In this document: positions 1 to 64,000 of the stretch, piece after piece
How the letters are laid out: the number at the start of each line of letters is the position of its first letter
Numbering within the stretch: position 1 is the stretch's first letter
NCBI GenBank assembly: GCA_951406725.2
Contig: OX597830.1
Span: 49,662,001-49,726,000 of the forward strand
Direction: 5' to 3'
Length of the DNA: 64,000 bases
Origin: Octopus vulgaris
Taxonomy: Eukaryota
Translations under genes and position numbers: made by a program
Notes under the pieces: model-generated
Database searches by the model: none
What the model was told of the DNA's origin: nothing
Seen by the model: only the letters and a program-made list of their open reading frames with translations

Positions 1-190
1 TATTAAATATCGTTCTGAAGTAAACAGATACTATCCCAGATACATTTGAAAGGTAATATTGACTTTTCATTGCAACTAATGGGAATTGATGTTTAGAAAC
101 AGATATTGCATAATTCATACAGTCGATCTTTATACACACGAGCACTCGCACACGTGTGCATGTGCGCGCGCGAGCATATATACACTCACA

Positions 191-244
<54 letters not shown>

Positions 245-440
245 TTGTAGGTAACGCCATGTCAAATGATGTAAGATAATAGGTACTTATAATTAGTGTT
301 CAGGTCGAATTTGTACCGCCCTAACTCCAAATATAAATTCAAGGGTGTGATAATTGCCTAAAGGAATGTTCGCTGTAGTCATTGCATTCACTATAAGTAT
401 AATCTACACACCTTTTTTCCTATGATCCCCATGCTAATTA

Positions 441-680
441 TCTATATATATAAAACTGAGAATGTGTGTGTGTGTGTCTGTCTTTCTGTCTGTCTGTGTG
501 AATCACTAAAACTTGAGAACTACACAACCAATTTCATTCAAATATAATACATGCATTACTTAAGGTCCATGTAGTGCCATGGGCAAAACAATTCTTAACT
601 TCTTGCCTAGGGTGGGCCCACAGCAATATCATATCTTCTCCACTGTTTCAGTATTACGTGTTAAAAGTGAAATACAAACA
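441..680 (+). mobile_element. Probable non-autonomous Helitron 5' end
   Basis: Begins TC-TATATATATAAAACTGAGAA, then a (GT)/(GTCT) microsatellite and AACTACACAACCAATTTCATTCAAAT. This layout is typical of invertebrate non-autonomous Helitron 5' termini. No 3' hairpin/CTAG end was seen. Confidence 0.4.
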
Positions 681-701
681 TCTCTCTATTGTATGTATAT
701 G

Positions 702-760
<59 letters not shown>

Positions 761-890
761 GCATACATGTATGTCTTGATGTATATATATAGATGTACAT
801 GTAATATATACCCATATATATACATATATATACATGCATACATATATACACACCTCCAACCCCCAACCCCCCACACACACACACATAAAT

Positions 891-1200
891 AGGTGCAGGT
901 TTGGCTGTGTGGTAACGAACTTGGGTCCAAAACACATGGTCCTCAGTTCAGTCCCACTGTGTGGTAACTTGGTATGTGTCTTCTGCTAAAGCCTCAGTCG
1001 AACCAAAGTCTTGCCAGTGGATTTTGTAGACAGAAACTGACAGAAATCAACTGTATGTATATGTATGTATAAATGTAAGTCTATGTGTGTGTCTTTGTGT
1101 TTCTCCCTCATCACTGCTTCACAACTGGTGTTCGTTTACTTACATCCCCATATCTTACGGGTTTCACAAGAAGAAACTGATAGAATAAGTACCAGGCTTA
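891..1200 (+). mobile_element. tRNA-derived SINE family A, degenerate
   Basis: Aligns by eye to the full-length copies at 30686 and 32168 (GGCTGTGTGGTAA, GTTCAGTCCCACTG, GTAGACAGAAACTGA, GATAGAATAAGTAC). Confidence 0.85.
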
Positions 1201-1290
1201 TCAAAATATAAAAAAAAGCACTACGCATATTTTTGTTTGCCCTCTCAGTTGTATCTATCAATTTATCTTTGTTTGTGTGTGTGCGTGTGT

Positions 1291-1358
<68 letters not shown>

Positions 1359-1424
1359 ATTTCGTAGACAGGAACTGAAACAAATCAATCGTATATATAT
1401 GTATGTATATATGTAAGTGTATGT

Positions 1425-1633
1425 GTTTTGGTATTTGCAACATGAATGACAATGGTCAGAGACTACTTGAATTTTGCACATACCATGACCCGTGCAACAC
1501 CAACACACTCTTTGCCAACAAGACATCCCACAAGGCATCCTGGAGACATCCAAGATCTCACCACTGGCATCAGCTGGATCTCGTCATTACACGAAGATCC
1601 TTTCTGAATTCTGTTCAACTGACCCGTAGTTAA
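1425..1633 (+). mobile_element. RTE-clade LINE fragment, AP-endonuclease C-terminal part
   Basis: Translation NDNGQRLLEFC...TNTLF...SWRHPRSHHWHQLDLVITRR matches RTE/BovB-type APE motifs. Confidence 0.85.
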
Positions 1634-2335
1634 CACAGGATAATCTGAGAACTGAAGTTAAATAAAAACTCATACAAATCGGGAATAGTTGTTGCCATAA
1701 TTTCGGAATATTAATGTGGTGATCCTTGTTGTACATTCGAAACTATTTCTCACAGTTTAACTGATTATTTCTCTGGTGAACATATTTGATTATTGTCGTA
1801 ATGACAGCGACCTCTCATCTTCTCATAAACTTTTGCCAGCGTGTGTGTGTTGAGAGAAACAGAGAGGGGGAGAAAGAAGAGAAAGAGAGAAAGAAAGAGA
1901 GAGGAGTAAGAGCTGCGTGTATGTGCATTATATAGATGAGTATTTATATACGCACAGATGTGTGTGTGTGTGTGTGTGTGTGTACATGTACCCTAATATA
2001 ATTGCTGATGTACATGCATAGATTATTTTGTGTCTGTGTATGCACATGCTTTCATATTTTCTTTGATGTATCGAAAATTAAGAAGCATATAAAGTATAGC
2101 TACACAAGACAATGCTCACACAGACAAACACACATGCAAAACATATGTAAAAGAATTATCGTTATCCGAATTCTAATGATGTAGCTTGCTTTTATTTATT
2201 TATCGATTTAATTATTTATTTATTTATTATTTGACAAACAACATCTCCCACTTTTAGGAATGATTCTAATAAATAAAGTGAAGGCTTACAAATGTCATTT
2301 GATTTCTACCCGTCGATCTCTCATTCTTCTTGTTC

Positions 2336-2372
<37 letters not shown>

Positions 2373-2594
2373 TGTGAGTGTGTGTGTGTATGTGTACACG
2401 TGTTTTTGTGTGTTTAATGTGTGTGTGTAGTAACACATATATAAGCCATAATAAACGATAGAGCTAGTTTCTTTACACACAGAAACTTCAAGACAATGAA
2501 ATCACAATAACACGCATGAACCTACATATTGACAAATAAGACGCCAGGTTAATAAAAAATATGACGAATAATAATAATAGTAATAGTCTTAAAT

Positions 2595-2795
2595 TTTAGC
2601 CCAAAGCTGGCTTTTTGGGAATGGTAGTGGGAAAGTCGGTTAAATGGACCCCAGTACTCTACTAATACTTTATTGACTCCGAAAGGAAATTCAAATTCGA
2701 CCTCGGTGCAATTTGAACTCAGAACATAAAGACCCGAGAGCAATACTGCTGAGCGTTTTGTCTCATGCAATACATATGCAGCCATTTCGTTACCT
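2595..2795 (-). mobile_element. tRNA-derived SINE family B, degenerate
   Basis: Contains CGACCTCGGTGCAATTTGAACTCAGAAC, the reverse complement of the B-box region of family B copies such as the one at 51624. Confidence 0.75.
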
Positions 2796-3216
2796 TAATA
2801 ATGATAATCCAGTTCCCAGTGCTATGACTAAACACATATACACCTATATGTTTCTATATACCAATATAATCACAACTGCAGAAATAGCAGTCGTAAATTA
2901 TGTATAGTTACAAAAGATGAAGGCCACCATTACAGAATAGACAGTTGCTAGAATTAAATTAAAGTTTAGAATAGAGACTTGACGTAGCGAAGCAAATAAA
3001 CTAACTTAGATGGCAGTAGATAATCGTTTTAGAAAAAATTAACTAAAACGGGTGCCATGTGTTAATTAAATAGATGAGAACCAATTATCAGTCACAACTA
3101 CAAACACGCGAATGTTTAATGTGTGTGCGTGAGAGTGAAAAAGGATACGACTTCAATGTAGACTAACAAATAAAGCATATAACATTTTCTCAAACTATTC
3201 TCTCAAACTTTTCGTT

Positions 3217-3274
<58 letters not shown>

Positions 3275-3499
3275 TCTAGTTTACAGGCGAGTAGCTGGTT
3301 TGAATAATAAAAAATATAATTTCAAATCATTATGTCCCTGATTTGAGACTGCCTTCGTGAACTGCGCAAGTCCAGGTATGGACAACATTGAATTCCGTTC
3401 TTTGATAAACTGCACTTCCGCAATTTGCGCAGCTTCAACATCTTCCTAAATATTCCGGACAAAATGTTTGGATTGATTCTTCATTGCAGGACAATAACC

Positions 3500-4373
3500 A
3501 TTCTAGCTTATGTCACACTCCACAAGGCATTTGACTCGGTGGACAGAGATGTGCTTTGGAGGATTCTGAGGCTGTGAGGTGTACCTCCTCAACTAGTTTG
3601 ACTGATGATAGTCTTGTACACCAGAACAGTCAATGAAGTGCGGATTTGAGGCTCAACTTTTAATTTTTTCCAGTTAGATCTGGGATTCGTCCGAGTACTG
3701 TTTGGTTCCCCTTCTGTTCAATGTCTGCAGGGGATTGGGTACATGGTCAAATGATGGCTCAATCGATTTATGATGCACTCATTAGGGAAACGAAGATTGC
3801 AGACCTAGATTTCAATGATGATGTAGTCGTTCTGGCTGATTCAGGGTATCTTGAGCACTCTCTCTTCAGTGAGTTAGGAAGCGAACCGCTTGGATTGAGA
3901 GTCTCTTGGACAAAGACCCAGTTCTTCGTTGGCTTTTTGGAGGCCTCCACTTCTTGTATCTTTGATGCGGGTAAGAATGCCGATGCTGTTGACTACTTCA
4001 CTTATCTCGGCAGTGAGAATCAGATCCGCATTAACTGCGAGTCTGAAATCCGAAAAAACACTTGGACTTGCTGGTGCGGTTGTGGACACACTGGACGAGA
4101 GTGATTGGTGATGTCGTTATCTGTGCAGTAGGGTAAAGGAATCTTTACGTCCCTGGTCCTACACTATAATTGTGAGACTTGGACACTATCCGGATCTCTT
4201 TGGAGCTGCCTGAACCCCTTTGGCGCCGGGGCGGTTTGCCGCCTTATGGGTTACCATTGGTCGGATATCGTATCCAATCAACGTCTCTACTAAGAAATTA
4301 TGAGACAACCAGTTACTTATATGATTCGGGAGCGGCAGCGCAAACTGCTTGGCCATGTTACTCGGTTTTCTAA
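3500..4373 (+). mobile_element. RTE-clade LINE reverse-transcriptase relic
   Basis: AYVTLHKAFDSVDRDVLWRIL, DLDFNDDVVVLA (F/YADD-like), GLRVSWTKT, FTYLGS and RKLLGHV, with several stops and frameshifts. Confidence 0.9.
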
Positions 4374-4398
4374 GTCAGTCAATACTTACTCTGTTCTC

Positions 4399-4453
<55 letters not shown>

Positions 4454-4643
4454 AAATATTAATATATATATATATACATATATACATTTATATATACGTT
4501 TATATATACATACAACGTGCACATTGCATCTCATAGCGAACGTGATAACACACTGAGCGAATTGAAACCGTCAGCGTTTGTTAGATGACATGGATGCTGC
4601 ACCATGGAAATCTAAATTTTGCTTACGGAAACAACAACTGAGT

Positions 4644-4760
4644 ATCGCCTGAGGAGATACATATAGATCTTCTTATACAGGTATATCGTTAAATAATTTA
4701 ATTTAAACTTTAAATCCTGTATATACGAGGATCTGTATGTATCGAAGCATTTGTAGCGAT
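4644..4760 (+). ncRNA. Type-I hammerhead ribozyme-like motif with very long stem II
   Basis: Stem I ATCGC (4644-4648)/GCGAT (4756-4760). Core CTGAGGA 4649-4655. Stem II 4656-4681/4716-4743, about 26 bp with 2 G-U pairs, 1 mismatch and a 2-nt bulge. GAAG at 4744-4747 (A15.1 to G), short stem III GCA/TGT, predicted GUA cleavage triplet ending at 4755. Confidence 0.7.
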
Positions 4761-5149
4761 TAAAATGCTGCCTAACCGTACGAACTCTTCCTTTTGACTC
4801 TTTTACTTTTTGCTTTTTACCTTTTACATATACAAACATATATGTCTGTATGAGTTAGAGGTTAATAAACCATCTAAGGGATATTAAATACCTGGATGTA
4901 TACCTACTGGGTGTGTACATACGTATTTTAACCAAGTGCTTACTATTGCATGGTAATATTGGAATTGATAACTAGGTATTGATGGGGGCAAATTGTAAAT
5001 TTACCCAGGATTTATAAGGCAAATAAGAAAATGGAGAGGATATAAATCTGACAAACATCAGCCTGTAAGAATTCGATTATATCTATTCATTAAATGATAA
5101 CAAACATGTGTTTAAGTGGTACAAGTAAACGAATGAGATCAGCCAATAA

Positions 5150-6090
5150 ATACGTAAGTCGATATATAGAGAGAGATGAAGGAATAATAATAGATGAGTA
5201 TACAGATGAGTATACAGATACAAATCACTTACGGCCGTTTCTACCATGAGGCCTCAGAATCTTCCAAGTCATTCTCATCACGTCAGTGATACACAAGGAT
5301 GAACAAACATTGGGCAGCGGTTGGGTAATGGTTGAGCCTCAAGGCTTCTTCAGAGAGGATGAATGTTAGGAAACTAACATGTGGGAAATTCAGTTAGGAT
5401 TACAGAGTAGGGTAAATGAGATAAAATAGGTAAAAATAAAAAATAATGTAATATAATAAACATGTTAAGGAAAGGTAAGAACTTCATTTTAAGGTGTTAT
5501 TATAATCCATGCTATTCCACAATGTGGTAAGTAAATATAGTCACTCTCAGGAGTGCGGTTTACATCGTGTTTCCATTATACTGAGGGAAATAGTGAATGT
5601 AGTAAGCTATTTGGTGGTTTTAATGGTATGTTTCCATGCTACAGGGGGTCAGAGATTAGAGGCTAAACGCTATTTAATAGGTATAGCAATATTAAAGGTG
5701 TTGGCCGAAATAACTTAAATTGAACATGTTAGGGGGAAATTAATACATAAATAGATTAATGAAAGAAAAGGAAAAACTGGGGAAAACCTTAGCGTTAATA
5801 TTTGTTACCTATTGGCTGAAAACTAATCCATATACCCTTATGCGTAGTGGGGTGAGTTCAAAGTCAATCCTGCAACCTAATTGGTCAGCTAACATTTAAA
5901 AACAATGGCCATTGCTTCTTACGGTCTTTCGCGACATTTTCCAAATGTAGTGCAATTTCATTGTTTCTTGGTCGTGTCCATTAATCGAAGAACCCTTCAG
6001 CTCAAGCTACATTATAGGTTAGAGTATTCTCGAGGGTCGCATAGTGTTACAGCTTCCATTAAGGATGATTATTTTACAAAGATTTAGATT
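5150..6090 (-). mobile_element. Degenerate Penelope-like element 3' region ending in a hammerhead-bearing pseudo-LTR
   Basis: The minus strand at 5290-5224 reads ATCACTGACG...CTCATGGTA-GAAACGGCCGTA-AGTGAT (palindromic stem III, stem I ATCA/TGAT). Upstream sequence only faintly resembles a PLE RT-endonuclease linker. Confidence 0.5.
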
Positions 6091-6517
6091 CTCCTTGTTT
6101 GTTTGTTTTTTTGCCAGTATTTTTCCTGGTTTTAAATACTTCTCTCATTCGTAAACTTGTTCGAAAAAACGTCGTAAGCCGACGTATGTCATAACTACAA
6201 TTAAGATTTTTAAAATCTTATAATGCACCTGCAAAGTCAGTTGATATAAAACTATTGTGATTGGTTCCTTCCTGGGAACTTGTAAATTCTTTAATAAGAC
6301 AGTTAATGCGGCTTGACACTTAGGCACTGCCCCAGACAGAAAGGAATGGAATTGCAACTTAAATATTAACGAACTTTTATTTATTCAGCTGGAAGCGTTT
6401 TCATATCACTTCTCATAAATATAAAAGTACACGAAATACATAAGATCTTAGTACAAATCAACTACTTTGTTCAATATTCAAAGCCCGTTGCATTATCAAC
6501 ATTATCTCCAGTATCAG

Positions 6518-6610
6518 TACTATTCTTTCTACTCCAGGCACAAGGTCCGAAATATTTGGGGAGGAGGCAGTCGATTAGATCGCAATTGGTACGTAATTTA
6601 TCGATCTCGA
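6518..6610 (-). mobile_element. SINE family B 3' fragment
   Basis: AGGCACAAGG...GTCGATTAGATCG...TGGTACGTAATTTATCGA matches the copies at 12470 and 42011. Confidence 0.7.
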
Positions 6611-6681
6611 TACATGTATGTATATATGTATATGTATATATATATGTATATGTATATATATATGTATTTGTGTAAGTATGT

Positions 6682-6717
<36 letters not shown>

Positions 6718-6923
6718 GGGAAGCTTTATGAAAATAAACAAAAGACGAAGACAGGTGGAATACAAACAAACAATTGTATTAGTATGGCGCTCAGGGATAT
6801 AAATAAAACAAGTCTTTTACGTTTCGAGCCTACGCTCTTCAACAGAAAGATACACAGAAAAGAAACACGGAGAGAAACAGGGGGAGAAAAAAAATGCGTA
6901 CAGAGGCTAGCGAATCAACATGG

Positions 6924-6926
<3 letters not shown>
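6718..6926 (-). mobile_element. Short PLE pseudo-LTR-type element between two (TA)n tracts
   Basis: Bounded by (TA)n on both sides. Carries the minimal hammerhead at 6813-6850 and shares CTGAGCG with the 23335 element. Confidence 0.7.
6813..6850 (-). ncRNA. Minimal type-I hammerhead-like motif (core variant CUGUUGA)
   Basis: TCTTT-CTGTTGA-A-GAGC-gtag-GCTC-GAAA-CG-TA-AAAGA: 5-bp stem I, 4-bp stem II, palindromic ACGU in place of stem III. Confidence 0.7.
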
Positions 6927-6960
<34 letters not shown>

Positions 6961-6964
<4 letters not shown>

Positions 6965-8005
6965 AATTTTTCAAGTACTATTATTAATAATGCTAATAAA
7001 TTTTTGGAAAGAAATAAATTGTTAAGACATTTAGTAAAACAAGGGTATAAATATGGTAAATTGGTTAAAACTTTTAATCGCTGTTTAGGTGGGAAACTTG
7101 AAATTCTAAATAAATATGGGATAATATCTATTCATCAGCTACATATTTGTAAGGATTTGGGAGGTTTACGATTCGAGTTATTTGCTTACTACGTCACCAA
7201 TATTGAGAGAATTGAGGAAGTAGTATTTACGCACTACGTCATTAATTTTTAGTTGGCCCTTTAAATTCTTGGAGATGGAGCTGCGTGTCTGATTAAACAT
7301 GTGGTTATATTTGTAGTTTTATTATATTTTAAACAGTTTTAATTAGCTTTATACATAGCATAATTTATAATCATAGTTAATTACAAGTACTTTTTTAGTT
7401 GCTGTTTAATGAAATTTCACGTTTATATTGGTAACTGGTAATTTAATATTACATCTTGGTGTGGTGATATATGAGTATGTAGTGTTTTATTTTTAACTTT
7501 TGAGAGATGAAGATGTATTTCACTCATAAAAATATTAGTTAAAGTAATTTCAATCGTGTTTGTTTTGTTTTGGAGAGATTTATATTAAGCTTTAACTTTC
7601 ATTATAGAAGTATCTATGGAAGACTGGTGGTATTATTATTTATATGGAATTAAAGATTGGTCGCAATTTAGTATATAATTTAGTTATTGCAGATTACTAT
7701 TAATACCGATACAATGTACATTGGTTTATACGTCTCTTTGTCGTAGTTTTATTAAAGTTAATGTTTAATCCTGACTATATTATTGATTGATTGAAATAAT
7801 GTGGTTATTAAGATTGTAATTTTGTATTATAATACGGAAAAGAGTAGAGATTATAATTTTTGTATGACTTGATATATTTGTCGCTGTTTAGTTACGTATT
7901 CAGGAGTAGTTATAATTTACTTTTTGAATTTATTTATCGATAAGGTTGTACATAGAGTATATGTGTTGAAAGTTGTGATCTCTTTGGTTTGTTTGTTCCA
8001 AAACA
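6961..8005 (+). mobile_element. 5'-truncated Penelope-like element, RT C-terminus plus AT-rich 3' region (possibly Naiad-type)
   Basis: FLERNKLLRHLVKQGYKYGKLVKTFNR...LNKYG resembles the PLE RT thumb (F..R...L...L..QGY....L...F). The ORF ends with no downstream GIY-YIG and starts at a (TA)n tract. The 3' boundary is uncertain. Confidence 0.6.
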
Positions 8006-8010
8006 ATGTA

Positions 8011-8087
8011 TATGCATGCATGCATAGGTACGTACATATATCCATAGGTACATACATACATACATATGTATCTGTGTGTATGTATGG

Positions 8088-8121
<34 letters not shown>

Positions 8122-8257
8122 GTGTATCTTTTTTTAGTACTGTTGACAGCACCGGATTGATAGGTACTGCCCAAGCGTCGAAACCATAATGATATCCGTG
8201 GGGCAGCTGATGATGGAGGTATGTTGGATTGTTGGTATTGCTGTGGAATAGTATTAT

Positions 8258-8317
<60 letters not shown>

Positions 8318-8520
8318 TGTTGTATATGCTTTTGCCACTTACATGCAGTGACGTACAGATGTTTCACTCTCATTTCATTTCTTGATCCGTTTTATATTTT
8401 ATTAAGTCCTATGACTTAATGGTACTGAATGGTACTGCCCAAGTGTCGAAACCATAATGATATCCGTGGGGCACCTGATGATGGAGGTATGTTGGATTGT
8501 TGGTATTGCTGTGGAATAGT

Positions 8521-8569
<49 letters not shown>

Positions 8570-8830
8570 TGTTGTATATGCTTTTGCCACTTACATGCAG
8601 TGACGTACAGATGTTTCACTCTCATTTCATTTCTATTTCCGTTTTATATTTTATTAAGTCCTATGACGATGGATGCATGGTGACATGTGCAGTATTTATA
8701 TGTGCAGTAAATCAGAGCACTTAAGCTGAATACCAGGCAGCTATCATCTGACAAAAGGAAGCACTCGTCATTATCATCCTCATCTATACATACGTGCATG
8801 CATGCATAGGTACGTACATATATCCATAGG

Positions 8831-8861
<31 letters not shown>

Positions 8862-8879
8862 GTATCTGTGTGTCTGTAT

Positions 8880-8937
<58 letters not shown>

Positions 8938-8962
8938 GTATATCTTTGACTTCTTTTTAGTA
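8011..8962. repeat. Local duplication with A-B-B'-C-A' layout
   Basis: 8162-8416 is nearly identical to 8431-8667, including the internal (TA)n. 8011-8140 is repeated at about 8793-8962. Confidence 0.9.
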
Positions 8963-9400
8963 TATCCACGTTAAGATATACAGATTATTCTCTGTCTGCC
9001 CATTCTCTTTCACCTTTTCTCTCTTTCTCTCTCAATCCTTCTCTCTCTTTCTCTTTATGTACGTCTTTTTTTTTGCGCGTGTGTGCAATGAGAGAGAGAA
9101 TAAAAAGGGAGGAGACGAAATGAAATCCATTTCGAAGATAATACGGTTCGTTGTGATGAATGACAATCTCTTGCAATCTCTGTCCATCTTCCAATAAAAC
9201 CATACAAGGAAAAACTACGAAAATGGAAGATGCCTTCAAGGAATGAACAGACGGCGTTATCAGTATTGTGACACAAATGAACCTAGAGCCCCAATTTCAA
9301 AAATGACGGCGTTACTACGGATGATTTCTCACATATATAATGACAGAAATGCTGGAGATCGCATTTGGTTGATTTAAATTATACTGAGTATATCTGCACG

Positions 9401-9437
<37 letters not shown>

Positions 9438-9440
<3 letters not shown>

Positions 9441-9560
9441 AAATGGGACGAGGACGCAAAACATCCAGATAGACGATATAAGAAACACGGACGGGTCATT
9501 GGAAGCCTTTAATCTTCAGTCAAGAACCGGATCATCCTCGTAATTTCGGCTGATGATATT

Positions 9561-9565
<5 letters not shown>
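9438..9565 (-). mobile_element. Solo terminal repeat of the 34334-35241 element family
   Basis: ACAAAATGGGAC...AAAACATCCAGATAGACGATATAAGAAA...GGACGGGTCA...TCTTCAGTCAA matches 34335-34490. Flanked by (TA)n. Confidence 0.85.
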
Positions 9566-9591
<26 letters not shown>

Positions 9592-9759
9592 GACACAAAC
9601 ATATATATAAACATATAAACACACACACAAAAACACACATATATATATATATATATATATGTATATGAATATGTGTGTGTACGTATGTGCGTGCGCGCGA
9701 ATGTGAGGTGTCCTGGGCAAGATTTTGAACTGCGTCCGGGAGTGGAGCCTTGGATCGGG

Positions 9760-10125
9760 AGTTTCAAGAAACACCTCGTGATAAATATTGTTACCTGTTC
9801 TTCTCTGGTCTTGAGTAGCAGCACATGTCAGGGACCCAGCTATGCGTGTTAGGGCTCGCCTAACTATGCATGTGAAGACTGGGATTCTGTGAAATCTGAG
9901 GAAGAACCCTTTATGGTTCAATGGTGTGGAGCGGCTGCATCGATACATTGCGGGGTTCAGATAGCAAGGCAATGTAACTAAGATATCCTGGTCATCCACA
10001 CTATATCCGTCTCTATCACAAATTGTCTTCATCTGGTTTTGTCCTGGTTCCTCCATGGACCGAAGGCGGTCATTGACGTAAATGTGACGTTGATGTTGCA
10101 CAACTCTTCTAAAGTTTAAACTCAT
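9760..10125 (-). mobile_element. Possible degenerate Helitron Pif1-helicase C-terminus
   Basis: ...PVFTCIVRRALTRI...RTGNNIYHEVF weakly resembles the Helitron helicase end (PVFxHGQLYVAxSRV...TxNIVYxEV). Confidence 0.35.
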
Positions 10126-10228
10126 TCAACGCGCAATTCATCCTTAGGGATGGATTGATGGTCATCGTCGCTCAGATGAACAAAGAAGATGATATGAATG
10201 TTTCTCTCTGTCTCTGTCTCTCTCTGTC

Positions 10229-10261
<33 letters not shown>

Positions 10262-10833
10262 ATGTACGTGCGTGTGGTGAGTATGCAACTTCTGTATAGC
10301 TGGTTATAATGGAAAATGTCGAACTTTGTAGAATTTGAACCTAACATTGACGGATGAACAAGAAAACAAAGAAAGCATTATCTACGTAATCCCAGGCGAT
10401 AATCCACGAAATTACTAAATGAATGAAGTCAAAATTATATTTTTCTTCTCATTGTTTCTGCTCATAGCAACTCACAATACACACATATACACAATTAACC
10501 AACATATACATAAGCGTAAACATAAGTTCATATGATTCATATCGTGCACACATGCACACACACAAATGTGTGCACAAACACACACACTCACACACACACA
10601 CACACACGCATATGCATGTATATAAAACAGATATACACACACATACACAATAATTTTACCTGTACAGACTGCTTAACGAACAAACGCGTAGGCCCACGCA
10701 AACACACACACACACACACTGACGCAAACAGACGCACACAGACGCAGACTCACACATATATACTCATACACACACAATTAACCAGCACTCATTAATAAAC
10801 ACACATTCGTAGACACCAGCACACAAAAACACA

Positions 10834-10873
<40 letters not shown>

Positions 10874-11324
10874 CCAGTGAATAGAGATTCGTACAGATCC
10901 AAACTTAAATACACTTGTAGACACATGCACACACAGACACATGCACACTCTCGCACACACAAATACACATACAATCTTCACACAAACATACATGCAAATC
11001 CACGCATGCACACATTATGTTCAGCTTCTACTAACCTAAACTACGTTACCACACAATCCAACCCTACACACAACCACAGACTGACTTCTTTGCCACTTAA
11101 CTTCCTCCTACGTCGCAGTTTTTGCCATATTTCTTTGAGACAGTCTTCAGGCAATAGCAGATTCCTTTAAGGCATTATCTTTGGTTATTTTTGGTTATTT
11201 TATCAATTTTTCATTTCATTTTCGGCCTTCAACGTTTCAGTAATTTTATGGTATACGTATTTTTATAGTTTTCCTAATTCTTTTTATCGATTTAACTTCT
11301 TTTTCCTAAACAGATATTGTTGTC

Positions 11325-11388
<64 letters not shown>

Positions 11389-11437
11389 GTATATATATAT
11401 GTATAGGTATATGTATATATATATATATACATATATA

Positions 11438-11501
<64 letters not shown>

Positions 11502-11695
11502 AATATATGTATATATGTACATATATACATATAGTAGTTCATTTAAGGACTAATTTGACCGAAATCGTAACAATGCACTTCAGACACTGGATGCCAGGAG
11601 ATATCTTTATTATAATGAATCTTAAGATAGCAATATTCGGTCAAACCAGGATAAATGTCGAGCTTTCTAGTAAGTTGTATTTAATGTAGGAGAAT

Positions 11696-11755
11696 GCTTG
11701 AAATATATTCTAAAGAATCAGATTGAGGGAACTGTTGCATTCTGTATATTCATTG

Positions 11756-11798
<43 letters not shown>

Positions 11799-11876
11799 AA
11801 CTACAATGAAGCACACAGAATGATATACAGAATGCAGCAGTTCATTCAATCTGATTCTGTGAAATATATTTCAAGT
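11696..11876. repeat. Diverged inverted repeat of about 60 bp around a (TA)n tract
   Basis: CTTGAAATATATTC..AGAATCAGATTGA..GAACTGTTGCATTCTGTATAT versus ATATACAGAATGCAGCAGTTC..TCAATCTGATTCT..GAAATATATTTCAAG. Confidence 0.8.
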
Positions 11877-11913
11877 ATGTATGTATGTATATAGATATTT
11901 GTATATATATTTG

Positions 11914-11985
<72 letters not shown>

Positions 11986-12030
11986 GGTGCGTAAATATAC
12001 ATGCATTAACACACACACATATACATATGT

Positions 12031-12185
12031 TTTGACATGAGATGTTTCAGGCACATATGCAAAGATGAGTGGGAAGATAAAGTGAAGAATAGCACCATCC
12101 TGCAAATGCCTGGATTGTCCAGTGTAGCGGATGTCTTGATCAAGTATCAGATGCGATGGTGTGGACACGTCCTTTGAATGAACCG
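12031..12185 (+). mobile_element. RTE-clade LINE C-terminal fragment (not in ORF track)
   Basis: Reads FDMRCFRHICKDEWEDKVKNSTILQMPGLSSVADVLIKYQMRWCGHVL*M, matching F.MRCLR.I....W.D.V.N..VL...L...QLRW.GHV.RM. Confidence 0.8.
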
Positions 12186-12269
12186 TGGTCGAATGACAAA
12201 TTTTGGTTGCGATTCTGCTTTTATATATTTCTAGTCAATTCTGATTTCATTACTATATGTCAATAATAT

Positions 12270-12635
12270 TGATTTCAAAATTTGACACAAGGTCAGCAAT
12301 TTTAGAGAAGCCATGGTGCTTATTTTATCAAGCCCAAAAGGATGAGAGCTAAAGTCGACCTTGGTGTCATTTGAACTCAGAACATACACACGGACAAAAT
12401 GATGCTAAACATTTCGCCCGGAGCGCTAGTGATTCTACCAGCTTGCCGCCTTACAACATTTCAATAATCCTTTTTACCATAGGCACAAGGCCTGAAATTT
12501 TTGAGAAGGGGATCAGTCGATTACATCGAACCCAATCTTTCACTGGTACTTAATTTATCGACCCCGAAAGGATGAAAGGCAAATTCAACCCCGGCGGCAT
12601 TTGAAATCTGAACGTAAAGACAGGCGAAATATACA
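12270..12635 (-). mobile_element. Two tandem SINE family B copies (about 12270-12453 and 12470-12635)
   Basis: Both contain AAGGATGARAG..AAGTCGACC..GGC..ATTTGAA. The first ends CCAGCTTGCCGCCTT. Confidence 0.85.
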
Positions 12636-12693
12636 TTTTAATAATATTCACAATAAATTATATCGAACCAACGTATATAATATTTTTTTAAAA

Positions 12694-13077
12694 TTTTACC
12701 TGTTTCAGTCAATTGATTGTAGCCATGCTGGAGTACTGCCTTTTATTCGAAGAAATCAACCCCTGGACTTATTCTTTGTAAGACTGGTGCCTATGCTATC
12801 GGTCTTTTATGCCGAACCACTAAGTTACAGGGACGTAAACACACCGACATCTGTTGTTAAGCGATGGGGAGGGGGACAAACACAGACACATAAATATATA
12901 TATACATATATACGACGGTCTTCTTTTCAGTTTCCGCCTACCAAATCCACTCACAAGGTTTTGGTCGGGTCGAGGCTATAGCAGAAGACACTTGTCCAAG
13001 GGACCATGCAGCGGGACTGAACCCAGAACCATGTGTTTGGGAAGCAAGCTTCTTATCACACAACCACGCCTGCGCCT
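12694..13077 (-). mobile_element. SINE family A, full length
   Basis: Reverse complement of the 32168 copy, ending ...CCACGCCTGCGCCT. Confidence 0.9.
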
Positions 13078-13947
13078 TATATGTAATATCTTATATATAA
13101 TCCCCCAAATTTGGGGTTTTGCGAAGAAACAAATAATGTAAACATTCTTTTACTTTTTTGACAATGTAAAATCATTTTTTTATCTTTATATAAATTACAA
13201 AACATTATCACATACTTGATTCCTTCGGCGCCTAACATATTTGGCTTCTTAAATAATATTTTAAATGGAAAATGTCACTAAGAAACAGATAAAGTCAGAC
13301 TTAGCTTGCGGTACTGAACATTTTTATTTTGATAAGCTGCACAAAAATGTTGGTAACCATGTTTGCAGTGACTTTTTAAACATTTCGGCCAATAGGTTTC
13401 GACAAGCAACGAGACAGGATCAATGAATAAAAGTTGCAATAAAGCAGAAATAAAAAAAAGCAAAAAGCAAAAGAAGATATTTCATCTTGTTTAAACTTAA
13501 GACAGAAACATGTCTTGACTGACAACTGACTACATATTAACAGGCCATTCACTCTTGAGATGTTTTACAGCAAGTGTGTACGGCTAGCGACTAATCAATT
13601 TGCCGATTAATGTACTGCGACTTATGTATGTGATTTATAATAACTTGTACATGCATAAAGATCCTCCAGTATACTCTTAAGAACATTAACATCATAGGAC
13701 ACCACGTCAGCAGAATCAGCGTTAGAATCAGAGTAGGATTCCTCACTCAATGCTGACGACATACTGCACGATGGCCACGATAACGACAAAGCACCTCGTA
13801 TAGACGGGACACTACTACTACTGATACTGTTGTGCTATTTAGTACAAAGCGTCTGTTTGAGACGCTATCTCGGGACGAACTCCGCAGTATTGTGAATTTC
13901 TTACAACATGTCTACGTTGAGTGAGATATGAAGAACACACACACACA

Positions 13948-14006
<59 letters not shown>

Positions 14007-14009
<3 letters not shown>

Positions 14010-14110
14010 ATATAGAAGGAGCTTCTACAGGACTAGAACTGTTTCATTCAAGAGAAATCTTCAGGAAGAATGAAACAGTTCTAGTCCTGTAGAAGCTCCT
14101 TCTATATAAT
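14007..14110. repeat. Perfect 43-bp inverted repeat with 18-nt loop (fold-back PLE-type terminal repeat)
   Basis: 14007-14049 is the exact reverse complement of 14068-14110. The loop and left arm on the minus strand read CTGAAGA-TTTC-TCTT-GAAT-GAAACAGTT. Confidence 0.95.
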
Positions 14111-14180
14111 AAATTAATTTTACTCTGCTATGTATTGAGTACCTTATTTACTGTGGTTAACCCCGAATCAACCCGGGACC

Positions 14181-14257
<77 letters not shown>

Positions 14258-14330
14258 GTAATATGCGACAAGTTTCCGAGTTAGATGAAGAGTAAATGGT
14301 ACTATAACCCGCCCACACAAACATATATAC

Positions 14331-14403
14331 TTCGTTTTTGTATCTGGTTTGCAAGATTCTTGATGTTAATTTGGGTGTTGAAGCAATTTTGTTGCGTCAT
14401 TTT
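14331..14403 (+). mobile_element. Fragment of the terminal repeat found at 18574-18895 and 60190-60275
   Basis: TTCGTTTTTGTATCTGGTTTGCAAGATTCTT...GTGTTGAAGCA is the reverse complement of 18840-18895. Confidence 0.75.
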
Positions 14404-14648
14404 AGGATTTTAGTCATTTTCCGAATGGCAATACGAGACCTTCTCACAGTTTCCCTGCGGACATACAAAAAAACCATATTTTCTATTAATAGTTGTCATA
14501 CAATTTAAACTTAACATCGTACTGTATAAATAATGTATATTATATCCACACCTATGTATGTATGTCTGTATGTATGTAAATATGTATGTATGCATGCCTG
14601 TATATATGTATGTATGTATACATGTATGTTTGTATGTATGTATGTATA

Positions 14649-14735
<87 letters not shown>

Positions 14736-14935
14736 CTACACACACACATGCACACACGCACACAAACACACACAACACATATATTTGAGTATATATATAC
14801 ATATCTGAATGCTTACATAGGCATAGACACAGTCATATTTATATACATATAGACATAGTTATAACTACACTTACATATATCTGGATACATCGATATATAT
14901 GTACGTGTATATATGTCAGCGCGTGTCTGTGTATG

Positions 14936-14991
<56 letters not shown>

Positions 14992-15324
14992 TATATTTCG
15001 TTGTATGGAGTGGAGGTCAGGTTTACAGTGTTTAGACATGTGTAAGTATGTATGGTACAATTATAAGTCTATATAACTATATAAGTTTATTGAATATCAT
15101 CTTTAATTGAATTTTTCTACTCGATACATAATATTCCATTTTCAAGTAGAGGCCCAGTTTAAAATATTTCATACTCGTCATAAATTGTCTTGGATTAACT
15201 GCCATCTTCATTTTTATTATTACTGCTGTTGTTAATATTGTTGCTGCTCTTGTTGTTGCTGGTGTTGTCATGATCTATCTATTGATTACAACATATTTCG
15301 TTGCTGTTGATGGTTTTCTTTCTT

Positions 15325-15392
15325 CTTAGTGTTGTTGTTGTTGTTGTTTATTATTATTATTATTATCATTATCACTACCGTTATCATCATCA

Positions 15393-15468
<76 letters not shown>

Positions 15469-15473
15469 CATCA

Positions 15474-15526
<53 letters not shown>

Positions 15527-15554
15527 GGTAATAATATTATTATTATTATCATTA

Positions 15555-15600
<46 letters not shown>

Positions 15601-15629
15601 CATTATTATTATTATTATTATTATTATCA

Positions 15630-15702
<73 letters not shown>

Positions 15703-15735
15703 CATTATTATTGTTGTTGTTGCTGTTGTTGTTAA
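15325..15735. repeat. Long (ATT)n/(ATC)n/(GTT)n trinucleotide microsatellite
   Basis: Read directly. It produces the poly-I/N/Y/L ORFs. Confidence 0.98.
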
Positions 15736-16241
15736 TATTGTTACTGCATGAAGTATAACTGTCGCTGTCATCGTAAATATATTTCCAATCAGTTGTCTTC
15801 CATTTTAAACTCTGTAATGCACGGATCAATACAAACTTACAAATCACGAGACTATCAGCAGAGTCTGTTTCTGTTGAAGCAACGAAGCAAAATGGTGAAG
15901 TTGCCAACATTTGTATATCTGGATAATATGTTCTGCATGTTCGAATAAATCTTTGATGCCAGCCAGTCCAAGCTGGCGACAACCTTTGCAAATCATCACG
16001 ATTCGTCAATTTCGTATTCATTTCAACATTGTGTAGCGTTAATCAGATTACATATAAATCTATTCTAACCTGGATAAGACAATTGTCTATGGCATGGAGC
16101 TATTTTTGCCGGATTAAGAGAACAATTTGGACTTAGCATTGGCCGACAATGAAGCACGGTGCGGTAATTCAAGAACAGACACTCACATCCACTCGCAGAC
16201 GCGCACACATTAATGTATATGTGTGTATGTGTGTATATATG

Positions 16242-16319
<78 letters not shown>

Positions 16320-16359
16320 CATATGTATATATATACATACATACATACATATATATATC

Positions 16360-16407
<48 letters not shown>

Positions 16408-16629
16408 ATTTATATATATATTGTAGTTGCATTTTGAAGGGGAATTGCTGAAGCCATTTCGAATAAAGTGCTCAAATTATTATTATTGAGTGTGAAAATG
16501 CTTCATTGAAAACGTGAGTGCTACAAAAGTCGTCCTTTCTTTGTTAGAGTGTACGCTGGTTTCTAACATGGATATTGCTAACTAATCAGAATATAATTAC
16601 TAGCAAAAATAAAATGTATAAGGAATAAA

Positions 16630-17016
16630 GATGATGATGATGATGATGATGATGATGACGACTATGATGGTGATGGTGGTGGTGGTAATGGTGGTGGTGG
16701 TATTGGTGATTATGATGCTGATGCTGATGCTGATGCTGATGATGATGAGGATGATGATGATGATGATGATGATGAGGAGGAGGAGGATAATAAGGATGAT
16801 GATGATGATGATGATGACGACTATGATGGTGATGATGGTGGTGGTGAAGGTGGTGGTGGTGGTGGTGATTATGATGCTGATGCTGATGCTGCTGCTGATG
16901 ATAAGGAGGATGATGATGCGGAGGAGGAGGAGGAGGGGGATTATGATGATGATGACGACGAAGATGATGATGATGATGATGATGATGGGTGGTGGTGATG
17001 GTGGTGATGGTGGTTG

Positions 17017-17048
<32 letters not shown>
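16630..17048. repeat. Compound (GAT)/(GGT)/(GAG)/(GATGCT) microsatellite with a higher-order unit of about 160 bp
   Basis: The block GACGACTATGATGGTGATG...GTGATTATGATGCTGATGCTG...GAGGAGG occurs at about 16657 and about 16816. Confidence 0.9.
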
Positions 17049-18026
17049 CTATAGGGAAAATGGCAGAGTTACTGAAAAATGGATCAATAAATGGTGGAAT
17101 GTTCTAGAAACAAAAGAAAGATAGATACAAAGTTATACAAGAAATAGATAAAAATGAACATAAAACAGAAGCCAGGTATACAGGCGATGTTGATGCTGTT
17201 CGTGATGATGATGAGGAGGAGAAGGAGGAAGAAGGGAATGTTGATAAGTTATTGACCAGTTCCTTAGGGAAAATCCTGACAGCTAAGTGGACAGATCCTT
17301 AACTCACCTATTACAAACAACCATACATACACTTACTCCCTCGCCACTCCCTAACACACCCAACACTTACTGCAGACATGCATACAGACACACGCACACG
17401 CTGATATAACCAGAACACATACACATATCGCCACACATCAACATAACCACTTGCATACACACACACACATACACAAAAACACACACATACGCACACATAT
17501 AATATTATATATACATATATGCGTACAGTGGATTTACTCGAACTCATAAATACATGCATCGCTATACAACAACTTAGTAACACATACACGCACTCACCTT
17601 AATTCACTAATACCCAGTACGTACGCTCACAGACATTTGAATTCAGTCACATACTCAAAATACTATGCGAGCACATACACCCACTATTCCGTCATATACA
17701 TACACCCACTCACTCTACTGCCCTAAACAGCCATATATTCCAAGACAAATAACAGTTACGTACACTCAAAGCTCTTTCGTTTCGTTGCTATAAAGTTGTA
17801 CAGAACATGTCTATAGATCGCCTATTGTCTTTCCAGAAACACTGTTGTTATATTGAACGTAAACATTATGTCTATATACATATGCTTCTGGATAAAAAAA
17901 AAGTAGGAACAGCTGTGTATATACTGTATATTTGAACTGTTTGGATTTTCGTCACTATAAGTACCACTTCTTTAATATTTCACAAATCCACTTCTTATAA
18001 ATTCATTGATATTAGTGGCTAAAGTC

Positions 18027-18240
18027 GGGCAGCAAGTTAGCAGCATTGTTAACGCGCTGGGCAAGATGCTTAGCGGCATTTCGTCCGCTTTTACGACCTG
18101 AGTTCAAATTCCACCGAGGTCGACTTGCCCTTTCGTTCTTTCGGACTCGATAAAATAAGAAACAGTTGATTGCTGTGATCGATGGAATGAAATTAGCCCA
18201 ACCCCGAAGTTGCTGGCATTGAGCCAAAACTTGTAACTGA
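18027..18240 (+). mobile_element. SINE family B, full length, diverged
   Basis: GGCAGCAAGTTAGCAG...TGAGTTCAAATTCCACCGAGGTCGACTT, with A-box-like and B-box-like motifs. Confidence 0.85.
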
Positions 18241-18573
18241 TATTAATGGCTAAAATAAACAGGATAGACTAATTTGTATATTTAACATTTCCTTGGCAGA
18301 CAGCTGAAATATTAAGTTACTTGAGTGATAACAGTTTCGTTTCGTTGTTATAACGTATTAACATATTTAGTTTACTTTAACCACTAATATGATATTAGTG
18401 CTTTTGCATGGGGTAGTTAAGGAAGGTGCGCAGTTGTTAACGAAACGCCAGATATATACAGTTGTTCATTCATTTTTCTGTCCACTGACATACTCTGTGT
18501 GTGTGTGTATGTGTGTATTTGTGTGTATGCGTGTAACATATAGAGTTAGCAGTAATATAGAAAACATCTGTAA

Positions 18574-18895
18574 ATATTCTGTTGTGTCTTGGGAGCGTCA
18601 TTTTCTTTGTGCGCCTTATTATGTAACAGACTCACAGGTAAAATTTCCACGTTTTTCTTATTTTTATTGTCCTAACATTTTCGTTGCGTCTTGCAACATT
18701 TTTAATAGTTTTTATTTTTGCAAGACGCAACGAAAATTTTAGGAAAATAAAAATAAGAAAAATGTGGAAATTTTACCGGTGAGTGTGTTACATAATAAGG
18801 CACAAAAAGAAAATGACTCTCCCTAGACACAACAGAATATGCTTCAACACACGAACTCACATAAAGAATCTTGCAAACCAAATCCAAAAACGAAA
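18574..18895. repeat. Inverted repeat with about 123-bp arms (18574-18696 / 18718-18840) and 21-nt spacer; PLE-associated terminal repeat
   Basis: Arms are complementary at roughly 90% by eye. The same sequence abuts the PLE RT at 60190. Confidence 0.9.
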
Positions 18896-20320
18896 TGTGT
18901 AGATATGTTCTATACTACATTACAGGCATAGTGCATTCACTTTCGCGCACGCACACACACATAAACAACACGAATACACGCACGCACTCGAAAGTAACAC
19001 ATACATTCAGTTTTCAGATGCAAATACGTGCATGCGGTAAACAACACACCATATACACATAATGCATATATACCACATAACAACATTAATAACCTATTAG
19101 CGTACATCACATCGAAAAATTAAACGCATACATAATTCCAAAACAAACAACACACGATTAGGATTAAATCCTAAGTACAAACTGACACACCATAAAACCT
19201 ATAAACTTATCTTTCCTTCCGTTCTCTAACACGGAAAATCACAATTTCCTTTCACATTCGTTTCATTTTCAAGTCGGTGCTAAATTGATTCACTTCGTGG
19301 ATTCTGTTCCTTCATTTCTTTCCATGTACTTCTACTCTCTCGTTTTCTCTTGAACTTTTTTTCTTTTCTGACATACCACATATGTCTCAAAAGTGAAAAT
19401 CCTTTCTATTCTCCTAAGCCAGAACCTAATAATGCAATGCATTTAGTGACCTTATATGGTTGTTTCATGTTATCACTTCCACACATCAAACATCTATACT
19501 GACCTCCGCTCCTGCTAATTAATTTTTTATGTATGGAAATGTTGATATTGGTGTTCCTAAGCTGACTCATTCGTTTCCAATTACAAAATAAATGAAGCAT
19601 ATATTGAATAATATCGTCCTAGTCACATTGCGTTTGCCAAACAAAACTAACTGAAACAAACAAACAAACAAAGAAAAAACAACCTTGATGGCTACAGCAA
19701 CATTGAATAAGAATATAGAATCCTTTTTCATAGAGATTTTTTTCAAAGTCTGCGAACCACAATATGCTGTTTAGAGATTTATATTATTTCTTATCTTTCA
19801 AATATGGATTTTCTATACTCTAATGATTGCCTATATACAGCTAACTGTCTATATACAGATGATAGTTTCTGGAAGCAATGGCATATTAAATTAAATAGCA
19901 ACTGAGATTCGGCAAACCGATTATTTCTCTTTTGTAACGACCTCACCAGACAGTACCATACAGTCACTGTAGATCAAACATTGACAATTGGATCGTTGTC
20001 GTACACTACATATTTTTACAAGCAATAGGCATATCTGAAACATTTAACAGAGAAAACAACAAAACACTATTTTTTCAGGTAATGTAATATATATTTTAGC
20101 ACTTCATGGCGAAAATTCCTCATTGTATCATGATTACTGCTATTCAATTTTCAATACCAAATTAGATTTGAAAGATGATGATTCGGTAACCATCGATTGA
20201 TTCTTTGGCTATAATTTGGACCCGATTCTCTCCTTATCATTCAATTTATGAAATTTTGCTTCCATATCCAGTCAGCGATCATGAACTGAGTCCTTGGAGT
20301 CCTTATATCCTCATATATAT

Positions 20321-20520
20321 TTCTTTACTACCCACAAGAGGCTGAACATAGAGGGGACAAACAAGGACAGACAAAGGGATTAAGTCGATTACATCGACCC
20401 CAGTGCGTAACTGGTACTTAATTTATCGACCCCGAAAGGATGAAAGACAAAGTCGAACTCGGCGAAATACGGCTACGCATTTCGCCCGGCGTGCTAACGT
20501 TTCTGCCAGCTCGCCGCCTT
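20321..20520 (-). mobile_element. SINE family B, young copy with internal deletion
   Basis: AAGTCGAACTCGGCG joins directly to AAATACGGCTACG, so the B-box segment present in other copies is missing. Confidence 0.9.
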
Positions 20521-20679
20521 GTATAACCAGTCATCGTGTCCAACACAGACTGGGCTGTGTGAGTACGTTCATCATCGCAAACACGTGTTTACAAGCTTAG
20601 GCCCACTCAGAAAGTGCTAGCTACCATAGGGGTCAAGAAAGTGCAAAGCTTACCGAGCACTAGTACTATTCTTTTTCCT

Positions 20680-21040
20680 GTTTTCTGCTGAGATATACGC
20701 ATATCTGCTGAGATACCATTTGTGAAAGTTAAGGTCTACAATCAACATTTTTTTTGGTGAGACTACAAGTCCAGTCAGAAGGATTTGCAGCGTGAAAATA
20801 TGCCTAGTGTTGAGTCTTCCCTGGTAGAATAGCAGCAATGGTAGGTGGGACTCATGATCAGTAAGGCGGATGCAAGTAAAACCAAGACTGCGCTCTGCAA
20901 TGAGCTGAGATGCGGAATCCGTTGAAGAGGGCAACTGAAACTTTGGTATTAGGATGCCATCAAAGTACATCTCAATGAGATGGATGGCCAGGTTACGATT
21001 GCGTGAGAAAAGACTACAAACACTTGCGGATGACTGTTGT
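20680..21040 (+). mobile_element. Old RTE-clade LINE C-terminal relic
   Basis: The + frame MPSVESSLVE*QQW*VGLMISKADASKTKTALCNELRCGIR*RGQLKLWY*DAIKVHL resembles PS.E..L...QLRW.GH..RM.D.R.PK.LL..EL..G.R.RG..K.RYKD..K..L. Confidence 0.6.
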
Positions 21041-21949
21041 GTGAATGTTGTAGCGTCTATAGATAAAAAAAAAGATGCAAATAAATGGTGAAAAATAAAA
21101 ATTAGAAAAAATAAGTAAAACAAAAGAGGAAAAGCTAAAGCAATTTCTGTTACAGCGAGTCTGTAAACAATATACAACAATATCCGGGATCATGTTCTTG
21201 CCTGTGTCTTTGGATTAAATTCCCACGCGATAGCGAAGCGTCGTTGAAGTCTTTTAATTATATTTAAGAAAACCCTTCTTCTGCTGCCATGATCAAACTT
21301 GATTTCATTTGAAAGAGGATAGGATAAATATAGAAACCATTTGTGTGGCTACATCAACGAGGTATTTTAACAGCACCTATGGTGCAAAGGTCTCTGACAG
21401 TTAAATGCTGCTGCATAGAGAAGAAGAAAATGTATTTCATCGGTGTTTTACACCATGGAGATGTACAGCTTCACAAAAACGCTACATACACAGACATCCA
21501 CCAACGGATATGTTAACTCCATTATAACTCGGTCACACCTGCAATATTTTCTTTAGTTATAAAACCTGGTCTAGACAGTTCTTTAGATTAAAAGATTGTG
21601 ACTTTTGCAAAATCAAATTACTTTAAACATGACATCAATTCATTATTTCGGATGTCGATATGAATAGGAGTAAATTATTGGAAAATCTTCAGATACATTT
21701 GTTTATTTTTAACAATTTTACTGTATCTTTATTTACTAATCTAACATTTTTTTCTCTGCTTTTAATCTACTCAACGTGGAATTGTTAAATGATGTAATAA
21801 CTGAGAAATTAGTTCCCACTAGTTTATGGAATGACACACAACATACACACGCGAACGCATGCGTGCGGAGTCACACACACGAAAGCAAGCAAGCGCGTAC
21901 GCTTTTATGCTGTGCTTTAGATATACAAACGTGCTACTTAGGTTTCATT

Positions 21950-22272
21950 TAAAAGACTCCGCCGGTTACGACGACGAGGGTCCCAGCTGATACGATCAAC
22001 GGAACAGCTTGCTCGTGAAATTAACGTGCAAATGGCTGAGCATTCCACAGACACGTGTACCCTTAACGTAGTTCTCGGGGATAATCAGCGTGACACAGAG
22101 AATGACAAGGCTGACCCTTTGAAATACAAGTACAATTCATTTTTGCCAGCTGATGGACTGGAGCAACGTGAAATAAAGTGTCTTGCTCAAGGACACAACG
22201 CGTCGCCGGGAATCGAACTCACAACCTTACGATCATGAGCCGAATGCCCTAACCACTAAGCAATGCGCCCTC
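21950..22272 (-). mobile_element. tRNA-derived SINE family C with 14-bp target-site duplication
   Basis: Minus-strand head has A box (TTAGTGG) and B box (GAGTTCGATTCC), then GTTGTGTCCTTGAGCAAGACACTT. TSD ACTTAGGTTTCATT at 21936-21949 and 22273-22286. Confidence 0.95.
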
Positions 22273-22524
22273 ACTTAGGTTTCATTACCAGTTATTTATT
22301 TGCACCCCATTAGCTGCCCTCAATTACTCAGGCGCAACAAATATTATCACTTGGAAAACAAAAATATAAAAAAGACGAACAACATGAACAGTAATACGGT
22401 AAGAGGTTAGCATAGCTACACCTCGTCTAAATTTTACAGCGAGAGTGCAGTCACACACACACATACACACACACACACACACACGAATACACACATGCAC
22501 GCATACACATACGTACGTATCTAT

Positions 22525-22685
22525 GTATGTGTGCCTTTGTATTTGTTCATCACCACTTGACAACTGCGGCTGGTTTGTCTTAGTTCCAGTAAGTTAATGG
22601 TTCATCAAAAGAGATCAGCGGAATAAGTACGAGGCTTCAAAGAGTAAATACTGTGGTAGATTTGTTCGAGTAAACACTTCAAGAG
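22525..22685 (+). mobile_element. SINE family A 3' half, degenerate
   Basis: CTTGACAAC...AAAAGAGA...GAATAAGTAC...GATTTGTTCGA. Confidence 0.7.
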
Positions 22686-23334
22686 TAATACATCATAATT
22701 TCAAGTATGACACCCCCAATCTCCACCCCACTATGCCACCCATCCAACCTCGGTGGGTTTTTGGATATCGGTTATGTGCGCATTATACGCTGTATGTAAA
22801 TTATACATTAATAACATATACTCACGTTAAATGTATACTAGATTCCCTAACTACATAGATTTATATGCAGAGCACATATTCACATCACATGATTCATATG
22901 AACTATGTGTATGGTCTTATGTACTCACCGCTCCATGGACCGAATTTGGCATCAAGCATCTATGAAATCTCCAAAATAATTATACGATGTATTCTCAAAC
23001 ATAAACAAAACGCATGTTGCAAGTGTATATAAATATAAACATAACTATGGGCGTGAACGAGCTTCATCGCATAAAATAATTAAGAAATAAATTAATTATG
23101 GTGAACACAATTTCTTACCATGCAAGGGAGATAACAATTAAGGTATTTTTATATGTTACCTCTCGTGATCTGTGTACTCATTTCGAAATCCCGTTCTGCC
23201 TCCTATAACTTCGTGTATTCTCATCCAAAATGGAAACGGGTATCAAAACTTCAGTGTGGTACGCTTGGACATTTGTGAAGATCTCTTCACGTTAAACACA
23301 ATTGGTTGTATTTTTAACACACAAATAAAAAAGT

Positions 23335-23546
23335 ATATGTATGCGCGCACGTGTATCGTTGGCGATTTTTTTTCCTCCGTCTTCCCTTCCTTGGATCTTT
23401 CCTTTTTCTATGTTTCTGACGAAGAGCTCCGCTCGAAACGTTAAATCCTCCTTTTTTATTTCCTTTCCTGAGCGTCCAATAACGCTATACTTGTTCCACG
23501 TCCTCGCGTTCTTGTTTTTTCTCTTTGTATTTTCATGTTGGGATTA

Positions 23547-23550
<4 letters not shown>
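23335..23550 (+). mobile_element. PLE pseudo-LTR-type short element ending in (TA)n
   Basis: Carries the hammerhead at 23412-23446 and is homologous to 6718-6926 and 24230-24495. Confidence 0.7.
23412..23446 (+). ncRNA. Minimal type-I hammerhead ribozyme motif
   Basis: GTTT-CTGACGA-A-GAGC-tcc-GCTC-GAAA-CG-TT-AAAT. CUGANGA and GAAA are intact, with one extra A before stem II and palindromic ACGU. Confidence 0.75.
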
Positions 23551-23610
<60 letters not shown>

Positions 23611-24354
23611 TGTATGTATGTGCATTACTATTTTTTTTCATTTTTTATTATTACTAAATTTTATTTTTCATTTTCATTACTTTCCATTATTTATTTCTTA
23701 ATTTTATTATGTATTATTTGTATTATTTTTATTTTTCGTAATTTATTTAATTTTTATTTTTAGTAAATTTATTTGTATTACTTTTAGTTTTCCTAATTTT
23801 AGAATTTTTTACTATTTATTTGTATCATCTCTTATTTTTTGTATTCCTATACCACACACCACACACGCACACACCCACGCGCACACGTATGCACACACGT
23901 ATGCACACACGTATGCACACACGTACACACACACCACACATAAAACTGCGCGCGCACTCTCCCCCGTGCGTATACACACACACACGCACACATGTACACA
24001 CACATACACGCACACACAAACACACGGTCACACACACGCCCGCACACATAATATCTACACCATTGGCTACACGAACTCATCCACACACATTCTTTCTCAA
24101 CTCTCAGACTACGCACACAAAAAGAAACACACACACTGTTAATACCACACACACACACACGCACGCACCCCACACGCACACACAAACGCTAACACATACT
24201 CACGCGCGCACACGCATGCTAGCCGTTTTCGCATTCTTTTGTTCCAGAAAGCATTTTCTCGTCGTTCCTACATCCGGTCACTTCAAAAATGTTACCGCAC
24301 GTGATTGTTGGTGATTAGATTCCTCATTTGTCTTAGACTTCTCGGTTTTTTCCT

Positions 24355-24389
24355 GTTTCCGACGAAGAGCTATGCTCGAAACGTAAAGC
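24355..24389 (+). ncRNA. Minimal hammerhead-like motif (core variant CCGACGA) within a short element at about 24230-24495
   Basis: GTTT-CCGACGA-A-GAGC-tat-GCTC-GAAA-CG-TA-AAGC. Confidence 0.7.
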
Positions 24390-24498
24390 TTCTACTCTTT
24401 TCTTTCTCCGAGTCTCTTATTAATACATTGCTTTTGCCACGTCCAAACTTGTGTTTATATCTTTCTTTTTCTTTGCGTTTCTTTTATTTGACTATGCA

Positions 24499-24539
<41 letters not shown>

Positions 24540-24881
24540 ATAAGTAGATTGTGGCAATTTGAATTGGTAAATTGTTGGTAATGTATGTTCTGGAATCTCA
24601 CAGAACGAAACCCATTCCAGAAATGAGTTAATTTATTTATTATCTATAGGTTTTCGCTTCCGGTTGTATTTTATCAAGTTAAAGTTTAGCTCCTCCGGCT
24701 TGTGACATATCAGTTTAGCATATTAATGCTTTGCAGTTACGTTCTTGACCTATGTTGCATACTACATACATCCGCTGTTGCTGTTTGGCTGTGCGTCAGG
24801 ATTGACATGAGATATGAAATATTTAAGCTCTACATTCATGTGTCCTATTTTTGTTCAGACAGTATCATTTATTTTTTTATA

Positions 24882-25662
24882 TTTTACTTGTCTTAGTTAC
24901 TGTATTGCGGCCATGTTTGGACACACACCTGAAGGGTTTTAGCTAAGCGAATCTACTCCAATACTCCTTTATGTTTTAAAGCCCACTACATATTCTATCG
25001 GTCCTTTTGCTGAAACGCTAAGTTACGGTACTGCGAATTATACAAACTTGCACCGCTTTATCGGTGGTCAATTGCTGGTCGGGATAAACACACACACACG
25101 TCTTTTTATATAAACACACACACATGTCTTTTACTCTTTTACTTGTTTCAGTCATTTGACTGCGGCCATGCTGGAACACCGCCTTTAGTCGGGCAAATCG
25201 ACACCGGGACTTATTCTTTGTAAGCCTAGTACTTATTCTATCGGTCTTTTTTACCGAACCACTAAGATACGGGGACGTAAACACACCAGCATCGGTTGTC
25301 AAGCGATGTTGGGGAGACAAATACAGACACACAAACATGTACACATACATACATACATATACATATATACGACGGGTATTTTTCAGTTTCCACCTACCAA
25401 ATCCACTCACAAGGCTTTGGTCGGCCCGAGGCTATAGTAGAAGACACTTGCCCAAGGTGCCACGCAGTGGGACTGAACCTGGAACCATGTGGTTGGTAAA
25501 CAAGCTACTTACCACACAGTCACTCATTTTTTCAGCTTACCTCTACCAAATCCATTCACAAAGCTTTGATCGGCCCGAGGCTACAGCAGGAGACACTTGC
25601 ACACGGCGTCACACAGCTAAGCCAGAATGAAGTCTTTAGGAGGCAAAATTCTTACCACACTG
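24882..25662 (-). mobile_element. Young SINE A (25127-25525) nested in an older SINE A (24882-25126 plus 25526-25662)
   Basis: A degenerate tail half precedes the well-conserved copy and a degenerate head half follows it. The split falls in the internal (CA)n region. Confidence 0.85.
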
Positions 25663-26796
25663 GGTGTAATTTGAAAGAGATTTGGTTACCATTTTATTCG
25701 GTCAATCGACTACATAAAAGTCTGTTATTCACGTGGCATCTATATTTTCATTCAAAATTTTGTAATAAAAAAAATAGTCTCAAACATTGAAAACCGTGAT
25801 AAACTGTTATAGATATATGTTGTCCATCTCCTAAGTGATTTCCAATCTTATACTTGATTGATCAATATCAAACTATATTAAAGTATTACTTTGTTTCATT
25901 CTTGTTTATCTTTGCTCTTTCCTACTGAATTATATTTAAATATCGATTTTTTTGCAACACTGTATACATTTGGGAATAGATTTGTTGTCAGAAAAGTGAG
26001 AGTAAAGGTAAGAATTGTAATAGGTGTGTCGCTACATTGAAGACAATATATTTCTGTTTACGGCTTATGCTTCTAATAATAGATACAAGATGTGTTCGGA
26101 TAAAAATGGAAAAAAAAAAAAGAAAGAATCCAGAACAGTAACGACGTCACTGAATTTTCTTCCTTACATTTTTTAAACCAAGGCAATAAAATGGAACTTC
26201 TACTTTTTCTTCCTTCAAGTTCTCCAAGAATGTGTGTGTGTGTGTCTGTGCGTGCGCGCGTGTGTGTTTGTGTATAGTTAGTGATATATTGAGTTCAGTC
26301 CATTGGTTTAATAATTCTAAAACCTTTGTTCCTGTTTATAGGGATTCATATCCTCATATGTTAAAAATATTGCAATATCATTAACTCCAGTGACGTATTT
26401 TCCGGTATGCAAGTCAAATTTCTCGACCAAAATTTACTGCCACAATTCCATGTGAATTGTACTATGAAGTGAGAAGATAGCGGTCATGTTTGAATATGTA
26501 TGCCTTATGTTTACACTAGTTTGTGATGTCGGTTTGTATGCCGGAATATTCGGTAATATTTTCTTCATTGTAATAATATTAGAAGATGAGTTAAGTTGTA
26601 TGAATGGCAAAAGTTAATTAGAATTAGTGGAATATAATCTAATACTGATTAGGGGGTAGTCCACTAATGCTAATTAAATGACTAGGTACACTAAACTCTT
26701 TCTCAACATTTAATTTTGAAGTTCAAATTAAATTTTGCCGTTTATTGCAATCATTTGGACTCGTGATATATATATATATATAATGTACATATATAT

Positions 26797-26827
<31 letters not shown>

Positions 26828-26934
26828 ATATATATATACATTATATATATATATACATTATATATATATATATATGCATTATATATATATATATATGCAT
26901 ATAAAATTTATTGTAAACTGTATAAATGTTGGAG

Positions 26935-27370
26935 CTAGTAATAGTTTCTTGCAATGGTGACACGTGGCTAGGAAGATTTTTATAACCTGATTTGTGTTTC
27001 CTAGCAATTTCCGGGCTCTGATGTATTTGTAAATCAGGGCACTCGTACATGAGAAACCACGAGAAAAACCGGGAAAATAATGTGGAAGTTGATACAAAAA
27101 TGGAAAGGTGAACATAGACGGAGAAAGAAAAGAAAAGTAAAGAAAAGAAAGAAAATCGGTGTTTCTTTGTTTTGTTTTTGTTTTTCCGCCTTCTATTTTG
27201 AAATCTCGTTTTTTCTGGCTTTTCTAGTAGTTTCTCGTGTACCAACATCCTGATTTTGAAACAGGACATACTATGACCCCAGTGCCTGAAAATTGTTTAG
27301 AAACACACGGCACGATATAAAAAAAACACCCACCTGGCCACAGGTTTTCATAGTAAGAGACCTATTAGTA
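26935..27370. mobile_element. Old fold-back element/MITE with long diverged inverted arms
   Basis: GTGGCTAGG..TTTTTATA..GTGTTTCCTAGCAATTTCCGGGC..GTACATGAGAAACCACGAGAAAAACCGG is mirrored by CTGGCTTTTCTAGTAGTTTCTCGTGTAC..GCCTGAAAATTGTTTAGAAACAC..TATAAAAA..CCTGGCCAC. Confidence 0.75.
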
Positions 27371-27482
27371 ATTTTTATCTTTATACTGTGTATGTTGAAT
27401 GCTATTTATTTCTCACTGGGCGGAGTAACTTTTTGCTGATCTTAGCTTAACGAACCAGTAAACTATATACATACACACACAC

Positions 27483-27556
<74 letters not shown>

Positions 27557-27559
<3 letters not shown>

Positions 27560-27672
27560 CAAGTGCCACGTATGAGAGGTGGATTCACATATTAGTGTAG
27601 CTCATTCAGCGGTGGTGCCCCAGCATGGCCGCGGCCTTCGGGCTAAAAATATTTTAAGGATTTAAGGATTTA
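27557..27672 (+). mobile_element. Retroposon 3' end sharing the SINE A tail, inserted in (TA)n
   Basis: GGTGGTGCCCCAGCATGGCCGCGGCC versus SINE A GGCGGTGCTCCAGCATGGCCGCAGTC. Ends in (TTTAAGGA)2. Upstream sequence is unrelated to SINE A. Confidence 0.7.
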
Positions 27673-28507
27673 TATATATATATATATATATATTTAGATT
27701 AGTCTGAATAGCTGAAATGAGTCTTGATGTACCCTCAAAAATATTTATACATTATCTTCAACTATCAGACCAATGATATAAAGGATTTAATCTTAATTAA
27801 TTATGGATGAAGTTCAGGATAATATAGTCTTATCGAACATCATCACTTTAATTCAGTATTAGATTTTTTACCATTATTTCAAGACGTTTCCCACTTTCAT
27901 TTTACCATGGACGCCAAAAATTCTTCATATCGTATGTTATGGTATCGAATGAAAGAACACGGTTCCAATAATGTTTAATTTTCCATTTCATCGATCTTGC
28001 ATTTTCATTCCAATGCCGCTGGGATGCGAATAGTTCAGAAGATTAAATATGGTTGTTGGATATTTGTTACAGTTTTCTGGTGTCTGGCATGGCTGGAGAG
28101 ATTCTTTCATTTCAGTCGCTGCATTTTGACAAAATAACATGGAGGGTGGAAGCGAAAGACGACACAAGCAATAATAACCTCCTACCTTGGTATAATAAAT
28201 GGTTTTGTTTGAAAAGTTTCTCATGATATCTTTTGACACTTTTGTCATAACAGCTAAGGAATACCTCAACCACAGGAAAAGCGCCAACCGTGACGAAATC
28301 AATTTCAGATCTTTGAACATTCTGTTGTGTAGAAATAAATGAAATATTGTATTCTTAATCTGCTAAACATTTTTAAAGAAATGGAGGACAGCTAAGTGAC
28401 CCAGTGGAATTGGAACTCAGAGCTATGAGCGACGGATACAGATGCTGAAACGCATTTTTTCTAATAATCAACCGATTTACGAATCACACTGATGTTCGGT
28501 CTCCATG

Positions 28508-28538
<31 letters not shown>

Positions 28539-28602
28539 TACATATGTGTGTGTGTAGCATAGCCGTATTGCAAGAAGGTCCGTCATATTTGTATATATAT
28601 AT

Positions 28603-29460
28603 ATGGAAAAATGTCAAGGTAGGAAATGTTAAAATAATTTTATAAAAAACATTTCAGTACCGGTTTCATTCATTGAGACTTCTTTAACTGTAAGCATCGA
28701 AAACAATTAAATTTTGGAAAAATTAAATGAAAAGTATTTTTAAAAGAATATTTGCATATTTACAAGGGGCAGTTTCCTTGCTTCTGCCTGTCTCTGTCTC
28801 TCTTGTTTACTCTTGTGGGTTGGAGGTCGTTGTAAGTTCTTGGCAGAGAAGATGGAGAAGAAAAAGAATGAGGAGGAGGAGGAGGAGAAGGAGAAGAATA
28901 ATGCGGGAGTGCTATGAGAGTAGTAGGATGTTAAATCGTCAAGTGCCCTGAAAGTAATTCGTTGTGCATGGTAGTAGTGATTGAATTCTTGAGATATCTC
29001 TTTTATTATATTTGCATAGGTGTTATTCTAAACAGCAGTAGTAGTATAGTAAAGAAGGAGGTGGCGGAGAGGAAGAAGACGGAGAAGAACAAGGAGAAAG
29101 AGAAGAAGAGAGAATGATAAGGGAATGCGGGATGGTATGATAGTAGTAGGATGTTAAATGGTCAAGTGCCCTGAAAGTGACTTGTTGTGTATTATAGTAG
29201 TGAAAGGGACTGTTTTTAATGAATTCTTGGGTATCTCTTGAATGTATCATTTTTAATATATGCGTGTGTGTCATTCTAAGGCCGTGATGGATATGTTGTT
29301 TGTTGTAGATGCGTTCAAAAGGGGTTTGTATCTTGTAATAAAGAGAGTCTCTTTACTAATTCGTTGGCTGCAGGTTGTATCGTCTCTGAATTATTAGAGG
29401 TAAGACCATAGGGGTCTACTTCTAGCATAATAGATGTCCACTTAGTGGTCATCCCACTTA
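28603..29460 (-). mobile_element. Penelope-like element 3' end: GIY-YIG C-terminus, duplicated 3' region and pseudo-LTR with degenerate hammerhead
   Basis: The minus strand at 29369-29313 reads SQRISKETLFITRYKPLLN (E..FI...KP.LN). About 28893-29000 is repeated at 29110-29238. 28690-28655 reads CAG-TTAAAGA-AGTCTCAATGAAT-GAAACCGGTA-CTG. (TA)n lies at both ends. Confidence 0.7.
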
Positions 29461-29468
29461 TATATATG

Positions 29469-29511
<43 letters not shown>

Positions 29512-29530
29512 ATACACACATATATATATA

Positions 29531-29678
29531 TATACACATAATTGTTAAACCGGACAGCAAACATTAAGGTAAGGTAAACATCTGAAGTCATACACAATAT
29601 TATTATAGGAAAACTTGATGATGACTTGAGATGTTTGCCTTGCTTTAATGTTTGTTGTCCTTTCTAACAATTATATAT
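29531..29678. repeat. Inverted repeat of about 58 bp with about 30-nt spacer
   Basis: ATAATTGTTAAACCGGACAGCAAACATTAAGGTAAGGTAAACATCTGAAGTCAT versus ATGACTTGAGATGTTTGCCTTGCTTTAATGTTTGTTGTCCTTTCTAACAATTAT. Confidence 0.85.
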
Positions 29679-29812
29679 CTGCTGCATCAGAAATCTGCAA
29701 TGCCTCCATAACAACCGTCTCGGCTATAAGCTTGCAGCCCTAGTAATCCATTACAGCACTTACCTAGAATACATAATCCTTTAGATCACCTGTGAAATAT
29801 ACCCTCATCCTT

Positions 29813-29848
<36 letters not shown>

Positions 29849-29854
29849 TATTTA

Positions 29855-30015
29855 CGTATGTCTTTATGTCTATGTTTGTACCTCCACCATCACTTGAGAA
29901 CCGCTTTTGGTAACTTAAAGGTTCGGTAAAGGAGAAATAAGTCCTGGGGCCAATAACTTCGGCTAAAACCCTTTAAAGCATGGCCGCAGTCAAATGATGT
30001 AGATAAGTAAAATAA
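29855..30015 (+). mobile_element. SINE family A 3' half with deletions
   Basis: GGTTCGGTAAA..AATAAGTCCTGGGG..AGCATGGCCGCAGTCAAATGA. Confidence 0.75.
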
Positions 30016-30043
30016 TTTTAAAAATAGTAAAATAAAATAATAC

Positions 30044-30130
<87 letters not shown>

Positions 30131-30476
30131 CATATACATACAAATCTACATACATATATACATATATATATAATGTAGATGTGTATGTGTGTGTGTTTGT
30201 GTTACTTGTGTGAATTTATATATTCGCATGTACAAACGAGCAGAGCCATCTATACCAGTAGATATAAATATAACTATTATCAATATTCGATTAATATTGA
30301 TCAGGACATTAGGTACTACAATTTTGTACACTTTCGTGACTTATTGGCAGGGCAAGTTTTTTTTACCATTTCTAGTGATTCGAGTCAAGTTATCGCAAAT
30401 ATCATAAAAACTTACGAAACGCAGTGTAGCGTTTCTATAAACCGACGGAACGAAATTGATGAAATAAATAAATGAA

Positions 30477-30507
<31 letters not shown>

Positions 30508-30594
30508 ATATGAGAATACCTACAAGTTTTCTTTCCATTACTGACGCTTCAATGTGCTCCATTCTTGGTGAACGTGTGTGTTTGTGTATGTATG

Positions 30595-30685
<91 letters not shown>

Positions 30686-30688
<3 letters not shown>

Positions 30689-31100
30689 CGCAGGAGTGGC
30701 TGTGTGGTAAGTAGCTTGCTAACCAACCACATGGTTCTGGGTTCAGTCCCACTGCGTGGCATCTTGAGCAAGTGTCTTCTGCTATAGCCCCGGGCCGACC
30801 AATACCATGTGAGTGGATTTGGTAGACGGAAACTGAAAGAAGCCTGTCGTATATATATATATGTTTGTGTGCTTGTTTGTGTGTCTGTGTTTGTCCCCCT
30901 AGCATTGCTTGACAACCGATGCTCTAGTGTTCATGTCCCCGTTACTTAGCGGTTCGGCAAAAGAGACCGATAGAATAAGTACTGGGCTTACAAAAAGAAT
31001 AAGTCCCGGGGTCGAGTCGCTCGATTAAAGGCGGTGCTCCAGCATGGCCGCAGTCAAATGACTGAAAAAAGTAAAAGAGTAAAGAGTAAAGAGTAAAGAG
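30686..31100 (+). mobile_element. SINE family A, full-length young copy
   Basis: tRNA-like head (TGGCTGTGTGG A box, GGTTCAGTCCC B box), CORE-like TGGCATCTTGAGCAAGTGTCTT, internal microsatellite and (TAAAGAG)n tail. Flanked by (TA)n. Confidence 0.95.
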
Positions 31101-31534
31101 ATAGTATATATATATATATATATATATATATAAGAGGAAAATTATCATAAACTGAAGTATGAATTATTAATTCTGATGTATCTTCTACGGTTGAAGTTAT
31201 TTGGCAATCATCATTGGATATTCCAAGTGCATTTGGATGTCTAAGCGCAATGGATCAGCAGGCAAACGCTTTATTGCGTCCTGTTTCTAAGATATTAGGT
31301 CTTTGAAAGAGAATGCAATGTCGAAGCGTACATAGGAGCTAATAATTTATTCTTCTTAATTCATCTTAATGTTTTCCCTATATATGCTCTGAACATCATG
31401 ACTCTACAAACTAAAGTTTTAGACAAACCACAATACTGGAAGCTGAATGGGTAATGATAATCTACGTTAATCTCTAACTGATACAGTAGTAGTCGTACAC
31501 CTAACAGCACACACCAGATGCATACAGGTAATAT

Positions 31535-31916
31535 AGGCGTGGATGTGTAGTAAGAAGCTGGATTCAGTCGTACTGCGTGACATCTTGGGTAAGTGTCTTC
31601 TACTATAGCTTCGAGCCGACCTAAGCCTTGTAAGTGGATTTCGTAGGCGGAAACTGAAAAATCTCGTCATGTGTGTGTGTGTGTGTGTGTGTTTGTATCT
31701 GTGTCTTTGTTTCTGTGTTTCTCCCCCACCATCGTTTGACAACCGATGCTGGTGTGTTTACATCCCCGTAACTTAGCGGTTTGACAAAATAGACGGCTAG
31801 GATATGTACTAGGCTTACAAAGAATAAGTCATGAATGCTGGCTTATTCGACTAAGACACCCTTGAAAGCGGTGCTCCAGAATGGATGTAGTCAAATGATT
31901 GAAATCAGTTAAAAAA
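31535..31916 (+). mobile_element. SINE family A, diverged
   Basis: Colinear with the 30686 copy apart from a short deletion in the head. Confidence 0.9.
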
Positions 31917-32167
31917 TATATATATTGAGCTAATATTGAGATTAGTTTAACATCGGCGTCATTTGTACTCAGAGCTCTGGCAGCTGGAATACGTGCCGCA
32001 TGGTATTCTGCTCACCGCTCTGGAAACTATGTCACCCCGCTGAATGAATTTAACGAACAACTCAGAATTTTCTTCTCTTCTTCATTCATTCCATTAGTCC
32101 TTAGCTTATTCGTCTCAATTCTCACCATTGACCCACATGTGTTACATTTTATTTTCGACATGTTAGT

Positions 32168-32577
32168 AGGCGCAGGAGTGGCTGTGTGGTAAGTAGCTTG
32201 CTAACCAACCACATGGTTCCGGGTTCAGTCCCACTGCGTGGCATCTTGGGCAAGTGTCTTCTGCTATAGCCCCGGGCCAACCAATGCCTTGTGCGTGGAT
32301 TTGGTAGACGGAAACTGAAAGAAACCTGTCGTATATATGTATATATATATATGTGTGTGTGTGTGGGTTTGTGTGTCTGTGTTTGTCCCCCTAGCATTGC
32401 TTGACAACCGATGCTGGTGTGTTTACGTCCCCGTCACCTAGCGGTTCGGCAAAAGAGACCGATAGAATAAGTACTGGGCTTACAAAGAATTAGTCCCGGG
32501 GTCGATTTGATCGACTAAAGGCGGTGCTCCAGCATGGCCGCAGTCAAATGAGTGAAACAAGTAAAAGAGTAAAAGAG
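32168..32577 (+). mobile_element. SINE family A, full-length young copy
   Basis: Near-identical to 30686-31100. Tail GTAAAAGAGTAAAAGAG. Confidence 0.95.
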
Positions 32578-32611
32578 TATGATATTATGCGAAAGAAACA
32601 TTCTCTCAAAC

Positions 32612-32723
32612 AATGAAAAACAAAGTCGACCCCGGCGGCATTTGAACTCAGAACGTAAAGGGGGACGAAATCCTGCTAGTCCTTTTGCTCGGCGTGCTAA
32701 CGTTTCTACCTGCTCGCCGTCCT
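32612..32723 (-). mobile_element. SINE family B head
   Basis: AAAGTCGACCCCGGCGGCATTTGAACTCAGAACGTA...GGCGTGCTAACGTTTCTACCTGCTCGCCG. Confidence 0.85.
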
Positions 32724-33662
32724 AATGTTCTTTCAAATATTAGAATTCTTTCATTTGATTATTTGTCGAGCGTGGGTGATATATAATGGACTGGTGTCTT
32801 CATAACGTCTATAATGGTCTTCTGTACATAATGGCGTAGTATATTCGCGTCACACTGGTTTTGTATGGTTAGGTCATTCACAATACATTATGTATAAATA
32901 GGTTTTTAAAATACTTGCAATATTTAGACTTCAGAAATATTTTCAATGGCAACATTATAGAGATGTTACCAGTACTTAAGCAAAACAGATGTAAATAGTA
33001 GACTCATAAAGGTCATTTATATCTTGTCCTCAAATACCAGGAAATGCGTTTCCGGCCACATCTTCCAGATATAAAAAGAGAAAGAAAGCAATTGTATAAT
33101 TTTTACACAGAAATTTTCGAGTTGAACAATGAAGTGGTGATATACTTACCAGTTGCTTTATGAATAAGGCGGCATTTTAGAGATAATTAGTTACCGATGT
33201 ACACGTGGGGTACCTGGATTTAGTAGCAGTTCAGATGGCTCCGCGATTTATATTAGGTTGCTTTCTCTGTATGTTGTGCGTTCAACTCTACTGTCGTCTT
33301 TTGGTCTATTTCTTTCGAAACACTTTATATATGGCCACGGATCACCTATTTTTGTGGAATTTGAATGAAAGAATATGAGAAGGTCACTTGCAATAAATTA
33401 TCATCGATTATAATCAAATATTTATTACTTCTCTCTTTAAAACTGAAAATATTAAAGGTTTGTGGTCTTTGGAAGCCCAGGCTAATTCAGTATCATATTT
33501 CATGTGGAGCATTTAGATACAGTTAAACACACAGACACACACACAGTCACACACACACACATAAGCACACATCCACACACTTGTGTATGCATATCGGTCT
33601 CTCTACCTGCCTATCCTGTCTGTCTGTATATATGTATATACACGCACACACACACACACACA

Positions 33663-33747
<85 letters not shown>

Positions 33748-33991
33748 GTGTTTATTATGTAACCAAATGAGCATACTCCATTGGTTGCTGATAGGTGACT
33801 GTGCTGCCAACTGCTGCCAGCGGGGACTCGAATTAATGAACATTATTTGATATAGTAATTATATCTTTCCATTCTATCTAAAAAATGAGGTTCTTTATCG
33901 GATGTTTGCTCCTTCAATAACGTATTCTACTATACGTTTTAAATTTCTTACATTACGACTATATATATATATATATATATATACATAAAAC

Positions 33992-34222
33992 TAAATAAAT
34001 GCGCCCTTTTAAAACCTAGCCAGGCTCATGGGCCCAATTTCTTTGGCGTATGTTGTCCCTAGCTGGACGGAACGCCAGTCCATTTTTGCCAGCTGAGTGG
34101 ACTGGAGCAACGTGAAATGAAGTATTTTGCTCAAGAACACAACGCGTCGCCCGGTCCAGTAATCGAGACCACAATCTGACATAACAATGCTGACACCTTA
34201 ACCACTAAGCCACGCGCCTCCA
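33992..34222 (-). mobile_element. SINE related to family C (same head and core, different tail)
   Basis: Shares CATTTTTGCCAGCTGAGTGGACTGGAGCAACGTGAAAT...ACAACGCGTCGCC...AACCACTAAGC with the 21950 copy. The 3' tail differs. Confidence 0.85.
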
Positions 34223-34333
34223 CACACACACACACACACACGTATATATATATATATATATATATAGAAAAAGAGAGAGAGAGAGAGAGCCAACAAAGTG
34301 TACGTACACCGCTATATATATATATATATATAA

Positions 34334-35241
34334 TACAAAATGGTACAAGAACGCAAAACATCCGGATAACCAGGTGATACAAAAAGGGACAAAACATCCA
34401 GATAGACGATATAAAGAAAACAAGGACGGGTCAGTGGAAGTTTTCTATCTTCAGTCAACAACCAGATTATCCTCGCAATTTCGACTGATTATTCTTGAGA
34501 TTGCTCCAATCTGGCCAAAATCTTGAACAACTCTATTTCTATCAGCCCTTTCTATTAGCCCTTTCATGCTTATTCGTTCAATCCACTCTTCGTTCTTTCG
34601 TTCCCTCTCTCTCACATTTCTTTGCCTTCTCTTCATGCTCACTTTCCCTCCACTTTTTACGTCACTGTGTCCCTGTCATTTTTTCTCGCCCCTCCTTAAC
34701 TCTTCTATCCCTCTGCTTCTACTTCTCTCACTTCTCTTCCCACGTGACCGATCGATCAACCTGCCCTTTCTTTCTTGGTCTGACCGTGATCCGTGCAACA
34801 TCGATATTCTTCTCTGTGTTTGTGAAAATTTCCTTTCTCTGCCGTAAGGCTTCATTTCCACACGCGCCATCTTAATCCAATTCGTTCTTAGTCGAAATAC
34901 ACCTGTTGTTATGTCCTGTTATTATTTTTATTGTATTTTTAATTGTATTTATATTTGTGTAACATTGTCCGTTTTTTCCGTCCTTGTTTTCGTATACATT
35001 CGCTGCTTTCTTCCAAGGAATCTAATGCTCTTAGCTTAGTTTTTCCTTGAGGCTGGCCAGATTGGTGCAATCTCGAGAATAATCAGCCGAAATTGCGAGG
35101 ATAATCTGGTTGTTCACTGAAGATAGAAAACTTCGAATGACCCGTCCTTGTTTTCTTTATATCGTCTATCTGGATGTTTTGTTGTCCCTTTTTGTATCAC
35201 CTAGTTATCTGAATGTTTTGTGTTCTTGTCCCATTTTGTAT
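34334..35241. mobile_element. Non-coding element of about 0.9 kb with about 185-bp terminal inverted repeats, inserted in (TA)n
   Basis: 34334-34517 is the reverse complement of 35054-35241 with few mismatches. The interior is pyrimidine-rich. A solo arm lies at 9438. Confidence 0.9.
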
Positions 35242-36278
35242 GTTATATATATATATATATATGCATATACAGAAAAATAAAGTGAAAGAGAGAGGGATTG
35301 AGAAAGAGAAACCGATAGTTTATATGTGTCTGTATGAGTGTGTGTATTTTGGTGACCAGTTTTTCTAGTAGAAGGTTCTCGACCATAACTACAAGTCTCT
35401 CGTCAGACAGCTTTCTCTCATTGTTTTCTATATCCTTTGTGGTCTTTCAAAATACAGAATCTTTAGGTTAACTAACAACTTGTAATAGAAATCTTTTGTT
35501 GCTATTAATGTTTCTTGAAATAATGGTCCGATTCATTCATAGAATTGAAATTTATCTGCAAATAGAACATTCTTCACCTGAAATTGAAGCAAAAAATTAC
35601 ATTTCGTATCATTGTTTTCCTAACAATATTTTTGTAATATTTCTGTTATTATGTTTTAATGTTAATTCTTTTCAAGTAATTTCCCGTTTGATAATTTATT
35701 GATTAAATGGCAACAATGAATGATATTGCATTGGTAGACACCATTGAAAGTTTGTATATCAACAGTTTTTGATTCTAGATCAATAGATTAATAACATTTG
35801 TGCAGCTATCAGCGATTTATATTGAATGAAAACAAGTAAAATAATAATTATTGAAAGATCCACAATCTGTCCAGTCATCGAAAAATATATTTTCCTGTCC
35901 TGTACTCAGGCCACTCCTGATAATAACAATTATATAATTCCAACTCTATCATAAAACAATAGATATACCTCTTCATATGAGAATATACGCTATTTTTGTG
36001 GACACTTTTCGGGATGGCAAAGTACAGAACAGAGTTAATAACAATGGGTATGAGAACATTTACGTCTATAAATTCATTTTTAATGGATATTCTTTTTATG
36101 GTTATTTACAATTTTCTATTTACTTATGAAATGAAAGTATGGCTTTCTACTGCATATGTATGGGTAGATGTGTTGAAAGAGTCGTGCATGTTCAGCTAAT
36201 AGAGTGATGACATTTGAGTCTACAAGTGATAATTATTACGGAATACTGTTTGTAAAAGCATCAAAATAGTATCCAGTA

Positions 36279-36494
36279 TACGAAGTGTGGTGAAAAGTTC
36301 CTAGCTTTGAGTGAAAGAAAATATAGGCGGGTCAGTTATGATTTTATTAAACGTATTCCCCTCACAGATTCACACACTTATTGCAGTGGCTCTTCAGTTT
36401 TTCTAAGCCCTATAAAAGAACTCGGAAGGTTGGGCCTCCACCCAGCCCTTTCACGATACCCTTAAAGCCAGAAACATTTCAGCACCCACGCGTA
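36279..36494. mobile_element. Mariner-derived MITE
   Basis: TA-CGAAGTGTGGTGAAAAGTTCCTAGCTTT ... AAAGCCAGAAACATTTCAGCACCCACGCG-TA: imperfect TIRs flanked by TA. Confidence 0.75.
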
Positions 36495-36690
36495 ATTATG
36501 TTTCCGTGCTTCATGAATTAAATATAAGTCATATTCAGTACTCGAGCCAACGATTCAACGTTCGCTTTGACAAACCTTATCGACATCACCATCCAATATG
36601 ACATCCTGTTACTAATAGACTAAATAATTATTATCTGTTTCAATGCTTCAATATGTAATAAATCTCATAATAATTATGTTTGTCCCTCCG

Positions 36691-36905
36691 TTACTCAGCC
36701 CGTCCGTAAGGCTTCTACGTAATTAGTTGAATGGAAGTGAGAGAGACTGGAGGGTTGTGATAGGATGGGAGAGGAGGGGAAATGAGAAGGCGATGGAGAG
36801 GTGGCTGTGAGTTAAATGTGTAATTTTTTAAACTAATTTTCCCCCTTGTTACTTAGCCCGTCTGTAACGCTTTCATGTGATTCGTTGAAAGGTAAGTCGA
36901 AGAGC
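36691..36905. repeat. Diverged direct repeat of about 55 bp with 158-bp period
   Basis: TTACTCAGCCCGTCCGTAAGGCTT..GTTGAATGGAAGT at 36691 and TTACTTAGCCCGTCTGTAACGCTT..GTTGAAAGGTAAGT at 36849. Confidence 0.7.
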
Positions 36906-38349
36906 GAAAGAGAAAGAGCTTAAGGCGAAGAAAAAGAGGTTAAGGCGAAAGAAAGAGGGACAGTGCTGTGTATTAAGTATATAAAATATATATATAAAGT
37001 GCATTAAGTAATCCTTGTATTCCAGTTTCCTTCAATTTCCAAATATTAGCAGATGAGCGATTATCTTTTGATACAGACACAAGCTACGCTTTCAAATTTT
37101 GGGGATAACGTTTTCCGTAATAACCCAAAAGGTTTTCCATTAATTTCGTGAAATATTATTCCCGGGTCCCGCTATTATGTATTATTTCATGTTGTGCTAT
37201 ATTATCATTTATTATGAATTAATTGCAGTTATTCCCGGTAAGCATACAGTGTAGTTGCTCTAAGTCCAATAACAACAACAACAACGACAACAACAATCTA
37301 AGCTCTATACTACAATGACTACGAATTGTATTGTACGGTATTGTATAAGAGTAGATGTTGGACTGCAAAGAAATATATATGAGTGTGGAAGAGTGGTGGG
37401 AAAGTGTAAGAGGAGAAAAGAGAATAGATTATTGTAATGAAGAATTGGAGAGGCTAGGACAGTTAAGTAATTGAAGTGGTGGAGATAGTGAGAGGATGGT
37501 CTTAAGAAGATGGAGAAACAGTTTAAACAGAGGAGAAAGCGAGGAGAATTATCGGTGATGTATATTATCACTTTACTTTCAATTTCTCTAATCTTGAAAT
37601 CTTTTTTAAAAGAAAAGATATCATATCACAAAAGAGCTCAATTAAAATTGAGAAAATCATTTTCTAAAACGGAAAGAAATGAATTGAAATCAAGATTCAT
37701 TAGTGTTGTTATAAAGGAAGTTGGATGATTACGTGATAACATCCACTACAGGCTAATGATCCTACATAGCAGAGAAAGAAGACGACTCTCCGAACAAGGA
37801 ATAAAAATTAATGATAGATTTTAATTAAATATTCGTTACCTTGTTTTGTTTTAATCCGCAAGATATTTCGTGACAATCTGCAGTACTGCTAATTATTTTA
37901 TGCGTGTTAGTGACAAAATTAAATTGTAATTGTGCAATATTAGTAGATCGATAATAAACTTATTCAACTATTATATCTTAAAATTGCAATAATTAAGTGC
38001 TAGGAGACGGAAAATCAATTTAATTTGAAGTTTGACAAACTTCAAGAGAAAAATAGGTTCAAATAAACTATTTTTACATTTATTTCGAGTGAAAAAATAT
38101 TCGGCAAAATATTTTTTGAAAGAAAAATTATTTCTATGACAAGTAATAAGTAAAATGCCATATTAATTTGAAAACTTTTCCCATTTGCAAGAATGAGTTT
38201 CGAAGAAAATTCGTGATGCGATCGGTACAAAGGAGAATAAGTTTATCTCCCAATCAACTCCACGTTATTCGTTGCAAGTCTAAATTTTAATAGCATTTTG
38301 CTTCACAATTTAATTTATTCAAAATAGCGTCACAATTGTCAGCAGTGAG

Positions 38350-39350
38350 ACAGGAAATAAGCTTGAGACTCATAGCTATCTAAACTCTCAGTGTACCTGT
38401 CATAAAATGGCTAAACGAATTAACAAGTGTAGGCAGGAAAAGAAGACGGATAATGAATTCAATTAAAAAGCTATCAAAATTTGATGCAGAACGGTTGTAA
38501 AAGGAAATAAGAGACTTATAAAACTGGCTACAAAACATATAAACTTGAAAATAACAGTTTTCAGTCTGCAAGAAATTCAACAATTATATAAAGGAGACTG
38601 AAATCAAGGGGTCGTGAAGAAAACGAAGCAACAGAAATGGTCTTGAAACTAAACCTCTGGTTACATAATACAATTGCAAAACATTACCAAGAAAAGCTCC
38701 AATGTGACCAACACATCGAATGCGAAAACATTGTGAAAATAAAGAAAAAAATTCAGCATGGTCTGAGAGGTGTAGCGGACTCCATAAAGGAGGCAGAAGA
38801 ATATTTCATTGTTGCATAGTATCAAAGAATTCAGCAGCTGTGACTGTTAGGATAAGAACACTGCTTCTTACTGCTCTGTCTTAGACGAAAAAGAAACATG
38901 ATTACTGGAGTATCTGAGCTGAAGTTTCCACAGATGATATAACAACATTCAGAAATAGAAACTGAAAATTAAAAGATGGTGTAAATATATTCCAGAGACA
39001 TTTTCAGAAAACAGTTGAATGGCTACAAAGTTGGGGAATACAGTCAAAGAGAATTCAAATCTATTTGACCGGATATTGTTTTCAAGGTTTAACAGTAACA
39101 AATATGGTTCCAGACCGAAATACCATTTACAAAAGACGATGCTGTATTAGCTAAGGATATGAAGAAATGCTCCAAATATACAAGAGTAAAACTAGAGAAC
39201 CAAATGGGAAATCTGGATACTGGAACAACATCCAGAATAAGGAGAGCTGCCTTAGGAATGGTTAAAAAATAGCTCCAAATAAATCAATAAACCGATATTT
39301 TAACACTTATATATTATAAATGATCTCATACACACGACTAATACTTCTTG
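38350..39350 (+). mobile_element. Highly degenerate R4/Dong-like RLE LINE
   Basis: Colinear traces of the 51886-53147 protein: FDAERL (SDIERL), EAEEYFIVA (ETEGFLIAA) and ..ALGMVKK (GALGMIKK). (GAT)/(AAT)n follows. Confidence 0.6.
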
Positions 39351-39483
39351 GTAATACCAGTGCCTTACAAACAAATAACGCAGATTAATTCCAATAAAAA
39401 AAAGGCGCAGCATGCAAAGCATACATAGCTACATTCGACAGGTCATTCAAAGTTTGCATTAACATTAAGATTACTGGAAGTTA

Positions 39484-39509
39484 ATGATGATGATGATGAT
39501 GATGATGAC

Positions 39510-39559
<50 letters not shown>

Positions 39560-39622
39560 TTAATAATAATAATAATAATAACAATAATAATAATAATAAT
39601 AACAACAATAATAATAATAATG

Positions 39623-39685
<63 letters not shown>
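39484..39685. repeat. (GAT)n/(AAT)n microsatellite
   Basis: Read directly. Confidence 0.98.
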
Positions 39686-39801
39686 TAGAGATACGACCAA
39701 TAACTTTTGGAAGAGGAAATTAATCGATAATATTGTATTCATCCTAATATATAACCATAATACTGTTTGACTAATATCACATACGTGTGCGAAACACCTT
39801 G

Positions 39802-39886
<85 letters not shown>

Positions 39887-40249
39887 AAACTAGCTAGCTA
39901 GTTAGCTGTCTATGCCTGTTTGCCTATGTCTGTGTGTCTGTCTATATCTGTGTGTCTGTCTTTGCGTGTGTGTATCTGTGTGTCTGTCTGTTTCTCTCTC
40001 TGTCTATCCATCTAACTTTCTTAACACACAGATATATATATTCACGGTGGAGTGTATAGGTTAGATTTATACCTTTGCAAGTATAGACTTACATCTCCGT
40101 ATTGTAAGAAGAATTTCCGTAGATATCATTTTCCTATTTAAAAAGCCATATGATATTGTGATAATAAATTATATTGGTTGAAAGGAATGCTGAAAAAGCA
40201 GCTTAATGGAATTCTGTACGAAATTAGGATATACACTCACATACGCACA

Positions 40250-40318
<69 letters not shown>

Positions 40319-40489
40319 ATACAGACACACGCCGATGTAGACACACGAGTTTGTATCAATTGCATCAACCAGAGTATCGGATGCTGCGAAAGACCGCTGG
40401 TGGGAGAATGCGCTTCCTCGCATTGTTGTAAATTTCAAATGATGCTACTCCGCAGGTCAACATTTCTCCTGACCGGAATACCAGCCCAG

Positions 40490-40640
40490 CGTAGGGAAAG
40501 CCATTTACGGTTGAGTGGACTGGATCAAGATGAATTTAAGTGATTTGCTCAGGAACACAACCCAGCGCCGATCTGGGAGTCAAAACCGCGAACAACCTAT
40601 CATAGGTGCAAAACTCTAAATACTCGGCAACACGCTTTCA
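40490..40640 (-). mobile_element. SINE family C-related head and core, degenerate
   Basis: GAGTGGACTGGATCAAGATGAATTTAAGTGATTTGCTCAGGAACACAAC. Confidence 0.7.
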
Positions 40641-40779
40641 CACACACACACGCGCGCGGGCACACACACACACACACCTGATCACACACACATGGACACG
40701 CACATGTGTGCATATGTATATAAATGTCTGTGTGTGTGTACATATACGTGTGTATATATATATAATATCAATAAGTATG

Positions 40780-40823
<44 letters not shown>

Positions 40824-40837
40824 TATGCATATTTGGG

Positions 40838-40990
40838 CACAGGACGTCACCAACTGTGTATACAACATGAAGTACGAAAACAAACGCGATAAATATGCAA
40901 AGAACGAGAGAAAAAATGGAAAACGGGACAGGTAACACTAAGGATGCCCCTTCATCAGTCGGCCGTTTATCTACTACTCGTCATTTCTAC
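40838..40990 (-). mobile_element. Short PLE-type terminal-repeat element containing CTGATGAAGGG
   Basis: The minus strand reads GAAATGACGAGTAGTAGATAAACGGCCGA-CTGATGA-AGGGG, then a T-rich tail, next to a (TA)n tract. Confidence 0.45.
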
Positions 40991-40994
40991 TACT

Positions 40995-41457
40995 CCTCAA
41001 TTCATGAACTGAGCTTCAAGGACCGTCGCTGAACAATTGACAAACTTGTCGATATGATTGGTGTGTCATGGAGCGCCTTCCAACAAATTTTGAGCGAAAA
41101 ATTGTGAATGAAAAGAGTTGTAGCAAAATTTGTGCGCCTCTGCTCGCGGAAGATCAAAAGTAGTTACGAGTTGATACGTATTGTGGATTGAAAGAAGAGC
41201 TAGAAATTGATCTGGCCCTTTTTTTTTTTTCGATGGTCATCACTGGTGACGAAAGCTGGTGATACGGAATTTGCAGATGTTCAAGAGGTGAAGAGAACAA
41301 AAAGCGTCGGTGGCGTCAAAGATATCACTTCGTGGAAAACGCGTCTGGACGGATGCATTGCTTCAAATGTAGCATAGTTTGAAGGCAATAGAATTGTAAA
41401 CATGTAAAACCTAAGGGAATAAAATAATATTGCAAAATTCCTGTTTCTTTTCGCTTA

Positions 41458-41458
<1 letters not shown>
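40995..41458 (+). mobile_element. Internally deleted mariner transposase relic
   Basis: DRR*TIDKLVDMIGVSWSAFQQILSEKL*MKRVVAKFV, VITGDESW and a C-terminal ..FEGN. Confidence 0.85.
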
Positions 41459-41500
<42 letters not shown>

Positions 41501-41630
41501 GAGAGAGAGAGAATTCATAGATGAGAGTTCCAGATATTCTCTGTCGAGAATACACTTGGTAGTGCTCAATAGATTTAAACTTGAGCAAGTATGGAAGTAA
41601 ATGTAAGGATAAGCAAGTTAGACAGGTCAA

Positions 41631-42007
41631 TATATAAAGTATATTATATACATGAAATACAAAAAAAAATGTCTATATGTATATATATATAAATGTCCGA
41701 CTCATGCAGGCAGAATACAAATGATATAGAGAATTAAAGAGGTGAAGGAAATGAATTATAAATCCAACAGCTGTTTCAGAGGGCTCGCGGGTCCGTAATA
41801 ATGCTTGTAGATTGATTTCATCATAGGACGAGACGAGCTTACGTCTTCGTGGAAGAGATCTTGCATTTTAGATGTTAAAGGAGAGAAGTTCAAAGAAGTT
41901 CATCCCTTGAATTCTCTAAATCGTTTGTAATATGTGTAAAGTGGACCTCTGTATATGTATACATATGGACATTTATTGTATTTCGTGCATTTTATATACT
42001 TTATATA
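41631..42007. mobile_element. Diverged inverted repeat (about 41631-41746 / 41899-42007) enclosing a degenerate hammerhead-like motif
   Basis: Arms are complementary by eye. The minus strand at 41828-41763 reads TCC-T-ATGATGA...GAAACAGCTGTT-GGA. Confidence 0.65.
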
Positions 42008-42010
42008 TAC

Positions 42011-42207
42011 TTTTTAATCTAGGCACAAAGGCCAAATTTTTTAGGGAGGGAGCCAGTCGATTACATCGACCTCAGCACACAACTGGTGCTTAATTTATCG
42101 ACCCCAAAAAGATGAAAGTCAAAGTCAACCTCGGTAGAAAGAATTTGAACTCGGAACGTAAAGACAAACGAAATACTCGCGTCCTAACGTTTCTTCCAAT
42201 TCGCCGC
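42011..42207 (-). mobile_element. SINE family B
   Basis: AGGCACAAAGG..GTCGATTACATCGACC..AAAGTCAACCTCGG..TTTGAACTCGGAACGTA. Confidence 0.85.
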
Positions 42208-42260
42208 TATACATATACTTTATATATTAATTTGTCTAATCTAAGTATCCCTAGATTTAT

Positions 42261-42291
<31 letters not shown>

Positions 42292-42417
42292 CATACATAC
42301 ACACACACATACATACATACATACATACATACATACACACATACATACATACATACATACATACATACATACATACATACATACATACATACATACATAC
42401 AGGCTGGCTGATACAGG

Positions 42418-42516
<99 letters not shown>

Positions 42517-42831
42517 TACCTTTCAAAGCTTTTCCGGTAAATTACAAAATTGCATGCTGCTCATTGCTGAACTATACAATTTGATTTTCTGCAATGAAAC
42601 ACCAGCCTATATTCTACAGCTGACTTTTCTCATAGTCATTGCGCTAAGCATTATCAGCTAACAATGTGTATATTCCTGCTTACCAGTAAAGTCTTATCGA
42701 CCTGTTAATAAGCCATGTTTATACACGAATTTAGTGCAACAAATTCTTCCTAATATCGTCTAATACACACATAGAAATATTTATAGATACGGGACATATA
42801 GGATCTTAGAACCGTATGTATCCGTATACAC

Positions 42832-42875
<44 letters not shown>

Positions 42876-42896
42876 TTGCTTGCTTGTATGTATGTT

Positions 42897-42949
<53 letters not shown>

Positions 42950-43075
42950 CACTTATTAATATAGCTCATTTGGAGCACTACAATTCCAGTCTGTTTTATA
43001 TTTTTAGTATTGTTATTACTAGCGATCTCAAGATATAACTTTGTATTTTGTATTTTATATATACACACATACACT

Positions 43076-43110
<35 letters not shown>

Positions 43111-43520
43111 GCACGCACACACACACATATGTTCGGTATGCATGTATGTATGTATGTGTGTAGGTGTATTGCCGTCTCTGTAAACTGTCGTAGTGGCAGA
43201 TTTATACAAGATTTATGCAAGACTCACCGCCAGCCCGTACATATCTTGGCATTTGTCGTAAAAGATTATTTGCGCGCGCGTGTGTGCATGTGTGTGTGTG
43301 TGTATGTGTGTGTGTGTTTGTTTGTGTGTGTGTGAGTCTTATAATTTATGGAATACAAATATTTCCATCTTTAGCGGGGTCCTTGTCATGTCTGTTTTCC
43401 CTGATGCATAATGCAAATCACATGTAATCTCCGTAGTATTCTTGTAATACAATAATACTACTCATGCACACACGCACATACATGTACACCCTGCTACACA
43501 CAAACACACATAGATAAACA

Positions 43521-43573
<53 letters not shown>

Positions 43574-43635
43574 GGAGATGCTGTCAGAAGGCCGGCTAAC
43601 CAGCTAGCTAGCCTGTTAGGTAAACATATAGGCAA

Positions 43636-43702
<67 letters not shown>

Positions 43703-43739
43703 CATACATACATACATACATACATAGATACATAGATAA

Positions 43740-43818
<79 letters not shown>

Positions 43819-43862
43819 CATACATACATACATCTGTCTGTCTATCTGTCTATCTATTTCTC

Positions 43863-43910
<48 letters not shown>

Positions 43911-43919
43911 AATCAATCA

Positions 43920-43973
<54 letters not shown>

Positions 43974-43978
43974 TTATC

Positions 43979-44031
<53 letters not shown>

Positions 44032-44040
44032 TGATAGATT

Positions 44041-44108
<68 letters not shown>

Positions 44109-44157
44109 GAGAAATAGATAGACAGATAGACAGACAGATATATATATGTATATAGAT

Positions 44158-44222
<65 letters not shown>

Positions 44223-44318
44223 CAGATACATACACACACATACATACATACATACATACACACACACATACATACATACATACATACATACATACATACA
44301 TACATACATACATACATA
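43636..44318. repeat. (ATAG)n/(ATAC)n tetranucleotide array with two strand switches
   Basis: (ATAG)n to about 43818, (CTAT)n at about 43833-43979, then (ATAG)n again. Confidence 0.95.
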
Positions 44319-44733
44319 AGCATCCGTTTTGCTACCTGAACATTATACATGACCTGGCATATGAAACTGAGTAATGCAATTGTGTTACTTATTCATTTGC
44401 TCTAATTAATACACATGTGTGTGTGTTCATGTGCTTGTGTCGATGCGTGTGTGCACGTGTGAGTACATGTGTGCATGATGCGCAAAGAGAATACACTGAA
44501 ATTTTTACTATTAGGCTATGATGAATTTTTTAGAATTTAATCAATAGAAAATGTTAGCTTTAGGTACAAAATTCACACGAATCTGGTAGGAATATCTTCT
44601 GTCTTGGTTATTTTATAATGCAGCTTGCATCTCCTCCAATTACTGTAAATATTCCTTATACAGACATGACAAGATTTGATACTTCTCTTGCTACCAGAGC
44701 GCAAATTGTGATCTAACATGAAACTACTTTAGA

Positions 44734-45360
44734 GTTAGTTAGTTAGTTAGTTAGTTAGTCAGTTAATTTGGCTCAAAAGCAAATAGCAAGGCCATGTAGG
44801 GGGACATGGAGTTAAGTACAGGGTGGTGTTCATGTAAAGAGTTCAGGCCACTTGAGGTCCAGGGAGGCTTTGAACAAAGCGGTCGTCGGCATCTTCACCA
44901 TCTCGTCTGGCAGCTTGTTCCACGGATCCGCAACCCGGACGGAGAAAGCTCCTCTCCTTCGATTGAGATGAAATCGTCGCAGGTAGAGCTTTTCGGAATG
45001 ACCCCGCAGCCGACGCTCCGGAGCAGGAGTGAAGAACAGCTCTTTCGAGAGGTTACACTTCCCGCTTATGATGTTGTGGGCGAGAATGAGATCACCACGG
45101 CGGCGGCGTTTTTCAAGAGAATAAAGGTCGAGCGTCCTCAGCCTTTCTTCGTAGGACAAATTTTTGAGACCATGAACCATGCGGGTAGCCAGCCTCTGGA
45201 CTCTTCCGAGATGCTGTATGTCTTTGAGGAGATAAGGAGAAGAGGCTTGAATCCCATACTCCAATATGGGTCTCACCAGCGTGACATAGAGTGGTAGGAA
45301 TATGGCTGCTGTGAGCATTCCGAATGACCGTCGAATCAAAAACAGAATTCCGCGCGCTTG
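44734..45360 (-). mobile_element. 5'-truncated CR1-clade LINE with uninterrupted ORF2 C-terminus and (TAAC)n tail
   Basis: LYVTLVRPILEY...RVQRLATRMVHGLKNLSYEERLRTLDLYSLEKRRRRGDLI...LRGH...FSVRVADPWNKLP. Stop at 44830-44832, short 3' UTR with a CCATGT/ACATGG stem, (GTTA)n at 44734-44765. Confidence 0.95.
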
Positions 45361-45499
45361 AGAGGTTGTGTTCAGAGATGAATATTCGCTTGAATTATAT
45401 AGCGGTTCTTTAGACACCAAGACGGTGTCTCTAGAGGAATAGACCAAGGCATTTGCAGAGAACTAAAGAAAATTTCGTATGTGTGTTGTATCGTCATAC

Positions 45500-46300
45500 T
45501 TATATACACACACATAGATTAAAGTAAAAGAAATATCTAATTTAGACTAAATAATATAAACATACACAGTCTCTTACAGCTGTTTCTAGAATAGCCAGAC
45601 ATATGCAGCATCATATTGAGAAAGGATTCTATCTGAGTAAGAGAGATGTAAAATGAGAGTATATCACCAATCGATGATAGTATATTCCAATTTGTGAAAT
45701 TAGGGGAAAATCAGAGTAAAATAGGTATGAGTTATGTAGTATTCCGATCGGATAAATAATAGAGTTATAGGTCGAATCCATTTGCAGTTTGAAATGAGAA
45801 TGCTCAATGATGATCCATGGCAAGGAACAATGGAAGCTCTGGGAACGTGAGATTACTAATATCTACATCAAAACACGAATCCTAAAATAGACGCAGGCAC
45901 TCCTATAGATCAGCATAAAAGGTTAAGGAAAGAAAGAGAATGTGAAGTGAGAGAGAAAGAGAGTATGGAGAAAAGAGAAGAATAAAGTGAAGAAGCGGTA
46001 CGGGGATTTAGGTGAGCGGCAAGGTAAATAGAAAGGAGATATGAGGTTGTGAGTACTCAAGCTCATACAGGTAGTGTTACGGCTGACAGGCGAAGGACTT
46101 TTAAGTGATTACTGTGTTTTGATGGATCTGATAAACACGATGTCACATGTTGAGTTGATGACACCAAAGTGTTCCAGATTCTCAGAATCTTGATGATGTC
46201 AAATTTACGGCTGGATCTAGATGCAATAAAGGCAAAAATACGGTAAATCCCCTATGGTCGGCCACTAGGTGAGGAAAACCTTGTGGAGATCGTAATCGCA
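45500..46300 (-). mobile_element. Probable old PLE 3' relic
   Basis: Minus-strand GAAACAGCTGTAAGAGA at about 45586-45570 is the 3' half of a hammerhead with palindromic ACAGCTGT. Same layout as 5150-6090. Confidence 0.4.
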
Positions 46301-46527
46301 GAGTTAGAATCAATGGGGTGAGTATGAATGATGGAACTTCATTTCATACTAACATACCAGCAGTGAACTCCGTACGAGACGAAAGGCAAGGTGAATTCTG
46401 AGATGATACTAAGCCAAAGAACAAGAACTTATGTTAATCTTGTGGAAGACATTTGTCTGCAGGACGTTTATCTCAGCTATGGCCGCCACCTGCCGAAACA
46501 CACAGCAACTAACACTGTGACACCAAC

Positions 46528-47495
46528 TACGAGGTTCAGCTGAAAAGTTCGTATGCCGACCAAGATGCTCTCCAAGAGTCTGGACAAACGAAGTTACTTT
46601 TTAACATAATACACCATTTGGTCCACACACTTCTTCCATCGGTGTTGCAATGCTTGGATCCCATTCGTGAATAAGCTATCATCCTGTTGGTAAAAATTCC
46701 TGATGAAAACAAAACCCGTTTTGTGTATTTCTCTAGGCATTTTTTCCTGAGAAACTTTCGTAACTGCCTCAGTAAGTTGACATAGTATACACCATTGAAT
46801 GTGTAGCCGTTTTGCATTCCAAACCTGAGACTATCAACTTTCCTGTAGATGAAACGAACTTGACCTTTGGAGCAGGTAAGGAAGATTGTTTCCACTGCAT
46901 GTATTATTTATTTGTCTCTGGTTTAGAGTGACGAACCCAACACTCATCCTGAGTTAGGAAACTTTGAATCTGCCTCACACAATTTCACATTTTCTCGTGA
47001 TGTAATCGGCCTCGTTCGCTTCTGATCTGATGTCAGAAAATGTGGCAACCACCGACCAGAAGCCTTCGTCATGTCAAGTTCATGCTGCAGAATATTTTAA
47101 ACGGCCTCACAAACTATGCTATTTGATTTATAGTCAATCGCCTATCATCCATCACCATGTGTTGAACACGATCCATGTTTTCCTCGGTGGTGGGAGTTGC
47201 AGGACGTCCAGATGTGGGGTGATCTTCAAGACTCCCTTGTCCACCTAAATTCAGCTGTCCTTGGGGGCTAAATCTTTTTTCTGCATATACTTGGTAACAT
47301 CACGATGCCAACTTTTGTCGTTTTCCAAAAGAAGTCACTCCTAGTTACATCTGAATTCTTTCTTGAACATTCAGATGTAATTTTATTTGGAAATGTACGA
47401 TGCACTTATTAAAAAGAAGGGCTGATATTAATGCCTGCAAGATTTCCCAGCTCTAGAATCATTCCTTCATAGTCCGCCTATGAAGTTTTCAGCAT
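46528..47495 (-). mobile_element. Internally deleted mariner element
   Basis: Imperfect TIRs GCTGAAAAGTTCGTATGCCGAC / GTCCGCCTATGAAGTTTTCAGC. Transposase traces include TFNGVYYVNLLRQLRK. Confidence 0.8.
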
Positions 47496-48008
47496 ATTAG
47501 ATTGCTTCAATCTAAAAGAGCCAACGAGAGAGTCTAAAAGGAGTTAATAGTTTTCTATTTCCTGAGGGAAGACGAGAATGATATGAAATGACGCACACAC
47601 AAACACATACATACAACACGAACAGAGAGAAAAGGAGGAGGAGGGAGAGAGGGAGAGATAGCGATAGAGAGAGATAGGGAAGAGGAAGAGAGAGACAGAG
47701 AAAGATAGAAAAAGAGATGAAGGACGAAAAGGATGGGGGGCGAAGGATATAAAGGAGAGAGACAGGGATAGAGAGAAAACAGTCGAATAAGTAATGACCG
47801 ACTTTCTCAGAAACGATCTTGTCATCAATGAAATGATAGACTCTTTAGAGTTTTGCATGGGTTCTTTCTTTTTGCACACACACACACGCTCGCTCGCACA
47901 CACACACACACACGCTTGCGCACATACACGCCCGAGCGCGTATGTTCGTAACCGTTTTTCCTTTTGTCATCTCATTTTTCATATATATGAATACATATAC
48001 ATACATAC

Positions 48009-48042
<34 letters not shown>

Positions 48043-48104
48043 GTGTATGTATTTCGCTTAGGCATATATATATGTGTAATAATAATATATATAATATATA
48101 TATA

Positions 48105-48152
<48 letters not shown>

Positions 48153-48163
48153 TTCGCTTAGGC

Positions 48164-48232
<69 letters not shown>

Positions 48233-48321
48233 CACACACAGAGGCAGACAGACAGGCATTCAGACAGACAGACGTAGTAATGAGAGAAATATGCAGATAT
48301 TAAAATGATAGATAGACAGAC

Positions 48322-48383
<62 letters not shown>

Positions 48384-48734
48384 CATTTGTTTACGCTTTC
48401 TGATTTTCCTCTGATATACACAGGTAGAACACAATGTATTGTGTGTGATTCTTCAATAATTTAGAATTTAATTAATTTTTCCGCAACTTTATGCCGTTCA
48501 GGTATGAGAATGAATAAGTGCAATCGAATGCATCTGTTTAAGTATTTATCGATTTTTGTACGCAGTTACCTAGCAACCACCCATAACTATTGTCATCAAT
48601 GATTAAAGCATTTTTGCCATCCAGTCAAAAATTCCACCATGTAAATTAAGACAGGTTTCGTTGAAATATTTTTTCTTCGTCTTACATTTAATATTATATC
48701 CGGAACTGCATGGGAATATCCGTATAAAAGTTTC

Positions 48735-48874
48735 CCTCTTCTTTTTCCACCTCCTCTTCTCTCTCCACCTCCTCCTTTTCTCCTCCACCACCCCTTGCCA
48801 TCCTTCTTCTTCTTCTTCTCCTCCTCCTCTTCCTTCTTCTTCTTCTCCTCCTTCTTCTTCTTCTTCTTCTTATT

Positions 48875-48936
<62 letters not shown>

Positions 48937-49445
48937 TCTTCTTCTTCTTCTTCTTCTTCTTCTCTTCTTTCCCTTTATTCTTCTTTTTCTTCATCTTTTC
49001 CTCCCCTCCTTGCCTTAGTCTGCCTCCTCCTCCTCCTCCTTCTTTCCTTCTTTTTATGTTCATCCTCCCTCCTCTTCTCCCTCTCTCCTTCATCCCTTCC
49101 TCTTCATCTCCTCCCTTTCATCTCCTCCACCTCATCTCCTCCCCTTCATCTCCCCCACTTCATCTCCTCTATATCATCCCCTCCTCTGCATCCCTTCCTC
49201 TTCACCCACTCCACTTCATCATCTTCTACATCGTCCGTTTCTCTTCATCCCTTCCTCTTAAAATCCGTCCACTTCACCCCTCCTCTTCTTTCTTTTGTCG
49301 TCCTCCTTCTTCCCTCCTCGTCCTCCTCCTCCATTTTTATGCTTTACCTTTTACCTCTTGGTTTCCTTGTCTTCTTGTCCTTATTGATTTTCCTTTTTCT
49401 ACGGCTTCTTTTCCTCTTTTTTTCTCCTTCCTTTTTTCTTCTACC
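48735..49445. repeat. Polypyrimidine low-complexity tract with (CTT)(CTA)(CTG)(CTT) microsatellites
   Basis: Read directly. The 278-aa and 238-aa ORFs are by-products. Confidence 0.9.
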
Positions 49446-49631
49446 TTCACAATGCTCCTCTTTATCTTTCAAACTTCTATCACAAAGGGAATCATGATTT
49501 GGAGCTGGTAATATTCATTATTCTAACCACCACCTCCACATATATAGTGTTCTGCTTAACTGACAATTCAACATTATCATCGTCCTTATTATTATTATTG
49601 TCATTATTATTTTTATCATTATTAAAATATG

Positions 49632-49772
49632 TGGTGAGCTGGCAGAAGCGTTAGCTCGCCGGGTGAACGTCTGCTGCAACGTTATGAGTTCGAATTCTGC
49701 CGAGGTCGATGTAATCGACTTAATTCTTTCCCTCAAATTTGAAGCCTTGTACTTGCAGTAGAAAGGATTATT
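49632..49772 (+). mobile_element. SINE family B with internal deletions
   Basis: GGTGAGCTGGCAGAAGCGTTAGC..GAGTTCGAATTCTGCCGAGGTCGATGTAATCGAC, collapsed between the two GGTCGA repeats. Confidence 0.85.
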
Positions 49773-49789
49773 ATTATTTCTTTTATTGG

Positions 49790-51176
49790 CCAGAAGGTTC
49801 TAAGACATTGAGCACAATATCGAAGGGCGAGTTTCAGGTCGTTTCGGGTTAATAACCTCTGATCTTGAGCAACTAAGATAAAGCCTTCAGTCTCTGCTTT
49901 TAGCCTCGAGCTCCGTAGCTATTGATGGGTGTGCTTCTGGCCTATATCAGCTGGCTTACTACGGGCCACATATTTGCCATGCAGAGGTTTTTCTTCCCAC
50001 CTTTGCCATTGATTTCACCTTCTTTGCAACAGCAGTTGTCGCATTTCCATCGCATTCTTCAACCTCATTAGCAAGGAACTCATTAACAATTCTTTTGCTC
50101 TCTATCATAACAGAAAGAAGCTTCTTACGTCTCTCATGGTTTTCAACATGTTTTAACATTCAATCGTTAGATATTTCAATATATTTGGTCATTCCAATTG
50201 TGGTGGTTTTGTAAGAAATTTCAAATTGGATCAATCCTCGATCGACCTCCTTGGGCTCTGAGAAGGTAACGACAATCTGCGTCTGCCTTTGGGTGGTGCA
50301 TCTTATGACAAGTCAGCAGCTCATGGATTTTCCTGTTAGACTTCCTTATTTTGCTGATATTCAAGTTCAACACATTAAAACTGTAAATAATAACTGGACC
50401 CGCTAAAGAATTTATGACACCTTGTTATGTGCATTTAACTCAGATTTTAGGACTGCTGGAACTCTCCTGTAACATTCTTTCCTCATCTTCCCTTTCCTGA
50501 TTGGATGCTAAATGCCAGAGACCTATTTTATTCAGAGATACTTGTAAGTTTATTCTTGCTCAAGTTTTTTTATAACTGTGTCAACATCTAACACCACTGA
50601 ATGAGAGGTCTTTAATTTCCCTTTCTGGAAAATCGCTTTGGCACATTTATCAAGAGCAAATCCCACCTCGATGCCATCACTGAATACTTTCACAGCACGT
50701 AATAGTCCTTCAAGCTTATTATCGCCTTTGCCGTAGGTTTTTTGATCATCCATGTAAAATAGATGGCTTATTTTCTTGTCGTCAATTTTACAACCCTATC
50801 CTGTTCTGTTAAGTTCACTTGTAAGGGGTATTAGGGCTATGCAAAAAATTCATGGTGAAATTGAGTCATCTTGGAAAATGCCGCAGTTGATATTAATATT
50901 GCTTGTAGTAAGTACTCCATTAGAATAATATAATTCGATATTCGTATTCCACACTAACATGTGCTTCAGGAAGTTTGAATTCACAGGAGGAATTTTGAAG
51001 ATATCCAGTGATTTCAAGATATCTGAATGCGGTATGCTGCCAAAGAACTTTTTATAGTCAATCCATTGGGAACTGAGATTTCTGTTGATCTTTGTATCCA
51101 TATGAGCAGGGTCAACACCGTTTTTGTTCAGAGGGGAGAATATCGTTCTGCTCCATAAAGGCGTATGTTTTCTCCA
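49790..51176 (-). mobile_element. R4/Dong-like LINE RT region, degenerate
   Basis: WIDYKKFFGSIPH, GIFQDDSISP, SHLFYMDD, FALDKCAK, HHPKAD and LKAETEGFILVAQDQ. The 5' break abuts (ATT)n. Confidence 0.9.
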
Positions 51177-51185
51177 TTATTATTA

Positions 51186-51250
<65 letters not shown>

Positions 51251-51409
51251 GTTATTATTATTGTAGTTGTTGTTGTTGCTGTTGTTGCTGTTGTTGCTGT
51301 TGTTGCTGTTGTTGTTGGTGGTGGTTGTGGTGGTGGTGGTGTTGCTGCTGCTGCTGCTGTTTTTGTTGCTGTTGTTGCTGCTGCTGCTGTTGTTGTTGTT
51401 GTTATTTAA

Positions 51410-51828
51410 GGCGGCGAGCTGGCAGAAACGTTAGCACGCCGGGTGAATTGCTTAACGAAATAGGTATTTCCCCCGAGGTTGACTTGGCCTTTTTATCCTT
51501 TCGGGGTCGATTAATTAAGTACCTGTGAAACAGTGTGGTCGATGTAATCGATTACTCCCCTGCTCCAAAATGGGTGCCCTTGTGCCTCCAGTATAAAATA
51601 TTATTGTTACTGCTGTTATTTAAGGCGGCGAGCTAGCAGAATCGACAACTCGCTGAACAAAATGTTTAACGGTATTTTGCTCGTCGCGACGTTCTGAGTT
51701 CAAATTCCTCCGAGGTAAAGTTTGCCTTCATCCTTTCGGGGTCGATGAAATTAGTACCAGTTACGCAGTGAGGTCGGTGTAATCGACTAGCCCCCTAATT
51801 TCAGGCCTTGTGCCTATAGTACAAAGAA
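51410..51828 (+). mobile_element. Two tandem SINE family B copies (51410-51600 and 51624-51828)
   Basis: Both start GGCGGCGAGCT(G/A)GCAGAA after GTTATTTAA. Confidence 0.9.
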
Positions 51829-51883
51829 TTTTTCTTCTTCTTCTTCTTCTTCTTCTTCTTATTATTATTATTATTATTATTAT

Positions 51884-53146
51884 TCAGTTGTTTTATTTTT
51901 ATTTTTATAGCGTGCTTTCACTTCACTACCGAGCGCAGCTCTGTGTGCCTTGGGTATGTGCTGTGATTTGTTGTGATGCTCTGATGGTTATTGTATGGAA
52001 AGTGTTCTGCGTAGGATGTGTGCAGTGCCTAGTAGTGCAATTTTCTGTATGTTATATGTGTTTGTAAGTCCTGGTGTTTTTGTTATGTATTTGTCTGAAT
52101 ATTTTTTTATCATGCCTAATGCACCTACTATGATAGGAATTGTTTCTGTTTTCAGATTCCACATTCTAGTTACCTCTATTTCCAGGTCTTTGTATTTTGA
52201 GAGTTTCTCCATTTCTTTTAGAGACACGTTGTCATCTGCCGGTACTGATACATCAATTAGAAAGCATTTTTTTCTTCATGGTCTCTGACAACTATATCTG
52301 GTCTGTTGGCCTTAATTTCTCTATCTGTGTGTATCGGCATATCCCAGAGTATGGTTGCTTTCTCGTTTTCTGTGACCTTTTCTGGTGTGTGCCTATACCA
52401 TCTTTTTTCTGTTGTTATTCCATAATGTTGGCATAGCTTCCAATGTATGTAAGTTCCAACTCTGTCATGTCTGTGAATATATTCCTTCTTAGCCAGGACT
52501 GGGCAGCTAGAGATAATATGATTTATTGTTTCTTGTCCATCTCCACATATTCTGCAGTTACTTGTAATATTTCTTTTCATTACATGTTTTTGGTAATTTC
52601 TGGTGGGGAGGCTTTGGTCTTGTGCTGCAATTAAAAATCCCTCTGTTTCTGCTTTGAGTCCTGAGCTTCTCAACCATTGCTGGGATTTTTCTTTGTCTAT
52701 TTCTTTTGTGTTTAGTTTAGTCCAGTATTTACCATGAAGGGGCTTTTCTTGCCATCGTTTTATCATGGTTCGTTGCTGTTCTATTTTTAGTTTGGATTTC
52801 ATTTTTTTTATAGCTTTTGTTGTTTCTTCATCTTCTTCTTCTTCTTCTTCATGTTTATTAGGTGGTATGATTTCTTGTTTGTATTTGTCAGCTTCCTTAA
52901 ATACTGAGAACAGTTTTTTGTTTTGCTCGTGTTTTGCCGCTATCTGGATCAGTTTTCCTTCCTTCTGAAGTAGATATTTTTGCAGTCCTATGGTGGTTAT
53001 TTTATAGTAGTTTTCCAGCTGTATAAGGCCTCTACCACCTTCTATACGTTGTATATATAGTCTTTCTATGTCAGATTTTGGGTGATGCATCCTAGATCCT
53101 GTCATTATTTTTCTTGTTTTCCTGTCTATTTTGGTCAGTTCATTTC

Positions 53147-53147
<1 letters not shown>
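51884..53147 (-). mobile_element. 5'-truncated R4/Dong-like LINE with CCHC knuckle and restriction-like endonuclease, flanked by (TAA)n
   Basis: HHPKSDIERLY..GGRGL, CRIC..ETINHIISSC, RHD, NRPDIVV, one frameshift in the T-run near 52267-52273, then KLSKYKDLEIE..PIIVGALG. (ATT)n on both sides. Confidence 0.95.
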
Positions 53148-53227
<80 letters not shown>

Positions 53228-54902
53228 TGAGAGAGCAAAGCATGCCATCAATTACAGTTGCGTGTGCCTAAAATGATAGAAAAAAATTGGCAGTTTCCGT
53301 TCTTTAAACGTTTGTGTTTCTCAAATCAACAATACCAAACTTCACTTAAATATAAGAAACTAATAGCTTTTTGATATCTAGATTCTAAGTAATACCTGAA
53401 GATTTCTGTTCTGAAATGCAGCCTAAAATGACGCCACATTCGCCTTCATTCAATTCCATCTTCACTCACGCTACCAATAATTGAATGAGTTTATTTTCAA
53501 TGTCCACATTTCTTTTAAACGCAGTTTAGGATCTTTTATGCTCGACTCTATAAAATAAATATCTCGGTGGCTATTCATTTTACGCCGCAGACGAAACTAA
53601 AATAATCGACATCGATTTTGTAAAATCAAAGCCGACCATCAGATGTGCTGTGCAACTACAGGCATTTGAAAGAAGCCATTAAATTAGGTAAACTACTTTG
53701 TGAACCCTCACTAAACTTTCGAATAACTCAATCAGAGAATCCTAAATAAGGTATTATTCAATATGATAATGACCAGCAGAGCGAAGAACGCACAAAGTGA
53801 AAACACTTTGAATAGAATATCGATTGTTTGATTTTTAGGTACATATGTCAATATTAGCGGAGACATTTGCAACCTCAATCTGGTGCCAAATAATAGGAAA
53901 GGATTAAATAGTTCGATATTCGATGTTATATGCTCGTTATTGTCACCTTTCCCTATTATTATGTACTTAGCTTAGGTCAGCTTGCTAGAATGTGGCAGCT
54001 TATTCAATAGCCTGCATCAAGTTATTTTTCCATTAAATATGCTAAGTATTAGTGGTGAGTTACATTTGAACAAGGCAACAGGACAGAAGATGGTTACTTG
54101 GAATGCGTGGACTCTGGGATCTATCATCATTTGAAATCAAGTGGTAACAGTTTCTATTCTCTGCGCAGTTGCAGCATACACTTCCTGTATTTGTCTTTGC
54201 GGAAAATGACACGGATTGACAAGGAAAGGAACTAAATGTACAGGAATAGCACCAAGAAGTTCCGAGTGAGAAGAAGAACGGCCTCACTGGCATGGAATCC
54301 TCAGTGTGTATGCGTGCGTGTGTGGTGTAGGGAAATTTTGTTTAGAGTGCGTATCTGTCTGTGTGTATAAATTTGTGTCAGGAAGGTCAGTTTCCTGAGT
54401 GTAACACGAATATATTTCACTAAAACTACTGCCTGTTTTTGAATACAAATAATTCGCTGAATTTTGTATAAAACCTGTACGAACTTGAGCCAGGAATGTT
54501 TTGGATTGGAAATTCATTACTACAACAAATGAGCTAACCCAAACAATGGATTATTCAAAGTATGTGCTATTATAAAATGCAAGAATATGGTCTTGCCGAG
54601 ACAGCCTCCCAAAATCGCTTCTTTGAAAATTGCTGTGTCGCTTGTAAAATTTTACATACTCCAACTTCAATCGCTTCTCATTAATAAGAATGCCTCCTTT
54701 CAACAGGTTACAATAGTGTACGTTAGTCTTTCGTTGGAATTAGTTTGAGCTTACACATAGACACATACAAACACACGAGTCCGCAATAAATAATGCGCAA
54801 GTTGAATGCAAATATTTCGTAAAACAAAGTAAATCTATGAAATAAGACAGAAAAGTATCTCTAAAATATTTCGTCTGTAATTGTCAATTGAAAGTACAAG
54901 AC

Positions 54903-55441
54903 AATCACAGTGGCGCTGAGCTACAAATATACGAAGTCCAATATAGCCATCATGACTACCTGTCTGATAAGGGTACACAAGACACATTCACCACAACCAC
55001 ATAAGCAAGACATGATGATCTCATATCAAGATAAACAGCACATGACCTTCCAGGTGGGGCTCAGTTAGAATTTTATTCTGGTTGAGTAACCCATACCGCT
55101 CAAAAGGTCCCTGAATAAGGGTTGTTTAATGATGTTAAACGAAACATCCATGTTTCCAGAGGTGAATTATTCAAACCCCAAAGAATCCCTCTCAACACAT
55201 GGCTATGATGCTTCCCCACTACTTCTGCTCGTGATCAGAGATGCACATATCGTCAGCCACTAAGGGATATGCTCAACTGGTTAAGGTCAAGCAACTGACA
55301 AGCAAATCAGTGGTATTGAGCAGGATATTTGCTGTATCCCATCTTTGACATTAAGACAAAACCATGTACATGATAAAACTTCCAATCAGTTCAGATCAGA
55401 AAGCCATGAGAACCACTACCTGGTACCGCATCAGGATATTT
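54903..55441. mobile_element. Probable non-autonomous interspersed repeat abutting an (ATA)/(ACT)/(ATT) microsatellite
   Basis: A block more GC-rich than its flanks, with no meaningful ORF, ending sharply at a trinucleotide tract. It resembles a repeat I recall from octopus sequence (unverified). Confidence 0.45.
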
Positions 55442-55461
55442 ATAATAATAATAATTATTAT

Positions 55462-55499
<38 letters not shown>

Positions 55500-55917
55500 G
55501 TATTATAATTATTATTATTATTATTACTATTATTATTACTATCCCATTAAACGTAAACCTCTAACTGAATTATAACATTCCTAATAAGTGTTTTACAAAC
55601 ATTCTCCCATCATCGCCGCAACCAACACCATCACTCCCACTAACACCTCTGCCACCACAATCGACAACATCGCCGTGGCCACTGCCGTCGCCGTCGCCGT
55701 CACCACAGCCACTATTATATATATGGATTCTGTCTAATGTGTATCTTGTCTCATTTTTAGATGGAAACCATTGATGCGTTGATAGCAATATGAAATAATT
55801 AACCCAACTCTGCATAAATGGACTCCAGACTTAGTTGACAGTCAATTTATAGGATATACATAGATAAATACATACATACGTACATACAAAAACGCACCCA
55901 AACACGCACACGCATAA

Positions 55918-55957
<40 letters not shown>

Positions 55958-56073
55958 ACATATATATGCATATACAGATGTATATGTATATGTGTGTGTG
56001 CGTGTGTGTGTATAGATATGTCATATACATGCATACTATATACAAATATATATATATATATACATACATATAT

Positions 56074-56108
<35 letters not shown>

Positions 56109-56157
56109 CATATATATATAGAAACATAAATATATATATACATACATACATACATAC

Positions 56158-56245
<88 letters not shown>

Positions 56246-56584
56246 CGTACATTATTTCTTTCCTATTTCTGTCGCCTGACTTGCTGCCACTGATAGCGAA
56301 TGTCTCTCAAATCACTGTAAACAACTGCCCCACTCGCTGAACCTCAATGCATATACGAATTACGAATTAGTCAACTGGTTGGTAAATAATATGCACACAT
56401 ACGCATGTACGCACATATATATAGCTATACATATACATATATATTTATTACAGATATGTATAGGTTTGCGTGCGTGCGTACGTCCGTGCGGGTGTGTGTG
56501 TGAGTGTGTAAACGTGTATGTGTATGTTTTTCTCTTTGCCGGCATGTATGACTGTATATGCCTATGTGAAGATACATATATATG

Positions 56585-56653
<69 letters not shown>

Positions 56654-56655
56654 TG

Positions 56656-56740
<85 letters not shown>

Positions 56741-56792
56741 GTGTATGCATATATATATACATAAATATATATATATATGCATATATACATAC

Positions 56793-56829
<37 letters not shown>

Positions 56830-58111
56830 ATTAATATTAACGTGTGTAATATCATTTATCAGTCATATAATCGTTCTCGTGCATATTATCAATGACGTCA
56901 TTATATGAATTAGTTTTCTTCATATCCGCCATCTTTTCTCTGTTATTACTTCTATTGTTATTATTATTTTCATAAGTACTTACTACATGAAGCGTAATCG
57001 CGTATTCTCGCTCGTTACTTAAACTCCCATTCTAGTTCTTCTTTCTCTCCCTCTCTCTGTGTGTGTGTGTGTGTGTGTGTCTGTGTGTGTCTGTGTATGA
57101 ATATATATGTACGTATAGTTTTTGCAGGAATATGCATACGCTTGTGTAGATATGTTTGTGAGTGTATTTGTATGCATACATTTAGATATACACGTATGTA
57201 TGTATGTATGTATGTATGTATGTATGTATGTATGTATGTATGTATGTATGTATGTATGTATGTATGTATGTGTGTATGTATGTGTTGTGCAATTACTTCT
57301 GAATTCATGACCGGAAGTAGTCTGATTATAAACATGCTAAACGCGTCCTATATTTCAAGACAGAAGCTTTCTGGAAATAATTTACTGTCCAGTGCGTATC
57401 CTCTGAGACAGATGAGTTGTAGACCAGAATACCGTAGTGACACGACGCCAATTGACATTATAAGAGGTGTCCCCCAGCTCTACCAGCTTTTTATACCCAG
57501 AAAAGATCTGTTTAGAAACAAGCCTAAATATGTGTATTTCCTTTCATTTCTATCATCACAGCAGACCATCACCAACACCACAACCGAAGCCACCATCACC
57601 ACCACCAGTATCACCACCACCATCACCACCATCAACAACACCACCACCAACATCACCACCACCACCACCACCACCACTATCACTGTCACCATCATCACTT
57701 CATGTACATGACACAAAGAGCGATGCACGACAGACTTCTATAGATACAGAAGATCGGATGGATGGATGGATGGATGGATCCATCAGTTTTGACGATGACT
57801 AGTCAATGAATTGAACTACGCGGTCGATAAGCTTACATGTAAGTGGCTGAGTATTCTGAAAATACGCTTGACGTCTACAGCCAAAGCAATGTTACTTACA
57901 CATGACATTACAAAAATTTGAAAATCAGGTACAGTCCATTTTCGTTCGCTAAGTGTTTTGGACGATTCTAGGTTACGCGATACAGGACAGCTGATAGATA
58001 TACCATACCTTGAATCGAAACTGGATTCGCTTGATTTTCTATCGAACACTCTTTATTCTTGGTCATACCTTCGACCTCACAGTATGGTATCTATGTATTT
58101 ATGCATATATA

Positions 58112-59377
58112 CGAGGGGCGTTCAATAAGTAATGCCCCTGACCCACTTCCCATAGCAGTAGAGCAACGACACTTGGCACAGTTATTAGTCTTTTCCTACA
58201 TAGGAACTACCCAGAGTTATGCATTTCTCCCATCGTTTGATACAGCTCTGGAGACCGTTTTTGTAGAAGACCCCAGCTTGGTCCTCCAACCACGACGTGA
58301 CTTCAGAAATCAAGGCTGCATCATCTGGGAAACGCTTTCCTTTCAAAATCAACTTCATGGCTGGGAAGAGGTGAAAATCAGAGGGTGCAAGGGGAGGAGT
58401 TCATAGCTGCACGCCTGTGTTTCTGATCTGGCGACACGCGAGTTGTGGACCGGAGCTTTGTCCTGCAGGAGGAGGATGCCTTTGCTGATCTTGCCCCGCC
58501 TCTTGATTTTGATAGATTCTCTTAATTTCCTCAAAGTGAATCATAATAGGCTCCTGTAATTGTGGTACCCTTTGCCAGGAAATCTGTCATCACTACTCCG
58601 TCCTGGTCCCAGAAGACTGTGAGCATAACCTTGTCAGCGGAGGGCTGCCCCCTTGCCTTCTTTGGAGGAGGTGAGTCACGGTGCTTTCACTGCATTGACT
58701 GGGCTTTGGTCTATGAATCATAGTGATGGACCCAGGTTTTATCCTGTGTGATCAGTCTTTTGAAAAATTTTGACTCATCTTCTTGGCACATCTCCAAATT
58801 CATCCTCGAGCACTCAACGCGTTCTTGCTTCTGGAAAGGTGTGAGCAACCTGGAAATCCATCTGGCAGACACCTTTTGCATATGCAAATGGTCATGAATG
58901 ATAGTTTCCACAGACCCGGTACTAATCTTGACCTTATGGGCTATTTGGCGAATAGTTATGCGTTGACCTTCCAAAATGGCAGCCTCAAATTGACGGACAG
59001 ACGTCTCATCAACGGCAGAAGGGGGCGACCAGATCTGGGAGCTGTTTCCACAGAGTTCCGACTATGTTTGAATTCACAATACCAGCGTTTTACAAGGTCA
59101 TATGATGGGGCATCATCACCATAAGTTACTTTCATTTCATCAAAAGTCTCCCGTGGTGTGCGTCCTTTCAAATACAAAAACCAGATCACTGCTCGACACT
59201 CAACAGGCTCCATTTCACACTTGACTCAGTTCAAACACCTGTAAATCAGAAACCACAATTAGTTCAGAGCTGTAATTTGCCACTTAATCTATAAAGATAT
59301 AAATTGCACATGCAAAATTTCAGCTAGATCAAACAACTGCAAGTGGATCAGGGGCATTACTTATTGAACGCCCCTCG
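58112..59377 (-). mobile_element. Near full-length mariner transposon with disrupted transposase
   Basis: 37-bp TIRs CGAGGGGCGTTCAATAAGTAATGCCCCTGA(C/T)CCACTT with TA duplications at 58110-58111 and 59378-59379. ATG at 59213 (RAVIWFLYLKG, RSGRP, SARWISRLLT, ITQDKTWVHHYD, LAPSDFHLFP). Frameshifts and stops are present, and the HPPYSPD segment is missing. Confidence 0.97.
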
Positions 59378-59429
<52 letters not shown>

Positions 59430-59431
<2 letters not shown>

Positions 59432-60271
59432 ATGTCCATCTCTTTACAAGCACTCTCTATGCATCTTATGTTGTAGACTACATTTTTGGTTCTATAGTTA
59501 ATGCCATGGCTAATTCTACATACCATACAGTTATCATTGATGCATATGGTATTCTCAAAGGGGTACGTTATTCATTATCCTAACTAAGTCTGCTAGTACT
59601 ACGTATTTTTCATGCTGTTTGACAAAGCTGAGTTCTTGTGAACAACATATTTCGAAGCCATGGATTTCATATAATAGGAGTAGTAGAGCTGCTATCTGTT
59701 GTTCACATTCTCTAACCAACGTTCAGTATCAAGGACGGGGAATCTATTGTTGAGATTACCTAGTGGGGTAATCTACAGATACCTTGATACTTTAGTAGAT
59801 GGAGTTAGCTACTTGCTGGATGCTGTCCATTATGTTCCTCTCAGTTTCTCATTACCATTACTAGAGTTGGTCTTTACTAGGATATTAATGCCATCTACAT
59901 AACTACTGTAAAGTAGAAGAGTTGTGGACTGTTCTGCTAAGGATTGCTTAAGTTTTCTGTCCCACCAGGTCATGAAGAGGCCGGCTATATCTCCAGCTAT
60001 ACCGACACCAATGGCTGCATCTTGATCCTGTATGCATAGTTTCTTGTTAAACTTTACTATGTGGTTCTTCAAGGTGGTTCTTATGCTAGCCCCTATTGGA
60101 TGTGCAATCATTCCTTTCACCTGATGGTTGTTCTCAGCCTCTTCGGTGGGGACACTATGCAACGTGTCCAGCGCTCTGCGGTGCTAAAGAGAATGACTCT
60201 CCCCAGACACAACAGAATATGCTTCAACACACCAACTCACACAAATAATCTTGCAGACCAAATCCCAAAAC

Positions 60272-60275
<4 letters not shown>
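59430..60275 (-). mobile_element. Penelope-like element RT fragment with an upstream terminal-repeat copy, between (TA)n tracts
   Basis: HIVKFNKKLCIQDQDAAIGVGIAGDIAGLFMTWWD, YSSYVDGIN (RYVDD-like), ANSIY*SIKVSVDYP, FPVLD and YYMKSMASKYVVHKNSA. 60190-60275 matches 18810-18895. Confidence 0.8.
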
Positions 60276-60313
<38 letters not shown>

Positions 60314-61161
60314 GCATATATATGCGTGTGTGTGTCTCTCTATATGTATATATATGTATGTATATATTTATCTAAGTATATATATATATATATATGTAAG
60401 CTGAGAGAAAATGAGTGAGTGAGAGAATGATAAGTATGTGTGTGTGTGTATGTGTATGTGTGACGCTTGTGCATGTGTGCATCTGAAACGTGAAGTGACC
60501 TGAGCTGACACCACCTTTTACCCTATCTGTAAGCACACTGTGTATTATTTAAGTCTTTTTTACGAAGTTCGCTGTTGTATCTCTCTTGTCCTTTAGTAGC
60601 AATTTTTCTCAATGATTATTATTTAACTGGGTTTGTGTTGTTGAATAAATATTATTTCATTGTCTACCTGTTTTCGATTTACCTTGTACAATCGATAATG
60701 AACATGCTCAAAATTACAGATCAGGTTAATATATATGTTAAAAACAAATCGATATCCTAATAACAGACCGTCTCTGTTGATATTTCATTTTGTTGCAATT
60801 GATTTATATGAATTGCTCGTTGTTACTGCTTCGCTGATATAATTGATCAATGTCGTACCAGATACGATTTCCCACTCTTTCATTCAGGCATGTTATATCT
60901 AGCTCTGTAAAAGTCAGATGTTGAAACTACCAATGTTAAGATTGTTTGAAAATTGGTGTAACACCAAAGAGAATTTCAATGTTAAATTCCTTACTTAGGT
61001 CATATATCTCTTAAGTGTTGTGCACATCTTATATAAAACTCTCTGGAGAAGGGCTCATTTCATTATGACTCCTTAAACATTTAAACCTCAAACAATGTGA
61101 TACTAGGTATCTAACTCCGTGATCAGCTTATGTAGTTACAATGTTTATATTCGTACAATAA

Positions 61162-61375
61162 GGCAGCGAGCTGGCAGAATCTGTTGTACGCCCGGCAAAA
61201 TGCTTGGCATTTCGTCCGTCTTTTCGTTCTGAGTTTGAATACCACTGAGGTCGACTTTGCCTTTCATTCCTTCCGGGTTCGATTAAGTAAGTAGAATTTG
61301 GACACTGAGGGTCGATGAAATCCCCCCGTTCCCCTCCTCGAATTTGTTAGTTTTATTCCAAGATTTGAAACCAAT
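61162..61375 (+). mobile_element. SINE family B
   Basis: GGCAGCGAGCTGGCAGAATC..GTTCTGAGTTTGAATACCACTGAGGTCGACTTTGCCTTTCAT. Confidence 0.9.
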
Positions 61376-61701
61376 ATTTATATACGCACTACGTTTTTAT
61401 CTTCTCAAGATTTGACGTCTGTCATTACAAAGCATAGGTTTTCAAATTTTTTATATATTCATTATAATTCGTCTAGTTTGTTTTTCCGTCATTTGCAGGT
61501 ATCCAATTTCTGGATTGAGATATTATCAGAGATTGGATCTGAACTAGAAAGCATCATTTCTAAAATGCTTCTGTGTCTACTATGCTCTGAAGTAGGATAA
61601 GGTCCCGAGATTAAGCTAAGAGCAACGTCACGTTACCGTAAATATCATAAGTATACACTCAAAGTGTGAGGTTATCATTATCATAGTGTGTGCATCTATT
61701 A

Positions 61702-62085
61702 TCTTTTACTGGTTTCAGTCATTAAGCTGCGGCCATGTTGGAGCACAGCCTCGAAGACATTTTTGTAGCCGAGTGAATCGAGTCCACTACGATTTTTTAA
61801 AAAATTTTGTTAAGCCTGGTGCTTATTCTACTGGTCTCTTATGCCGAACTGCTAAGTTGCGGGAGCATAAATACACCAACACCGGTTGTCACGTGGTAGT
61901 GGTGTACAAAAACAGAAACACATACACACATAAATACGACGGGGTTCTTTCTATTTCCGTCTACTAAATCCACTCGCGAAGCTGTGGTCGACCCGAGGCA
62001 ATAGTAAAAGACACGTGCCCAAGGTGCCACTCAGTGGGACTGAACCTGGAAACATGTGGCTGGGAAGGAAAGTCTTTTAACATAA
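61702..62085 (-). mobile_element. SINE family A, followed by family B fragments to about 62335
   Basis: TTTCAGTCATT..TGCGGCCATG..CCAAGGTGCCACTCAGTGGGACTGAACC. Confidence 0.9.
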
Positions 62086-63097
62086 AGTTCCAGTCAGGGA
62101 CGATGTAGTCAATTAACCTCCTTCCTCTGAAAGTTACCGGTCTTGTACCTAAATCAGGAACGATTATCTTCACTGAATCCTTAGTTCCGCCTTTTTAGGT
62201 TCTGAGTTCAAACCCCGCCGACGTTAAATCCGACTTTCGTCTATTTTTGATCAAATAAAGTACCAGTTAAATATCGAAGCCCACTTAATCGATTAACACC
62301 TTATTGAGAAAATGGTGGCCTCATACTTAAGCTAACAACAATATTTTTATTTGGACTGGTGGATATGAGTTTGTGGCTTGGAACGTTAGATGTCTTGTAC
62401 ATTACTTTTTACACCAAGCAAACAGGTTCGTTGCAGAGTGAAGAAATTCTCCTCTATATCCATCATCTTCAACTGCCATTTCAACTTCTTGCAACTACCC
62501 TGCAATTTGGAAAATAACAATTCTGTGATAATTCCAAATTGCTTCATCCTACACATTTAGGTTCAATTTCTCTGTAGCTTTCTTCAAAATTCCATTCTGT
62601 AGTAATTGGAAAGATAACATATTACAATACCAACATTCAGCTAACATGTCGTCTGCTTTCAAAAGCATTTCGTCAATATCTACAACATAATTCGTAACAC
62701 TCTGTACCTTTACTCCCTCGTTTGTCTACCTCGTTCTTGTCGAAAGGAAATCTGTCAACATCTGCTTATAAGTGTAAGACTCGCCCGATTTTCGTCAATT
62801 TCCTTGTTATTCTAACTACCATCTCAAGACTTCCCTTTGTCCGTTAGATTATTTCCGTACGTTACTTAACGATAAAGACATTCTTCAATTATTTATACCA
62901 TTCAGTTGGATGTTAAAATTCTCTTTACCCTTCAGAAGTATTCTCTCTTAATGTTGGCTTTCATTAGCCCACCCTTTATATCATCAGCTTCCAGAACTTT
63001 CAGATATATCTTCATCATCATCCTCATCATCATTGTCATTTTCATCGTCATCGTCGTCGTCGTTATCACCATCAGCATCACCATCATCAACCACAAA

Positions 63098-63255
63098 CAC
63101 GTTCTGAGATCAAATTCAGCCGGGGTCGACTTTGTCTTTCATCCTTTCGAGGTTAATAAATTACGTACCAGTAAAACACTGGGGTCGATTTAATCCACTA
63201 GCCCCACCCCACTGCCCCAAAATTTCAGGCTTTGTGTCTAGAGTAGAAAAGATTA
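63098..63255 (+). mobile_element. SINE family B, 5'-truncated
   Basis: GTTCTGAGATCAAATTCAGCCGGGGTCGACTTTGTCTTTCATCCTTTCG. Confidence 0.85.
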
Positions 63256-63261
63256 TTATTA

Positions 63262-64000
63262 TCGGTGTCGGGCGTCTCCGAATTGGAGACAGTCGGTACC
63301 ATCCTAAAGGCATATGAGTCGGCTGCAGGGGCTAAAATCAGCGCCGCCAAATTGGTGGGTTTGTGGTTGGGCTTCTAGAGAGGCAGGACGATGCCATCGG
63401 ACGGCGTCGTCGGATGCAGGACCGACGGACCAGTTAAAGTGCTCGGGATCTGGTTTGCTCCCGACCTCCAGGTTGATGAGAACTGGGACGAAGGGGCGAA
63501 CAGAGTGGTCAGGCCTACCTAGAAACAGGCTGAAATAAAGCTATCCCTGAAAGGTCGAACAAAGGTGACGAATCCTTACATCACCTCCCTTATCATTTAT
63601 CGCCGGACCGTCGTGCCTTGTCCCTGTTACTGCTTGACCTGCTTGGATCGTCTCTTATCTAAATTCCTGTGGAAGGGATACGTTTCAATGGTCAGGCGTT
63701 TCAATGGTCAGGGTGTTGCCAGCATCATCTGAATGGCGTACTTGGTATGCCGTGACTCCTAATGGGCAGACACGCTCTTAGGTTACGCCACCTGCAACGA
63801 TTACTGGACGGTGAGCGTGTGTGGGCTCCGTTTGTGAGGCTCGTCTTTCTGCAGCTCGTCTCCTTGACAGAGCTGCAGTCCTGGGTGAAGAAAAGACACC
63901 TAGAATGTCGTCAGGTTCTCATAACCGTCTACCAGTGAGGCAATAGGATCGGTGGATGTTCCGCTTTGGAAAGTTATAGAGGATTAGTGGCGGAGAAGTG
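63262..64000 (+). mobile_element. L1/Tx1-clade LINE RT C-terminal relic, running off the window
   Basis: YESAAGAKIS, VKVLGIWFAPDLQVDENW, KLSLKGRTKV..YRRTVVPCP..FLWKG and GVLGMP. Confidence 0.85.

Follow-up and report, generated by a model that had tools for sequence, protein, structure and literature searches.

The window, a 64,000-nt stretch of the Octopus vulgaris genome (contig OX597830.1), contains nine hammerhead-like motifs which had been listed in a first-pass annotation, together with five further motifs in the same span which had been overlooked. As read from the sequence, the nine are mostly decayed copies of minimal type-I hammerheads (min-HHRs) residing in repeat families, and the five are non-circularly permuted, 'core-opened' hammerheads. 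Comparisons with published work refer to excerpts of the cited sources.

Type-I hammerhead loci in the window

The motif at 4644..4760 (plus strand) is a type-I hammerhead in which stem II is very long, stem III is near-palindromic and A15.1 is changed to G. Its repeat spans about 4501-4851; CUGANGA is kept in 16 of 20 aligned copies, and inverted partner copies stand next to 5 of 40 matches. The hammerhead at 5226..5357 (minus strand) has a stem II region of ~105 nt with one unpaired base on either side of the stem, and a stem I weakened by a U-U mismatch; its repeat spans about 4825-5909 and CUGANGA is found in 14 of 20 copies. Its true core (CUGAAGA, 5353-5347) lies ~60 nt upstream of the limits originally drawn at 5224. 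The same correction applies to the decayed long-stem-II hammerhead at 41763..41853 (minus strand), whose core reads ACGAAGA at 41850-41844 in the window copy and CUGANGA in 12 of 15 copies, and whose repeat (about 41514-42008) carries an inverted arm. Because the real cores are upstream, the 'cores' assigned earlier at these two sites lie inside long stems II. The third long-stem-II motif belongs to an old repeat at 45524..45836 (minus strand), of which 8 of 14 copies keep CUGANGA. GAAA, the palindrome and the 3' strand of stem I survive at 45570-45586; the 'partial motif' reported there is a remnant of a hammerhead family, but the first core is deleted in the window copy.

The remaining motifs are shorter. 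A minimal hammerhead with the core CUGUUGA (A6U) at 6813..6850 (minus strand) belongs to a young ~210-bp element (about 6716-6925); A6U is shared by 20 of 20 copies, and identity is 96-98% among the best 40 matches. The minimal hammerhead at 23412..23446 (plus strand) has a canonical core, 4-bp stems and a GUU site within a ~200-bp element ending at (TA)n. Descriptor match and alignment place a related motif carrying U4C at 24355..24389 (plus strand); the same change occurs in 3 of the 9 copies sampled from the 23412 family. A decayed U3-A8 copy with G5A and a stem II mismatch lies at 28655..28690 (minus strand), in the 3' repeat of an autonomous PLE family in which UUGAAAA is read in 10 of 15 copies; 627 nt upstream of it stands a C-terminal remnant of a PLE RT-endonuclease ORF (29295..29414, minus strand), 72% identical to the intact ORF of locus L181. 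Finally, family and fold-back alignments identified a young fold-back element in (TA)n at 14016..14175 (minus strand), derived from a hammerhead family. What had been called a partial hammerhead at 14034-14064 is the centre of its near-perfect hairpin, lacking stem I; the fold-back does not pair as stems I and II, and an unfolded parent form occurs at two further loci.

Pattern statistics and repeat families

The described words were present at all nine coordinates, but only three of the motifs exceed chance by pattern alone. A strict type-I descriptor allowing at most one core mismatch matched the window three times (6813, 23412 and 24355, each palindromic), compared with a mean of 0.33 matches (0.1 palindromic) in 30 dinucleotide shuffles. 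When two core mismatches were allowed, eight matches were at chance level (shuffle mean 4.7, maximum 10). An Rfam scan of the window returned no hammerhead, and indeed no match, at the gathering score, and no hammerhead family at E≤10 among the 150 of 347 matches listed, those 150 being driven by microsatellites.

The six motifs that are weak by pattern were accepted because of their homology to repeat families. Window repeats were found by masked self-BLAST, an unmasked search being swamped by microsatellites. All eight sites used as genome queries proved to be repeat families, with 232-1,236 first-look candidates each (4644, 485; 5224, 259; 6813, 1236; 23412, 972; 28655, 1152; 41763, 797; 14034, 241; 45570, 232); 24355, which aligns with the 23412 family, was left out as a query. 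In the 4644, 5224, 23412, 28655, 41763 and 45570 families the majority sequence of the aligned copies is a full hammerhead, with CUGANGA (or U3-A8) and GAAA cores in type-I order. The 6813 family is the exception, departing at A6. Among the nine listed copies a canonical core with all stems is found in one only (23412), and the other eight are altered in the core, broken in a stem or incomplete.

The motifs had been ascribed to about eight unrelated elements. We count ~5 lineages instead, since stem II and GAAACGU are common to 6813, 23412 and 24355, and one architecture to 5224, 41763 and 45570. The reported preference for (TA)n tracts was recovered at the 3' ends of most families: (TA)3 lay within 32 nt of the 3' end in 23/29, 17/20, 15/15, 14/15 and 9/18 anchored copies of five families, compared with a background of 13%. 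It does not extend to the 45570 family (3/9 anchored copies), and the 5224 and 41763 families were excluded from this count.

Type-I hammerheads across the genome

In a genome sample of 80 x 10 kb (800 kb) we found 23 intact type-I motifs, compared with 0-2 in 10 shuffles, which bears out the excess over shuffled DNA. The density estimated earlier, roughly one motif per 8 kb, describes the window (9 per 64 kb) but not the genome, where the sample gave one motif per ~13 kb when counted by homology and one intact motif per 35 kb. By extrapolation, some 80,000 type-I motifs in the genome are intact and some 220,000 recognisable. Cluster F31 (window 55103-55296) had been removed as a false family ahead of the homology count, which reduced the matches from 68 to 63. 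An apparent twofold excess in the window (P 0.025) was distrusted because the homology library had been built from the window's own families. The commonest family supplies 17 of the 63 sampled motifs and has lost A6 in 13 of 13 readable copies.

After removal of clusters 11, 19, 21, 31 and 32 from a set of 33, ~28 distinct families entered the pair table. Positions 3-8 pair as G-C in 24 and as U-A in 4, and stem III is a perfect palindrome in 22 of the 28, in agreement with the palindromic stem III noted before. Since the descriptor demanded pairing, this table documents diversity and not independent covariation. Compensation independent of the descriptor comes from families defined by homology: the 28655 family has the U3-A8 core and, between its old and young forms, a change from A-U to G-C at 10.1-11.1, and the stems of the 5224, 41763 and 45570 families are different yet paired. 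These compensated pairs uphold the view that stems I and II vary among families while cores persist. The palindrome paired intermolecularly in 10 of 10 homodimers predicted without a shuffled control. Core positions were changed in 4.3% of cases (50/1163) versus 6.6% nearby (1011/15293; p=0.0015). ORFs reading through the 5224, 41763 and 45570 cores were dropped as candidates: there was no PLE protein match upstream, and the translated majority read contained no GIY-YIG pattern.

The autonomous parent of the 28655 family

Copies of the 28655 family represent the 3' end of an autonomous element encoding RT and GIY-YIG, whose ORF stands upstream at 7 of 15 loci. By homology, the window copy is a truncated piece of this autonomous Penelope-like element (PLE). 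The intact parent is a head-to-tail tandem of 4.42 kb (4,423-nt period) with 784-aa copies and a pLTR, beside which inverted partner copies are present. Its protein matches RVT_1 (E 3.5e-8) followed by GIY-YIG (E 3.8e-4, below the cut-off), with a CX4CX2C linker that fits CX2-5CxxC, and the hammerhead lies ~90 nt from the element's 3' end. The parent has two overlapping ORFs instead of a single one: a 411-aa ORF1 lies upstream of the RT-EN ORF and runs into it, in the -1 frame, at U-UUU-UUA; no Pfam family matches ORF1 above the cut-off. Contigs of four runs presumed to be RNA cover the element, and one of them bridges the ORF1/ORF2 overlap unspliced; these contigs carry no strand, ends or level. 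RT, GIY-YIG, linker, tandem and 3' hammerhead are shared with C-terminal EN+ PLEs of the Neptune/Nematis type as excerpted from PMC8557442; the ORF1 overlap differs, although a figure legend of that paper allows a frameshifted ORF1.

Searches with two ORF types gave no true match to PLE coding sequence upstream in the other seven families. The description of the elements as non-autonomous is only partly supported: it fails for the 28655 family, and for these seven orphan families no coding partner was found with the queries used, so that we infer their carrier.

Rewired hammerheads and Naiad elements

The five overlooked motifs belong to two forms, R1 and R2; R3 is of the same type. In all three the break in the chain falls between CUGANGA and the stem II 5' strand, and a conserved partner of the stem II 3' strand stands at the 5' end of the motif. 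The blocks follow in reversed cyclic order, and stems I-III are predicted to form as pseudoknots. R1 occurs at 8135..8229 (plus strand), where stems II and III are reduced to 3 bp each (13 of 23 aligned copies are intact), and again at 8426..8497 (plus strand) through a local 252-bp duplication, without the stem II 5' strand. Family matches identified a 3' half of R2 at 9496..9554 and an R2 copy without the stem II 5' strand at 34447..34517 (both minus strand). A full-length R2 lies at 35041..35140 (plus strand) in a repeat of about 34556-35245 ending at (TA)n; its stem I is broken beside the core, and 14 of 30 aligned copies are intact. R2 copies extend up to about 670 nt upstream through low-complexity sequence with no ORF. 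Covariation was seen at 7 pairs versus 3.1 shuffled. The rewired descriptor is weak on its own (10 matches versus 0-4 in 8 shuffles), and 6 of the 10 fell in R2/R3.

The R1 copy at 8135..8229 forms the end of a 5'-truncated Naiad element (6975..8260, plus strand), with a C-terminal RT remnant at about 6975-7150, a 3' UTR interrupted by a microsatellite and a 3' end adjoining (TA)n. Compared by eye, its RT end and 3' UTR agree nearly letter for letter with the published octopus consensi Naiad_Obim and Naiad_Ovul (PMC8557442), which share the (TA)n target; R1 is thus the 3' end of a published octopus Naiad consensus with the C-terminal RT upstream. Locus L187, considered as a Naiad RT, proved to be a C-terminal-EN element. 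The excerpts of PMC8557442 report no canonical hammerhead for Naiads and label Naiad_Ovul 'HHR_half_core'; the full four-helix rewired fold seen here is not described in them, and a literature search found no published description of a rewired Naiad hammerhead.

Three other published Naiads have the closed type-CSG form. With the type-SGC and type-CSG permutations (Eckert et al., 2023, PMC10085705) the octopus motifs share the reversed block order, multiple pseudoknots and an extra helix of the outer strands. They differ in that R1-R3 split the CUGANGA block C, which that study, as excerpted, assumes to be unsplittable; its main text, to the same extent, draws no link to retroelements and gives only two CSG examples.

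The rewired form is predicted to self-cleave, folding as a multi-pseudoknot monomer. In the octopus Naiad form the chain would start at stem II and end on CUGANGA, leaving A9 and G10.1 without a backbone link, and its stem III of 5 bp would let it cut as a monomer. On these fold models, we consider it reasonably probable that Naiads carry an active hammerhead in non-circular permutation, as closed type-CSG in nematode and spider and as a further-opened, A9/G10.1-unlinked monomer cutter in octopus. With tens of thousands of copies, the rewired form is probably among the most abundant natural non-circular RNA permutations known.

Proposed spread and alternative explanations

Families have variable 5' ends and fixed 3' ends adjoining TA, with the min-HHRs close to the latter. 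The type-I layout with palindromic stem III, the PLE-type anatomy and the 3' ends adjoining TA are supported, and for the 28655 family the autonomous tandem parent is at hand. Very probably, the repeats were pasted into (TA)n by PLE enzymes, and the rewired R1 and R2 were scattered likewise. In a transcript of a tandem parent, two hammerheads would pair through the palindromic stem III, the element's own protein would probably assist, and slow cutting would trim this RNA of several units. Reverse transcription that starts at the 3' end and stops early would then scatter solo copies, which decay without a partner; the same process would have scattered R2 and, as the Naiad tail, R1.

Cleavage need not be required for this spread, and the fold may persist as a passenger, or be retained as a landmark for protein binding close to the priming site, an alternative to which we give a minor but appreciable chance. 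The commonest family has lost A6 in all readable copies, U4C recurs in a third of the sampled copies of another (3/9), and the young fold-back family, with 241 candidates, has no stem I and no foldable hammerhead; spread therefore needs no good ribozyme. The 5' ends of insertions ignore the cut site: of the 12 junctions resolved in the young autonomous family, none comes within 100 nt of the predicted cut, and 1 of 18 sampled copies of the 6813 family and 0 of 11 of the 23412 family have their 5' end within 5 nt of it. For a lizard PLE, hammerhead mutants left insertion in vitro unaffected (PMC11167929). Against a mere passenger, the swap from C3-G8 to U3-A8 is a recurrent one, seen in 4 of the 28 representatives of families, and GAAA and NUH are retained among stems that are unrelated and in both topologies, as selection for catalysis predicts.

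It is unlikely that the short families (6813, 23412 and 24355) are retrozyme-like and replicate via self-cleaved circular RNA. They measure ~200 bp, many copies share a common 5' start, no ORF was found upstream in the longest, and a preprint, as excerpted, derives animal retrozymes from PLE pLTRs (10.64898/2026.07.22.740005). Animal non-LTR retrozymes are likewise short non-coding units with a type-I hammerhead and a proposed PLE origin (PMC7229834; 10.64898/2026.07.22.740005), but these sources, in the parts compared, define them as tandem arrays. In the window, copies occur singly or inverted, and tandem hammerhead arrays are absent among the nine listed. Moreover, the 5' starts mismatch the cut site, and longer copies extend 5' into low-complexity, UTR-like sequence, like truncated PLEs.

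Adoption of some copies by the host, to cut pre-mRNA or regulate genes, is very unlikely. The extrapolated tens of thousands of motifs with intact structure and the slightly better conservation of core positions would speak for it, but differences between source subfamilies account for the small core excess, and eight of the nine window copies are altered. The excerpts of PMC4209133 report that solo min-HHRs are uncleaved in vitro and give no monomer cleavage, and cutting by PLE hammerheads is reported to depend on the protein of the element (PMC11167929). In the window and 40 kb on each side, a weak test of 120 of 160 non-repeat ORFs detected no host exon; its matches were Tc3 and DDE transposase, with Myb/SANT-like and DUF5714 below cut-off. 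The suggested cutting of host pre-mRNA is accordingly not supported. Despite the eight matches versus 4.7 in shuffles at two core mismatches and the lack of an Rfam hammerhead at the gathering score, chance matches in AT-rich repetitive DNA are refuted by the family alignments, whose majorities restore perfect cores and stems. The excess in the genome sample (23 versus 0-2) also speaks against them, and we regard this reading as practically excluded.

Relation to known hammerheads

The rewired motif matters more than the listed type-I motifs. Should it prove to cleave, the lack of hammerheads reported for Naiads would be an artefact of the descriptor, a rare ribozyme topology known from two examples would acquire a biological setting, and the A9-G10.1 link would be shown to be dispensable for the hammerhead core. 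The listed type-I motifs add the Octopus vulgaris genome to a known story, the min-HHR class being established together with its U3-A8 core and (TA)n targeting (Cervera and de la Peña, 2014; Craig et al., 2021). Their natural mutational series (U3-A8, U4C, A6U, fold-back) is useful for asking whether cleavage of PLE hammerheads is needed for transposition.

In the excerpts of Craig et al. (2021, PMC8557442), PLEs of the Hydra clade share the (TA)n targets and the single unpaired bases that flank stem II, and their hammerheads, one octopus family among them (File S2), have a palindromic stem III of 5 to 10 nt. The unpaired bases, considered as a new feature, are thus already contained in File S2. 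By eye, the window families do not match the excerpted Hydra-1_oBim motif. With the PLE min-HHRs of Cervera and de la Peña (2014, PMC4209133), to the extent excerpted, the octopus motifs have in common the type-I layout, the palindromic stem III, the extra base before stem II, the U3-A8 variant, the prevalence of solo copies (thousands per genome in that study) and the many consensus families per genome. A family-wide A6U was not found in the excerpted text of that paper; Lunse et al. (2017) may list A6U and U4C. Intact motifs with a canonical core number ~12 per Mb here (10 in 0.8 Mb), compared with ~9,000 in the whole genome of Xenopus tropicalis, counted with another descriptor (PMC4209133, as excerpted).

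Interspersed families of minimal type-I hammerheads

The sequence words described in the first-pass annotation are present at all nine of its sites (4644, 5224, 6813, 14034, 23412, 24355, 28655, 41763 and 45570; the numbers also name the families). A strict type-I descriptor allowing at most one core mismatch gave three matches in the window (6813, 23412 and 24355) compared to a mean of 0.33 in 30 shuffles, while the eight matches at two core mismatches were within chance (shuffle mean 4.7, maximum 10). Genome searches with eight of these sites showed every one to be an interspersed family, with 232–1,236 candidates at first look (lower bounds); the best 14–30 copies per family were aligned. 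Majority reads of these copies restore full hammerheads: CUGAGGA, a stem II of ~17 + 9 bp and ACAUUUGU in the 4644 family; CUGACGA, a 4-bp stem II, ACGU and a GUU site in the 23412 family; UUGAAAA and ACCGGU in the 28655 family; and CUGA(A/U)GA, a long stem II flanked by one unpaired base per side and an 8-nt palindrome in the 5224, 41763 and 45570 families. The core is kept in 16/20 (4644), 14/20 (5224), 10/15 (28655), 12/15 (41763) and 8/14 (45570) aligned copies, and reads CUGUUGA in all 20 aligned copies of the 6813 family. The window copies are damaged by A15.1G (4644), a U-U pair in stem I (5224), G5A (28655), two core changes (41763) or deletion of the core (45570), and 23412 is the only listed copy with a canonical core plus all stems. 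The cores at 5224 and 41763 had been misplaced and lie at 5353–5347 and 41850–41844. Site 14034 marks the middle of a fold-back element (14016–14175) whose unfolded parent was found elsewhere. This element is copied as a unit, with 14 other near-identical copies, all in (TA)n, and it inverts at a 4-nt microhomology that lies at the core of the hammerhead. In the flanks of four other loci of this genome (L005, L008, L029 and L136) different hammerhead families adjoin within one (TA)n tract, some of them tail to tail.

The nine motifs work like the minimal type-I hammerheads of Penelope-like elements (PLEs) and at family level belong to that class. Their U3-A8 core variant is already in print for PLEs (PMC4209133, in part), and PMC8557442 (in part) likewise reports unpaired bases on both sides of stem II, long palindromes and the targeting of (TA)n. 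Animal retrozymes, in contrast, are tandem, and the listed motifs are not tandem retrozymes. For the suggestion that these motifs cut host pre-mRNA there is no evidence; a scan of 120 of the 160 non-repeat ORFs found in the window plus 40 kb of flank on each side, which is a weak test, detected no host exons.

Abundance was determined in 80 regions of 10 kb each, placed at round coordinates and spread over 25 contigs. This 800-kb sample contains 23 intact type-I motifs compared to 0–2 across ten shuffles scored with the same descriptor, i.e. a frequency above the shuffled level against which the first-pass annotation had proposed to check it. By core, these are 10 CUGANGA, 2 U3-A8, 4 U4C and 7 A6U motifs; U4C and A6U were added to the descriptor after inspection of the window, and the shuffles were scored with them included. 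Counting by homology yielded 63 motifs (a false family of five removed) versus none in three shuffles. Extrapolated to the 2.8-Gb genome, this amounts to ~80,000 intact motifs, at one per 35 kb, while recognisable motifs number ~220,000, at one per 13 kb. The 174 descriptor matches pooled from all loci formed 33 clusters, 28 of which were retained. Motif density in the window is at most ~2x the genome average, and since another locus (L194) has some eight hammerhead-like motifs from six or more families within 6 kb, such clusters are not peculiar to the window.

Carrier elements and the autonomous PLE

Families of the listed motifs have 3' ends fixed beside (TA)n, variable 5' ends and inverted partners (5/40 matches in the 4644 family), and longer copies of the short families extend 5' into low-complexity sequence. 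Reverse transcriptase (RT) and endonuclease sequence lies upstream of the 28655 hammerhead in 7/15 loci, including the window copy. Homologues of this protein are RT + GIY-YIG proteins, and it has 16,972 candidates in the genome, among them many identical 784-aa copies. The autonomous parent forms a head-to-tail array with a period of 4,423 nt, carries a U3-A8 hammerhead ~90 nt from its 3' end and has an additional ORF1 that reads in the -1 frame. The elements had been described as non-autonomous, which does not hold for the 28655 family with its RT-EN parent and may fit some of the others. As the seven remaining families tested yielded no coding partner, we infer their PLE carrier from anatomy.

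This parent is a young, intact 4.42-kb tandem PLE present at L181 (2713–6236, minus strand) and L182–L190, with a 411-aa ORF1 overlapping the 784-aa RT-EN ORF in the -1 frame. The ORF1/RT-EN overlap contains U-UUU-UUA in 11/11 junctions found, and in the RT-EN frame the first conserved motif is not preceded by a Met. F-L-D/E also occurs near the end in two of three ORF1 homologues, in agreement with a predicted, conserved frameshift site. A second young PLE family (L375–L378) forms 4.6-kb tandems with an ORF of 1,311–1,312 aa ending in a C-terminal GIY-YIG, and its hammerhead-like 3' motif has C in place of A9.

A rewired hammerhead

In the same span the first-pass annotation had overlooked a rewired hammerhead motif. 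Its 5' part consists of the stem II 5' strand, the 5' strand of an extra helix, and the stem III 3' strand followed by NUH and the stem I 3' strand; its 3' part consists of the stem II 3' strand with GAAA and the stem III 5' strand, the extra helix 3' strand, and the stem I 5' strand with CUGANGA. This order is common to three families with unrelated helices (R1, 1,758 candidates; R2, 3,549 candidates; R3, four copies observed). Helix pairing is 84–97% in 23 R1 and 30 R2 copies, 13 and 14 of which, respectively, are intact. Covariation was assessed in 11 R2 homologues out of the 13 that all loci together supplied (the two left aside are partial; six first found by descriptor). In this set 92.8% of cells are paired, compared to at most 46% in a slid-partner control. 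Seven pairs changed on both sides versus 3.1 in shuffles (1/500), and the covariation score was 0.205 versus 0.129 (0/500), both values that relatedness can inflate. Stem I and the extra helix account for all of the double changes; within R2, stems II and III have none, their differences being confined to comparisons between families. None of the five rewired copies in the window (8135, 8426, 9496, 34447 and 35041) is fully intact, and the 800-kb sample contains ten (eight R2, two R3, no R1).

Two published consensi terminate in R1 sequence, Naiad_Ovul and the preceding record, which file order identifies as Naiad_Obim (PMC8557442 File S5, in part). Window 6975–8260 is by eye near-identical to the published Octopus consensi of this PLE group, with 6975–7150 matching the RT end of Naiad_Ovul and Naiad_Obim; this resemblance points to a probable octopus host. 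In PMC8557442, Naiads are reported without canonical hammerheads, only 'HHR_core' and 'HHR_half_core' strings being flagged. By eye, the 3' ends of Naiad_Smim, Naiad-3_Nbra and Naiad_Hpol (named by record order; the File S5 records preceding Naiad_Lpol, Naiad_Hcon and Naiad_Asuum) each read as a complete type-CSG hammerhead in which all three stems are perfect and an extra helix is present; the other two of the five further ends compared there, Naiad-3_Dst and Naiad_Esco, gave no clean fold. The octopus form has the same wiring as type-CSG but is opened between CUGANGA and stem II, a junction assumed unbroken by Eckert et al. (PMC10085705, in part). Of the three families only R1 was linked to a Naiad ORF. 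Covariation and the position in curated Naiads support a novel hammerhead form, predicted to cleave. Literature searches outside subscription journals, figures and the Eckert and Cervera supplements yielded no description of a Naiad- or PLE-borne core-opened hammerhead.

Possible role of cleavage by the type-I motifs

Minimal hammerheads are described as not cleaving as monomers and cleaving weakly as dimers (PMC4209133; review PMC6765202; both in part), and a lizard PLE hammerhead as cleaving only with the element's protein, mutants still inserting in vitro (PMC11167929, in part). In predicted homodimers the palindromes pair between molecules in 10/10 cases, a figure that stands without a control. 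Tandem parent transcripts may be trimmed slowly by their hammerheads, assisted by a dimer or protein, and solo copies would be dead by-products. Core sites decayed at 4.3% compared to 6.6% nearby. In the young autonomous family none of 12 resolved 5' junctions (8 + 4 from two analyses; 9/17 regions of one set had no match) lies within 100 nt of the predicted cut, and in two short families 1/18 and 0/11 5' ends lie within 5 nt of it. That 5' junctions are rarely near the predicted cut counts against a large role for cutting. A6 has been lost from all 13 readable copies (of 17) of the most abundant family. An A6C hammerhead is reported to retain low activity (PMC3088659, in part); a literature search for A6U matched only a twister paper, and Lunse et al. 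2017 may cover this variant.

Other repeats in the window

The window has a GC content of 26–44% and 158 tandem-repeat rows, and no less than 46% of its length is matched by repeats in the genome loci compared here. Abundant short interspersed repeats without hammerhead words, which we take to be SINE-like, occupy 883–1211, 12314–13077, 25144–25660, 30687–32728, 51408–51830 and 61155–63261. Fragments resembling LINE-type reverse transcriptase ORFs lie at 3664–4104 (plus strand) and 44830–45462 (minus strand), named by appearance and with no Pfam match, and at 52257–53147 (minus strand; Pfam zf-RVT, E 3e-6). A long, imperfect inverted repeat, presumably MITE-like, spans 18574–18893, with related pieces at 14320–14398 and 60186–60273. 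At 43636–44232 a tetranucleotide tract flips to its own reverse complement, giving a hairpin of ~180 bp.
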